This document shows, one piece after another, positions 1-64,000 of a stretch of DNA of 64,000 bases. Source of the DNA: Heptranchias perlo (taxonomy: Eukaryota); contig NC_090366.1 of the NCBI RefSeq assembly GCF_035084215.1, forward strand, positions 13,826,001 to 13,890,000, given 5' to 3'. A model generated the notes under the pieces. The model was not told where the DNA came from. It made no database searches and was given only the letters and a program-made list of their open reading frames with translations. The translations under genes and the position numbers were made by a program. The stretch's first letter is position 1, and the number at the start of each line of letters is the position of its first letter.

Positions 1-76
1 TAAAGTCACCAGATCTACCGCACAAATCGGATTCATCAAATTGGTCCTGATACCCATATTCGAAGCAGTAGCGAAG
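1..76 (+). CDS. PDE9A-like: PDE9A-like cGMP phosphodiesterase, catalytic-domain exon (5' part outside window)
   Basis: Frame from nt 2 reads [25 protein letters not shown], matching PDE9A [25 protein letters not shown], including the invariant Gln/Phe of AQIGF; phase-0 donor AAG|gtaatt at 76/77. Confidence 0.92.
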
Positions 77-107
77 GTAATTCATAAATATAAACAGGAC
101 ATGGGGC

Positions 108-372
108 CTGTGAGTCAGCTGTGACTCAGTGGGTCCCTCTCTCTCTCGCCTCTGCATCAGAAGGTCGCAGAGACTCGAGCCCCATAATCCAGGCCGACAC
201 TCCCCAGTGCCAGTACTGAGGGAGTGCCGCACTGTCGGAGATGCAGTTTTTCGGTTGAGATGTTAAACCGAGGGCCCCGTCTGCCCTCTCAGGTGGATGT
301 AAAAGATCCCACGGCTGCGATTTTGAAGGAGAGCAGGGGGAGTTCTCCCCGGTGTCCTGGGCCCAATATTTA
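108..372 (+). mobile_element. DeuSINE (SacSINE1/AmnSINE1-like), partial
   Basis: tRNA-like head (gactcagtgg) and Deu-type core (gagatgttaaaccgagg...aaaagatccc) shared with many copies in the window. Confidence 0.8.
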
Positions 373-414
373 ACTCTGCATTATCCATTCCTGTTGGCAT
401 TTAAACTCCTAACT

Positions 415-855
415 TGCACCAAGTCCCGTTCACCCATCACCCCCTGTGCTCGCTGACCTACATTGGCTCCCGGTCCGGGAACGCCTCGATTTTAAAATTC
501 TCATCCTCATTTTCAAATCCCTCCATGGGCTCCTCTCCCCCCCTCCCTATCTCTGTAACCTCCTCCAGCCCCTACAACCCTCCGAGATCTCTACGTTCCT
601 CCAATTCTGGCCTCTTGCGCATCCCCCGATTTTAATCGCTCCACCATTGGCGGCCGTGCCTTCAGCTGCCTGGACCCTAAGCTCTGGAATTCCCTCGCTA
701 AACCTCTCCGCCTCTCTCTCCTCCTTTAAGACGCTCCTTAAAACCTACCTCTTTGACCAAGCTTTTGGTCACCTGTCCTAATATCTCCTTATGTGGCTCG
801 GTGTCAAATTTTGTCTGATTTACGCTCCTGTGAAGCGCCTTGGGACATTTTACTA
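415..855 (+). mobile_element. L2-type LINE 3' fragment; its tail resumes at 2779-2820
   Basis: LADLHWLPV..R.DFKIL...FKTLLKTYLF C-terminal L2 ORF2 motifs; interrupted by a CR1 insertion. Confidence 0.85.
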
Positions 856-2778
856 TAAGGCCATAAGACCATAAGAGATAGGAGCAGGAGAAGGCCATTC
901 GGCCCCTCGAGCCTGCTCTGCCATTTAATGAGATCATGGCTGATCTGATTTTTACCTCAACTCCACTTTCACGCCCTTTCCCCATGTCCCTTGACTCCCT
1001 TGCTGATCAAAAATTTGTCTAACTCAGTCTTTTGAAAATGACCCTTTTATCCCGACTCTTTGTTTTCTGTTAGTTAGCCAATCCTCTATCCATGCCAGTA
1101 TATTACCCCCAACACCATGAGCTCTTATCTTGTGCAGTAATCTTTTATGTGGCACCTTATCGAATGCCTTTTGGAAATCCAAATATACTGCATCCATTGG
1201 TTCCCCTTTATCCACCCTGTCCGTTACTTCCTCAAAGAACTCTAATAAATTTGTCAGACATGATTTCCCCTTCATAAAACCATGTTGACTCTCCTTGATT
1301 GTATTATGAGTCTCCAAATGTCCTGCTACTACTTCCTTAATAATGGATTCTAGCATTTTCCCAATGACAGATGTTAGGCTAACTGGTCTATAGTTACCTG
1401 CTTTCTGTCTCACTCCCTTCTTGAATAGGGGTGTTACGTTTGCGGTTTTCCAATCCGCTGGGACCTTTCCAGAATCTAGTGAATTCTGGAAGATTACAAC
1501 CAATGCATCCACTATCTCTGTAGCCACTTCCTTTAAGACCCTTGGATGCAAACCATCAGGTCCAGGGGACTTGTCAGCCTTTAGACCCATTAGTTTACCG
1601 AGTACTTTTTCTCTAGTGATAGTGATTGTTTTTAGTTCCTCCCTCCCCTTTGCCCCTTGATTTTCTACTATTATTGGTATGTTATCAGTGTCTTCTACTG
1701 TGAAGACAGATACAAAATATCTGTTCAATTCCTCTGCCATCTCCTTGTTTTCCATTATTATTTCCCCAGTCTCATCCTCTAAGGGACCAATGTTTACTTT
1801 AGCTATCCTCTTCCTTTTTATATACTTGCAGAAGCTTTTACTGTTAGTTTTTATATTTCTTGCTAGTTTACTCTCATAATTTATTTTCTTCCTCTTTATT
1901 ATTCTTTTAGTCATCCTTTGCTGGTTTTTAAAGTTTTCCCGATCTTCGGGCCAGTAATCTTTGCCATGTTGTATGCTTTTTCTTTTAACCTGATACCATC
2001 CTTGACTTCCTTAGTTAGCCATGGTTGGTTCACTCTTTTTGTGGAGTCTTTCCTCCTCACAGGGATATATTTTTGTTGCGAGTCATAAAATACCTTTTTA
2101 AATGTTTGCCACTGCTTATCCACCATCATACCATCTAATCTGTTTACCCAGTCCACTTTAGCCAATTCCGCCCTCATTCCTTTATAATTGCCCTTATTTA
2201 AGTTTAATACAGTAGTTTCAGACCCAAGATCCTCGCTCTCAAACTGGATGTGAAATTCTATCATGTTATGATCACTGCTTCCTAAGGGATCCTTTACTTT
2301 GAGATCATTAATTAATCCTGTTTCGTTACCCATTACCAGATCCAAAATGGCCTGTTCCCTGGTTGGTTCCCCGACGTATTGGTCTAAGAAACAGTCCCTA
2401 ATACATTCTATGAACTCCTCCTCAGGGCTATTTTTGCCAATTTGATTGGTGCAATCTGTGTGAAAGTTAAAATCGCCCATGATTATTGCATTACCTTTTT
2501 TACAAGCCCCCCTTATTTCCTGATTAATATTTTGCCCTACAGTGTAGCTACTGTTAGGCGGCCTATATACTACTCCCACCAGTGATTTCTTTCCCTTGCT
2601 ATTTCTTACCTCCACCCAAATTGATTCGACATCTTGATCTTCTGAGGCAGGATAATTTCTCACTATTATACCAATTTCATCCTTTATTAACAGAGCTACC
2701 CCACCACCTTTACCTTTTCTCCTGTCCTTCCGAAACATTAAATAACCCTAAATATTTAGCTCCCAACCTTGGTCACCT
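856..2778 (-). mobile_element. CR1 LINE (endonuclease + N-terminal RT, internally deleted, 3'UTR at 856-1023) inserted in L2
   Basis: ORFs 1911-2738 (GVVYRPP, MGDFN, SDH) and 1024-1914 (KSPGPDG, NYRPVSLTS, QHGF, YLDFQKAFDKVPH); flanked by direct repeat TTTTACTA at 848-855 and 2779-2786. Confidence 0.92.
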
Positions 2779-2936
2779 TTTTACTACGTTAAAGACACTG
2801 TATAAATGCAAGTTGCTGTGGTGGATTGCAGAGTTACTCAAGATGGAATCTTGCCACGTTAGAATCCCACCAGGGTTGGGAGCTGTCCGCTGGACTGGTG
2901 GTCCCTGATTGAACGTGTGTTGCCCTTGGCTTTCAG

Positions 2937-3032
2937 CTGTTCTCACAGATCGAGGAGGTGATGCTTCAGCCTTTGAGGGAGTCGAGAGATCGGTACGAAG
3001 AACTCAAAGAAACCGAGGATGCCATGAGAAAG
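2937..3032 (+). CDS. PDE9A-like: PDE9A-like exon (96 nt)
   Basis: tttcag|...AAG|gtgagg; reads [32 protein letters not shown] vs PDE9A [32 protein letters not shown]; phase compatible with 1-76. Confidence 0.92.
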
Positions 3033-3069
3033 GTGAGGCAAAATTCTCAACACGATACTCTGCGTCTAA

Positions 3070-3880
3070 TTGATAAATGAATTTCAATATGGATAAGTGG
3101 TGCATTTTGGTAGGAAGAATAAGGAGGCCACACACTGCTCGGATAATAAGAGTCTAAATGGGGTAGAGGAGCAGAGGGATCTGGGGGGACAGATACACAA
3201 ATCATTAAAAGTAGCGACGCAGGTTAATAAGGCCATAAAAAAAGCAAATCAAGCACTGGGATTCATTTCTTGAGGATAGAATTGAAGAGCAGAGAAGTTA
3301 TGTTCAGTTTGTCTCGAACCTTGGTTAGACCACACTAAGAGCACTGTGTACAGTTCTGGTCTCCATATTATAAAAAAAGGATATAGAGGCACTGGAGAAG
3401 GTGCAAAAAAGATTTACAAGGATGTTACCAGAACTGAGAGGTTATAACTATCAGGAAAGACTGAACAGGCTGGGGCTCTTTTCTCTCGAAGAGAGAAGGC
3501 TGAGGGGTGACCTGATAAAATTATGAAGGAGTTCGATAGGGTAGACGGAGAGAAGATGTTTCCACTTGTGGGGGAGACCAGAACTAGGGGCCATACATAT
3601 AAGATAGTCACTAATAAATCCAATAGGGAATTCAGGAGAAACTTCTTTACCCAGAGAGTGGTGAGAATGTGGAACTCGCTCCCACAAGCAGTAGTTGAGG
3701 TGAATAGTGTAGATGGATTTAAGGGGAAGCTGGATAAACACATGAGGGAGAAAGGAATAGAAGGATATGGTGATAGGGTGTGATGGAGTAGGGAGGGAGG
3801 AGGCTCGTGTGGAGCATAAACACCGGGATAGACCTGTTGGGCCGAATGGCCTGTTTCTGTGCTGTACATTCTATGTAATT
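3070..3880 (+). mobile_element. CR1 LINE 3' fragment
   Basis: TRGH..K...FFTQRVVRMWNSLP motif and CR1 3'UTR. Confidence 0.85.
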
Positions 3881-3920
3881 ATGTATGTTATCGCTCTCTC
3901 TCCTCCTGTACATTTCCCAG

Positions 3921-3953
3921 GGTCTCAATTCTTTGACGTGCTCTCCTCCCTGA
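3921..3953 (+). CDS. Best candidate terminal coding exon of the PDE9A-like gene (GLNSLTCSPP*)
   Basis: Pyrimidine tract + ttcccag acceptor at 3920, phase 0, stop at 3951-3953, AATAAA at 4059-4064. Confidence 0.5.
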   Translation, partial: GLNSLTCSPP

Positions 3954-4174
3954 CCCCGTGTAGTTTCCTGATCCAGTCCACGTTTTGTATCTGACACGCG
4001 CCCAGTCTGACCGAGGTCTCTCGTGAGAGATTGGAGGTGGCACGAGAGGGAATATCTCAATAAATTGGTAAAATCGGAGGTCAGAAGTGTGGGAGATCAT
4101 CTGGAGCCTGGTCGCTACAGGTTGTCCAGGAGATTTCTGAAGTTCATCTATTCATTTCACTTTTGGTACTCACA

Positions 4175-4683
4175 TTCTTGGAGAGGGTGCAGAGGAGATT
4201 CACCAGAGTGGGACCAGGGACGAGGGACTTCAGTTATGTGGAGAGACTGAAGAAGCTGGGATTGTTCTCCTTGGAGCAGAGAAGGTTAAGGGGAGATTTA
4301 ATCGAGGGGTTCAAAATCATGAGGGGTTTTGACAGAGTAAATAAGGAGAAACTGTTTCCAGTGGCAGGAGGGTCGGTAACCAGAGGACACAGATTGAAGA
4401 TAATTGGCAAAAGAACCAGAGGGGGAGATGAGGAGACATTTTTTTTACGCAGTGAGTTGTGATGATCTGGAATGCGCTGCCTGAAAGGGCGGTGGAAGCA
4501 GATTCAATAATAACTTTCAAAAGGGGAATTGGATAAATACTTGAAAAGGAAGAATTTGCAGGGCTATTGGGAAAGAGCAGGGGGGAGTGGGACTATTTGG
4601 ATAGATCGTTCAAAGAGCCGGCACAGGCATGATGGACCGAATGGCCTCCTTCTGTGCTGTAAGGTTCTATGATTCTATGATTC
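4175..4683 (+). mobile_element. CR1 LINE 3' fragment
   Basis: [10 protein letters not shown]...[17 protein letters not shown]; (attctatg)n tail. Confidence 0.85.
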
Positions 4684-4829
4684 ATTCTCTTCCTCCTTCC
4701 CTCCTCCTCCTCTCTCTCCCTCAATTTCTCTCTCATTCATCTTTTTCTCCATCTTTCCTTATTTGCATAGCAGGTGGAGACAGTTCCAACTGCAGCCGAC
4801 ATCTCTTGATAGACATCAACCCATCTTCA

Positions 4830-7232
4830 CACCATATCCCTCAATCCCTCCTACCCACCACCTCTCCATATCCCTCAATCCCACCTACCTACCTTCACAC
4901 CATATCCCTCAATCCCACCTACCCACCTTCTCCCTATATCCCTCAATCCCACCTACCCACCTTCTCCCCATATCCCTCAATCCCTCCTACCCACCTTCTC
5001 CCCATATCCCTCAATCCCACCTTCCCACCTTCTCCCTATATCCCTCAATCCCTCCTACCCACCATCTCCCCATATCCCTCAAACCCACCTACCTACCTTC
5101 TCCTCATATCCGTCAAACCCACCTACCCACCTTCTCCCCATATCCCTCAATCCCACCCACCCACCATCTCCCCATATCCCTTAAACCCCACCTTCTCACC
5201 ATATCCCTCAATCCCACCCACCCACCATCTCCCCATATCCCTTAAACCCCACCTCCCCACCTTCTCACCATATCCCTCAATCCCACCCACCCACCATCTC
5301 CCCATATCCCTTAAACCCCACCTCCCCACCTTCTCACCATATCCCTCAATCCCACCCACCCACCATCTCCCCATATCCCTTAAACCCCACCTCCCCACCT
5401 TCTCACCATATCCCTCAATCCCACCCACCCACCTTCTCACCATATCCCTCAATCCCACCTACCCACCTTCTCCCCATATCCCACAATCCCACCTACCCAC
5501 CTTCTCACCATATCCCTCAATCCCACCCACCCACCTTCTCACCATATCCCTCAATCCCACCTACCCACCTTCTCCCCATATCCCACAATCCCACCTCCCC
5601 ACCTTCTCACCATATCCCTCAATCCCACCTACCCACCTTCTCCCCATATCCCACAATCCCACCTCCCCACCTTCTCACCATATCCCTCAATCCCACCTAC
5701 CCACCTTCTCCCCATATCCCACAATCCCACCTCCCCACCTTCTCCCCATATCCCACAATCCCACCTACCCACCTTCTCACCATATCCCTCAATCCCACCC
5801 ACCCACCATCTCCCCATATCCCTTAAACCCCACCTCCCCACCTTCTCACCATATCCCTCAATCCCACCCACCCACCTTCTCACCATATCCCTCAATCCCA
5901 CCTACCCACCTTCTCCCCATATCCCTCAATCCCACCCACCCACCATCTCCCCATATCCCTTAAACCCCACCTCCCCACCTTCTCACCATATCCCTCAATC
6001 CCACCCACCCACCATCTTCCCATATCCCTTAAACCCCACCTCCCCACCTTCTCACCATATCCCTCAATCCCACCCACCCACCTTCTCACCATATCCCTCA
6101 ATCCCACCTACCCACCTTCACACCATATCCCTCAATCCCACCCACCCACCTTCTCCCCATATCCCTCAATCCCACCCACCCACCATCTCCCCATATCCCT
6201 TAAACCCCACCTCCCCACCTTCTCACCATATCCCTCAATCCCACCCACCCACCATCTTCCCATATCCCTTAAACCCCACCTCCCCACCTTCTCACCATAT
6301 CCCTCAATCCCACCCACCCACCTTCTCACCATATCCCTCAATCCCACCTACCCACCTTCTCCCCATATCCCACAATCCCACCTCCCCACCTTCTCACCAT
6401 ATCCCTCAATCCCACCTACCCACCTTCTCCCCATATACCACAATCCCACCTCCCCACCTTCTCACCATATCCCTCAATCCCACCTACCCACCTTCTCCCC
6501 ATATCCCACAATCCCACCTCCCCACCTTCTCCCCATATCCCACAATCCCACCTACCACCTTCTCACCATATCCCTCAATCCCACCCACCCACCATCTCCC
6601 CATATCCCTTAAACCCCACCTCCCCACCTTCTCACCATATCCCTCAATCCCACCCACCCACCTTCTCACCATATCCCTCAATCCCACCTACCCACCTTCT
6701 CCCCATATCCCTCAATCCCACCCACCCACCATCTCCCCATATCCCTTAAACCCCACCTCCCCACCTTCTCACCATATCCCTCAATCCCACCCACCCACCA
6801 TCTTCCCATATCCCTTAAACCCCACCTCCCCACCTTCTCACCATATCCCTCAATCCCACCCACCCACCTTCTCACCATATCCCTCAATCCCACCTACCCA
6901 CCTTCACACCATATCCCTCAATCCCACCCACCCACCTTCTCCCCATATCCCTCAATCCCACCCACCCACCATCTCCCCATATCCCTTAAACCCCACCTCC
7001 CCACCTTCTCACCATATCCCTCAATCCCACCCACCCACCATCTTCCCATATCCCTTAAACCCCACCTCCCCACCTTCTCACCATACCCCTCAATCCCACC
7101 TACCCACCTTCTCCCCATATCCCTCAATCCCACCTACCCACCTTCTCACCATATCCCTCAATCCCACCCACCCACCTTCTCACCATATCCCTCAATCCCA
7201 CTTACCCACCTTCACACCATATCCCTCAATCC
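4830..7232. repeat. C-rich minisatellite, ~33-34-bp unit ccatatccctcaatcccacc(t/c)acccaccttctc(a/c)
   Basis: About 2.4 kb of tandem variants, with higher-order repetition of variant order. Confidence 0.95.
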
Positions 7233-7586
7233 CTTCTCTCTCCAAAAACACATCTAATTTCCCCTCGACCCCATTCACACAATGCCATCTCTTCTTAATT
7301 TACTCCACACTCTGCTCCCCTTCATGTGAAAGGTTTATGTCTCATTTTCCTTCCCACACTGAACTTCTTTAATTCTGAAATGCAACCCCTGGGAAGTCAA
7401 CTCTTCATCACAGGGAGCAATTGTTGTTAATCGACTCCCAACAAACCTTCGTAATCTTCAAGACGTCAACTTCAAGCAACCTCAGGACCTTCCCTCCATC
7501 GAAACCCAGCGTCAAAATACCAAAACGCATCATGGTTTCGACACTGTTTAATCTTTATCTCTTTCTCTTTTTCCTTTACCTTTGAG

Positions 7587-7676
7587 GAGCAGTGGAAGGG
7601 CAAAGAAGGCATAACTCCGCCTGCCAAGGAAAGTACGCCCCGTGCCTCTATGACCGAACCTTCTGGGTCGCAATGA
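7587..7676 (+). CDS. Alternative candidate terminal exon of the PDE9A-like gene (EQWKGKEG...EPSGSQ*)
   Basis: Long pyrimidine tract 7552-7583, AG at 7586 or 7592 (both phase 0), unique UTR-like sequence after, ATTAAA twice near 8995-9010. Confidence 0.3.
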   Translation, partial: EQWKGKEGITPPAKESTPRASMTEPSGSQ

Positions 7677-7995
7677 CCCACTCCTGTTGAGCAAACATCT
7701 CACAGTCTCCTACTTCTGCCCTGTGCTGCTGGACATTGGGATAACGTGGATTTTGTGGTACGATGCAAACCTACCAGGACTGAGTGGCATCACTGGGTTG
7801 GCACGGTGCCCGCTCACCTCTGTAGACCCGAATTCCATTCTAGGCCCAGTGGCTGGAGGGTCTTCTCTACCTGCGGCCTGGATGGGTGGAGATCGACCAG
7901 CTGAAGGCAGCTCTGATTAATGAGGCACTGAACTGTCAATCTCATTCAGTGGGAGCCACGGGGAGGCTGGTGCAGGATGTGGGCAGCATGGGCTC

Positions 7996-8968
7996 ACTCT
8001 GTATCTAACCCTGTACCTGCCCTGGGAGTGTTTGATGGGACAGTGTAGAGGGAGCTTTACTCTGTATCTAACCCTGTACCTGCCCTGGGAGTGTTTGATG
8101 GGACAGTGTAGAGGGAGCTTTACTCTGTATCTAACCCTGTACCTGCCCTGGGAGTGTTTGATGGGACAGTGTAGAGGGAGCTTTACTCTGTATCTAACCC
8201 TGTACCTGCCCTGGGAGTGTTTGATGGGGACAGTGTAGAGGGAGCTTTACTCTGTATCTAACCCTGTACCTGCCCTGGAAGTGTTTGACGGGACAGTGTA
8301 GAGGGAGCTTTACTCTGTATCTAACCCTGTACCTGCCCTGGGAGTGTTTGACGGGACAGTGTAGAGGGAGCTTTACTCTGTATCTAACCCTGTACCTGCC
8401 CTGGGAGTGTTTGATGGGACAGTGTAGAGGGAGCTTTACTCTGTATCTAACCCTGTACCTGCCCTGGGAGTGTTTGATGGGACAGTGTAGAGGGAGCTTT
8501 ACTCTGTATCTAACCCTGTACCTGCCCTGGGAGTGTTTGATGGGACAGTGTAGAGGGAGCTTTACTCTGTATCTAACCCTGTACCTGCCCTGGGAGTGTT
8601 TGATGGGACAGTGTAGAGGGAGCTTTACTCTGTATCTAACCCTGTACCTGCCCTGGGAGTGTTTGATGGGACGGTGTAGAGGGAGCTTTACTCTGTATCT
8701 AACCCTGTACCTGCCCTGGGAGTGTTTGATGGGACAGTGTAGAGGGAGCTTTACTCTGTATCTAACCCTGTACCTGCCCTGGGAGTGTTTGATGGGACAG
8801 TGTAGAGGGAGCTTTACTCTGTATCTAACCCTGTACCTGCCCTGGGAGTGTTTGATGGGACAGTGTAGAGGGAGCTTTACTCTGTATCTAACCCTGTACC
8901 TGCCCTGGGAGTGTTTGATGGGACAGTGTAGAGGGAGCTTTACTCTGTATCTAACCCATGCTGTACCT
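7996..8968. repeat. 63-bp minisatellite (~15 copies)
   Basis: Unit actctgtatctaaccctgtacctgccctgggagtgtttgatgggacagtgtagagggagcttt; same unit at 54292-54568. Confidence 0.95.
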
Positions 8969-9151
8969 TTAATTTGGGGTGGGTAAAATGTTTATTAAAT
9001 GTTTATTAAACACAAGAAATATCTCGGGAGCAGTCAGAACCTTTGACACAAATCTGTAGAGGAAGTCTGGAAGACATCATCCAATGTGCTTTGGTTCATT
9101 ATATTCACCTGGGTCCGCCTCTGCAATAGTACCTGGAATTACAAACAATTT

Positions 9152-9852
9152 TACAGCTCAGAAACAGGCCATTCGGCCCATCTGGTCTATGCCGGTGTTT
9201 ATGCTCCACACGAGCCTCCTCCCTCCCTACTTCATCACACCCTATCACCATATCCTTCTATTCCTTTCTCCCTCATGTGTTTATCCAGCTTCCCCTTAAA
9301 TCCATCTACACTATTCACCTCAACTACTCCTTGTGGGAGCGAGTTCCACATTCTCACCACTCTCTGGGTAAAGAAGTTTCTCCTGAATTCCCTATTGGAT
9401 TTATTAGTGACTATCTTATATTTATGGCCCCCTAGTTCTGGTCTCCCCCACAAGTGGAAACATCTTCTCTATGTCTACCCTATCGAAACCTTTCATAATT
9501 TTAAAGACCTCTATCAGGTCACCCCTCAGCCTTCTCTTTTCTAGAGAAAAGAGCCCCAGCCTGTTCAGTCTTTCCTGATAGTTTATAACCTATCAGTTCT
9601 GGTTCATCCTTGTAAATCTTTTTTGCACCTTCTCCAGTGCTTCTATATCCTTTTTATAATATGGAGACCAGAACTGTGCCCAGTGCTCCAAGTGTGGTCT
9701 AACCAAGGTTCTATATAAGTTTAAGATAACTTCTCTGCTTTTTAATTCTATCCCTCTGGAAATGAACCCCAGTGCTTGATTTGCTTTTTTTTAATGGCCT
9801 TATTAACCTGCAACACTACTTATAATGATTAGTGTATCTGTATCCCTAGATT
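9152..9852 (-). mobile_element. CR1 LINE 3' fragment
   Basis: Reverse complement of the family at 3070-3880. Confidence 0.85.
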
Positions 9853-9854
9853 CT

Positions 9855-11012
9855 TTTTTTACTCGTTCATGGGATGTGGGCGTTGCTGGCGAGGCCGGCA
9901 TTTATTGCCCATCCCTAATTTCCCTTGAGAAGGCGGTGGTGAGCCGCCTTCTTGAACCGCTGCAGTCCGTATGGTGACGGTTCTCCCACAGTGCTGTTCG
10001 GAAGGGAGTTCCAGGATTTTGACCCAGCGACGATGAAGGAACGGCCGATATATTTCCAAGTCGGGATGGTGTGTGACTTGGAGGGGAACGTGCAGGTGGT
10101 GTTGTTCCCATGTGCCTGCTGCCCCTGTCCTTCTAGGTGGTAGAGGTCGCGGGTTTGGGAGGTGCTGTCGAAGAAGCCTTGGCGAGTTGCTGCAGTGCAT
10201 CCTGTGGATGGTACACACTGCAGCCACAGTGCGCCGGTGGTGAAGGGAGTGAATGTTTAGGGTGGTGGATGGGGTGCCAATCAAGCGGGCTGCTTTGTCC
10301 TGGATGGTGTCGAGCTTCTTGAGTGTTGTTGGAGCTGCACTCATCCAGGCAAGTGGAGAGTATTCCATCACACTCCTGACTTGTGCCTTGTAGATGGTGG
10401 AAAGGCTTTGGGGAGTCAGGAGGTGAGTCACTCGCCGCAGAATACCCAGCCTCTGACCTGCTCTTGTAGCCACAGTATTTATATGGCTGGTCCAGTTAAG
10501 TTTCTGGTCAATGGTGACCCCCAGGATGTTGATGGTGGGGGATTCGGCGATGGTAATGCCGTTGAATGTCAAGGGGAGGTGGTTAGACTTTCTCTTGTTG
10601 GAGATGGTCATTGCCTGGCACTTGTCTGGCGCGAATGTTACTTGCCACTTATCAGCCCAAGCCTGGATGTTGTCCAGGCCTTGCTGCATGCGGGCTCGGA
10701 CTGTTTCGTTATGTGAGGGGTTGCGCATGGAACTGAACACTGTGCAATCATCAGTGAACATCCCCATTTCTGACCTTATGATGGAGGGAAGGTCATTGAT
10801 GAAGCAGCTGAAGATGGTTAGGCCTAGGACACTGCCCTGAGGAACTCCTGCAGCAATGTCCTGGGGCTGAGATGATTGGCCTCCAACAACCACTACCATC
10901 TTCCTTTGTGCTAGGTATGACTCCAGCCACTGGAGATTTTTCCCCGATTCCCATTGATCAATTTTACTGGGGCTCCTTGGTGCCACACTCGGTCAAATGC
11001 TGCCTTGATGTC
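9855..11012 (-). mobile_element. Non-LTR retrotransposon of a second CR1/L2-group family, RT C-terminal half
   Basis: ORF 9859-10986: GVPQGSVLG, F(T/A)DD, ILGVTID, YKAQVRSVMEY; same family at 45240-45545, 51775-52195, 62615-63430. Confidence 0.85.
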
Positions 11013-11589
11013 AACCTTAGATCCCTCTGCTCCTCTACCCCATTTAGACTCTTACTATCCGAGGAGTGTGCGGCCTCCTTATTCCTCCTACCAAAATGCT
11101 CCACCTCACACTCATCGATGTTGAAACCAATTGACCATTCGCGCGCTCCTTCTGCAGTTTTATTAACGGCCGTCTCCTCTCCTGCCTTGGACAGGAGTTG
11201 GACATTTCTGTCGTCAAAGAGTGCCAATGATTCAGGTCGTTGAGGAGTTGGAACAGGTTCTGGTGTCAAGTGAGGCTGGACTGAGGCCTTGGGCCACCCA
11301 ACAGTTGGCCAACTCTCCCTCCGAGGAATGAACGCCTGTGGAATTGTCACTTCTAAGGGAGCTTGGATGAAAGTCGGGATGGGTGAAACATGTAGAGACG
11401 TGCCTTCGCACGGCAATTAAATTTGGGATATACGTTACATTTTCCATTAAAGACTGACTCCAACTGTTTACTCGAGTGTTTGTATAATTCAAGCAGATCT
11501 CTTGACATCTCACCGTTATTCTCAGCTCAGCAGAATCTGCAAAGGCAGAGCATTAAACTTCGGAGCTTTGCGTGTGGTCCGTGTGTCCC

Positions 11590-12112
11590 AGTCGGTTATA
11601 GGATCATACAGCGCAGGAGGAGGCCATTCGGCCCATCGTGGCCTGTGCCGGCTCTTTGAAAGAGCGATCCAATTAGTCCCACTCCCCCCCTGCTCTTTCC
11701 CCGTAGCCCTGCATATTTTTCCTTTCCAATTCCCCCTTTTGAAAGTTATTATTGAATCTGCTTCCACCGCCCATTCAGGCAGCGCATTCCAGATCATCAC
11801 AACTCGCTGCGTAAAAAACATTCTCCTCATCTCCCCCTCTGGTTCTTTTGCCAATTACCTTAAATCTGTGTCCTCTGGTTACCGACCCTCCTGCCACTGG
11901 AAACAGTTTCTCCTTATTTACTCTATCAAAACCCCTCATGATTTTGAACCCCTCGATTAAATCTCCCCTTAACCTTCTCTGCTCTGAGGAGAACAATCCC
12001 AGCTTCTCCAGTCTCTCCACATAACTGAAGTCCCTCATCCCTGGTCCCATTCTGGTAAATCTCCTCCGCACCCTCTCCAAGGCCTTGACATCCTTCCGAA
12101 AGTGCGGGGCCA
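11590..12112 (-). mobile_element. CR1 LINE 3' fragment
   Basis: APHFRKDVKALERVRRRFTRM...RRLRGDLIE. Confidence 0.85.
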
Positions 12113-12479
12113 GTAATAGTTGTTGGATTAAACTCACCGAACCTTTGGGGGAGAGGATTCGAAGAGAGGAGTCGGCTTCTTTGCTGCGCTCTGCTACCTC
12201 TGGCAGCTCCGAACGCCCACAAGCAGCTTTGTGCCAGGAAACGTGATCGAAATTATTCTCGAGTAGCAATAACCACAGAAAACCCACATGCGAAAACTGA
12301 TAGTCGCGAGTGAATACATCGGAAACCACTTGCAGTCGGAAAATTGTAGAGACCCTCCCCTGAGAGGCAGCAAGAGTAGGGCTGGAGTACAGTCGCTCAA
12401 GTGGCAGCTTCAGGACCCCCCTCCCACAGCCTCCAATCCCACCCATTCCTGCCCCAGAGGCCAACTGTGCTGCCAAGCA

Positions 12480-14270
12480 CGTCTGGCATGGCTCAGTGGG
12501 TAGCTCTCTCTCTCTCTCTCTCTCTCTTGCCTCTCGGAGACAGAGGGTCGTTGGTTCGAGCCCCCACTCCAGAGACCTGAGCCCCATAATCCAGGTCAAT
12601 ATTCCCCAATGCCAGTACTGAGGGAGCGCTGCACTGTCGGAGGGTCAGTACTGAGGGAGCGCCGCACTGTCGGAGGGTCAGTACTGAGGGAGCGCTGCAC
12701 AGTCAGAGGGTCAGTACTGAGGGAGCGCTGCACTGTCGGAGGGTCAGTACTGAGGGAGCGCTGCACTGTCGGAGGGTCAGTACTGAGGGAGCGCTGCACT
12801 GTCGGAGGGTCAGTACTGAGGGAGCGCTGCACTGTTGGAGGGTCAGTACTGAGGGAGCGCTGCACTGTCGGAGGGTCAGTACTGAGGGAGCACTGCACTG
12901 TCGGAGGGTCAGTACTGAGGGAGCGCTGCACTGTCGGAGGGTCAGTACTGAGGGAGCACTGCACTGTCGGAGGGTCAGTACTGAGGGTGCGCTGCACTGT
13001 CGGAGGGTCAGTACTGAGGGAGCGCTGCACTGTCGGAGGGTCAGTACTGAGGGAGCGCTGCACTGTCGGAGGGTCAGTACTGAGGGAGCGCCGCACTGTC
13101 GGAGGGTCAGTACTGAGGGAGCACTGCACTGTCGGAGGGTCAGTACTGAGGGTGCGCTGCACTGTCGGAGAGTCAGTACTGAGGGAGCGCTGCACTGTTG
13201 GAGGGTCAGTACTGAGGGAGCGCTGCACTGTCGGAGGGTCAGTACTGAGGGAGCGCCGCACTGTCGGATGGTCAGTACTGAGGGAGCGCTGCACTGTCGG
13301 AGGGTCAGTACTGAGGGAGCGCTGCACTGTCGGAGGATCAGTACTGAGGGAGCGCTGCACTGTCGGAGGGTCAGTACTGAGGGAGCGCCGCACTGTCGGA
13401 GGGTCAGTACTGAGGGAGCGCTGTACTGTCGGAGGGTCAGTACTGAGGGAGCGCTGCACTGTCGGAGGGTCAGTACTGAGGGAGCGCTGCACTGTCGGAG
13501 GGTCAGTACTGAGGGAGCGCTGCACTGTCGGAGGATCAGTACTGAGGGAGCGCCGCACTGTCGGAGGGTCAGTACTGAGGGAGCACTGCACTGTCGGAGG
13601 GTCAGTACTGAGGGAGCGCTGCACTGTCGGAGGGTCAGTACTGAGGGAGCGCTGCACTGTCGGAGGGTCAGTACTGAGGGAGCGCCGCACTGTCGGAGGG
13701 TCAGTACTGAGGGAGCGCTGTACTGTCGGAGGGTCAGTACTGAGGGAGCGCTGCACTGTCGGAGGGTCAGTACTGAGGGAGCGCTGCACTGTCGGAGGGT
13801 CAGTACTGAGGGAGCGCTGCACTGTCGGAGGATCAGTACTGAGGGAGCGCCGCACTGTCGGAGGGTCGGTACTGAGGGAGCGCCGCACTGTCGGAGGTGC
13901 CGTCTTTCGGATGAGACGTTAAACCGAGGGCCCCGTCTGCCCTCTCGGGTGGATGTAAAAGATCCCACGGCCACTATTTCGAAGAAGAGCAGGGGGAGTT
14001 CTCCCAGGTGTCGTGGGGCCGATATTTATCCCTCAACCAAAATCACTCAAACAGATGATCATAGAAGGAGGCCATTCGGCCCATTGTGCCTGTGCCAGCT
14101 CTTACAAAGAGCTACCCACTCAGTCCCACTCTCTTGCTCTTTCCCCATAGCCCTCCATATTCCTGCTTTTCAAGTATATAGCCAATTATAATCCAGGTCA
14201 TTCATTTTGTTGCTGTTTGTGGGACCTTCCTGTGAGCAAATTGGCTGCCACATTTCCTACATTGCAAGAG
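12480..14270 (+). mobile_element. DeuSINE with internal 33-bp unit expanded to ~39 copies (12612-13897)
   Basis: SINE head 12480-12610, tandem agtactgagggagcgctgcactgtcggagggtc, then core and tail; short CR1 3'UTR piece at ~14060-14185. Confidence 0.9.
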
Positions 14271-14787
14271 TCGTTCTATTGATTTTGTTATCCTCCGATG
14301 AAACACTCTAGAGGGACCGTCGATAAAAGCAGCTTGTTATTACCACACCCATTTGAGTGTTGACGCGGGCACAGAGGGCAACAAGATGGGGACTTGTTTT
14401 TATTTTCGGTGTCCATTTGACATGTTGGGACGAGGACATTTGCTGCCCATCATTAAGTGCCCTGAAAAGCTTCGTTTTGGCCACAATCGTCCTTCTGGGG
14501 CTGGCACTGGCAAGGTGGGGCAAGGGGGAAACAGCAAGACTGGAGAGTAAATGCTCTCCGATAGAACGGCCAGGGGGGCAAGCGAGAGAAAGTTAGCCCA
14601 GCGGACCTCGACCAGATGTTTCCACATCCTTCACGTTTCAGAGAAAATGTTGACTTGAGTTCATTGTTGGCAGAAAAATATTTTCTTTGATCATATATAT
14701 TTATATAAAATTCAGTTCGCAAAAACAGGATGTAACAGGGGAAGTGTAACCGTTGGACTGAGTCGTCAGCTGGTAGAGCTTATGCCC

Positions 14788-15410
14788 TTTGAAGTGTGGT
14801 CACTGTTGTAACGCAGAGAAAGGAGGCAGCCGATTTGTGCACAGCAAGATCCCACAAACAGCAATGAGATAACGAGCGGATCATCTGTTCTTTATCTTCA
14901 GTGATGTTGGTTGAGGGATAAATATCGGCCCCAGGACACCGGGGAGAACTCCCCCCTGCTCTTCTTCGAAATAGTGGCTGTGGGATCTTTTACCTCCACC
15001 TGAGAGGGCAGACGGGGCCTCGGTTTAACATCTCATCCGAAAGACAGCAATTCCGACAGTGCAGCGCTCCCTCAGTACTGACCCTCCAACAGTGCAGCGC
15101 TCCCTCAGTACTGACCCTCCGACAGTGCAGCACTCCCTCAGTACTGACCCTCCGACAGTGCAGCACTCCCTCAGTACTGACCCTCTGACAGTGCAGCGCT
15201 CCCTCAGTACTGACCCTCCGACAGTGCAGCGCTCCCTCAGTACTGACCCTCCGACAGTGCAGCGCTCCCTCAGTACTGACCCTCCGACAGTGCAGCGCTC
15301 GCTCAGTACTGGCACTGGGAATGTCGGCCTGGATTACGGGGCTCAAGTCTCTGGAGTGGGGGCTCGAACCCACGACCTTCTGACTCAGAGGCGAGAGAGA
15401 GAGTGAGAGA
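14788..15410 (-). mobile_element. DeuSINE with ~8 copies of the 33-bp unit
   Basis: Reverse complement of the same SINE. Confidence 0.88.
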
Positions 15411-15624
15411 GACCCACGTCAGACAGCACACATCTCTGTGTCATACTTGAAAACGGAATCAGGAGGCAGATGTAGTCGTTTGGAATGTCACAATATCTGC
15501 AGCCTTTTTCATCTTTCCATGGACTAACCCAACTTAGCAATTAGGCTTCCTACCCTTTAAGGGACACCTGCTCGCAGCTGAATAATACATTGTCCCCATT
15601 TTGGGCTCTTCCTCTCCCACCCTA

Positions 15625-16075
15625 AAAAGGGTTAAATTCCGAGGACAGGTCGCACAGACTGGGCTTGTATTCCCTCGAGTGTAGAAGATTAAGGGGTGAT
15701 CTAATCGAGGGGTTTAAGATGATTAAAGGATTCGATAGGGTCGATAGAGAGAAACTATTTCCTCTGGTGGGGGGAGTCCAGAACAAGGGGGCATAACCCT
15801 AAAATTAGAGCCAGGCCGTTCAGGGGTGATGTCGGGAAGCACTTCCTCACACAAAGGGGGAGTGGGAATCTGGAACTCTCTCCCCCAAAAAGCTGTGGAG
15901 GCTGGGGGTCGATTGGAAATGTCAAAACTGAGCTGGATCGATTTTTGTTGGGTGAGGGGGTTAAGGGTTACAGAACCAAGGCGGGTAGATGGGGTTAAGG
16001 TACAGATCAGCCATGATCTAATTGATTGATGGAACAGGCTCGAGGGGCTGAATGGCCTCCCCCTGTTCCTGTGTC
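15625..16075 (+). mobile_element. CR1 LINE 3' fragment
   Basis: RRLRGDLIE...WNSLP and 3'UTR; similar copy at 40580-41130. Confidence 0.82.
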
Positions 16076-16169
16076 CCACCCATCCCCTTGCCTGAGCACA
16101 GTCTGCACTCCTTGTCCATCATCACTCCCTGTCAAATACCTACAAGGTATCAGCAAAAGCATCATGTGA

Positions 16170-16517
16170 CAACAATAACAACTTGCATTTATATAGTGCC
16201 TTTAACACTGTAAAACCTCCCAAGACGCTTCACTGTAAATCAGACAACATCTGACACCGAGCTTCATGAGGAGATATTAGGACAGGTGACCAAAAGCTCG
16301 GTCAAAGAGGTAGGTTTTAAGGAGCGTCTTAAAGGAGGAGAGAGAGAGGCGGAGAGGTTTAGGGAGGGAATTCCAGAGCTTAGGACCTAGACGGCTGAAG
16401 GCACGGCCGCCAATGGTGGAGCGATGGAAATCGGGGGGATGGACAAGAGGCCAGAATTGGAGGAGCGCAGAGATCTCGGAGGGTCGTAGGGGCTGGAGGA
16501 GGTTACAGAGATAGGGA
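16170..16517 (-). mobile_element. L2 LINE 3' end
   Basis: Reverse complement of the 415-855 family including the aaaggcactatataaatgcaag tail. Confidence 0.82.
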
Positions 16518-16710
16518 GATATGATTCTCTCTTATCGGCAATAGAAGGTTTGGCTGAAGGTACTGATTGGCCATTGAATGGCCTCCTCCTGTCCGCAATC
16601 TTACCAGGTGGCAGGTAATGGGGCAAACACATTGACAAATTGAAAAGGAACGATTACACGAATGTGATTGCCTCTAATATTTCAGTCTGGCTCTTTTACA
16701 TACTGCCTGT

Positions 16711-16840
16711 CCACCAATGAAAGTAACTTCCTCTTTCAGATGGAAACAGATATTTGTATTAATCTGTTGCCCTTCCTCACACGCCCCTCCCAGTTAAGAA
16801 CTGCTGCTCAGAAGTTGGAGAGACTTTGCCAGAGAACAAG
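16711..16840 (+). promoter_or_regulatory. Candidate promoter and non-coding first exon (possibly of the Siglec-like gene)
   Basis: CCAAT 16714-16718, PU.1-type site (AAAGAGGAAGT on - strand, 16726-16736), CACGCCCCTCCC SP/KLF-like box ~16779-16790, donor CAAG|gtgact at 16840/16841, all in unique sequence. Confidence 0.4.
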
Positions 16841-16974
16841 GTGACTCTAGATATACTTCTGCTTGCTTGATATCGTCTGAGGCATTTGGCTGAGGTGTGC
16901 CACTGTTTCACAGCGGTGAAGATAGTTTCATTGCTCGGGTCCCGAGGTAGGATACAAAATGAATCTTATCTTCA

Positions 16975-17360
16975 TTTAATCGAGGGGTTCAAAATCATGA
17001 AGGGGTTTTGATGGAGTAAATGAGGAGAGACTGTTTCCAGTGGCAGGAGGGTCGGTAACCAGAGGACACAGATTTAAGGTGATCGGCAAAAGAACCAGAG
17101 CGGGGAGATGAGGAGAATGTTTTTTACGCGGCGAGTTGTTCTGATCTGGAATGCGCTGCCTGAAAGGGCGGTGGAAGCAGATTCAATAATAACTTTCAAA
17201 AGGGGGAATTGGATAAATACTTGAAGGGGAAAAATTTGCAGGGGCTACGGGGGAAAGAGCAGGGGGGGAGAGTGGGACTAATTGGATAGCCCTTTCAAAG
17301 AGCCGGCACAGGCACGATGGGCCGAACGGCCTCCTTCTGTGCGGTAAGATTCTATGATCT
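16975..17360 (+). mobile_element. CR1 LINE 3' fragment
   Basis: Same family as 4175-4683. Confidence 0.82.
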
Positions 17361-17559
17361 TCTGATCATCCTCTCACTTCACTGTCGCTTTCCAACTTCT
17401 ATCCATTCTTGACTCCCTCTCTCTCTCTCTCCTCTCTCTCTATTTTACCAATGCCACTCTGTTCAGCTCTCCACCGATCTTCAATTTCTCACTCCTCCCA
17501 CTCTGTATGGCGTCCCCGCATTTTGTTTGTATGGATGTCTTGCATGTGTTCAAGCCGTG

Positions 17560-17995
17560 ACACAGTGGGTCTCTCTCTCTCTCTCTCTCTCTCTCGCCTC
17601 TGAGTCGGAAGGCCGTGGGTCCGAGCCCCCACTCCAGAGATTTGAGCCCCACAGTCCTGGCCGACACTCCCCCGGTGCCCAGTACTGAGGGAGCGCTGCA
17701 CTGTCGGAGGTGCCACCTTTCGGATGAGACGTTAAACCGAGGCCCCCGTCCGCCCGTCTCAGGCGGGACGTAAAAGATTCCACAGCCGCTACATGGGGGG
17801 GAGTTCTCCCCGGTGTCCTGGGGCCGATATTTATCCCTCAATCAACATCATCAATAATAGATGACTGGTCATTATCTCATTGCTATTTATGGGAGTTGAC
17901 GTGTTTCTTACATTACAAGAGTGACCACACTTCAAAAGTGGCTTTAAACCACGTTGGGACATCCTGAGGTCATGAAAGGCCTCGTATATATGCGA
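17560..17995 (+). mobile_element. DeuSINE, single 33-bp unit
   Basis: Head with (ct)n, core and L2-like tail. Confidence 0.85.
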
Positions 17996-18137
17996 GGATG
18001 ACGTAAACAGGCTTGTAGAGTAGTAGGAGAAATAAGTAGGCCCTTTATTCCTTGTAAGGTACGAAACTAAATGAGGTAGAAATCCCTCCAATGCCTCGCC
18101 CCCTCCCAATCTCTGCAACCTCCACCAGCCCCACAAG

Positions 18138-20757
18138 AGGAGCAGAGGGATCTGGGGGTCCAGATACACAAATCATTAAAAGTAGCGATGCAGGTTAATA
18201 AGGCCGTAAAAAAAGGCAATCCAAGCACTGGGGTTCATTTCTAGCGGGATAGAATTGAAAAGCAGACAAGTTATGTTCAACTTGTATCGAACCTTGGTTG
18301 GACCACACTTGGAACTCTGTGCACAGTTCTGCTCTCCATATACCTTGGTTAGACCACACTTGGAGCACTGTGCACAGTTCTGCTCTCCATCTACCTTGGT
18401 TAGACCACACTTGGAGCACTGTGCACAGTTCTGCTCTCCATACACCTTGGTTAGACCACACTTGGAGCACTGTGCACAGTTCTGCTCTCCATATACCTTG
18501 GTTCATAGAATCATAGAAGTTACAACATGGAAACAGGCCCTTCGGCCCAACATGTCCATGTCGCCCAGTTTATACCACTAAGCTAGTCCCAATTGCCTGC
18601 ACTTGGCCCATATCCCTCTATACCCATCTTACCCATGTAACTGTCCAAATGCTTTTTAAAAGACAAAATTGTACCCGCCTCTACTACTGCCTCTGGCAGC
18701 TTGTTCCAGACACTCACCACCCTTTGAGTGAAAAAATTGCCCCTCTGGACCCTTTTGTATCTCTCCCCTCTCACCTTAAATCTATGTCCCCTCCTTATAG
18801 ACTCCCCTACCTTTGGGAAAAGATTTTGACTGTCTACCTTATCTATGCCCCTCATTATTTTATAGACTTCTATAAGATCACCCCTTAACCTCCTACTCTC
18901 CAGGGAAAAAAGTCCCAGTCTATCTAACCTCTCCCTATAAGTCAAACCATCAAGTCCCGGTAGCATCCTAGTAAATCTTTTCTGCACTCTTTCTAGTTTA
19001 ATAATATCCTTTCTATAACAGGGTGACCAGAACTGTACACAGTATTCCAAGTGCGGCCTTACTAATGTCTTGTACAACTTCAACAAGACATCCCAACTCC
19101 TGTATTTAATGTTCTGACCAATGAAACCAAGCATGCGGAATGCCTTCTTCACCACCCTATCCACCTGTGACTCCACTTTCAAGGAGCTATGAACCTGTAC
19201 TCCTAGATCTCTTTGTTCTATAACTCTCCCCAACGCCCTACCATTAACGGAGTAGGTCCTGGCCCGATTCGATCTACCAAAATGCATCACCTCACATTTA
19301 TCTAAATTAAACTCCATCTGCCATTCATCGGCCCACTGGCCCAATTTATCAAGGTCCCGCTGCAATCCTAGATAACCTTCTTCACTGTCCACGATGCCAC
19401 CAATCTTGGTGTCATCTGCAAACTTACTAACCATGCCTCCTAAATTCTCATCCAAATCATTAATATAAATAACAAATAACAGCAGACCCAGCACTGATCC
19501 CTGAGGCACACCGCTGGACACAGGCCTCCAGTTTGAAAAACAACCCTCTACAACCACCCTCTGTCTTCTGTCGTCAATCCAATTTTGTATCCAATTGGCT
19601 ACCTCACCTTGGATCCCGTGAGATTTAACCTTATGTAACAACCTACCATGCGGTACCTTGTCAAAGGCTTTGCTGAAGTCCATGTAGACCACGTCTACTG
19701 CACAGCCCGCATCTATCTTCTTGGTTACCCCTTCAAAAAACTCAATCAAATTCCAGGGGACCACACCTGGAGCACTGTGCACAGTTCTGGTCTCCATATA
19801 CCTTGGTTAGACCACACTTGGAGCACTGTGCACAGTTCTGGTCTCCATATACCTTGGTTAGACCACACTTGGAGCACTGTGCACAGTTCTGCTCTCCATA
19901 TACCTTGGTTAGACCACACTTGGAGCATCGTGCACAGTTCTGGTCTCCATATACCTTGGTTAGACCACACTTGGAGCACTGTGCACAGTTCTGCTCTCCA
20001 TATACCTTGGTTAGACCACACTTGGAGCACTGTGCACAGTTCTGCTCTCCATATACCTTGGTTAGACCACACTTGGAGCACTGTGCACAGTTCTGCTCTC
20101 CATATACCTTGGTTAGACCACACTTGGAGCACTGTGCACAGTTCTGCTCTCCATATACCTTGGTTAGACCACACTTGGAGCACTGTGCACAGTTCTGCTC
20201 TCCATATACCTTGGTTAGACCACACTTGGAGCACTGTGCACAGTTCTGGTCTCCATATTATAAAAAGGATATAGAGGCACTGGAGAAGGTGCAAAAAAGA
20301 TTCACAAGGATGATACCAGAACTGATAGGTTATAAACTATCAGGAAAGGCTGAACAGGCTGGGGCTCTTTTCTCAAGAAAAGAGAAGGCTGAGGGGTGAC
20401 CTGATCGAGGTCTTTAAAATTATGAAAGGTTTCGATAGGGTAGACGTAGAGAAGATGTTTCCACTTGTGGGGGAGACCAGAACTAGGGAGCCATAAATAT
20501 AAGATAGTCACTAATAAATCCAATCGGGAATTCAGGAGAAACTTCTTTACCCAGAGAGTGGTGAGAATGTGGAACTCGCTCCCACAAGGAGTAGTTGAGG
20601 TGAATAGTGTAGATGGATTTAAGGGGAAGCTGGATAAACACATGAGGGAGAAAGGAATAGAAGGATATGGTGATAGGGTGAGATGAAGTCGGGAGGGAGG
20701 AGGCTCGTGTGGAGCATAAACACCGGGATAGACCAGTTGGGCCGAATGGCCCGTTGC
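18138..20757 (+). mobile_element. CR1 3' fragment with internal 51-bp tandem expansion ([17 protein letters not shown])n, interrupted by a nested CR1
   Basis: Array at 18290-18502 continues at 19758-20257; CR1 3' end to ~20757. Confidence 0.88.
18503..19753 (-). mobile_element. Nested, 5'-truncated CR1 with uninterrupted RT C-terminal ORF
   Basis: ORF 18583-19797: YMDFSKAFDKVPH, GVPQGSVLG, KFADDTK, RDLGV; tail (ctatgatt)n at 18503. Confidence 0.93.
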
Positions 20758-20782
20758 TGTGATGTAGTTTCAATGCAACTCG

Positions 20783-21040
20783 ATGTAACCCTCCAAGATC
20801 TCTGCGCTCTTCCAATTCTGGCCTCTCGCCCATCCCCCGATTTCCATTGCTCCACCATTGGCGGCCGTGCCTTCAGCTGCCTGGGCCCTAAGCTCTGGAA
20901 TTCCCTCCCTAAACCTCTCCGCCTCTCTCTCTCCTCCTTTAAGACGCTCCTGAAAACCTACCTCTTTGACCAAGCTTTTGGTCACCTGCCCTAATATCTC
21001 TTTCTTTGTCTCAGTGTCAAATATTATCCGATTTACGCTC
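20783..21040 (+). mobile_element. L2 LINE 3' fragment
   Basis: GGRAFSCLGPKLWNSLP...FKTLLKTYLF. Confidence 0.82.
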
Positions 21041-21389
21041 AGTTTAGATCCACACAGATAGGGCGGACACTTGTGTCAGGCCCAAGGTGGCCAGTAACCC
21101 TGGAAACACACCCCAAGCTCCAGCCACAGGTTTCAGGATAGGAAGTGGGAAGTTTGAAAATGGGAGCGTGTGTCTATTTAAGTAGTTGCTGTTTTGAAAA
21201 AAGAAAACCTTCTCGCTAATAGTTTTTCCTGTCAACCCACTTTAATCAAAGCCTGATTTTAACCCAGGCCTAGCTCTGCGAGCAGTTTACCTGTGCATCA
21301 GTGTGCGGTTTACCAGTTGTCAGTGTTGCTGTTTCAGTGAGTGGACCCACACACTTCCTGTTTACTATCAGTCTTGGTGGTCTTTCTTA

Positions 21390-22400
21390 ATGCTGCACAA
21401 TGCTAGTGCGCTATACTGCTGCACAATGCTAGTGCATTCTACTGCTGCACAATGCTAGTGCACTATAGTGCTGCACAACGCTAGTGCACTCTACTGCTGC
21501 ACAATGCTAGTGCATTCTACTGCTGCACAATGCTAGTGCACTATACTGCTGCACAATGCTAGTGCACTATAGTGCTGCACAATGCTAGTGCATTCTACTG
21601 CTGCACAATGCTAGTGCACTATACTGCTGCACAATGCTAGTGCACTATATTGCTGCACAATGCTAGTGCACCATAGTGCTGCACAATGCTAGGGCACTCT
21701 ACTGCTGCACAATGCTAGTGCATTCTACTGCTGCACAATGCTAGTGCACTATGCTGCTGCACAATGCTAGTGCGCTATACTACTGCACAATGCTAGTGCG
21801 CTATACTGCTGCACAATGCTAGTGCATTCTACTGCTGCACAATGCTAGTGCGCTATACTGGTGCACAATGCTAGTGCATTCCACTGCTGCACAATGCTAG
21901 TGCACTATACTGCTGCACAATGCTAGTGCACTATAGTGCTGCACAATGCTAGTGCATTCTACTGCTGCACAATGCTAGTGCACTATAGTGCTGCACAATG
22001 CTAGGGCACTCTACTGCTTCACAATACTAGTGCACTATACTGCATCAGAATACTAGTGCACGATACTGCATTGCAATATTAGTGCACTATACTGCATTGA
22101 AATACTAGTGCATTATAGTGCTGCACAATACTAGGGCACTCTACTGCCTCACAATATTAGTGAACTCTATTGCCTCACAATACTAGTGCACTATACTGCA
22201 TCACAATACCAGTGTGCTATACTGCCTCATAATACTAGTGCACTATACTGCCTCACAATACTAGTGCACTATACTGCCTCATAATACTAGTGCACTATAC
22301 TGCCTCACAATACTAGTGCACTATACTGCCTCACAATACTAGTGCACTATACTGCCTCACAATACTAGTGCACTATACTGCATCACAATACTAGTGCACT
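21390..22400. repeat. 26-bp minisatellite (actgctgcacaatgctagtgcactat), ~39 copies
   Basis: Tandem units containing the 10-bp palindrome tagtgcacta. Confidence 0.93.
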
Positions 22401-22856
22401 TTATTGATGTAAATGCAACAACCAGAAGGCAGAAATATTTTCTCTGATGCGACTGGCACAGTTAAGACACCCTAACGACGGTAGGACCCCCGTAGGGTAC
22501 AAAGGTGCCACGTTTGACAGAACATTCCAGAAACCAGAGTGAATGCAGCCAGAATTAGTGAACGGTCGAGACGCGAGTGTAAAGTGAAATTGAAAGGTTG
22601 GCGTGGAGCGAGTGTTTCGGGTGTTCCTCTTTCACCAAAGCTTCCCCTGCGTCTCCAGAACATCGTCTCTGTGGTTGGATTATTGAGTCAGACCAAAAGC
22701 CTGTCCCGAGTTTAACATCACCACTTCATTTCTGTTTGTTTCCAAAATTAAATCTTATCTTGCAGCTGCACTAACACAGTGGGTGGATGTGCCCCAGTAG
22801 AGCTTCCTGTACAGGCACAGAGAGATACAGATCTACAGGTTCATCACCTCTTCGAA

Positions 22857-23870
22857 TCTGCTCCCCGTCTCTCTCCCTCTCCCGCTCCCCTTCTCTCTCC
22901 TTCTCCCTCATTCTCTCTTGCTCCCCATCTCTCTCCCTCTCCTGTTCCTCGTCTCTCCTGCTCGCTCTCCCCTGCTCCCCATCTCTCCCTCTCTCTCTCC
23001 CGCTCCCCTTCTCTCTCCTTCTCCCTCATTCTCTCCTGCTCCCCATCTCTCTCCCTCTCCTGTTCCTCGTCTCACCTGCTCGCTCTCCCCTGCTCCCCAT
23101 CTCTCCCTCTCTCTCTCCTGCTCCCCTTCTCTCTCCCTCTCTCCCTCTCCTGCTCCCTGTCTTTCTCTCTCTCTCTCTCTCTCCTGTTCCCCATGTCTCT
23201 CTCTCTCCTGCTCCCCTTCTCTCTTTCTCTCTCACCTGCTCCCCGTCTCTCTCTCTCCTTCTCTCCCTTTCTCCTATGGCCCATCTCTCCCTCTCTTTCT
23301 CTCTCTCTCTCTCCTGCTCCCCATGTCTCCCTCTCTCTCCCCATGTCTCCCTCTCTCTCTCTCTCCTGCTCCCCTTCTCTCTCCCTCTCTCTCTCTCCTG
23401 CTTCCCGTCTCTCTCCCTCTCTCTCTCTCCTGCTCCCCTTCTCTCTTTCTTTCTCACCTGCTCCCCGTCTCCCTCTCTCCTTCTCTTTCTCCTATGGCCC
23501 ATCTCTCCCTCTCTTTCGCTCTCTCTCTCCTGCTCCCCATGTCTCCCTCTCTCTCCCCATGTCTCCCTCTCTCTCTCTCTCTCTCTCTCCTGCTCCCCAT
23601 CTCTCCCTCTTTCTCTCTCCCGCTCCCCATCTCTCCCTCTTTCTCTCTCCTGCTCCCCATCTCTCCCTCTTTCTCTCTCCTGCTCCCCATCTCTCCCTCT
23701 CTCTCTCCTGCTCCCCATCTCTCCCTCTCTCTCTCTCCTGCTTACCCCTTCCCTCTCTCTTTTGCTCCCCTTCTCCCTTTCTCAGGCTCCCCTTCTCCTT
23801 CTCTCCCGCTCCTGCTTCTCTCTCTCCTGGTCCCCCTTCTCTCTCTCTTGCTCGCCTCGTCCCTCTCTGT
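22857..23870. repeat. CT-rich low-complexity tract
   Basis: (ct)n interspersed with ctgctcccc. Confidence 0.92.
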
Positions 23871-24269
23871 AATTTTTGAACACTTTCTCCTTTCACAATT
23901 CGCCAGCTGAGATTTATAAAGGATTCTGCAGTAACTTCCTAGTCTTTTGCACTCTATGCCTCCATTAATAAAGCCCAGGATCCTGAATGCCTTTATTAAC
24001 AGCCTTCTCAACTGGTCCCACCACCTTCAAAGATTCGTGTATTTCTTCCCCAAGACGGACCCAGTTGTGATCAAAGCACTCGGCACAGTCTGGACGTAGA
24101 ACACGGCTTCTCAGCAGCCAAATTTTAACATTTTATTCTTCCTCTGGTGAGCAGGGACTCCACTTGTCGAAACCTCAAAGCTTCCAATTGGCTTCATTCT
24201 TCAATTGAGGAAACTGAAAGATGTGTCAAAACTTAAGAGCGTGGAACACGGCCAAGATTGAAAAGAACA

Positions 24270-24985
24270 AACTTACATTTCTATCGGCCCTTTCACCACC
24301 TCAGGACGTCCCAAAGCACTTTACAGCCAATGGAACACCTTACAAGTGTAACCACTCTTGGAATGTGAGAAACGCGGCAGTCGATTTGCGCACAGCAAGA
24401 TCCCACAAACAGCACTGTGATAATGACCAGATCATCGGTTTTTAGTGATGTTGGTTGAGGGATAAATATTGGGCACCGGGGAGAACTCCCCCCTGCTCTT
24501 CTTCCAATAGTGGCCGTGGGATCTTTTATCTCCACCTGAGAGGGGCAGACGGGGGCCTCGGTTTAGCCTTTGATCTCATTCGAAAGGCGGCCCCTCCGAC
24601 AGTGCAGCACTCCCTCAGTACTGACCCTCCGACAGTGCGGCGCTCCCTCAGTACTGACCCTCCGACAGTGCGGCGCTCCCTCAGTACTGACCCTCCGACA
24701 GTGCGGCGTTCCCTCAGTACTGACCCTCCGACAGTGCGGCGTTCCCTCAGTACTGACCCTCCGACAGTGCAGCGTTCCCTCAGTACTGACCCTCCGACAG
24801 TGCGGCACTCCCTCAGTACTGACCCTCCGACAGTGCGGCGTTCCCTCAGTACTGACCCTCCGACAGTGCGGCGTTCCCTCAGTACTGACCCTCCGACAGT
24901 GCAGCGTTCCCTCAGTACTGACCCTCCGACAGTGCAGCACTCCCTCAGTACTGGGGCTCAAATCTCTGGAGTGGGGGCTCGAACG
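24270..24985 (-). mobile_element. DeuSINE with ~11 copies of the 33-bp unit
   Basis: Reverse complement of the SINE; array 24590-24952. Confidence 0.88.
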
Positions 24986-25239
24986 AGACAAGATGACTCG
25001 AATTAAGTGATTCAGTCACAGGCTTTATTTAAAAGCCTTAAGGCCGTAGGAGGAAGGGGAGTCTAAGGGAGGTGAAAAGATCGATAGCTTTGGGGTCCAG
25101 GCTAAGATTGACCGAGCTGGAAATGGGATGATGAGTCTTTGTTTCAATCCAGTGAGGATGGAGGGAGGAGGTTGAGTGTGTCGGACGAGGGAAATTGGAG
25201 TTTAGGAGGAACAAGAGATGGAAATTCAGAGGGGCCTGA

Positions 25240-27478
25240 CCATAGTTATGGAAAAGGACAAAGATAGAACAGGAGTAAAAGTTCTAAATTGGGGAAAGGC
25301 CAATTTTACTCAGCTGAGAAGTGATTTAGCAAAAGTGGACTGGAAACAGCTACTGGAAGATAAATCAGTGTCAGAGCAGTGGGAGAGATTCAAGGGGGAG
25401 ATTCAAGGAGTGCAGAGTAAACATGTTCCCACAAAGAGAAAGGGAGGGGCTGCCAAATCTAGAGCCCCCTGGATGACCAGGAGCACACGGGGTAAGATAA
25501 GGCGAAAAAGGGAAGCTTAAGTCAGAGACCGAGAGCTCAATAAGGCAGAAAGCCTAGAGGAGTATAGAAAGTGCAGGGGGTGAAATTAAACAGGAAATTA
25601 GGAAAGCAAAGAGAGGGCATGAAAAAATACTGGCAAGTAAAATCAAGGAAAACCCAAAGATGTTTTATAAATATATAAAGAGCAAGAGGATAACTAAGGA
25701 AAGAGTAGGGCCGATTAGAGACCAAAAAGGTAACCTGTGTGTGGAGGCGGAGGATGTGGGGATGGTTTTTAATGAATACTTTGCATCTGTCTTCACAAAC
25801 AGGGGGACATTGCAGAGATTGTAGTTAAGGAGGAGGAGTGTGAAATATTCGATGGGATAAACATAGTGAGAGAGGAAGTATTAAGGGGATTAGCATCTTT
25901 GAAAGTGGATAATCGCCAGGCCCGGATGAAATGTATCCCAGGCTGTTAAAAGAAGTAAGGGAGGAAATAGCGGAGGCTCTGACCATCATTTTCCAATCCT
26001 CACTGGATACAGGCGCGGTGCCAGAGGATTGGTGGACTGCTAACGTTGTACCGTTGTTTAAAAAGGGAGCGAGGGATAGACGGAGTAATTACAGGCCAGT
26101 CAGCCTAACCTCGGTGGTGGGCAAATTATTGGATCAATTCTGAGGGACAGGATAAATCGTCACTTGGAAAGGCACGGATTAATCAAGGACAGTCAGCACG
26201 GATTTATTAAGGGAAGGTCATGTCTGACTAACTTGATTGATTTTTTGTGGAGATAACAAGGAGGGTTGATGAGGGTAACACGTTTGATGTGGTCTATATG
26301 GATTTGAGCAAGGCTTTTGACAAGGTCCCACATGGCAGACTGGTCAAAAAAGTAAAAGCCCATGGGATCCAAGGGAAAGTGGCAAATTGGATCCAAAATT
26401 GGCTCAGTGACAGGAAGCAAAGGGTAATGGTCGATGGGTGTTTTTGTGACTGGCAGGCTGTTTCCAGTGGGGTTCCACAAGGCTCAGTACCAGGTCCCTT
26501 GCTTTTTGCGATATATATTAATGATTTGGACTTAAACGTAGGGGGTATGATTAAGAAGTTTGTAGATGATACAAAAATTGGCCATGTGGTTGATAGTGAG
26601 GAGGAAAGCTGTAGACTGCAGGAAGATATCAATGGACTGGTCAGGTGGGCAGAAAAGTGGCAAATGGAATTCAATCCGGAGAAGTGTGAGGTAATGCATT
26701 TGGGGAGGGCAAACAAGGCAAGGGAATACACAATAAATGGGAGGATACTGAGAGGTGTAGAGGAAGTGAGGGACCTTGGAGTGCATGTCCACAGATCCCT
26801 GAAGGTAGCAGGACAGGTAGATAAGGTGGTTAAGAAGACATATGGGATACTTTCCTTTATTAGCCGAGACACAGAATATAAGAGCAGGGAGGTTATGCTA
26901 GAACTGTATAAAACACTAGTTAGGTCACAGCTTGAGTACTGAGTACAGTTCTGGTCACCACATTACAGGAAGGATGTGATTGCACTAGAGAGGGTGCAGA
27001 GGAGATTTACGAGGATGTTGCCAGGGCTGGAGAATTTTAGCTATGAGGAAAGATTGGATAGGCTGGGGTTGTTTTCTTTGGAACAGAGGAGGCTGAGGGG
27101 AGATTTAATTGAGGTATAAAATTATGAGGGGCCGAGATAGAGTGGATAGGAAGGACCTATTTCCCTTAGCAGAGAGGTCAATAACCAGGGGGCATAGATT
27201 TAAAGTGATTGGTAGAAGGATTAGAGGGGGAACGAGGATTTTTTTTTTCACCCAGAGGGTGGTGGGGGTCTGGAACTCACTGCCTGAGAGGGTGAGAGAG
27301 GCAGAAACCCTCAACTCATTTAAAAAGTACCTGGATGTGCACCTGAAGAGCCGTAACCTACAGGGCTACGGACCAAGTGCTGGAAAGTGGGATTAGGCCG
27401 GGTGGCTCATTTTCGGCCGGCACAGACACGATGGGCCGAATGGCCTCCTTCTGTGCCGTAAATTTTCTATGATTCTAT
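25240..27478 (+). mobile_element. CR1 LINE ORF2 (frameshifted) and 3'UTR
   Basis: LNWGKANF, NYRPVSLTS, YMDLSKAFDKVPH, KFVDDTK, FFTQRVV; (attctatg) tail. Confidence 0.92.
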
Positions 27479-27669
27479 AGTCGTTTTGATAAAATAGAGA
27501 AACAGACAAAGAAGGCTACAATGGAAAGAGAGAGAAATTGGAGGCTAGATAGTCTATCAGCACGCTCCTGTAGCATGTCCTGCCTCAGAGACGGCTGGTG
27601 GAAGCATCTCGCGACCTGGAGGCAAGATCCTTGGATGCGTTTGGGATTTTTATAGAGTTAAGGGTCGTT

Positions 27670-28397
27670 GAAAGAGTCAACACGGATTTGTTAAAAGAAA
27701 ATCGTGTTTGACTAACTTGATTGAGTTCTTTGATGAATTAACGGAGAGGGTCGATGAGGGCAGTGCAGTCGATGTTGTATATGTGGACTTTCAAAAGGCA
27801 TTTGATAAAGTGCCGAATAATAGGCTTGTCAGCAAAAGGGACAGTGGCAGCATGGATATGAAATTGGCTCAGGGGCAGAAGGCAGAGAGTAGTGGTGAAC
27901 GATTGTTTTTCAGACTGGAGGGAGGTACACAGTGGTGTTCCCCAGGGGTCAGTATTAGGACCACTGCTCTTTTTGATAGATATTAATGACCTGGACTTGG
28001 GTATAGAGGGTATAATTTCAAAGTTGGCAGATGACATGGAACTCGGAAATGTAGTAAACACGTGACAGACTTCAGGGGGTCGTAGACAGACTGGTGAAAC
28101 GGGCAGACACATGGCAGATTAAATTTAACGCAGAGAAGTGTGAAGTGATGCATTTTGGTCGGAAGAGCGAGGAGAGGAGAGGCAATATAAACTAAAGGGT
28201 ACAATTTTAAAGCGGGCGCAGGAACAGAGGGACCTGGGGGTGCATGTGCACAAATCTTTTAAGGTGGGAGGGCGAGTTGAGAAAGAGGTTAAAAAAGCAT
28301 ACGGGATCCAGGGCTTTATAAACAGACACGTAGAGTACAAAAGCAAGGAAGTTATGACACCTTTATAAGACACTGGTTAGGCTCCAGCTGGAGTATT
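27670..28397 (+). mobile_element. Degraded CR1 RT fragment
   Basis: TNLIEFF...YVDFQKAFDKVP with frameshifts. Confidence 0.8.
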
Positions 28398-29274
28398 GGC
28401 CCTAAACTTGTTCTAGGCAGTGAACAGACGTCACTCCCCACTCCTAAGTAACTAGCGCACCCACAAACTTTTTGCGGGTTTCTGGACACCAACTTGCTTC
28501 AGTGGAAGCCTGCAAGGAGTTGAGCGAAATTTCCCAGGCTTCCCTGATCAGTGATTGGGCAGGAGAGGTGGGGGGGGGGGAAAGGATCTCGCTCTCTCTC
28601 CCCTCAACCAATCAGCTGAAAGCATCATTGACAGGTCAGAACCAAGGCGTGAAAGCCCCGCTCGCAAGCCACAAGAACCAGGAAGTGTCGGATAGATCAG
28701 TAAATTCTCTATAAAATCAGTTAGAAAAGGCGTACTAAAGATCGGGTGAGCTTAAAGACAGAGGTAAAAGAGACAGAAAGAATAAGTAAAGAAAAATAAC
28801 AACTTTGCAGTTTTTTAATTTATTTTTTTAAATGCCCATCAACAATGAATATCGGGAGGAATGAGACTCCACATTTTTAAAAGTTAGTTTTCAGTGCCAG
28901 AGAGGCTGATTGTCAGTCATTAACACTTATCAAGTCAGTTTAGACCTAAAAACCCTTTTTTTATGGAGAGGTTAATTCGTTCCCAGCTGGGCAGTGCAGC
29001 AAGTTTGTGTTAATCCATTCATTCAGACAGCGAGATCTCTTTAACGTGAAGTTTCAAACGAGCAGGGTCAATGGTGGACCAAATTCCCAATTTCTGCCTT
29101 TGACCGCTCATGGACTCTGCCATTTGCCCTGAAATCATGGTGAGCCCCGTTATCCTCGCCAATAGTTTATGAGACGTTTCCAGGACATTGTGTCTGATTC
29201 TGGGCACCGCACTTTAGGAAGGATGTCCATGCCTCAGAGAGGGTGCAGAAGAGATTTACCAGAATGGGACCAGG

Positions 29275-29874
29275 TGTCAAAAACTTAAACTTAATATTAC
29301 TTATTCTATACAATGCATTAACACCCAAACACTTAATTCAGACAAGCGCGAATTTATTAAGAAGCTTGTGCAAGTGGAAGAGAGTGCCTCAAACAATAGT
29401 TGAGGCTACGTCTTCGCTGAGTTCAAGAAACAGCTCACATTTATACAGTTCAGTAACGACGCCCACCTGGTCACAGAATATGGGCGTACATTCTTTATTG
29501 GTTCAGGTAGTTAGTCAATCAAAATAGGGAACCCACCCTCTGGTTCCCATGGCCGTCTCGATATTTTGGACACAGGCCTGGGAAAGTGCTTTTTCCCTAA
29601 GAAACTGTCTTTATTATCAGTAAGTCTGTAGCTAGTCTCAAGGCTATATGGTCGTTCATATCTGTTAGTCAGACAGTTATCAGCACGTGAAAGCTCAAAG
29701 TAATTACACAATTGTGCTTCTGTGTGTTTTTCGTGAGAAACTATCATGTGAGCTTTAAATTGAATTAGCTGGTCAGTTAATATGGTCAAATATCCATCAT
29801 GCATTTCTACATTCGTGAGTTAGGCGTATTAGAGAGAGTTGATATGGTCAGGTATCTCTTTATGCATTTCCACA
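29275..29874 (-). repeat. 3' LTR
   Basis: Direct repeat of 35617-36219; preceded on - strand by polypurine tract AAAAGGGGGGAA (29875-29886). Confidence 0.95.
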
Positions 29875-29929
29875 TTCCCCCCTTTTGTCCTTTATAAAGG
29901 ACAATATTCTAGTAGAGCATTATTCCAGC

Positions 29930-30509
29930 TAGACGTTCAAACTCTTCTGAGTGCAATTACTCCATCCCATCGTATCACCCCCCCGCTGAATTCTTACTCA
30001 AACGTATTGTTCCATTAGATCTTGGTGTATTTGTAAGGATTAAAAATAGAGGTTTACGGGTCTGATCGTAATTGGATTGGTACCACCTCCGAAATTTGGT
30101 TTCACATTTTGTTGTGATTGTATTCTCCTTCCATTGCTTTCTCACAAACATTGCCTTACTTGTCTTCGCGTTCATCCAGCCAACTATCTCGCATTCTGTT
30201 CCCGTTAATATCAATTTGATTTATTACCCACTCCGCTATTTCTTGGGAAGTTAGGGGGACTGGTCTGAGGGGAATGCTTCCCTTGGATTGAATTGGGATA
30301 TGTGAGCACACCCAGCAACTAGAGATACCTTGACCCTTTGCATACATATATGACATGTATAAAAAAGTATTGACATGCAGTTCCCTTGAAACGCGATTGA
30401 GTCGACTTGCAGCAGGGGTTGTAGCAGGTCCTATGCTAATTACCACCCACACGATCAGGCACGCCGAGCCAACTATTCCCAAATGATCTAACAGTTTAGG
30501 ACATGCCAT
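29930..30509 (-). pseudogene. env: env-2: gamma-type env SU N-terminus, truncated
   Basis: Hydrophobic leader GIVGSACLIVWVVISIG, then NTFL...SSCWVCSHIP (CxxC); no ISD or CX6CC TM region visible. Confidence 0.75.
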
Positions 30510-30858
30510 GCTGCAGCAGTCTCTTATAACAGTTTAATTAATCAGTCAGTTTTTTTTCTGGTACGCCACTGCCGGGGTCCTTGTATGGGGATTTATGGGT
30601 TAATCAATTAACTTCTAGGCCTGACCTTTGAACTCGAGATTGGGACCCTCCCCTTTATATCCCTTAATCCAAATTTTATCCCTATAATATCCTCTTGAAT
30701 GCTGTACCTCATCTTAACCAGGTTCCCTTCGTGTTGGCCACCAGTCCGGGTGGAAGAGAGGCAGAGCATCTGATAATCCTATCAAACTATGATTGTCTCC
30801 CCTTTTACATGCACCTTACCCCAGCGGGTGCTACTCCCGGTACCATTAAGATGTGTTC

Positions 30859-32499
30859 TTAGTTGAAATCACAGACAATGGGGACATTCTCACCCAGGCT
30901 CTGTTTTACTATCTTTGCCAAACCCTTCATCCTCTGCTTACATTTATTACATGCCATGAAAATCAAGAAGCACATTACAACAAACTGCACTACGACTAAT
31001 ACATGTGAAATTAATCTAATCTAAGGATGGATCTGTATATTCAGTCCCCAATTCCAGAGGTCATCCCAACAAGTGGTGACTTTAATTTGGTCAATGTCAT
31101 GCTTAATGTTTTTATTGTCCTGTTGTAGGTTATAATAAACCTTCTGGGAGAGTCGTATCTCCATTCGCAATGCTTTCAAGTATTCAGGCAACAGGGGTGT
31201 CAGATACCCAAATGTTCCTGATATTCTTTTAAGTCCTTTTTGATATCCTCAGGAACTTGTAAGGTGGTGAGGTTATGCCGGTGTATCTCGACCAGTTCCT
31301 CGGGTCCAATCCGAACCGGGACTTCAGGAATGGAGCAGAACTCTGGACTTAAAATATCACAAGTTAGATTGGCATATTTAAATGTTTTCAAATTAGTTGT
31401 AACACGGTATTCGCCCTCTCCGGCATATGCCACTTGAGTGGGTTTTAGATCCGGCCCTAGGGCCTCCATGGTACAGTTAATATCCTGATTGGTACCGGTA
31501 TTGTTAAACCCACACTGTGTTCTGGGCTGTGTCCAACACTATGTGGACATACAGTGACAGCATGTCTAGTAACTCATCCCTCTAATTTTGTTCCAGCCAA
31601 ATTCCCTTTAATTTTTTTCACAGCATATGGTAACATATTGTGATGGGATCTGTGCATTCCGTCCTTCACTACCCCAATATTCTGTACTTGGTACACCTCT
31701 CGTCCCTGGGTTTCGGGTGCCATCACCGGTATTACTAGTGCCAACCCTAGGAGCCCTCCTCCGTCAGGTTTACACTCCACTTGAGTGGGGTACACTCGCA
31801 CCATTGCCCTGAATTGGCAAGGGGTGATGTTCTTGTTTGCTAGCAGCCGCTTGGAGGTACCACCTCCATCATGCCCACGGGTCAGGTTCACCCTCAGTTT
31901 GTTGATTCGTTATTCATAAGGGTACTTCCCCTGCCTGTATCTGGGCTAGGTTCTCTCGTGTCTGTTCCACAATCCAGTTACCATATGTACTGCAGATATC
32001 ATTAGCAGCCGCCTGCTAAGATACGTTATATTCCTCTTTTATTAATTTATTAATGGTTTGGGCATGTGTTTCTAGCACTGTAGCTATCTTTTGCAAATCT
32101 ATGGTCAGCATTTGATCCTCAGACAATTCCTTATCTGTATTTTCATTTATTTTTTAAAATATATCTTTAATGCGAGATCCAAAATCTCTGACCTTTTGAT
32201 CTAATGTTGCCAAATCAATGATGTTAACAACTGAGGCACCCGTATTAAAGGCAGTTGCTATATCGTTAATCACAGACCATTTACGTCTCCACATGTGTCT
32301 ATCTCTTTTACGATGTCCACCTCCATTCCATGTCGCGCCTTGTTTTAACACTTGAGTTAGGAGGTGTTGATATAATTGTTGAGTTTTCTTAGAACACCAT
32401 GTGGGTAGGGCCGTATCGGTTAAATCTAGTACGACCGGTACAAGCTCATGTTGCACGTTATCATACATTACATTCTCAATGCGAGTTATATAATTTGTC
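30859..32499 (-). pseudogene. env-1: F-type (paramyxovirus-F/foamy-like) class I fusion glycoprotein pseudogene
   Basis: Short N-terminal subunit, RRK(W/R) cleavage site, fusion peptide, HR1, Cys-rich beta region, HR2, WDDLWNW, TM and tail, reconstructed across ~5 stops and ~3 frameshifts. Confidence 0.75.
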
Positions 32500-32696
32500 A
32501 GGGAAGGTCTCCCCCCTTTGGTCAGATCTTGTATTGGAGCTACTATTCGTGAATAGTTCAAAATAAAATCGAATAGCCCCAGAACTTGTCGAACTTCCTT
32601 ATCGTACTGTGGGCGGGGTAAATTTAAAATTGTCAATTTCCTATCTTCTGGTAGGCGTTTAGTACCCTGTGTCTGTACATAGCCCAAGTAATGGAC
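32500..32696 (-). pseudogene. pol: pol remnant (RT C-terminal/thumb region)
   Basis: VHYLGY...LPRPQYDKEVRQVLGL...YSRIVAPIQDLTK. Confidence 0.8.
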
Positions 32697-33228
32697 TTCC
32701 AGTTGTCCAACCTATGCTTTCTCTTCATACGATTTGTTTTACATTCACCTTTCTTGTCAATTTTCTTTCCACTGTAGCATTGTCTGTGTGGAAACTTATA
32801 TCTCAGTCAAGTTGTAGCCTTTGGCATTCCCGAGTAATTGGGTCAATTTTAATAGCATAACCTACACCAATTGTTACCTCATGTTCACCTGTGTTCTGGG
32901 CAAGCCTCAGACAGTTGAAAGCCAATATGATCATTATCGCCGTCTTTTTTTGTGTTTTTTTTTTCATCTATTCCCTCAGGGGAGGAGGATTCAAGGATCC
33001 TCACCATGCACCCTGAAGAAAGAGGGTGTCTCCCTTCAAAATTCACAAAAATCATTGTTTTTATCAAGAGACAATAAAACTGTTTAAACAGTACCTGCTC
33101 TTTCCACTTTCAGAATGCTGTGACTCCAAAGGTATCAGACCCAACATCTTAAAAAAAACTTGTGCAGTCCAAATACTTAACTTCAGCGAAACGGAAATAA
33201 GGGTTAGTTACTTCTTGCTTGTCAAATA

Positions 33229-33574
33229 TGGTACCAATATGGACCACGACTACTGGCTGTTCACCCTCCCCCTCCAGAATGCCCTGCAGCCGCTCCGTGA
33301 CATCCTTGACCCTAGCACCAGGGAGGCAACATACCATCCTGGAGTCACGTTTGCGGCCGCAGAAACGCCTATCTGTTCCCCTTACAATGGAATCCCCTAT
33401 CACTATAGCCCTGCCACTCTTCTTCCTCCCCTCCTGTGCAGCAGAGCCACCCGTGGTGCCCCGAACCTGGCTCTTGCTGCATTCCCCTGATAAGCCATCT
33501 CCCCCAACAGTATCTAAAGCAGAATATCTGTTTGAGAGGGAGATGCCCCCAGGGGACTCCTGCTCTACCTGCCT
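33229..33574 (-). mobile_element. CR1 ORF1 (SGNH esterase) internal fragment inside the ERV
   Basis: LSNRYSAL...VIGDSIVRGTDRRFC...CCLPGARVKDV...VVVHIGT. Confidence 0.88.
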
Positions 33575-34675
33575 CGGGGGAGGAATCAATCACAATAGCA
33601 CAAAATGCTTCGAAGAAGATCAAATTAATTTATAACCAGAGACCATCCTGCAACTGTAACTTGTAATTCTTTAAAGCTGCACTTTATCTTTTCTTTTACA
33701 ATTAAACCTCATTTTGTCGATTATTTTATATAAATGCAAAGGTTGTTGCTTGGTGAATTGAAAACAGATGTCGGTGTCCTTAGAAGGGGTTAACTTTATT
33801 TTTTTTTGCAGAAACAAAACGATGGAGCCAGATATCAGATTCACGCAGCGTACGTCAACGCAGCTTTCACATAAATTATTTTTTTTTGTAAAAAAACATT
33901 CATACCGGGAAATAACATCTCCCATCATACATTTTAGATCATAGTTAGTCCAGTATTTCCAGCTTGTTGTGATTAACTTTTGTTTAGGACCCCTCAATTT
34001 CTAATTGCTTTGTAAGTTTTATAATTTGCTGTCCTCGCCATACACAACTATAGCTTTCAAATTCATTATTTTTCACATACTTTTTGTGGGTATGATTGTA
34101 ACCAACTCTCCGAGCTGTTCCAGCTTTCCAGCTTTTCCTATCAAGGTGATACCAGATAGTTTTTTTTTTATCTGCCCCGTTTTTGGGTCATTTTTTTTTC
34201 AAACCACAGCCAATCACAAGATAAAAAGGGCTGTGCTGTCAGAGCTAACAGCTTTCACATTTTAGTACAACCAAGATTAATCCCAAAATTATCAAAATTG
34301 ATGCCCTGTACTAGATAACAAGATGTCGATCTTCGATTTGCAGTAACACACAACATTAATTCTTTACACATCAATTCACACTCACCAATACTCAACAAAA
34401 CTTAAACTTCAAATCACTCGACATTTAAGAAATTCAAAATGCCAATTTTTCTGTGAAGATCCCATGTCTGGAATTTGACATGCTCACATTTTATAAGAAC
34501 CAGAATTTAATAGGTCACTTAACCTCAATAACTCCAATTTTAATTCAGCAATATCAGAATTAAACACAAGACAAAACAGATACATTACACAAAAGAGGAA
34601 AACACGTAAGACGCAGTAAGAAGGGGGTGTGGCCCGCAACACCGACATAAAACACTCACAATAAGGACAGGCTTT

Positions 34676-34918
34676 TTAAAGAGTCAGTACACTGAAAACA
34701 AAAGAACCTTTCTTTCTCGGGACTCTGTCTTCTAAACATTTTTCTAAACACTTAATTCTATCCATATTAAATGTACCGTCTTCGGGAAAAGGATATTTTC
34801 TAGTCCTGGTCCATTTTGACCAAACTATCAACTCGTCAGTTGTTTCTTTCCCAGAGTTTCTGTACATATAAGCAGCAGGTGTTCCCTTTGGAGGGATTTT
34901 GCTTGCGCTGGCGCCCAT
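34676..34918 (-). pseudogene. gag: gag matrix N-terminus remnant
   Basis: MGASASK myristoylation signal; WSKWT...FPEDGTF resembles class I (epsilon/gamma-like) matrix proteins. Confidence 0.8.
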
Positions 34919-35592
34919 GGCTTTATACAATTTTTACACTATAATTACACAGCGATTAACGATCGCAATTCTGTACTTGGTAATTCAGCCGGTTGGACAA
35001 GACGTCATGTGTTCTCTGCACCTACTTTAGGGTCCTGGCCTTCACGTGGGGTTAAAACCCTCTTAATAACCAGCTCAGGCTAGGTGCGTGAGAGAAACAT
35101 CTGCAATTGGTTGGATCAGCTGACTTACACAAGATTTTTATATACCTTAACACTATGCGAGGTAAATTACAATTTCACACTGTTCCGAATGTTAAAATTT
35201 TATTTTACTCAAGTCTGTAGCCTTGTCACCTCTCTCTTTTCCTGGCGCCTTTTTCCACTAGCAGCTGACCGTCTGTCGGCCCCATACAGCAACCTCAATG
35301 TCACTGTAGTAATCACCGGTATCACAGATCTACTCCGTTATTGCTCTCTCTCAGCCCGTTACTACAACACCGCAGCTGACAATATCGAGTGATCTGTCGC
35401 GTCTCTCTTTTTTTTTCTCCCCTTTTTTTTTTCTCCTTGTCTATACGAAACACATTTCCTATGATCGCCTTCCAATTCCTAAAGGCAAACAGAAGAATTA
35501 GTCACGTCAGTTAATGCATACATTTACCAATCGCGGTGCGTCTGCGGCTTGCACAGACAACCTGTATCCGTACTTACCGGGGATCACAAGCG

Positions 35593-35610
35593 ATCTCGGT
35601 GGGACCTCCA
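35593..35610 (-). other. Primer binding site, tRNA-Gln
   Basis: TGGAGGTCCCACCGAGAT is complementary to the vertebrate tRNA-Gln 3' end (ATCTCGGTGGGACCTCCA); candidate splice donor GTAAGT just downstream (35572-35577). Confidence 0.9.
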
Positions 35611-35616
35611 AGAAAC

Positions 35617-36219
35617 TGTCGAAAACTTAAACTCAATATTACTTATTCCGTACAATGCATTAACACCCAAACACTTAATTCAGACAAGTGAGAATTTATT
35701 AAGAAACTTGTGCAAGTGGAAGAGAGTGCCTCAAACAATGGTTGAGGCCACGTCTTCGCTGAGTTCAAGAAACAGCTCACGTTTATACAGTTCAGTAACG
35801 ACGCCCACCTGTCATAGAATATGGGCGTACATGTACATTCTTTATTGGTTCAGGTAGTTAGTCAATCAAAATAGGGAACCCACCCTCTGGTTCCCATGGC
35901 CGTCTCGATATTTTGGACGCAGGCCTGGGAAAGTGCTTTTTCCCTAAGAAACTGTCTTTATTATCAGTAAGTCTGTAGCTAGTCTCAAGGCTATATGGTC
36001 GTTCATTTCTGTTAGTCAGACAGTTATCAGCACATGAAAGCTCAAAGTAATTACACAATTCTGTTTCTATGTGTTTTTCGTGAGAAACTATCATGTGAGC
36101 TTTAAATTGAATTAGCTGGTCAGTTAATATGGTCAAATATCCATCATGCATTTCTACATTTGTGAGTTAGGTGTATTAGAGGGTTAATATGGTCAGGTAT
36201 CTCTTTATGCATTTCCGCA
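35617..36219 (-). repeat. 5' LTR
   Basis: On - strand CCAAT, GTATAAA and AATAAA in order; by eye ~20 substitutions and 3 indels relative to the other LTR. Confidence 0.95.
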
Positions 36220-36890
36220 CAGGGATGAAGGACTTCAGTTATGTGGAGAGACTGGAGAAGCTGGGATTGTTCTCCTTAGAGCAGAGAAGGTTAAGGGGAG
36301 ATTTAATCGAGGTGTTCAAAATCATGAAGGGTTTTGATAGAGTAAATAAGGGAGAGCAGGAGAGTGGGATTAGACTGGGTGGGATATTAAAGGGTACGGG
36401 GAGTGAGGGGGAGAGTGGGATTAGACTGGGTGGGATATTAAAGGGTACGGGGAGTGAGGGGGAGAGTGGGATTAGACTGGGTGGGATATTAAAGGGTACG
36501 GGGAGTGAGGGGGAGAGTGGGATTAGACTGGGTGGGATATTAAAGGGTACGGGGAGTGAGGGGGAGAGTGGGATTAGACAGGAGGGTCGGTAACCAGAGG
36601 ACACAGATTTAAAATAATTGGCGAAAGAGCCAAAGGGGGAGATGGGGAGAATTTTTTTTACGCAGCGAGTTGTTCTGATCTGGAATGCGCTGCCTGAAAG
36701 GGCGGTGGAAGCAGATTCAATAATAACTTTCAAAAGGGGAATTGGATAAATACTTGAAGGGGAGAATTTGCAGGGGCTACGGGGAAAGAGCAGGGGGGAG
36801 TGGGACTAATTGGATATCTCTTTCAAAGAGCCGGCACAGGCTCGATGGGCCGAATAGCCTCCTATAGTGCTGTACCTACTATGATTCCAC
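36220..36890 (+). mobile_element. CR1 3' fragment, right part of the copy split by the ERV (left part 29195-29274)
   Basis: Reading frame continues across the TSD: FTRMGP/GMKDFSYVERLEKLGLFSLE; contains a minisatellite insert at ~36350-36578. Confidence 0.88.
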
Positions 36891-36925
36891 TATGAAGAGA
36901 GAAGGAATGTTTGGAATCAAATGGG

Positions 36926-36935
36926 GGAAGTGAAA
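36926..36935 (+). promoter_or_regulatory. Ets-IRF composite element (EICE) GGAAGTGAAA
   Basis: Exact consensus ~120 bp upstream of the start-codon exon; motif match only. Confidence 0.45.
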
Positions 36936-37064
36936 TCTTTGGAGGCGATTTCAGCTATGGGTGATCTCCATTTGCGATTAGAGGTGAAAGGTATTTCTGA
37001 TAATTGCTGAGTATTGTAAACCTCTCCATTAATTGTCTCCAACTTTATTTCAGTCCCTTTGCAA

Positions 37065-37110
37065 ATGACATCCTTAAGAACGCTTTTCCTGACGCTGATT
37101 TTGTTCCAAG
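37065..37110 (+). CDS. CD22/Siglec-like receptor: signal-peptide exon (exon 37054-37110)
   Basis: tttatttcag acceptor, ATG 37065, MTSLRTLFLTLILFQ, phase-1 donor CAAG|gtaggc joining in frame to DVLG-YDW. Confidence 0.8.
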
Positions 37111-37279
37111 GTAGGCACTCTTATGACTGTTCATTCACAGCAATTATCATAAAGTGGCTTTAATGCAGAGAAACATCCCAAGAGGAGACGAGGAGGCGAG
37201 GGAGGGTTGGAAGAGCTTAGCTGAAAAGATGGATTTAAAGGTGGGAAGGAAGGTAGGAAGATAGAGGGGCTTTGGGAGG

Positions 37280-38590
37280 GAGAGCAGGAGAGTGGGATTA
37301 GACTGGGTGGGATATTAAAGGGTACGGGGAGAGTGGGATTAGACTGGGTGGGATATTGAAGGGTACGGGGAGTGAGGGGAGAGTGGGATTAGACTGGGTG
37401 GGATATTAAAGGGTGTGGGGAGTGAGGGGAGAGTGAGATTAGACTGGGTTGGATATTAAAGGGTGTGGGGAGTGAGGGGGAGAGTGGGATTAGACTGTGT
37501 GGGATATTGAAGGGTGTGGGGAGTGAGGGGGAGAGTGGGATTAGACTGGGTGGGATATTAAAGGGTGTGGGGAGTGAGGGGAGAGTGGGTTTAGACTGTG
37601 TGGGATATTGAAGGGTGTGGGGAGTGAGGGGAGAGTGGGATTAGACTGGGTGGGATATTAAAGGGTAGGGGGAGTGAGTGGGAGAGTGGGATTAGACTGG
37701 GTGGGATATTAAAGGGTATGGGGAGTGAGGGGAGAGTGGGATTGGACTGGGTGGGATATTAAAGGGTACGGGGAGTGAGGGGGAGAGTGGGATTAGACTG
37801 GGTGGGATATTAAAGAATACGGGGAGTGAGGGGAGAGTGGGATTAGACTGGGTGGGATATTACAGGGTATGGGGAGTGAGGGGGAGAGTGGGATTAGACT
37901 GGGTGGGATATTACAGGGTATGGGGAGTGAGGGGGAGAGTGGGATTAGACTGGGTGGGATATTATGGGGTATGGGGAGTGAGGGGAGAGTGGGATTAGAC
38001 TGGGTGGGATATTACGGGGTATGGGGAGTGAGGGGAGAGTGGGATTAGACTGGGTGGGATATTACAGGGTATGGGGATGAGGGGAGAGTGGGATTAGACT
38101 GGGTGGGATATTAAAGGGTACAGGGAGTGAGGGGAGAGTGGGATTAGACTGGGTGGGATATTACAGGGTATGGGGATGAGGGGAGAGTGGGATTAGACTG
38201 GGTGGGATATTAAAGGGTACAGGGAGTGAGGGGAGAGTGGGATTAGACTGGGTGGGATATTACGGGGTATGGGGAGTGAGGGGAGAGTGGGATTAGACTG
38301 GGTGGGATATTACGGGGTATGGGGAGTGAGGGGAGAGTGGGATTAGACTGGGTGGGATATTACAGGGTACAGGGAGTGAGGGGAGAGTGGGATTAGACTG
38401 GATGGGATATTAAAGGGTACAGGGAGTGAGGGGAGAGTGGGATTAGACTGGGTGGGATATTAAAGGATACGGGGAGTGAGGGGAGAGTGGCATTAGACTG
38501 GATGGGATATTAAAGGGTACGGGGAGTGAGGGGAGAGTGGGATTAGACTGGGTGGGATATTAAAGGGTACAGGGAGTGAGGGGAGAGTGG
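37280..38590. repeat. G-rich 50/51-bp minisatellite (~26 copies)
   Basis: Unit gggagagtgggattagactgggtgggatattaaagggtacggggagtgag(g). Confidence 0.94.
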
Positions 38591-38625
38591 AGGTGCTGTA
38601 TAAATGCATGTTCTTGTTGCTATAG

Positions 38626-38967
38626 ATGTCCTTGGCTATGACTGGGACGTGAAGACGCCTGGGAACATCACTGGGATTGAAGACTCCTGCGTGGTGATCC
38701 CTTGTACCTTCCAGTGTCCCGGAAACCCCAATGCCGTCATGTGGTTGAAGGGAGACAAGACCAGTGGGATACAAGTGATCAACTCCACCGGGAAACCAGA
38801 CTCTGCCTTCGAAGGTCGGGCCCAATTCCTTGCTAATTGGAAAACAGAGAAAGATTGCACCTTAAAGATAAATAAACTAAGGAAGAGCGATAAGGGAACA
38901 TATTACTTTCGAATGGAACGGAACATTAAGTATTCAGACCCAAAGGGAGTCACGATAGATTTTTCTG
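38626..38967 (+). CDS. Siglec-like exon: V-set domain 1
   Basis: tatag|...G|gtaagt, phase 1-1; WDV, SCVVIPC, KDCTLKI, DKGTYYFRME (essential Arg), KYS. Confidence 0.93.
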
Positions 38968-39109
38968 GTAAGTTTAACTGCATTTTGCATCAGCCACGAT
39001 GAAAAGCAGGGCAGGCTCGAGGGGCTGAATGGCCTCCTCATGTTCCTATTTCTTAATGTGATAACTTCATTACAGCCCCGATGTGAGATTTCTGTGCTTT
39101 GTTTTGATA

Positions 39110-39735
39110 GAATCTTACAGCACAGAAGGAGGCTATTCGGCCCATCGTGCCTGTGCCAGCTCTTTGGAAGAGCTCTCCAATTAGTCCCACTCCCCCCCTG
39201 CTCTTTCCCCAAAACCCTGCAAATTTTTCCTTTTCAAGTATTTATCCAATTCCCCCTTTGAAAGTTATTATTGAATCTGCTTCCACCGCCCTTTCAGGCA
39301 GCGCATTCCAGATCAGAACAACTCGCTGCGTAAAAAAACATTCTCCTCATCTCCCCCTCTGGTTCTTTCGCCGATTATCTTAAATCTGTGTCCTCTCGTT
39401 ACCGACCCTCCTGCCACTGGAAACAGTTTCTCCTTATTTACTCTATCAAAACCCTTCATGATTTTGAACCCCTCGATTAAATCTCCCCTTAACCTTCTCT
39501 GCTCTAAGGAGAACAATCCCAGCTTCTCCAGTCTCTCCGCATCACTGAAGTCCCTCATCCCTGGTCCCATTCTGGTAAATCTCCTCCACACCCTCTCCAA
39601 GGCCTTGACATCCTTCCTAAAGTGCGGTGCCCAGAATTGGAGACAATACTCCAGCTGAGGCCTAACCAGTGTTTTATAAAGGGTTTAGCATAACTTCCTT
39701 GCTTTTGTACTCTATGCCTCTACTTATAAAGCCCA
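39110..39735 (-). mobile_element. CR1 3' fragment
   Basis: ERVWRRFTRM...RRLRGDLIE. Confidence 0.85.
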
Positions 39736-39895
39736 AATGTTGGCTCGTGTGGAGCATAAACACCAGCATAGACCAGTTGGGCCGAATGGCCTGTTTCTGA
39801 GCTGTAGTTTCGATGTTGCCGGGTGATTTTTACTCTGTTCACGCACGCAGTCTGCATTCAATAACGTTGTGTCTCTCCTGACTGTTTCCCAAAAG

Positions 39896-40189
39896 ACGCA
39901 CCGAGTTTAATAAACATATCAACACCTGCGAGGATGATCGAGGGAGAGGAAGTGAGTTTAGTTTGCTCCGTGAAGTATCTGTGCGCTGACCTTCTCCGAT
40001 GGTACAGCTTTGAGGGTTTAAACCGGTCGACTTCGACCGAAACCAAAGGCACAGCTCAAAATGGATGGATTACCAGCCGTACGTTGAGTTTTGTCCCTTC
40101 TTACAAGGATGACGGGAAGTCGCTGAGCTGTGGACTTCAGTCAACAATGGGCGAGTCTCACAGAAAAAACATCACTTTAAACGTGGAAT
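39896..40189 (+). CDS. Siglec-like exon: C2-set domain 2
   Basis: ag|...T|gtaagt; LVCSVKYLC (extra interdomain Cys), LSFVPSYKDDGKSLSC. Confidence 0.9.
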
Positions 40190-40259
40190 GTAAGTAAACT
40201 GGGCTCAGCTGAAAGATTACTTTCCGTATCGAGTTCGAGCTCGGGGCGGGTATGCGGCA

Positions 40260-41130
40260 GGTGTCAGGAGGTCGTGGGTTCGAGCCCCCACTCCAGAGAC
40301 TCGAGCCCCATAATCCCAGGCCGACACTCCCCAGTGCCCAGTACTGAGGGAGCGCCGCACTGTCGGAGGGGCAGTACTGAGGGAGCGCTGCACTGTCGGA
40401 GGTGCCGTCTTTCGGATGAGACGTTAAACCGAGGCCCCGTCTGCCCCTCTCAGGTGGGATGTAAAAGATCCCACGGCCACTATTTCGAGGAAGAGCAGGG
40501 GGGAGTTCTCCCCGGTGTCCTGGGGCCGATATTTATCCCTCAACCAAAAAACAGATTGGTCGGTTAATAATTTTTATCATTGGACTACTGCGTTCAGTTC
40601 TGGGCACCGCACCTCAGGAAGGATATATTGGCCTTGGAGGGGGTGCAGTGCAGATTCACCAGAATGATACCGGGGCTTAGAGGGTTAAATTCCGAGGACA
40701 GGTCGCACAGACTGGGCTTGTATTCCCTCGAGTGTAGAAGATTAAGGGGTGATCTAATCGAGGGGTTTGAGATGATTAAAGGATTCGATAGGGTCGATAG
40801 AGAGAAACTATTTCCTCTGGTGGGGGGAGTCCAGAACAAGGGGGCAGAACCTTAAAATTAGAGCCGGGCCGTTCAGGGGTGATGTCGGGAAGCACTTCCT
40901 CACACAAAGGGGAGTGGGAATCTGGAACTCTCTCCCCCAAAAAGCTGTTGAGGCCGGGGGTCAATTGGAAATTTCAAAACTGAGATTGATCGATTTTTGT
41001 TGGGTGAGGGGATTAAGGGTTACAGAACCAAGGCGGGTAAATGGGGTTAAGATACAGATCAGCCATGATCTAATTGAATGACGGAACAGGCCTGAGGGGC
41101 TGAATGGCCTCCTCCTGCTCCTATTGTCCT
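40260..41130 (+). mobile_element. DeuSINE fragment (40260-40560) followed by CR1 3' fragment (40580-41130)
   Basis: Similarity to other copies in the window. Confidence 0.85.
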
Positions 41131-41307
41131 ATCTCATTGCTGTATCTGCGACCTTGCTCCTATGAATTTCCCTTCATTGGCTCCGAAGCGTATTGGGAGG
41201 TCCTAAGGCAGTTTTTCCCTATTCCTCCTGTGCTCGGTGTGCGCCCAACACTGACCCTGTCCATCGCCTCGAGTTAACATGCTTACTGAATTCTTTTTGT
41301 CTCTCAG

Positions 41308-41568
41308 ATGCCCCTAAGGATGTTTACATTGCTTCCTCTCGCTTTACACCAATCACTAAGGGTGTCACGATCACATTAAGATGCATGTTCTCAACCAGTA
41401 ACCCACCAGTAACTACCTACAAATGGACAGGGAACAGCCATTGGACTCGATCTAGAACAAGACAAACATATGTGACTCCTGCATTTCATGGCAATCAAGA
41501 ATACACGTGTGAAGCATCTAATTCAGTTGGAACAACCTCCTCCGATAAAATCAAACTGGTAATATTAG
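41308..41568 (+). CDS. Siglec-like exon: C2-set domain 3
   Basis: ctcag|...G|gtatgt; YAPKDV, TLRC...SNPPVTTYKW...YTCEASNSVG. Confidence 0.9.
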
Positions 41569-41579
41569 GTATGTATCAA

Positions 41580-42980
41580 GGCCTTCCATCTCCCACCCTC
41601 CGTAAACTCCAGCTCATTCAAAACTCTGCTGCCCCCGTATCCTAACTCGCACCGAGTCCCGTTCACCCATCACCCCCTGTGCTCGCTGACCAACATCGGC
41701 TCCCGATCCGGGAACGCCTCGATTTTAAAACCATCATCCTCGTGTTCAAATCCCTCCATGGCCCTCACCGCCCCCCTCCCTATCTCTGTAACCTCCTCCA
41801 GCCCCTCACCCCTCCCTATCTCTGTAACCTCCTCCAGCCCCTCACCCCTCCCTATCTCTGTAACCTCCTCCAGCCCCTCACCCCTCCCTATCCCTGTAAC
41901 CTCCTCCAGCCCCTCACCCCTCCCTATCTCTGTAACCACCTCCAGCCCCACACCCCTCCCTATCCCTGTAACCTCCTCCAGCCCCTCACCCCTCCCTATC
42001 CCTGTAACCTCCTCCAGCCCCACACCCCTCCCTATCTCTGTAACCACCTCCAGCCCCACACCCCTCCCTATCCCTGTAACCTCCTCCAGCCCCACACCCC
42101 TCCCTATCTCTGTAACCTCCTCCAGCCCCACACCCCTCCCTATCCCTGTAACCTCCTCCAGCCCCACACCCCTCCCCACCTCTGTAAACTCCTCCAGCCC
42201 CACACCCCTCCCTATCCCTGTAACCTCCTCCGGCCCCACACCCCTCCCTATCTCTGTAACCTCCTCCAGCCCCACACCCCTCCCTATCTCTGTAACCTCC
42301 TCCAGCCCCTCACCCCTCCCTATCCCTGTAACCTCCTCCAGCCCCTCACCCCTCCCTATCTCTGTAACCTCCTCCAGCCCCACACCCCTCCCTATCCCTG
42401 TAACCACCTCCAGCCCCACACCCCTCCCTATCCCTGTAACCACCTCCAGCCCCACACCCCTCCCTATCCCTGTAACCTCCTCCAGCCCCACACCCCTCCC
42501 TATCTCTGTAACCTCCTCCAGCCCCACACCCCTCCCTTTCTCTGTAACCTCCTCCAGCCCCACACCCCTCCCTATCCCTGTAACCACCTCCAGCCCCACA
42601 CCCCTCCCTATCCCTGTAACCTCCTCCAGCCCCACACCCCTCCCTTTCTCTGTAACCTCCTCCAGCCCGACAACCCTCCGAGATCTCTGCACTCCTCCAA
42701 TTCTGGCCTCTTGTCCATCCCCCGATTTCCATCGCTCCACCATTGGCGGCCGTGCCTTCAGCTGCCTGGGCCCTAAGCTCTGGAATTCCCTCCCTAAACC
42801 TCTCCGCCTCTCTCTCTCCTCCTTTAAGACGCTCCTTAAAACCTACCTCTTTGACCAAGCTTTTGGTCACCTGTCCTAATATCTCCTTATGTGGCTCGGG
42901 GTTAAATTTTGTCTGATTTACGCTCCTGTGAAGCTCCTTGGGATTTTACTATGTCAAAGGTGCTATATAAATGCAAGTAG
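41580..42980 (+). mobile_element. L2 3' fragment with internal 36-bp unit expanded ~25 times (41774-42668)
   Basis: KLQLIQNSAA, then (PPYLCNLLQPHT)n, then normal L2 end. Confidence 0.9.
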
Positions 42981-43159
42981 TTTTGTTCTATCTCATATTT
43001 AAGCACTTGTTCCACATTTATCTTTAACAAAAATGTTTTATTCCCTCCAGTTTCCTCCTCTCCTGTAGACTTTTAATTTTCCTGGACTCCAGTGCATTCC
43101 TTCCCCTCCCCTAGGGACACATCATGGCCGACATTAATACCTAGGACAACCCACCAGAT

Positions 43160-43450
43160 CATAGAATGATACAGCACAGAAACAGGCCATTCGGCCCAAC
43201 TGGTCCATGCTCCACACGAGCCTCCTCCCTCCCTACTTCCTCTCACCCTATCACCATATCCTTCTATTCCTTTCTCCCTCATGTGTTTATCCAGCTTCCC
43301 CTTAAATCCATCTACACTATTCACCTCAACTACTCCTTGTGGGAGCGAGTTCCACATTCTCACCACTCTCTGGGTAAAGAAGTTTCTTCTGAATTCCCTA
43401 TTGGATTTATTCGTGACTCTCTTATGTTGATGGGCCCCCTAGTTATGACA
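43160..43450 (-). mobile_element. CR1 3' end
   Basis: VVRMWNSLP...FKGKLDKHM on - strand. Confidence 0.82.
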
Positions 43451-43565
43451 ATACATTATTGATCCCCCAAGTGATTTTAATTGATTATTTCCATCCTAAC
43501 CCTTCACATGTTGTGCCTGGCTTCAAAGTTCTTGTTGGCCCTCACTCAGACCTTGTCTCTTACAG

Positions 43566-43901
43566 AGGGCAAGACCTGGGCAGTGTGGACCCCGCTCTCA
43601 CTGACAGCCCGGGAACATTCGTGCGTGACAATCCCCTGCCAATACAGACACCGCGGTGAAATGAAGAATTCGATTTGGTTAAAAGGGCACAATTACCATG
43701 GAGCTCGAGTGTATCAAAGCAACGGAGAGATTAACGCTAATTATTCAGGCCGCGTGGAGATACTTGGAGGTGTGGAAGACAATAGCTGTACCTTGAAGAT
43801 AAAGAATTTAACAGTGGAAGACAGCGGGAAATATTATTTCCGAATGGAAACAGCCAGCAATAAATGGTCATCACCGACTGGTGTCAATCTTTTGGTATCT
43901 G
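43566..43901 (+). CDS. Siglec-like exon: V-set domain 2 (Ig domain 4)
   Basis: tacag|...G|gtgagt, phase 1-1; TWAV, SCVTIPC, NSCTLKI, DSGKYYFRME (essential Arg), NKWS. Confidence 0.93.
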
Positions 43902-43949
43902 GTGAGTGTGTCAATAAAATTCTGCATTTCTAGCTTCTATTTTCTATAC

Positions 43950-45185
43950 GGTGTCAGCCTTGACTCAGTCTCTGAGTCGGGAAGTCGTGGGTTCGAGCCC
44001 CCTTTCCAGAGACTCGAGCCCCGTAATCCAGGACGACACTCCCACAGTGCCAATACTGAGGGAGCACTGCGCTGTCGGAGGGTCAGTACTGAGGGAGCAC
44101 TGCGCTGTCGGAGGGTCAGTGCTGAGGGAGCGCTGCGCTGTCGGAGGGTCAGTACTGAGGGAGCGCCGCACTGTCGGAGGGTCAGTACTGAGGGAGCGCC
44201 GCACTGTCGGAGGGTCAGTGCTGAGGGAGCGCCGCACTGTCGGAGGGTCGGTACTGAGGGAGCGCTGCACTGTCGGAGGGTCGGTACTGAGGGAGTGCCG
44301 CACTGTCGGAGGGTCAGTACTGAGGGAGCGCTGCACTGTTGGAGGGTCAGTACTGAGGGAGCGCCGCACTGGCGGAGGGTCAGTACTGAGGGAGTGCCGC
44401 ACTGTCGGAGGGTCAGTACTGAGGGAGCGCTGCACTGTCGGAGGGTCAGTACTGAGGGAGTGCTGCACTGTCGGAGGGTCAGTACTGAGGGAGCGCTGCA
44501 CTGTCGGAGGGTCAGTACTGAGGGAGCGCTGCACTGTCGGAGGGTCAGTACTGAGGGAGCGCCGCACTGTCGGAGGGTCAGTACTGAGGGAGCGCCGCAC
44601 TGTCGGAGGGTCAGCACTGAGGGAGCGCCGCACTGTCGGAGGGTCAGTACTGAGGGAGCGCTGCACTGTCGGAGGGTCAGTACTGAGGGAGCGCTGCACT
44701 GTCGGAGGGTCAGTACTGAGGGAGCGCTGCACTGTCGGAGGGTCAGTACCGAGGGAGCGCTGCACTGTCGGAGGGTCAGTACTGAGGGAGCGCCGCACTG
44801 TCGGAGGGTCAGTACCGAGGGAGCGCCGCACTGTCGGAGGGTCAGTACTGAGGGAGCGCCGCACTGTCGGAGGGTCTGTACTGAGGGAGCGCTGCACTGT
44901 CGGAGGGTCAGTACTGAGGGAGCGCCGCACTGTCGGAGGGTCAGTACCGAGGGAGCGCCGCACTGTCGGAGGGTCAGTACTGAGGGAGCGCTGCACTGTC
45001 GGAGGGTCAGTACTGAGGGAGCGCCGCACTGTCGGAGGGTCAGTACTGAGGGAGCGCTGCACTGTCAGAGGTGCCGTCTTTCGGATGAGACGTTAAACCG
45101 AGGGCCCCGTCTGCCCTCTCAGGTGGGACATAAAAGATTCCGTAGCACTGGAGCAGGGGAGATCTCGCTGGTGTCCTGGCCAACG
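43950..45185 (+). mobile_element. DeuSINE with ~31 copies of the 33-bp unit
   Basis: Head, array 44050-45070, core. Confidence 0.9.
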
Positions 45186-45809
45186 TTCCTCCCTCTCCCC
45201 ATGAACATTGGCATGGCAGCGACTCACACCTCTGACAGCACCTCCCTCCCAAACCCCGCGGCCTCCACCACCTAGAAGGACAAGGGCAGCAGGCGCACGG
45301 GAACAACGCCACCTCCGAGTTCCCCTCTACGTCACACACACATTGGAAATATATCGGCCGTTCCTTCATCGTCGCTGGGTCAAAATCCTGGAACTCCCTC
45401 CCTAACAGCACTGTGGGAGAACCGTCACCACACGGACTGCAGCGGTTCAAGAAGGCGGCTCACCACCACCTTCTCAAGGGGCGACGAGGGATGGGCAATA
45501 AATGCCGGCCTCGCCAGCGACGCCCACATCCCCCAGAATGAGTAGTAAAAATAACAGATTAAATACTCGCCCTTTGTTCTAAACGGACGAAAGTCTGGAT
45601 TGGAAACACTCAACCTTCAGTCCATTTTAAGAGGGAAGATATTATTTCTTACCGTTTGTTGCTCCAACATTGCCATCTGCTGTCATTGAAGCAGAACAGC
45701 AGGCCATAGGAACAGGAGGAGGCCATTCAGCCCCTCGAGCCTGTTCCCCCATTCAACGAGATCATGGCTGATCTGTACCCTAACTCCATCTACCCCGCCT
45801 TGGCTCCAT

Positions 45810-47398
45810 GGGGGACAAATTGGATTGGGCCTGTTTTTGGGCGGGGGTAGCACGATCTGCTATTACCCAATGGTCCCTGTGACGGGCAGGACGAGACTTT
45901 CGTCAGGCCTGAGGACTCACCTGCAATCCGCGTTGGAAATCAGCGTCGAACGAGGATTCCATGCAGTTCGCACTTTCCGCCAGCAGGGGGAGCGCCAATC
46001 CCTTAAAGGCAGGCTGTCTGTTAGAAATCTCTTAAAGGTAGCTGGTACCTGTTATTTGCTGAATATAACAGCCTGCTGCCTGCACGGAGTCTGAACGGAG
46101 ATCAGGCATCGCACACGTAAAGCACAGATGCAGCTCCCATCCCTATGTTTACACACTGATGAGTTATGTTAAAACATTGAATAAAGGTTGCGCACCAATA
46201 AATCCCACATCCTCCAATCTGCATGCCACACCTCACCAATCTGCCAATCTGAGACTCCGAGCACCAAGGTTCTCTGCTGATGCACTAGAGGCCTTGGTGC
46301 AAGAGGTGGACAGAAGGAGGGGCGTCCTATATCCACGGGGGGTGGGGAGAGCAAGAGGCCCTCCAGACATACACCCAAAAGGTAGTGGGAGGCAGTAGGG
46401 GACGAAGTCAATGCCAGGCGCACAGCATCACGAACATGGATGCAGTACAGGAAGAAGTTCAATGCTTTGACACGAGTGGTCAAGGTGAGTGAGGTCAACT
46501 GTCAAGTGGTGTCTCCTACCAACTGCACCACACACGACACCCCCATCACCCACATACCAACAAACCCTTTCCATCAGTACTCAACCCTCTCACCCTTACA
46601 CATTACCACTGTTGCAAGCCGCCCACGCACAACTCACAGGCCACACACACACTGGCAGCTATTCAACCATGATAGGCACATCACCCAGACACACGCCCCG
46701 CTTCCTTGCAGGAGAAGCTGGCACATAACAGCGGCAGTGGCATTTAGCCCCTCGAGCCTGTTCCGCCATTCGATCAGATCAGGGTGGACCTGTGACCTAA
46801 CTCCATATACCCGCCTTAGCCCCATATCCCTTAATACCCTTGGTTCACAGAAAGCTATCAATCTCAGATTCAGAATTCTCAATTGAGCTGGCATCAACTA
46901 CCGTCTGCAGAACAGCGTTCCAAACTTCTCCCACCCCTTGCGTGTAGAATCATTTCCTAACTTCACTCCTGCACGTCCTGGCTTTAAATGTTAGCCTATG
47001 TCCCCACGTCCTTGTATTCAAGTGTAGGAGACCGCCAGAAGCCAATAAACTGTAAATCCTGCATGGTCCCTTTAAATAGCGCCAGTGGGGGGGGTCCTCC
47101 AGGCACTCTAAGACACGTTCAGATGGTCGGGGTTAAGACTGTGCGTTGAGTTGAGCGTTAAGTCCCAAAATGGCGTCTATCACTTTAAATCAGCGTTGTA
47201 CTCTGATTGCAGCCATTTTCTCCCTACTTTACATGATTCCAGCGTTCGTTATCTGCGCCTGCGCTAACTCCTATACCAAGATGGCGTCTGGCGCACGTCA
47301 CTCTGGAAACGTGCGTGCGCACCCAGGACGCCATCTTGGATGTCGAAGAGGCCGCTGAGCGCCGAAACAACGGGCGTTACACGGCCCAATTTAGCGCC
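45810..47398 (+). mobile_element. Harbinger-like DNA transposon remnant with a Myb/SANT-type DNA-binding exon, inserted in a CR1 3'UTR
   Basis: RAPRFSADALEALVQEV...WEAVGDEVNA...RTWMQYRKKFNAL at ~46255-46484, donor gtgagt, next exon EKLAHN at 46711; imperfect terminal inverted repeats; host CR1 (-) 45705-45809 resumes at ~47400-48130. Confidence 0.7.
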
Positions 47399-48239
47399 TG
47401 ATATCCCTTAATACCCTTGTCTAGCAAAAATCTCTCGATCGCTAAGATTTAAAATGATTAACCGAGCTGGCATCTAGTGCTTTTTGTGGGAGAGAGTTCC
47501 GCACTTTTACCACCCTTTGCGTGAAGAAGTGTTTCCGAGCTTCTCTCCTGAACGGCCTGGCTCTGATTTTAAGGTTCTGTCCCCCTGTCCTGGACTCCCC
47601 CCACAGGCGGAAAAAGTTTCTCTCCATCTAACCCATCCTTTCAAAATCTTAAAAACCTCAATCAAGTCCCCCCTTAATCTTTCATATTCCAGATAATACA
47701 AGCCTGGTTTATGTAATCTCTCGCCTCATAATTTAACCCTTGGAGTCCTGGTAACATTCGAGTGAATCTGCGCTGCATTCCCTCCAAGGTCAATATATCC
47801 TCTCTAAGGTGCGGTGCCCAGAGCTGTACACAGTGCTCCAGATGTGCTCTAACCAGGGCTTTGTACAGCTGCAGCAAAACCTCCTCCCCTTTATATTCTA
47901 GCCCTCTAGATATAAAAGCTAACATTCCATTAGCCTTTTTGATTATTTTTTGTCCCTGACTGCTACATTTTAGTGATCTGTGTACACAGACCCCCTAAAT
48001 CTCTTTGGATCTCCACTGTTCCGACCTTTTCACCATTTAAAAAATACTCGGGGATCGATCCTTTTTTGGCCCAAAGTGGATGACCTCACATTTTCCCACT
48101 TTGAACTCCATCTGCCACAGTTTTGCCCACTCACTCAATCTCTCAACGTGCCTCTGTAATTTCTTGCTCCTGTCGACACGACTTACTATGCCACCAATCT
48201 TTGACATCACTAAAAACAGATTATCTGGTCACCATTGTA

Positions 48240-48597
48240 ATGTCGGAAACATGGCAGCCAATTTGCGCACAGCAAGCTCCCACAAACAGCAATGTGATAA
48301 ATGACCCAGATCATCTGTTTTAGTGATGTTGGTTGAGGGATAAATATTGGCCCCAGGACACCCGGGGAGAACTCCCCCCTTGCTCTTCTTCGAAATAGTG
48401 GCCGTGGGATCTTTTACGTCCCACCCGAGAGGGGCAGACGGGGGCCTCCGGTTTAACGTCTCATCCGAAAGTGCGGCGCTCCCTCAGTACCGGACGTCGG
48501 GAGAGTCGGCCTGGGATTATGGGGCTCGAGTCTCTGGAGTGGGGGCTCGAACCCACGACCTTCTGACTCTGGGGCGAGAGAGAGAGAGAGAGAGAGC
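48240..48597 (-). mobile_element. DeuSINE
   Basis: Reverse complement of the SINE with (ga)n head. Confidence 0.85.
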
Positions 48598-48649
48598 TAT
48601 TTCAAAATATTCCGGAGCAATCCTTGAATTCCGTTGGTCTATTCCACAG

Positions 48650-48955
48650 AGAAGCCAGAGAAACCAGAGATCGAAGCTCCGGAGAGTATCACAGAGGGGA
48701 AAACTGCCACTGTGACCTGTACTGTGAAGAGCTTCTGCTCCGAAGACATTCCTGTTTTGGCGTGGCTCTTCCCATATCCCAACAGCAGCACTTCATCCGA
48801 GACCCAGAGGGACAACAGGGATAACATGTGGATTTACTCCCGCGGCCTCACATTTATCCCGACATACGAGGAAAGGGATCAGACGCTGAAGTGTCAGGTT
48901 GTCTTTGGAAAAGCGACAGCTTCAGCTGCAAGCGAGATCCAACTAAACATCAAAC
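48650..48955 (+). CDS. Siglec-like exon: C2-set domain 5
   Basis: ccacag|...C|gtgagt; VTCTVKSFC (extra Cys), LTFIPTYEERDQTLKC. Confidence 0.92.
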
Positions 48956-49199
48956 GTGAGTATTGGAATTCAAATGTTTCTTGGCGTTTTCCAACAAAGA
49001 ATATTCACCTCTCGGTCTTCATATAATGAGCGGGTGTGACGAGTCTCCACCAAATTCAATTGTTCTCACACACCCTCTTGGTTTTTTAGTTTGAGGGCGG
49101 ACAAGCCTTGATACAATTGTCAGCGTAATATCACGATGCAGATCCCTCAATACTAACAGGTCGGATATGTACAACTTGGGCTGGGCTTTAACTGAACTC

Positions 49200-49700
49200 G
49201 CAACCTTAAAATTAGAGCCAGGCCGTCCAGGGGTGATGTCGGGAAGCACTTCTTCACACAAAGGGGAGTGGGAATCTGGAACTCTCTCCCCCCCAAAAAG
49301 CCGTTGAGGCCGGGGGTCAATTGGAAATTTCAAGACTGAGGTCGACAGATTTTTGTTGGGTGAGGGGATTAAGGGTTACGGAACCAAGGCGGGTAGATGG
49401 AGTTGAGGTACAGATCGGCCATGATCTAATAGAATGGCGGAACAGGCTCGAGGGGCTGAATGGCCTCCTCCTGTTCCTACATAACAGGCTCGAGGGGCTG
49501 AATGGACCCCTCCTGTTCCTGTGTAACAGACTCGAGGGGCTGAACGGGCCTCCTCCAGTTCCTATATAACAGGCTCGAGGGGCTGAATGGCCTCCTCCAG
49601 TTCCTATATAACAGGCTCGAGGGGCTGGACGGGCCTCCTCCTGTTCCTATGTAACAGACACGAGGGGCTGAATGGCCTCCTCCTTTTCCTATGTTGCTAT
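49200..49700 (+). mobile_element. CR1 3' end with tandemly repeated ~41-bp terminal unit
   Basis: (aacaggctcgaggggctgaatggcctcctcctgttcctat..)x6. Confidence 0.82.
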
Positions 49701-50004
49701 GAGGTGAGCAGTCTCTTCCAATCCTGAGAGTTCTCCTGAAGTCTATCTTCTTGGACGGCACCTTACCTCATCGTCAGCTCTCACCAAACGTTCGGTTTCA
49801 CTGTCCTTTATCCTTCCTTAGCAATAGGGACCTCACATGATCGCTGACGTAATCGTCCCCTTCAACCACCCTTGGCTTTGTTGTTAGGGGTGGTCTCCTC
49901 TCCTGATAGTCCACCTTCACTTGTACATCAAGCTTCTTCCAGTAATTGTTACCCAGTCCCCCCTCAATAGCGATATCTCTGCCAATCTCAGCTAATACTT
50001 CTTG

Positions 50005-50940
50005 GGAAAATAAGAGTCTAAATGGGTTAGAAAAGACAAAGGGACCGAGGGGGACAGATTCACAAATCATTAAAAGTAGCAATAGGCCATAAAATACGCA
50101 AGCGAAGCACAGGAGGTCATTTCTAAGGGGATAGAATTTTTAAAAACAGAGAAGTAATGTCAAACTTGTATAGAACGTTGGTTAGACCACACTTGGAGCA
50201 CTGTGCACAGTTCTGGTCTCCATATACCTTGGTTGGACCACACTTGGAGCACTGTGCACAGTTCTGGTCTCCATATACCTTGGTTAGACCACACTTGGAG
50301 CACTGTGCATAGTCGTGGTCTCCATATACCTGGGTTAGACCACACTTGGAGCACTGGGCACAGTTCTGGTCTCCATATACCTGGGTTAGACCACACTTGG
50401 AGCACTGGGCACAGTTCTGGTCTCCATATTATAAAAAGGATATAGAGGCACTGGAGAAGATGCATCAAAGATTTACAAGGATGATACCAGAACTGAGAGG
50501 TTATAACTATCAGGAAAGATTGAACAGACTGGGGCTCCTTTCTCTAGAAAAGAGAAGGCTGAGGGGTGACCTGACAGAGGTCTTTAAAATTATGAAGGGG
50601 TTCGATAGGGTAGACGTAGAGAAGATGTTTCCACTTGTGGGGGAGACCAGAACTAGGGGGCCATAAATATAAGATAGTCACTAATAAATCCAATCGGGAA
50701 TTCAGGAGAAACTTCTTTCCCCAGAGAGTGGTGAGAATGTGGAACTCGCTCCCACAAGGAGTAGTTGAGGTGAATAGTGTAGATGGATTTAAGGGGAAGC
50801 TGGATGAACACATGAGGGAGAAAGGAATAGAAGGATATGGTGATAGGGTGAGATGAAGCAGGGAGGGAGGAGGCTCGTGTGGAGCATAAACACCGGGATC
50901 GACCAGTTGGGCCGAATGGCCTGTTTCTGAGCTGTAAATT
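50005..50940 (+). mobile_element. CR1 3' fragment with 51-bp tandem expansion
   Basis: ([15 protein letters not shown])x5 followed by CR1 C-terminus. Confidence 0.86.
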
Positions 50941-50988
50941 CTAAGTAATTGGATATAACTAATTCTCTGCCGCCCGGTATGTTTTCAG

Positions 50989-51270
50989 ATCGTCCCAGAA
51001 ACATCACCATCTCACTGACGGTAAACGGGAAAACAGGAGGTCACAGTATGAAAGAAAGCGATGTTGTCACTTTGATTTGCTCCACTCACAGCAGTAACCC
51101 AGCAGTCAGCGATTACAACTGGTACAAGGATGGAATTCAGGTCGGCAGAAACCACGATAAGACACTACGGTTCAGTTCAATCACTTACACTGACTACGGG
51201 GCATACTCCTGCCAGGCTAACAACGAGGTGGGGAGTGGCAATTCAGAGGACCTCACTCTGAGGGGCAAGT
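50989..51270 (+). CDS. Siglec-like exon: C2-set domain 6
   Basis: ttcag|...T|gtgagt; RPRNIT, TLIC...SNPAVSDYNWYKDG...DYGAYSCQANNEVG. Confidence 0.92.
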
Positions 51271-51364
51271 GTGAGTATATCGCAGGTTTCTCCAGTGTGT
51301 TGTCCGCATGTACTGCAGGGGAAGGACGGCTTTCCTTGGGGGTACAGTCTGTATCCCAGACCCT

Positions 51365-52665
51365 ACTGGCAGGAGGGTCGGTAACCAGAGGACACAGATT
51401 TGAGGTAATCGGCAAAAGAACCAGAGGGGGAGATGAGGAGAATGTTTTTTTGACGCATCGAGTTGTTCTGATCTGGAATGCGCTGCCTGAAAGGGCGGTG
51501 GAAGCAGATTCAATAATAACTTTCAAAAGGGGAATCGGATAAATACTCGGAAAGGAAAAATTTGCAGGGCTATTGGGAAAGAGCAGGGGAATGGGACTAA
51601 TTGGATAGCTCTTACAAAGAGCCAGCATAGGCACGATGGGCCGAATGGACTCCTTCTGTGCTGTATGATTCGATGATTCTAACCCATACTCTGACCAAAG
51701 CAACCAACTCTCTGAGTCAGCCTGGCCCAACACAAGGCTCAGGTACAACACCACCTCTGCCACCTTAAACACCAATTGCCTCCACCACCCTAAACATTCA
51801 CTCCCTTCACCACCGGCGCACTGTGGCTGCAGTGTGTACCATCCACAGGATGCACTGCAGCAACTCGCCAAGGCTTCTTCGACAGCACCTCCCAAACCCG
51901 TGACCTCTACCACCTAGAAGGACAAGAGCAGCAGGCACATGGGAACAACACCACCTGCACGTTCCCCTCCAAGTCACACACCATCCCGACTTGGAAATAT
52001 ATCGGCTGTTCCTTCATCGTCGCTGGGTCAAAATCCTGGAACTCCCTTCCTAACAGCAATGTGGGAGAACCTTCACCACACGGACTGCAGCGGTTCAAGA
52101 AGGCGGCTCACCACCACCTTCTCAAGGGCAATTAGGGATGGGCAATAAATGCCGGCCTTGCCAGCGATGCCCACATCCCATGAACGAATAAAAAAAGAAA
52201 TCATCAGACCAGACAAATCTGGCAAGTTACCCTGGATCTCACCCGTGGATCGCACTCTCGCCTCTGAGTCAGAAGGTCGTGGGTTCGAGCCCCTGTTCCA
52301 GGGACTTGAGCCCCGTAATCCAGGCCGAGGGAGCGCTGCGCTGTCGGAGATGCCGTCTTTCGGATGAGACGTGAAACCCAGGGCCCCGTCTGCCCCTCTC
52401 GGGTGGGACGTAAAAGATCCCACGGCCACTATTTTGAAGAAGAGCAGGGGGGAATTCCCCCCTGGAGCCAATCATCTTTGCTTCACAAAAAAAGCAGACG
52501 ATCTGGTCGTTTGTCACATTGCTGTTTGTGGGATCTCGCTGTGCGCAAATTGGCTGCCGCGTTTCCTACATTACAACGGTGACCATATGCTCGAAAAGTA
52601 CTTCACTGGCTGCAAAGCGCTTTTGGACGTCCTGAGGTTGTGAAAGGCGCGATAGAAATGGGAGT
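51365..52665 (+). mobile_element. Cluster: CR1 3' end (51365-51675), second-family LINE 3' end (51775-52195), DeuSINE (52250-52665)
   Basis: Similarity to other copies in the window. Confidence 0.82.
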
Positions 52666-52748
52666 TCCTTTCTTAGAAAATGAACGTCAAGGTAATTCGG
52701 CCTGTCGACAGAAAAGTGAAACGGTCCAACTATTGAACTCTGTTTCAG

Positions 52749-53030
52749 ATCGGCCAAGGGATTTTCACATTTCTTACATTGTGAATGGTGAGATCGTTGA
52801 GTTCCTACGTGGTATTAGAGCAGGCGACCAGCTAAATATATCGTGTGTGAGTGCGAACAGCGACCCGGCAGTCTCTGGATACGCCTGGTACAACTCTGAA
52901 CGCAGCATTGTTCGTCAATCGTCACTTCAGTTTCTAAGCATTACTGAGAAGGACAGAGGGGGTTACCACTGTCAGGCATCAAATGAAGTAGGAACAGGGA
53001 TCTCCAGCACCATCAACATAGAAGTGCTTT
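52749..53030 (+). CDS. Siglec-like exon: C2-set domain 7
   Basis: ttcag|...T|gtgagt; NISC...SDPAVSGYAWY...DRGGYHCQASNEVG; same length (282 nt) as domain 6. Confidence 0.92.
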
Positions 53031-53109
53031 GTGAGTAGTCTACACCGTCCTTTCTGAATCTTGAGTATCTGCTCTTTTGTGTCTCTCTCATCAGTTAAAC
53101 GAATTTCTA

Positions 53110-54290
53110 GATGTTCGTGGTTTCGAGCTCCCGCTCCAACGACCTGAGCCCCATAATCCAGGCCGACACTCCCCAGTTTCAGGACTGAGGGAGCGCTGTA
53201 TTGTCGGAGGGTCAGTACTGAGGGAGTGCTGCACTGTCGGAGGGTCAGTACTGAGGGAGCGCTGCACTGTCGGAGGGTCAGTACTGAGGGAGCGTTGCAC
53301 TGTCGGAGGGTCAGTACTGAGGGAGTGCCGCATTGTCGGAGGGTCAGTACTGAGGGAGCGCTGCACTGTCAGAGGGGCAGTACTGAGGGAGCGCCGCACT
53401 GTCGGAGGGTCAGTACTGAGGGAGCGCCGCACTGTCGGAGGGTCAGTACTGAGGGAGTGCCGCACTGTCGGAGGGTCAGTACTGAGGGAGCGCTGCACTG
53501 TCGGAGGGTCAGTACTGAGGGAGTGCCGCATTGTCGGAGGGTCAGCATTGAGGGAGTGCTGCACTGTCGGAGGGTCAGTACTGAGGGAGCGCTGCACTGT
53601 TGGAGGGTCAGTACTGAGGGAGTGCCGCACTGTTGGAGGGTCAGTACTGAGGGAGTGCCGCACTGTCGGAGGGTCAGTACCGAGGGAGCATGGCGCTGTC
53701 GGAGGGTCAGTACTGAGGGAGTGCCGCACTGTCGGAGGGTCAGCACTGAGGGAGCATGGCGCTGTCGGAGGGTCAGTACTGAGGGAGCACCGCACTGTCG
53801 GAGGGTCAGCATTGAGGGAGTGCTGCACTGTCGGAGGGTCAGTACTGAGGGAGTGCCGCACTGTCGGAGGGTCAGTACTGAGGGAGCACCGCACTGTCGG
53901 AGGGTCAGTACTGAGGGAGTGCTGCACTGTCGGAGGGTCAGTACTGAGGGAGCGCTGCACTGTCGGAGGTGCCGTCTTACAGATGAAACATTAAACCGAG
54001 GCCCCGTCAGCCCTCTCAGGTGGACATAAAAGATCCCACGGCCACTATTTCGAAGAAGAGCAGGGGGGAGTTCTCCCCGATGTCCTGGGGCCGATATTTA
54101 TCCCTCAACCAGCGTCACTAAAAAAACAGATGATCTGGTCATTTATCACATTGCTGTTTGTGGGATCTTGCTGTGCGCAAATTCGCTGGCATGTTTCCCA
54201 CTTTACAACAGTGACCACACTTCAAAAAAGTACTTCATTGGCTTTGGGACGTCCTGAGGTTGTGAAAGGTGCTGTAGAAATGCAAGTTCT
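53110..54290 (+). mobile_element. DeuSINE with ~24 copies of the 33-bp unit
   Basis: Array 53183-53968, complete core and L2-like tail. Confidence 0.9.
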
Positions 54291-54291
54291 C

Positions 54292-54568
54292 ACTGTACCT
54301 GCCCTGGGAGTGTTTGATGGGACAGTGTAGAGGGAGCTTTACTCTGTATCTAACCCTGTACCTGCCCTGGGAGTGTTTGATGGGACAGTGTAGAGGGAGC
54401 TTTACTCTGTATCTAACCCTGTACCTGCCCTGGGAGTGTTTGATGGGACAGTGTAGAGGGAGCTTTACTCTGTATCTAACCCTGTACCTGCCCTGGGAGT
54501 GTTTGATGGGACAGTGTAGAGGGAGCTTTACTCTGTATCTAACCCTGTACCTGCCCTGGGAGTGTTTG
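54292..54568. repeat. 63-bp minisatellite (~4 copies)
   Basis: Same unit as 7996-8968. Confidence 0.92.
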
Positions 54569-54699
54569 GTTGGGTGGAAATATTTCAAGTGCTGCATTTC
54601 CACACCCAACATCTCGTCCGCTTTAAATGTCCCCCAATTCTCGCCTTTCCCTGTAATATGTTTGAGGCAGTTTTAACTGAAGAACATTCTCCTTTGCAG

Positions 54700-54966
54700 A
54701 TCCTCCCAGAGACGTGAATGTAGTCCTTTTTGGCTCTGCTATAGATGGTAAATTCATTACATTGCAATGTCAATCTGATGCCAAACCTCAGGCAGGTTGG
54801 TACAGATGGAGAAAGACCTGCGAAGGTGATTCCACAAACCTCGGCAGTATTACCCATCAATTAACGTTCCAAGTTTCTGTCAGTGATGCATCCTGTGACT
54901 ATTACTGTACAGCAGGCAATACAATCGATGAAAAGATGTCCCAACCAAAACGTTTTACTGTACAGT
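54700..54966 (+). CDS. Siglec-like exon: C2-set domain 8 (extra Cys pair)
   Basis: ttgcag|...T|gtaagt; YPPRDV, TLQC...YRWRKTC...SCDYYCTAGN. Confidence 0.9.
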
Positions 54967-54979
54967 GTAAGTATCAACA

Positions 54980-55755
54980 GTGTGATATACCTTCTACATA
55001 GCCTATAGAAAGTGATATACCTTCCACACAGCCTATAGAGTGTGATATACCATCCACCCAGCCTATAGAGTGTGATATACCTTCCACCCAGCCTATAGAG
55101 TGTGATATACCTTCTACCCAACCTATAGAATGTGATATACCTTCCACCCAACCTATAGAGTGTGCTATACCTTCCACCCAACGTATAGAGCGTGATATAC
55201 CTTCCACCCAACCTATAGAGTGTGATATACCTTCCACCCAACCAATAGTGTGATATACCTTCCACCCAACCTATAGAGTGTGATATACCTTCCACCCAAC
55301 CTATAGAGTGTGATATACCTTCCACCCAGCCTATAGAGTGTGATATACCTTCCACCCAACCTATAGAGTGTGATATACCTTCCACCCAACCTATTGAGTG
55401 TGATATACCTTCCACCCAACCTATAGAGTGTGATATACCTTCCACCCAACCTATAGAGTGTGATATACCTTCCACCCAACCTATGGAGTGTGATATACCT
55501 TCCACTCAACCTATAGAATGTGATATGCCTTCCACCCAACCTATAGAGTGTGATATACCTTCCACCCAACCTATAGAGTGTGATATACCTTCTAGACAAC
55601 CTATAGAGTGTGATATACCTTCCACCCAACCTATAGAGTGTGATATACCTTCCACCCAACCCATAGAGTGTGATATACCTTCCACCCAACCTATCGAGTG
55701 TGATATACCTTCCACCCAACCTATAGAGTGTGATATACCTTCTAGACAACCTATA
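54980..55755. repeat. 30-bp minisatellite tgtgatataccttccacccaacctatagag (~26 copies)
   Basis: Starts ~14 bp after the exon donor. Confidence 0.95.
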
Positions 55756-55759
55756 CACC

Positions 55760-56150
55760 TCCAATTTAAGAACCTCATCCTTGAGTTCAAATCCCTCCAT
55801 GGCCTCCTCTTCCCTATCTCTGTAACCTCCTCCAGCCCCTACGACCCTCCGAGATCTCTGCGCTCCTCCAATTCTGGCCACTCGTGCATCCCCCGATTCC
55901 CATCGCTCCACCATTGGCGGCCGTGCCTTCAGCTGCCTGGGCCCTAAGCTCTGGAATTCCCTCCCTAAACCTCTCCGCCTCTCTCTCCTCCTTTCAGACG
56001 CTCCTTAAAACCTACCTCTTTGACCAAGCTTTTGGTCACCTGTCCTAATATCTCCGTCCTTGCTTTGGTATCCATTTTTGTCTGATTATTCCTCTGTGAA
56101 GCACTGTGTAAGGTTTTTCTATGTTAAAGCTGCTGTATATTGTTGTTGGT
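55760..56150 (+). mobile_element. L2 3' fragment
   Basis: FKSLHGL...; typical L2 end. Confidence 0.82.
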
Positions 56151-56294
56151 GTCATTGTATTTCTGGAACTCTTTTTATTTCAGATTGTTCTCATTATCAT
56201 TTTTTTAAATAATTGCCAACGCCTGGTCTATTCTCAATGATATTTTGGAGATGGATTAACTGGACAAATGTTTTAACAAATTAATTCTTCACAG

Positions 56295-56561
56295 ATAAGC
56301 CCAGAGATGTGAAAATCATTTCTTCAGGTTCAGAGAGAGAAGAGTCTTTAGTTTCTTTAAGTTGTAAAAATAATGCGAATCCTCCAGTATATGACTATAC
56401 TTGGATGAAGAGATGTAACAGAATCCCCTACAATCTACAGCAATATAAATATTCAATTACAATCAAAATTACAAGTGATGATGCGCTTTGTGACTATTAC
56501 TGTACAGCAAAGAATGCAGTTGGACATCAAGATTCTCCAAACATACGCATTAATGTGAAGT
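56295..56561 (+). CDS. Siglec-like exon: C2-set domain 9 (extra Cys pair)
   Basis: cacag|...T|gtaagt; YKPRDV, SLSC..NANPPVYDYTWMKRC...LCDYYCTAKN. Confidence 0.9.
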
Positions 56562-56574
56562 GTAAGTATCTACA

Positions 56575-58972
56575 ATGTGATATACCTTCCACCCAACCTA
56601 TAGAGTGTGATATACCTTCCACCCAACCTATAGAGTGTGATATACCTTCCACCCAACCTATAGAGTGTGATATACCTTCCACCCAACCTATAGAGTGTGA
56701 TATACCGTCCACCCAACCTATAGAGTGTGATATACCGTCTACACAACATATAGAGTGTGATATACCTTCCACCCAACCTATAGAGTGTGATATACTGTCT
56801 ACACAACATATAGAGTGTGATATACCATCTACCCAACCTATAGAGTGTGATATACCTTCCACCCAACCTATAGAGTGTGATATACCTTCCACCCAACCTA
56901 TAGAGTGTGATATACCTTCCACCCAACCTATAGAGTGTGATATACCTTCCTCCCAACCTATCGAGTGTGATATACCTTCCACTCAACCTATAGAATGTGA
57001 TATACCTTCCACCCAACCTATAGAGTGTGATATACCTTCCACCCAACCTATAGAATGTGATATACCTTCCACCCAACCTATAGAATGTGATATACCTTCC
57101 ACCCAACCTATAGAATGTGATATACCTTCCACCCAACCTATAGAATGTGATATACCTTCCACCCAACCTATAGAATGTGATATACCTTCCACTCAACCTA
57201 TAGAATGTGATATACCTTCCACCCAACCTATAGAATGTGATATACCTTCCACCCAACCTATAGAGTGTGATATACCTTCCACCCAACCTATCGAGTGTGA
57301 TATACCTTCCACCCAACCTATAGAGTGTGATATACCTTCCACCCAACCTATAGAATGTGATATGCCTTCCACCCAACCTATAGAATGTGATATGCCTTCC
57401 ACCCAACCCATCGAGTGTGATATACCTTCCACCCAACCTATAGAGTGTGATATACCTTCCACCCAACCTATAGAATGTGATATACCTTCCACCCAACCTG
57501 CAGAATATGATATACCTTCCACCCAATCTATAGAATGTGATATACCTTCCACCCAACCTATAGAGTGTGATATACCTTACACCCAACCTATAGAATGTGA
57601 TATACCTTCCACCCAACCTGCAGAATATGATATACCTTCCACCCAACCTATAGAGTGTGATATACCTTCCACCCAATCTATAGAATGTGATATACCTTCC
57701 ACCCAACATATAGAATGTGATATACCTTTCACCAACCTATAGAATGTGATATACCTTCCACCCAACCTATAGAGTGTGATATACCTTCCACCCAATCTAT
57801 AGAGTGTGATATACCTTCAACCCAACCTATAGAGTGTGATATACCTTCCACCCAACCTATAGAGTGTGATATACCTTCCACCCAACCTATAGAATGTGAT
57901 ATACCTTCCACCCAACCTATAGAATGTGATATACCTTCCACCCAACCTATAGAATGTGATATACCTTCCACCCAACCTGCAGAATATGATATACCTTCCA
58001 CCCAATCTATAGAATGTGATATACCTTCCACCCAACCTATAGAGTGTGATATACCTTCCACCCAATCTATAGAATGTGATATACCTTCCACCCAACATAT
58101 AGAATGTGATATACCTTTCACCAACCTATAGAATGTGATATACCTTCCACCCAATCTATAGAGTGTGATATACCTTCAACCCAACCTATAGAGTGTGATA
58201 TACCTTCCACTCAACCTATAGAGTGTGATATACCTTCCACTCAACCTATAGAGTGTGATATACCTTCTACTCAACCTATAGAATGTGATATACCTTCCAC
58301 CCAGCCTATAGAGTGTGATATACCTTCTACACATCCTATAGAGTGTGATATACCTTCCACCCAGCCTATAGAGTGTGATATACCTTCAACCCAACCTATA
58401 GAGTGTGATATACCATCCACTCAACCTATAGAGTGTGATATACCTTCTACTCAACCTATAGAATGTGATATACCTTCCACCCAGCCTATAGAGTGTGATA
58501 TACCTTCTACACAGCCTATAGAGTGTGATATACCTTCTACACAGCCTATAGAGTGTGATATACCTTCCACCCAGCCTATAGAGTGTGATATACCTTCCAC
58601 CCAACTTATAGAGTGTGATATACCTTCCACCCAGCCTATAGAGTGTGATATACCTTCTACACATCCTATAGAGTGTGATATACCTTCCACCCAGCCTATA
58701 GAGTGTGATATACCTTCTACTCAACCTATAGAATGTGATATACCTTCCACCCAGCCTATAGAGTGTGATATACCTTCTACTCAACCTATAGAATGTGATA
58801 TACCTTCCACCCAGCCTATAGAGTGTGATATACCTTCCACCCAGCCTATAGAGTGTGATATACCTTCTACACAGCCTATAGAGTGTGATATACCTTCTAC
58901 ACAGCCTATAGAGTGTGATATACCTTCCACCCAGCCTATAGAGTGTGATATACCCTCTACACAGCCTATAGA
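56575..58972. repeat. 30-bp minisatellite (~80 copies)
   Basis: Same unit as 54980-55755. Confidence 0.95.
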
Positions 58973-59340
58973 GACCTGATAGAGGTCTTTAAGATTATGA
59001 AGGGGTTCGATAGGGTAGACGTAGAGAAGGTGTTTCCACTTGTGGGGGAGACCAGAACTAGGGGGGCCATAAATATAAGATAGTCACTAATAAATCCAAT
59101 AGGGAATTCAGGAGAAACTTCTTTACCCAGAGAGTGGTGAGAATGTGGAACTCACTCCCACAAGGAGTAGTTGAGGTGAATAGTGTAGATGGATTTAAGG
59201 GGAAGCTGGATAAACACATGAGGGAGAAAGGAATAGAAGGATATGGTGATAGGGTGAGATGGAGTAGGGAGGGAGGAGGCTCGTGTGGAGCATAAACACC
59301 GGGATAGACCAGTTGGGCCGAATGGCCTGTTTCTGTGCTG
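58973..59340 (+). mobile_element. CR1 3' end
   Basis: FFTQRVVRMWNSLP and 3'UTR. Confidence 0.85.
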
Positions 59341-59493
59341 TTAATTCCACGTAACCTTGGTGCTCTCCTGCACAAGGGGAAGGGGGATTAACAGCGGGAG
59401 TGTCAGGAGAGGACGAGGGTGTGTGGGGGATGTGTTCCTAATGCTCAGCCGCATCTTCACCCTGCCTGAATCGTGCTTCATTTAACTTTGCAG

Positions 59494-59763
59494 ATTCTCC
59501 GAAAGACGTAAGGGTTACCCGTAGGTCACCTACGGGAGAGGTGAAGGAAGGAGACAAGGTTATCTTGAGTTGTAGCTCAACAGGCAATCCACGACCTCAG
59601 TACAACTGGTATAAGGACAGCCCTGACACCCGATCCATAAAAGAGGGCAGCCCAGAACTCATATTTAATCTGATCCGTTGGGACGATTCTGGGACGTATT
59701 ACTGCAAAGTGACGAACGAGATAGGAAGTGCCAACTCAAAACAGTTCCCCATTGACGTGATCT
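59494..59763 (+). CDS. Siglec-like exon: C2-set domain 10
   Basis: ttgcag|...T|gtgagt; EGDKVILSC..GNP..YNWYK...DSGTYYCKVTNEIG. Confidence 0.93.
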
Positions 59764-59824
59764 GTGAGTATTTGGAATTGAGGAACTGGTCTCGTCCACG
59801 AGACTTCACCCCTTATTAAAGGAA

Positions 59825-60575
59825 TCGGCCTCAGCTCCCCGCAGACCGTTCGCAACCTTGGCGTCCTATTTGACCCTGAGATGACCACCCGGCCCCATAT
59901 CCGCTCCGTCACCAAGGCCGCCTAATTCAGCCTCCGTGACGTCGCCCGTCTCCGCCCCTGCCTCAGCTCATCTGCCGCTGAAATCTCCGTCCGTGCTTTT
60001 GGTACCTCCAGACTCGACTATTCCAATGCTCTCCTGACCGGCCTCCCACCTCCCAACCTCCGTAAGCTCCGGCTCATCCAAAACTCTGCTGCCCCCGTAT
60101 CCTAACTCGCGGCAAGTCCCGTTCACCCATCACCCCCTGCGCTCGCTGACCTACATCGGCTCCCGGTCCGGGCAACGCCTCGGTTTTAAAATCCTCATCC
60201 TCGTTTTCAAATCCCTGCATGGCCCCCTCGCCCCCCCACTCCCTATCTCTGAAACCTCCTCCAGCCCGACAACCCTCCGAGATCTCTGCCCTCCTCCAAT
60301 TCTGGCCTCTTGTCCATCCCCCGATTCCCATCGCTCCACCATTGGCGGCCGTGCCTTCAGCTGCCTGGGCCCTAAGCTCTGGAATTCCCTCCCTAAACCT
60401 CTCCGCCTCTCTCTCTCCTCCTTTAAGACGCTCCTAAAAACCTACCTCTTTGACCAAGCTTTTGGTCACCTGTCCTAATATCTCCTTATGTGGCTCAGGG
60501 TTAAATTTTTGACTGATTTACGCTCCTGTGAAGCGCCTTGGGACGTTTTACTTCATTGAAGATGCTGTAGAAATG
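59825..60575 (+). mobile_element. L2 3' fragment
   Basis: RNLGVLFD...SRLDYSNALL...; L2 tail. Confidence 0.85.
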
Positions 60576-60620
60576 CCCGTTCCATCTAATGCTTCTGTGT
60601 ATCTTTGCTTCTTGTATCAG

Positions 60621-60896
60621 ATGGTCCGAGATATGCCAAAGTATCGACCTCATCACCAATGGAAGTGATAATGGAAGGGGACAATGTGACGTTAACTTGT
60701 AGCAGTGACGGTAATCCTCCAGTCAACAGGTACCGATGGTTCAGGACCCAAGGAGATTCTACGATTAACCTAGAGCGACCCAGCAAAGACCTGACCTTAT
60801 ACGGAATCACTCGGGAGCAGGAGGGTCTGTACTTCTGTGAGGCGAGCAACAGAGTCCAAACTCAACGCTCAGAGGGACAAAGGATAGAAGTTCTCT
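60621..60896 (+). CDS. Siglec-like exon: C2-set domain 11
   Basis: atcag|...T|gtaagt; EGDNVTLTCSSDGNPPV..YRWF...EGLYFCEASN. Confidence 0.93.
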
Positions 60897-60961
60897 GTAA
60901 GTATCCTTAATCCAAATTATTATTCGCTGTTGGGTTTCATGCATTGACTTCCATCGAGCCC

Positions 60962-61935
60962 ACAGCACAGAAACAGGCCATTCGGCCCAACTGGTCCATC
61001 CCGGTGTTTATGCACCACACGAGCCTCCTCCCTCCCTACTCCATCTCACCCTATCACCATATCCTTCTATTCCTTTCTCCCTCATATGTTTATCCAGCTT
61101 CCCCTTAAATCCATCTACACTATTCACCTCAACTACTCCTTGTGGGAGCGAGTTCCACATTCTCACCACTCTCTGGGTAAAGAAGTTTCTCCTGAATTCC
61201 CTATTGGATTTATTAGTGACTATCTTATATTTATGGCCCCCTAGTTCTGGTCTCCCCCACAAGTGGAAACATCTTCTCTACGTCTACCCTATCGAACCCT
61301 TTCATAATTTTAAAGACCTCGATCAGGTCACCCCTCAGTCTTCTCTTTTCTACAGAAAAGAGCCCCAGCCTGTTTGGCCTTTCCTGACAAGTTTATCTTC
61401 TCAGTTCTGGTATCATTCTTGTGACTCTTTTTTGCACCTTCTCCAGTGCCTCTATATCCTTTTTATAATATGGAGACCAGAACTGTGCCCAGTGCTCCAA
61501 GTGTGGTCTAACCAAGGTATATGGAGACCAGAACTGTGCACAGTGCTCCAAGTGTGGTCTAACCAAGGAATATGGAAACCAGAACTGTGCCCAGTGCTCC
61601 AAGTGTGGTCTAACCAAGGTATATGGAGACCAGAACTGTGCACAGTGCTCCAAGTGTGGTCTAACCAAGGAATATGGAAACCAGAACTGTGCCCAGTGCT
61701 CCAAGTGTGGTCTAACCAAGGTTCGATACAAGTTTAACATAACTTCTCTGCTTAACAATTCTATCCCTCTGGAAATGAATCCCAGTGCTTGGTTTCCCTT
61801 TTTATGTCCTTATTAACCCTTGTCGCTACTTTCAGTGATTTGTGTATCTGTCCCCCCAGATCCCTCTGCTCCTCTATCCCGTTTAGACTCTTATTATCCA
61901 AGCAGTGTGTGGCCTCCTTGTTCTTCCCACAAAAA
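60962..61935 (-). mobile_element. CR1 3' fragment with 51-bp tandem expansion
   Basis: ORF 61393-61758 ([14 protein letters not shown].)x5. Confidence 0.86.
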
Positions 61936-62614
61936 TGTGCCGCCTCAAACCTTGACTCTTCATCACAGACTGGTTTGTACCCACTCTGAGACACTGGTCC
62001 AGTTGTAAAGGAGCCTGCGAGCCATGTGATAGAAACACATGGAAATGTTTGTTAGACGTCCCCCAGTGAGGCCAGGAAAACCGCACGTCCGATCCCGGGT
62101 CTGTGCTGAGTCAGCCGGTCTTAGCCACGGCCCCGTCTCCCACCTGTCCCCCCCCCCCACGCTCCAGAGGGCAAGATCAAGGTGGGCCGTGGTGCCTTCC
62201 ACAGTCAAATAGCTCCTTGGCACTCAATGCCCAGGGCTCCACAATTGAGGAACAAGCCAATTGCACCCTGGGGGCCAGATCCCAGAGTGAAAGATTGAAC
62301 TCATTGGGTAGCTCGTTTCAGGGAGCCGGCACAGGCACGATGGGCCGAATGGCCTTCTCCTGTGCTATGATACTATGAGCTGTTGCCTTCAGAATGGGAG
62401 GCAAGCACATCCATTGCTATTTCCTGTTAAATTTCGAGGAACTTTTGCACTGTATGTTTCGTGATAAAAGTGGGGGTCGGGGGGCATTTGGTAGCAAATT
62501 GACCTTTGAGTTGCAAGATTCTGGGTTCAAGCCCCACTCTGGGCCCTAAGCACAAAGTTTAGGCCGACATTCTCGGTGGAGGGCAGCACCTTCCGGTGAG
62601 AGGTTAACTTTTTT

Positions 62615-63430
62615 CTAATTCATCCTCGGGGATGTGGGCGTCGCTGGCCAGGCCCGGCATTTATTGCCCAGCTCCTAGATGCCCCTTGAGAAGGTGGTGG
62701 TGAGCCGCCTTCTTGAACCACTGCGGCCCGTGTGGTGACGGTTCTCCCGCAGCGCTGCTCGGGGAGGGGGAGTTCCAGGATTTTGACCCAGCGACGACGA
62801 AGGAACGGCCGATGTATTTCCAAGTCGGGGCGGTGCGTGTGACTCGGAGGGGAACTCGGAGGTGGCGTTGTTCCCATGCGCCCGCTGCCCTTGTCCTTCT
62901 AGGTGGTGGTGGTCACGGGATTGGGAGGTGCTGTCGAAGAAGTTAATCCTGTGGACAGTAGACACTGCAGTCATGGTGCGCCGGTGGTGGAGGGAATTTA
63001 AGGAGGTGGGCTGACTGCCGATCGAGCGGACTGATTCGCCCCTCGATAGCGCCGTGGGCATCTAGGGGATGGGCAATAAACACCAGCCTTGCTGGCGACG
63101 CCCACATCCCCAGAATGAAGCCAAAAAAAAATCACCAGCGAACAGCCCCACATCTGATGGAGGGACGGTCATTGATGAAGCAGCTGAAGATAGTTTGGGC
63201 CTAGGACGGTGCTCTGAGGAACTCCTGGGGCTGAGATGATCGGCCTCCAACGACCGCTACCATCTCCCTTTGCGCTCGGTGTGACTCCAGGCACTGGAGG
63301 GTTTCCCCCTCTGATTCCCATTGATCAATTTTACCAGGGGTTCCTTGGTGCCACACTCGGTCAAACGCTGCCTTGACGTAGCAGGCGGTCACTCTCGCCT
63401 CACCTCTAGAATTCAGCCTCTTGTGTCCGT
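62615..63430 (-). mobile_element. Degraded, rearranged second-family LINE fragments
   Basis: KAAFDRVWHQG and 3' end similar to 9855-11012. Confidence 0.75.
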
Positions 63431-63519
63431 TTTTGGACCAACGAGGCCTGAGGCCTAGTGGTTCAGGCATCCGATTTGTATCTCTATACTCTTGCAATTT
63501 CCTCTTATCTTTCTTTCAG

Positions 63520-63607
63520 CCAGGCACACCAGGTTGATAATCATTGTTGTCATTGTTCTGCTGGCCTTCCTCACTGTGGTAGTTGTCGTCTTCCTCATTC
63601 TCAGGTG
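63520..63607 (+). CDS. Siglec-like exon: transmembrane segment
   Basis: Pyrimidine tract + ttcag|; SRHTR-LIIIVVIVLLAFLTVVVVVFLIL-R; donor TG|gtaagt; in frame with 60621-60896. Not in the ORF track. Confidence 0.9.
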
Positions 63608-64000
63608 GTAAGTACATTCCCAGTGGAATTTCTGTAACTCGGTCTTTTGCTTTCCCATTGTTTGCCCCTTCCCTCCTGGTTTTGGTCCATTCCATAAGCC
63701 TTGGAATCTCATCCGAAGAGATTTTCCGGATCATTAGCGAGGTGGGGTGCTGGCGAGGGAAGAACTGCCCAAACCCTGGTCACCACCAGATATCTCCAAA
63801 GGTAACGGCCGTTGACATACAAACGTACCAAAATGAGGGGCAGGAAAAGACCAGGTGGTCCATCAAGCCTGCCCCACACCTCATGAAGGCTGGACCATCG
63901 AGTCTAGACACTTTCAACCCTCCCTCCCCACAGTCACGGAATCTCCTGGGAGAGGCACAAAGACCAGAGATAAACTCCCAGGGCCAATAAAATACTCTGG

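Follow-up and report, generated by a model that had tools for sequence, protein, structure and literature searches.

A provirus on the minus strand of the window (the whole 64,000-nucleotide stretch of DNA analysed here) carries two structurally different types of envelope gene in tandem inside a single LTR pair, and both genes are broken in this copy. The upstream gene (env1) is F-like by comparison with the published Env of lokiretroviruses and the downstream gene (env2) is gamma-type by its database matches, which agrees with the two classes that a first-pass annotation had assigned to them. With a probability of roughly two in three, we consider the element to be a defunct member of a family of shark endogenous retroviruses (ERVs) that descends from a progenitor organised as gag-pol-env(F-like, Loki-type)-env(gamma-type, at first complete with TM)-PPT-LTR. 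From this arrangement we infer the capture of an envelope gene without replacement of the other.

Results

Structure, age and surroundings of the provirus

Paired LTRs with TG..CA ends, a target site duplication (TSD), a primer binding site (PBS) and a polypurine tract (PPT) identify the element as a retroviral provirus (Table 1). Its internal part of 5,742 nt is single-copy in the window and comprises, in proviral order, the PBS, a splice donor, the gag start, decayed DNA with a GC-rich insert, a reverse transcriptase (RT) remnant, env1, a spacer, env2 and the PPT. As the first-pass annotation had described, both env genes share the proviral orientation between one LTR pair with an intact TSD, and env2 is followed by the PPT and the 3' LTR. 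The two LTRs are identical at 575 of 597 aligned bases (96%; K2P 0.038). The CCTG duplication can be taken as real because the interrupted LINE is present in four other copies in the window, in all of which the sequences flanking the provirus are joined with a 4-nt overlap. The PBS matches what we take to be tRNA-Gln; no tRNA gene for comparison was found in the window. A perfect 20-nt palindrome (29904-29885) overlaps the start of the PPT.

Table 1 Features of the provirus, in proviral order (window coordinates)
Feature	Position	Strand	Remarks
TSD, upstream copy	36220..36223	-	CCTG, inside LINE fragment
5' LTR	35617..36219	-	603 nt, TG..CA
PBS	35593..35610	-	18 nt, starts TGG, 6 nt after LTR
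Splice donor, G/GTAAGT	35572..35580	-	full consensus, cut 35578/35577
gag N-terminus	34676..34918	-	Met-Gly start, myristoylation-like; decayed afterwards
GC-rich later insertion	33227..33625	-	inside provirus, flanked by 6-nt direct repeat
RT thumb remnant	32520..32711	-	61 residues left; rest of pol deleted
env1, probable Loki-type F-like envelope pseudogene	30859..32515	-	stop 30861-30859
env1-env2 spacer	30510..30858	-	349 nt
env2, open part	30156..30509	-	ATG 30509, 117 aa; N-terminus of gamma-type SU (CWVC) behind a signal peptide
env2, decayed SU in other frames	29941..30155	-	colinear with residues 193-260 (P0004) and 106-161 (P0006)
PPT	29875..29886	-	
3' LTR	29275..29874	-	600 nt, TG..CA
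TSD, downstream copy	29271..29274	-	CCTG

The divergence of the LTRs corresponds to an insertion age of about 87 million years at the substitution rate of 2.2e-10 assumed in PMC4422223 and of 18 million years at the rate of 1.03e-9 assumed in PMC12690878, and because these two published rates lie so far apart the age can be stated only roughly, as tens of millions of years. The strand opposite to the provirus carries, some 2.4 kb away from the 5' LTR, the exons of a CD22/Siglec-like Ig gene (38604-41645, plus strand), which encode a V-set domain followed by C2-type domains. Many LINE fragments are scattered over the window, together with arrays of a 30-33-nt minisatellite. Long arrays start at about 12470 and about 54850 and further ones occupy approximately 5000-7000, 36360-38500 and 41650-42800; some contain copies on both strands.

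Gag and pol remnants

The surviving N-terminal piece of gag presumably belongs to a class I-like protein; it had no Pfam match and returned nothing significant in a sequence search of the PDB. Its Met-Gly start sets it apart from the four Loki Gag sequences with which it was compared, all of which begin without one. A Cys-containing stretch at about 32870-32810 (minus strand), split over two frames, may by eye be the remnant of a gag zinc knuckle. The GC-rich insertion, which in our estimation resembles the ORF1 esterase of CR1/L2 LINEs, has no Pfam match, and the 6-nt direct repeat around it may be due to chance.

When the RT remnant was searched against the PDB, all nine matches were to retroviral RT/Pol. 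MLV/XMRV-type enzymes scored E 9e-5 to 2e-4 (25-26 bits) and foamy virus enzymes E 2e-4 to 2e-3 (22-25 bits); with 61 residues left and the RT core deleted, these scores do not appear to separate a class I from a foamy-like backbone. Given the gag start and an RT piece too short for placement, we do not assign the element as a whole to the lokiretroviruses.

env1 resembles the F-like Env of lokiretroviruses

The 5' end of env1 is deleted, leaving the gene fused to the RT remnant near 32515 and devoid of a start and a signal peptide. The remainder is interrupted by four in-frame stops (32156, 32018, 31576 and 31023) as well as by three shifts of the reading frame, and env1 is dead in this copy. 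Along the gene follow a basic cluster (about 32310-32280), a fusion-peptide-like stretch (32249-32202), a helical region, a Cys-rich region and a TM (31014-30958); the fusion peptide, the helical region (called by eye) and the C-terminal TM stand in the order found in Loki Env. No canonical R-x-K/R-R cleavage motif is present in the basic cluster of this decayed copy.

Loki Env is related to the F proteins of paramyxoviruses and pneumoviruses (PMC7947760), and we compared env1 with 8 of the 23 Loki Env reference sequences in the supplement of that study. The fusion-peptide-like stretch shares 9 of 16 residues, aligned by eye, with the corresponding stretch of Loki-Oja. Six landmarks further downstream also occur in the Loki Env order, with spacings of 116/83/44/12/27/34 codons as against 121/72/46/14/26/40 counted by hand on Loki-Ofa, and the ordered matches span about 320 codons. 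The chain of six motifs was found once in env1 (its last step in two variants) and in none of 5000 dinucleotide shuffles or 144 other tiles of the window; the shuffle control is optimistic and flatters the match, since the motifs were loosened after both env1 and Loki Env had been seen.

Profile and structure searches gave no relative of env1. None of 11 pieces of the provirus, env1 included, scored above the Pfam cut-off or resembled a relevant family, and PDB sequence searches with three pieces of env1 returned nothing significant. A word-index search for homologues of the N-terminal piece found none among 649 candidates, a result that carries little weight because the same type of search also missed env2 (0 of 96 candidates, a false negative), for which a full HMMER search returned 26 matches. 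An AlphaFold model of one 112-aa piece, computed from the single sequence, was uninformative, with a pLDDT of 39.8 and no Foldseek match in BFVD at E<=0.001. Taken by motif order and spacing, env1 appears to be a distant Loki-type, F-like env, an assignment with good support that is by eye rather than formal and carries no E-value.

env2 is the remnant of a gamma-type env

The first-pass annotation had placed a second ORF about 350 bp past the stop of the F-like gene, and both the ATG at 30509 and the intervening distance were borne out. The predicted product opens with a hydrophobic leader (best 19-mer Kyte-Doolittle value 2.18, at 30482) and contains the NTF..CWVC motif noticed earlier; the Trp and both Cys of CWVC are shared by all 13 sequences aligned. 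Its relationship to gamma-type SU, also proposed in the first pass, became evident in the full HMMER search, whose 26 matches at E<=0.001 reached E 2e-21. Two of the 26, P0010 and P0026, were dropped as chance matches. Among the 19 matches that were looked up, seven were named, from catshark, sawfish, sturgeon, pike and worm lizard; three of these (catshark, sawfish and sturgeon) bear 'PABLB Env-like' names. TLV_coat was detected in 6 of 15 scanned matches and CX6CC in all eight full-length relatives, one of which (P0028) is a cluster member of a match. A profile of the env2 family found syncytin-2 (E 5.5e-20) and syncytin-1 (E 2.8e-19) as its best PDB matches, which come from the C-terminal halves of the relatives; the env2 sequence itself gave nothing significant in the PDB and no usable match in the ESM Atlas. 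On account of the HMMER matches, TLV_coat, the CX6CC-bearing relatives and the syncytin profile matches, we assign env2, by homology, to the N-terminal SU of a gamma-type env.

The first-pass annotation had regarded env2 as truncated before any TM subunit. Indeed, three TM queries in tblastn detected no gamma TM across the 64 kb (best E 0.078). SU homology, however, does not cease at the stop at 30156 but extends, in two other frames, to about 29941-29947. Across three frames the window is colinear with residues 108-260 of P0004, the closest whole relative (525 aa), and colinearity breaks about 66 nt before the 3' LTR. Therefore, the stop reflects decay inside a longer gene whose missing half was deleted. 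With TM, ISD and CX6CC deleted, env2 is a gamma-type env remnant rather than a whole gene, and it is dead in this copy.

Three of its relatives, the shark gamma-type env proteins P0003, P0004 and P0007, possess an extra Cys-rich N-terminal segment of about 100 residues, at whose end a basic, furin-like site immediately precedes the NTF motif. In others, and in env2 of the window, the leader runs directly to this site.

Spacer and splice signals

Between the two env genes we found no LTR relic, nested LTR or internal repeat. Within 30822-30796 and 30656-30646 (minus strand) the spacer has a donor-like GGTAAG near 30818 and two PPT-like purine runs, with no LTR relic after them.

The splice donor that had been suggested near 35577 proved to be a full consensus site. 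The acceptor proposed immediately before env2 (ctgcag/cATG, at 30511) was rejected: 9 of the 20 nt upstream are pyrimidines, which is no better than chance, about 60 of the 163 YAG sites in the internal region being richer. No env2 acceptor stands out among these 163 sites. The one ranking first, with 16 of 20 pyrimidines, lies about 100 nt past the donor, and the pair (35577-35479, minus strand) suggests a small leader intron.

A shark gene model joins pieces of the same two kinds of gene

A homologue search with env1 31538-31200 returned one match among 20 candidates, XP_067845660.1 (P0027), a Heptranchias perlo gene model named ENDOD1-like. Its residues 1-42 are 86% identical to env1 31331-31206, residues 41-100 correspond to the heptad/ISD region of a gamma TM and the remainder is ENDOD1. 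The same full-length gamma env protein, P0004, is the best of eight for both the TM piece of the model (66% identity) and env2 (59%). Neither the TM piece nor ENDOD1 is found in the 64-kb window.

XP_067845660.1 is probably a chimeric annotation, or else an LTR-driven transcript. Most simply, it would stem from a provirus belonging to the same family, with a gamma env that still has TM behind the F-like gene, both of which the gene predictor used as exons. Thus, a further copy probably has the tandem order of F-like and gamma genes, and a TM was probably once part of the gamma gene. An intact copy of env1 or env2 did not turn up. Known from the gene model alone, the locus may instead consist of separate insertions or be the orthologue of the insertion in the window, the latter being possible because ENDOD1 is excluded from the 64 kb only.

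Alternative explanations

Two single-env viruses might have recombined once, the H. perlo model then being an orthologue of that recombinant or a stitching together of unrelated insertions. Only one other locus was found, its identity of 86% across 42 aa is equally compatible with an orthologue and a paralogue, and gamma env is abundant in cartilaginous fish, for which PMC12813294 gives a mean of 80 long env ORFs per genome, so that chance neighbours exist. We nevertheless hold a single recombination event to be unlikely, given that the TM piece of XP_067845660.1 is of the env2 sublineage and, as had been predicted, stands behind env1 in the same orientation, and that the neighbour of the provirus in the window is the CD22/Siglec-like gene, the 29 kb on the downstream side of the provirus containing no ENDOD1. 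Misassembly of two proviruses, which the first-pass annotation had named as a way in which its proposal could fail, is scarcely credible even in a window rich in tandem repeats and LINEs: the LTRs match, the TSD was verified against empty LINE copies, the window contains no N and no internal repeat, and an independent database protein, XP_067845660.1, joins both genes.

Each of the two genes could also have a different nature from the one we propose. Suppressyn and FeLIX are parallels for a secreted SU acting by receptor interference, and env2 might likewise be purposely short, an accessory beside a functional F-like env. The first 117 codons of env2 are open and encode a signal peptide and CWVC, and co-opted gamma env genes that have no TM are known from mammals (PMC10536682). 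Such an accessory is nonetheless quite improbable, because SU homology past the stop passes through two frame changes in a pattern of decay and a TM/ISD that matches is present in the H. perlo model; moreover, 117 open codons are hardly longer than the open stretches of the dead env1 (111-112). Of the three options offered by the first-pass annotation, this one is therefore disfavoured, while a dual-envelope lineage and a snapshot of env replacement in progress both gain support from XP_067845660.1, which does not separate them. As for env1, it could be another captured type I membrane glycoprotein outside the F family, the element then having one env and one accessory gene. The empty profile, PDB and fold searches and the non-canonical basic cluster would fit this idea, which we rate as very improbable in view of the motifs that match Loki Env in order and spacing along some 320 codons, the fusion-peptide match and the C-terminal TM.

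Discussion

In order to rationalise the tandem arrangement, we propose that a Loki-related element supplied the F-like env, which came to lie between pol and a resident gamma env next to the PPT, probably by template switching or recombination between co-packaged RNAs. The F-like env is more likely the newcomer, because gamma env is common in ERVs of cartilaginous fish and adjoins the PPT here. Each env would have been read from its own spliced mRNA via the donor at 35577, and the natural acceptor of env1 would have been lost along with pol. The two deletions in the present copy, one of most of pol and the env1 leader and the other of the 3' half of env2, would be secondary losses. Within the family-level arrangement that we favour, about half of the probability falls to both envelopes having worked and about half to one of them having been a passenger during replacement. 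A replicating shark retrovirus lineage with two complete, working, unrelated envelopes, F-like and gamma-type, expressed from alternatively spliced mRNAs is accordingly a tentative proposal, and one we would sooner doubt than assert.

To our knowledge, retroviruses have been described with a single env, and the exchange of env genes has been regarded as replacement. Group I alphabaculoviruses, which encode GP64 beside a remnant F protein, do hold two unrelated fusion-protein genes after a capture; unlike the shark provirus, they are not retroviruses but DNA viruses of large size, in which packaging is not tightly limited. No provirus with two types of env emerged from a literature search, whose range did not include most subscription journals or Repbase. 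The lokiretroviruses described in PMC7947760 have an F-related Env with which env1 shares a like motif order and spacing, at distant similarity, but they are presented there with one env each, and that source reports them from none of six chondrichthyan genomes. Anamniote ERVs with gamma-type Env (10.1101/2021.11.23.469661), together with the PABLB-like env of catshark, sawfish and sturgeon, are the broad kind to which the SU of env2 belongs. Pol/env recombination is reported to be frequent in these ERVs, cartilaginous fish included, whereas the elements are described in that source with a single env, the epsilon-related ones without an accessory gene, in contrast to the tandem env found here. 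Env swapping in type D betaretroviruses, ALV-J and XtERV-S (PMC3758190, PMC10536682) likewise brought in a heterologous env by recombination, but the cases described in these sources are replacements, while the shark provirus kept both genes in tandem. WDSV and WEHV represent a fish class I lineage in which, in the account of PMC9967133, a distinct Env is held to have taken over from a gamma-type one; they have one env each.

Published fish env surveys were queried with gamma or beta Env/TM (10.1101/2021.11.23.469661, PMC12813294), and the Loki screen sought Loki elements; the combination of an F-like and a gamma-type env could therefore have escaped both. With the present provirus, a probable Loki-type env would be added to those of cartilaginous fish, its backbone looking different from that of Loki; the element also bears on the relation between the F-like Env of Loki and retroviral Env, for which PMC7947760 sets out four scenarios that it leaves open, as well as on the shift of fish class I viruses from a gamma-type to a distinct Env (PMC9967133). 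A family with both a gamma-type and an F-like env, if true, would be a direct intermediate of env exchange. If both envelopes worked, the virus would have had two entry systems, and the family would be a preserved intermediate between Loki/F and gamma-type Env.

What the first reader, a model, noticed from the sequence alone, without database searches (positions are those of the whole stretch)
37065..63607. Siglec/CD22-like receptor with two complete sialic-acid-binding modules (V-C2-C2-V-C2x7-TM)
Seen: 13 exons with GT-AG sites and matching phases join into ~1105 codons without a stop. Ig domain 1 and Ig domain 4 both show the Siglec V-set signature: N-terminal Trp, SCVxIPC, E-strand Cys, YYFRME arginine and a following aromatic (KYS/KWS). 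Each is followed by a C2 domain carrying the extra Cys used for the V-C2 disulfide (KYLC, KSFC). Known: Siglecs normally have one N-terminal V-set; Siglec-12 has two adjacent ones. Inference: an internal second V-C2 module would give a bivalent lectin with binding sites at two heights above the membrane, probably from fusion of tandem Siglec genes or module duplication.
Basis: partly seen in the sequence, partly recalled or inferred. Interest (0 to 1): 0.78.

Follow-up and report, generated by a model that had tools for sequence, protein, structure and literature searches.

The report
Shark CD22 with two sugar-binding domains
Sharks and rays appear to make their version of CD22, a brake on antibody-producing B cells, with two sialic-acid-binding domains along one long stalk instead of the usual single one at the tip.

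Summary
Observation confirmed: 13 AG/GT exons join into 1105 codons, V-C-C-V-Cx7-TM. It is one gene: contigs of 4 of 4 runs (one sample; RNA is the tool's guess) join exon 4 directly to exon 5. The chain matches the RefSeq model 'CD22-like' of Heptranchias perlo, whose tail lies beyond the window. It is most likely the CD22 orthologue: five tyrosine motifs of rodent CD22 align in register, residues 317-625 best match human CD22 d1-3, and hepcidin, FXYD and LSR-family genes share the contig. Two V domains occur in 12 of 13 shark/ray species found; V1 and V2 form separate clades older than the shark-ray split. The essential Arg is kept in 15/16 V1 and 15/15 V2; the two sites differ consistently, and both lack the hairpin that gives human CD22 its alpha2-6 specificity. 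Binding, B-cell expression and the module's origin are untested or unresolved. I found no description in 10 library searches, but multi-V Siglec models are common in databases and Siglec-12 is a precedent. New variant of a known kind; interest 0.58.

The parts
37065..37110 (+). Exon 1, signal peptide (ATG at 37065)
   Evidence: same start as XP_067831458.1
38626..38967 (+). Exon 2, V-set domain V1 (D1): W22, C37, C42, C93, R111, Y118; begins with the hydrophobic end of the signal peptide
39896..40189 (+). Exon 3, D2, Siglec second domain with the extra Cys (C159)
41308..41568 (+). Exon 4, D3, C2-type Ig; spliced directly to exon 5
41569..43565 (+). Intron 4, 1997 bp; 1707 bp covered by repeated sequence, incl. 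a 36-bp tandem array 41773-42679; no transmembrane exon, no AATAAA/ATTAAA
43566..43901 (+). Exon 5, internal V-set domain V2 (D4): W319, C334, C339, Y358, C389, R407, W415; best Ig_CD22 match in the genome; starts with polar linker residues, no signal-peptide end
48650..48955 (+). Exon 6, D5, Siglec second domain with the extra Cys (C456)
50989..51270 (+). Exon 7, D6, aligns with CD22 d3
52749..53030 (+). Exon 8, D7, C2-type Ig
54700..54966 (+). Exon 9, D8, C2-type Ig
56295..56561 (+). Exon 10, D9, C2-type Ig (closest to D8, profile score 193-195)
59494..59763 (+). Exon 11, D10, C2-type Ig
60621..60896 (+). Exon 12, D11, C2-type Ig
63520..63607 (+). Exon 13, transmembrane helix without a charged residue; four tail exons follow outside the window at G000:C45:13892099, 13893978, 13894802, 13899480

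Best explanation
This is the elasmobranch orthologue of CD22 (Siglec-2): one type I membrane protein of 11 Ig domains. Domains 4-11, the membrane helix and the tail form a CD22 core; an extra V-C-C module sits in front. Shown: one spliced gene, conserved in sharks and rays, both V domains keep the Arg and aromatic residues of a Siglec site, and the tail keeps CD22's tyrosine motifs. Inferred from mammalian CD22: the ITIMs recruit SHP-1, the YENV motif recruits Grb2, and the receptor damps B-cell-receptor signalling. Inferred here: both V domains bind sialic acid (about 0.65), with different preferences, because the residues around the two sites differ consistently. Scaling from 300 A for 7 domains puts V2 near 34 nm and V1 near 47 nm from the membrane. 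The working model (about 0.35) is a division of labour: the inner V2 is held by sugars on the same cell and clusters the receptor, while the outer V1 reaches past them to sugars on other cells, so one molecule can be tethered in cis and in trans at once.
For: One gene: loose ends before exon 5 are the end of exon 4 in 4 of 4 runs, those behind it the start of exon 6 in 3 of 4; depth 0 in the flanking intron bins; the X1 contig has 1088 letters before position 43564 against 941 coding letters expected, leaving 147 for a 5' UTR. Conserved: 15 of 16 elasmobranch models (12 of 13 species) have 2 or more V domains; domain order D1-D7 colinear in 10 species. V1 clade 100/97 and V2 clade 98/96; module clades 100/100 each, each with sharks and batoids. 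CD22 identity: best PDB match human CD22 d1-3, E 7.9e-38; V2 best of 15 Ig_CD22 matches in the genome; five rodent CD22 tyrosine motifs in register; hepcidin about 340-380 kb upstream, FXYD about 400 kb and an LSR-family exon 1.56 Mb downstream (the human linkage of these genes with CD22 is recalled). Sites: Arg in 15/16 V1 and 15/15 V2, whereas 7 of 24 other Siglec-type V exons found in this genome lack it. R120 and W128 are the ligand contacts in human CD22 (PMC5624926); YENV binds Grb2 (PMC6286995); Siglec-1 escapes cis masking by length (PMC13358205).
Against: No binding data. The runs are one sample, contigs only, RNA by guess, tissue unknown, and only 30 letters of each loose end were printed; B-cell expression is untested. 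V2's A-strand Trp lies 4 residues after domain 3, which may crowd the site, and that Trp is lost in Heterodontus. Both V domains lack the 7-residue hairpin present in 7 of 7 bony-vertebrate CD22 V domains, so CD22's alpha2-6 specificity cannot be carried over. The tree does not group module 2 with bony-vertebrate CD22 (p-AU 0.097 when forced). Orthologue architectures are automated gene models, not checked against RNA here.
Confidence: 0.7

Rival explanations
1. One gene and CD22, but only one site works. Either V1 is the lectin and V2 is a blocked structural spacer, or V2 is the lectin and V1 serves another purpose such as protein binding or decoy.
For: Only 4 residues separate domain 3 from V2's first Trp. 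V1 lacks the CC' aromatic (0/16 against 15/15 in V2) and the N101-type sequon (0/16 against 14/15), and has Tyr/Phe where CD22 has Trp. One ray paralogue has Gln for the V1 Arg.
Against: The Arg is kept in 30 of 31 elasmobranch V domains although it is dispensable for the fold: 7 of 24 other Siglec-type V exons in this genome lack it. V1 and V2 are the two best-conserved domains by invariant columns, 25 and 27 against 0-18 for the others. Human CD22 binds through strands F, G and the CC' loop (PMC5624926), an edge that need not be covered by a preceding domain.
Confidence: 0.25
2. A CD22-like paralogue or chimera rather than the true orthologue, for example a Siglec-1-type front end joined to a CD22 back end.
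For: V1's best single-domain PDB match is sialoadhesin (E 2e-13) and CD22 only E 1e-4. A sialoadhesin-like gene lies about 120 kb upstream on the same strand. M1+sialoadhesin is not rejected (p-AU 0.33).
Against: D2 scores higher on the second domain of 5 of 5 bony-vertebrate CD22s than D5 does, and M1+M2 is not rejected either (p-AU 0.28). The tail is CD22's in motif order and no better Ig_CD22 match was found in the genome. A chimeric origin would not change what the protein is now.
Confidence: 0.12
3. Two adjacent genes (a secreted V-C-C and a V-C7 receptor) fused only by annotation or rare read-through.
For: Fused models do exist in this family: P0125 has an internal membrane helix and a second signal peptide. 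An in-frame ATG at 43508 gives a leader-like 20-residue stretch in front of V2.
Against: 4 of 4 runs join exon 4 to exon 5 and none covers 43440-43547 (contigs show presence, not absence). No membrane exon or poly(A) hexamer in intron 4, 85% of which is repeat. Exon 5 lacks the hydrophobic signal-peptide end seen at the start of the other Siglec V exons listed. The same join is modelled in 12 species.
Confidence: 0.03

Closest known systems
CD22 (Siglec-2) of mammals and bony fish
   Same: V2-D5-D6 align with human d1-d3 including R120, W128 and the inter-domain Cys; tail motifs in register; syntenic markers nearby.
   Different: An extra N-terminal V-C-C module; 11 Ig domains against 7 in human; no C1/C2 beta-hairpin in either V. 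CD22 models of sturgeon, bowfin, three teleost genera, two lizards and a rodent have one V each.
Siglec-12 (primates)
   Same: Two V-set domains (PMC6288428, passage); a Rhinopithecus model has Arg in both.
   Different: CD33-related; the two V domains are adjacent, only the second is followed by a C domain; here two whole V-C modules are separated by an Ig domain, in a conserved Siglec.
Siglec-1 (sialoadhesin)
   Same: Best single-domain PDB match of V1, with its Trp, Arg and G-strand aromatic aligned; long stalk.
   Different: One V, many more C2 domains and no ITIM tail (recalled); here five CD22-type tyrosine motifs.
Multi-V Siglec-like gene models of sharks, gar, arapaima, teleosts and elapid snakes
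   Same: Two or more Siglec-type V domains in one predicted chain: 50 of the top 150 profile hits have 2 or more full signatures (the ranking favours repeats).
   Different: Mostly single-species automated models, some plainly fused; shark 'Siglec-8/12/13-like' models have adjacent V-V; snake CD22 models have Lys for Arg in the extra V domains. None was checked against RNA here.

Membership tests
Siglec | Type I membrane protein, N-terminal V-set followed by C-type Ig domains | tested here: met
   plus a second, internal V-set
Siglec | Essential F-strand Arg in the V-set | tested here: met
   R111 and R407, aligned with sialoadhesin and CD22 Arg
Siglec | V-set Cys pattern (B-E intra-sheet pair, no F-strand Cys) and extra Cys pair linking V to the next domain (C39-C167 in CD22, PMC5624926) | tested here: met
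   Cys present in both modules; the bonds themselves were not observed; the B-E pairing is recalled
Siglec | Binds sialylated glycans | not testable with these tools
   Needs a binding assay
CD22 / Siglec-2 | Tail with ITIMs and the Grb2-binding YENV motif in CD22 order | tested here: met
   IEYASI, VIYGLV, DDYENV, INYTSV, IDYTAI align with rodent VSYAIL, VTYSVL, GDYENV, IHYSEL, VEYVTL; exons found in the genome
CD22 / Siglec-2 | Ectodomain most similar to CD22 among Siglecs | tested here: met
   Best PDB match; best Ig_CD22 match in the genome; highest target TM-scores listed, 0.67-0.74, for the stingray orthologue model
CD22 / Siglec-2 | Groups with bony-vertebrate CD22 in an ectodomain tree | tested here: inconclusive
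   Both modules fall in a CD22+Siglec-1 clade (100/100) whose inner order is open
CD22 / Siglec-2 | Conserved neighbourhood (HAMP, LSR, FXYD; human linkage recalled) | tested here: met
   loose, 0.34-1.56 Mb; MAG and USF2 were not located; the LSR-family exon was not told apart from ILDR by a test
CD22 / Siglec-2 | C1/C2 beta-hairpin with Y64 that dictates alpha2-6 specificity | tested here: not met
   7-column insertion in 7 of 7 bony-vertebrate CD22, absent in 31 of 31 elasmobranch V domains. This is a feature of specificity, so the protein is filed as a CD22 orthologue but not as an alpha2-6-specific lectin
CD22 / Siglec-2 | Single N-terminal V-set (7 Ig domains in human) | tested here: not met
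   Two V-sets, 11 Ig domains; hence a variant
CD22 / Siglec-2 | B-cell expression and inhibition of BCR signalling | not testable with these tools
   Tissue of the runs is not on record
Siglec-12-like (CD33-related, V-V) | Adjacent V domains, CD33-related sequence | tested here: not met
   V domains separated by two Ig domains; modules excluded from the CD33-like rows at 100/100

The most novel reading that the evidence does not exclude
Sharks and rays carry a natural bivalent, bispecific CD22: two working sialic-acid sites with different linkage preferences about 13 nm apart, letting one inhibitory receptor be held in cis by the inner site while the unmasked outer site reads trans ligands. 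Its lack of the alpha2-6 hairpin would mark either the ancestral CD22 site or a cartilaginous-fish loss, and the molecule would let cis and trans recognition be separated by single mutations in one natural receptor.
Probability: 0.35. Interest if true: 0.78.

Novelty: new variant of a known kind. Interest (0 to 1): 0.58.

Why it matters
The textbook rule is one ligand-binding V domain at the tip of a Siglec (PMC13358205, PMC6286995, passages). Here the B-cell Siglec of a whole vertebrate lineage appears to have kept two for as long as sharks and rays have been separate (roughly 250-300 million years, recalled). If both work, it is a natural test of how cis masking and trans binding set CD22's brake, shows that an internal V domain can be a lectin, and dates the alpha2-6 hairpin. 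It also gives a well-supported CD22 marker for shark B-cell work. If only one site works, it remains an architectural oddity.

Tried and rejected
Two-gene reading: rejected. Processed copy as source of the spliced contigs: the genome search gave one 100% match to V2 among 67 candidates. Leader exon in intron 4: 7 ATG...GT candidates, six in repeated sequence and one at the donor itself; none with a donor as good as exon 1's. Y64 equivalence: HMMER put V2's Y358 on human Y64, but the multiple alignment puts it on the aromatic-x-Gly at the far side of the hairpin, which I take to be the F71 position, so I do not claim Y64 is kept. Origin of module 1: three groupings tested, none rejected (p-AU 0.28, 0.33, 0.097). 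Structure: the AlphaFold model was of the stingray orthologue (P0012, 1181 aa), mean pLDDT 77.4, pTM 0.41; domains fold as beta-sandwiches but their arrangement is unreliable and no coordinates were available, so access to the V2 site was not tested. No holocephalan sequence appeared among named hits in 3 homologue searches; 20 of the 150 profile hits were looked up by name and 8 were already named, so the age beyond elasmobranchs is open. The run search listed no holder on record as RNA. The RNA was laid on 43440-43960 only, so joints among exons 1-4 and 6-13 were not seen directly. Earlier findings of the scan: none. Literature: 10 searches; 7 aimed at shark, fish or multi-V Siglecs listed no paper on this architecture. 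The library lacks most subscription journals, supplements were not read, and reviews of Siglec evolution outside it could mention it.
Full report
Observation. The 13 exons are present with AG acceptors and GT donors and join into 1105 codons without a stop. Eleven are Ig exons; exons 2 and 5 score over the cut-off for Pfam Ig_CD22 and V-set. No other exon of this family turned up in the window. V1 aligns with sialoadhesin d1 across its Trp, three Cys, Arg and G-strand aromatic; V2 and the next two domains align with human CD22 d1-d3.

Identity of the record. V2 matched one database protein among 91 candidates, at 100%: 'B-cell receptor CD22-like isoform X2 [Heptranchias perlo]', 1232 aa; isoform X1 has 1275 aa. 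The automated model therefore already contains the join. The four tail exons were found 2-10 kb beyond the window.

One gene or two. Four runs hold exon 5 (one sample, one study, kept as contigs, RNA by the tool's guess). Laid on 43440-43960, 7 contigs covered only 43564-43901. The 30 loose letters before the exon are the end of exon 4 in 4 of 4 runs; those behind it are the start of exon 6 in 3 of 4. The longest contig, 2809 letters, has 1088 before position 43564, which fits exons 1-4 plus about 147 letters of 5' UTR; that is a fit of length only. Intron 4 is 85% repeated sequence, with no membrane exon and no poly(A) hexamer. Exon 5 begins with polar residues four codons before its Trp, whereas the other Siglec V exons shown begin with the hydrophobic end of a signal peptide. 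An in-frame ATG at 43508 could give V2 its own leader, but no contig covers it. A real annotation fusion looks different: P0125 has an internal membrane helix and a second signal peptide.

Conservation. A search with residues 1-530 gave 36 proteins, 16 from sharks and rays. Fifteen of the 16 have two or more V domains; the exception (S. canicula isoform X2) starts at domain 2. That is 12 of 13 species. The order D1-D7 is colinear in 10 species with 11 domains (12 in one Mobula isoform); Chiloscyllium's model is partial, and the skate models read V-C-V or carry four V domains. In a tree of 82 V domains, V1 and V2 form separate starred clades (100/97, 98/96), each with sharks and batoids (one duplicate Mobula isoform and several distant hits were left out). 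A tree of 33 three-domain modules agrees (100/100 each) and places both in a clade with CD22 and Siglec-1. The architecture predates the shark-ray split. Whether module 1 came from module 2, from CD22 or from Siglec-1 is unresolved.

Which Siglec. Human CD22 d1-3 is the best of 70 PDB matches (E 7.9e-38, residues 317-625). V2 is the best and V1 the second of 15 Ig_CD22 matches in the genome. The X1 tail aligns with rodent, lizard, snake and ray-finned-fish CD22 tails, five tyrosine motifs in register including DYENV. Two hepcidin matches lie 340-380 kb upstream, two of four FXYD matches about 400 kb downstream and the best LSR-family match 1.56 Mb downstream on the same contig; that these genes flank human CD22 is recalled. 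Against: the ectodomain tree does not group module 2 with bony-vertebrate CD22 (forced, p-AU 0.097). I put orthology at about 0.88.

The two sites. Among 16 V1-type and 15 V2-type domains: Arg 15/16 and 15/15; A-strand Trp 16/16 and 14/15; G-strand aromatic Tyr/Phe 16/16 and Trp 15/15; CC' aromatic 0/16 and 15/15; N101-type sequon 0/16 and 14/15 (the window's own V2 is the exception). As a control, 7 of 24 other Siglec-type V exons found in this genome lack the Arg. V1 and V2 have the most invariant columns of the 11 domains. All 31 lack the hairpin insertion seen in 7 of 7 bony-vertebrate CD22. In human CD22, R120 and W128 contact sialic acid, the hairpin with Y64 dictates alpha2-6 specificity, the N101 glycan aids folding, C39-C167 links d1 to d2, and 7 domains reach about 300 A (PMC5624926: passages and section 8). 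So V2 looks like a CD22 site without its specificity filter, and V1 like a separately tuned site.

Mechanism. Shown: structure of the gene, splicing at the key joint, conservation, motifs. From established CD22 biology: ITIM-SHP-1 and YENV-Grb2 signalling, cis homo-oligomers, trans recruitment (PMC6286995, passages). Inferred: B-cell expression; binding by both sites (about 0.65); heights of about 34 and 47 nm by scaling; inner site in cis and outer site in trans (about 0.35), by analogy with Siglec-1 escaping cis masking through length (PMC13358205, passages). The main doubt is the short linker before V2; the predicted model (stingray orthologue, pTM 0.41) could not settle it.

Novelty. Siglec-12 has two V-sets (PMC6288428, passages). 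A V-domain profile over 1.84 billion representatives returned 150 top hits, 102 with two or more Siglec-type V domains and 50 with two or more full signatures; named ones include shark V-V models, gar, arapaima and a monkey Siglec-12. Multi-V Siglecs are thus not rare as predictions. What is distinctive is that this one is RNA-supported, conserved across a lineage, and sits in CD22. Passages of fish Siglec papers (PMC7226832, PMC12837193) mention no shark; PMC12837193 labels two adjacent tilapia domains IgV by prediction. Passages of PMC8455134, PMC13262535, PMC10768021 and PMC13299070 gave nothing on this. Ten searches of an open-access library listed no description; subscription papers and supplements were not seen.

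Verdict. Real, one gene, very probably elasmobranch CD22 with a second, ancient V-C-C module. New variant of a known kind; interest 0.58, up to about 0.78 if both sites prove active and distinct.

Noticed in passing
G000:C45:13744342-13750867 (L003, L056): Upstream neighbour, RefSeq 'sialoadhesin-like', only 278 aa; its third Ig exon has an in-frame TGA where the C-strand Trp is expected. It groups with tetrapod Siglec-1 at 94/88: possibly a truncated Siglec-1.
   Followed up: partly
G000:C45, 3.5-14.0 Mb (L003-L028): 25 of 28 V-like matches lie on this contig in three clusters, including recent near-identical arrays (L019-L025) and several without the Arg (L011, L012, L015, L016, L022, L028): a large shark Siglec expansion.
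   Followed up: partly
window 43508-43565: In-frame ATG giving a hydrophobic, leader-like 20-residue stretch before V2; no contig cover. Probably an effect of the pyrimidine tract.
   Followed up: partly
P0003, P0017 (Rhinoraja longicauda): One skate model has the V1-D2 unit three times before V2 (four V domains), another reads V-C-V; real expansion or modelling error.
   Followed up: no
P0018, P0025, P0026 (elapid snakes): CD22 models with two or three V-C-C-C modules, Lys for Arg in the extra ones, while other Naja models have one V: independent duplication or fused models.
   Followed up: no
P0067, P0073, P0074, P0075, P0072 (sharks): 'Siglec-8/12/13-like' models with two or three adjacent V domains, all with Arg: a second multi-V Siglec type in sharks.
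   Followed up: partly
P0015 (Pristis pectinata): A shorter two-V paralogue named 'MAG-like' with Gln for the V1 Arg and a different tail.
   Followed up: no
G000:C45:13894802 onward: Isoform X2 reads through the third tail exon's donor and loses DYENV and the last two tyrosine motifs.
   Followed up: no
window 54979-55755 and 56576-58973: The same 30-bp minisatellite follows the paralogous exons 9 and 10 directly; other introns hold 33-, 36- and 50-bp arrays.
   Followed up: no
G000:C45:13484361 and 13523731: Two hepcidin-like matches 39 kb apart.
   Followed up: no
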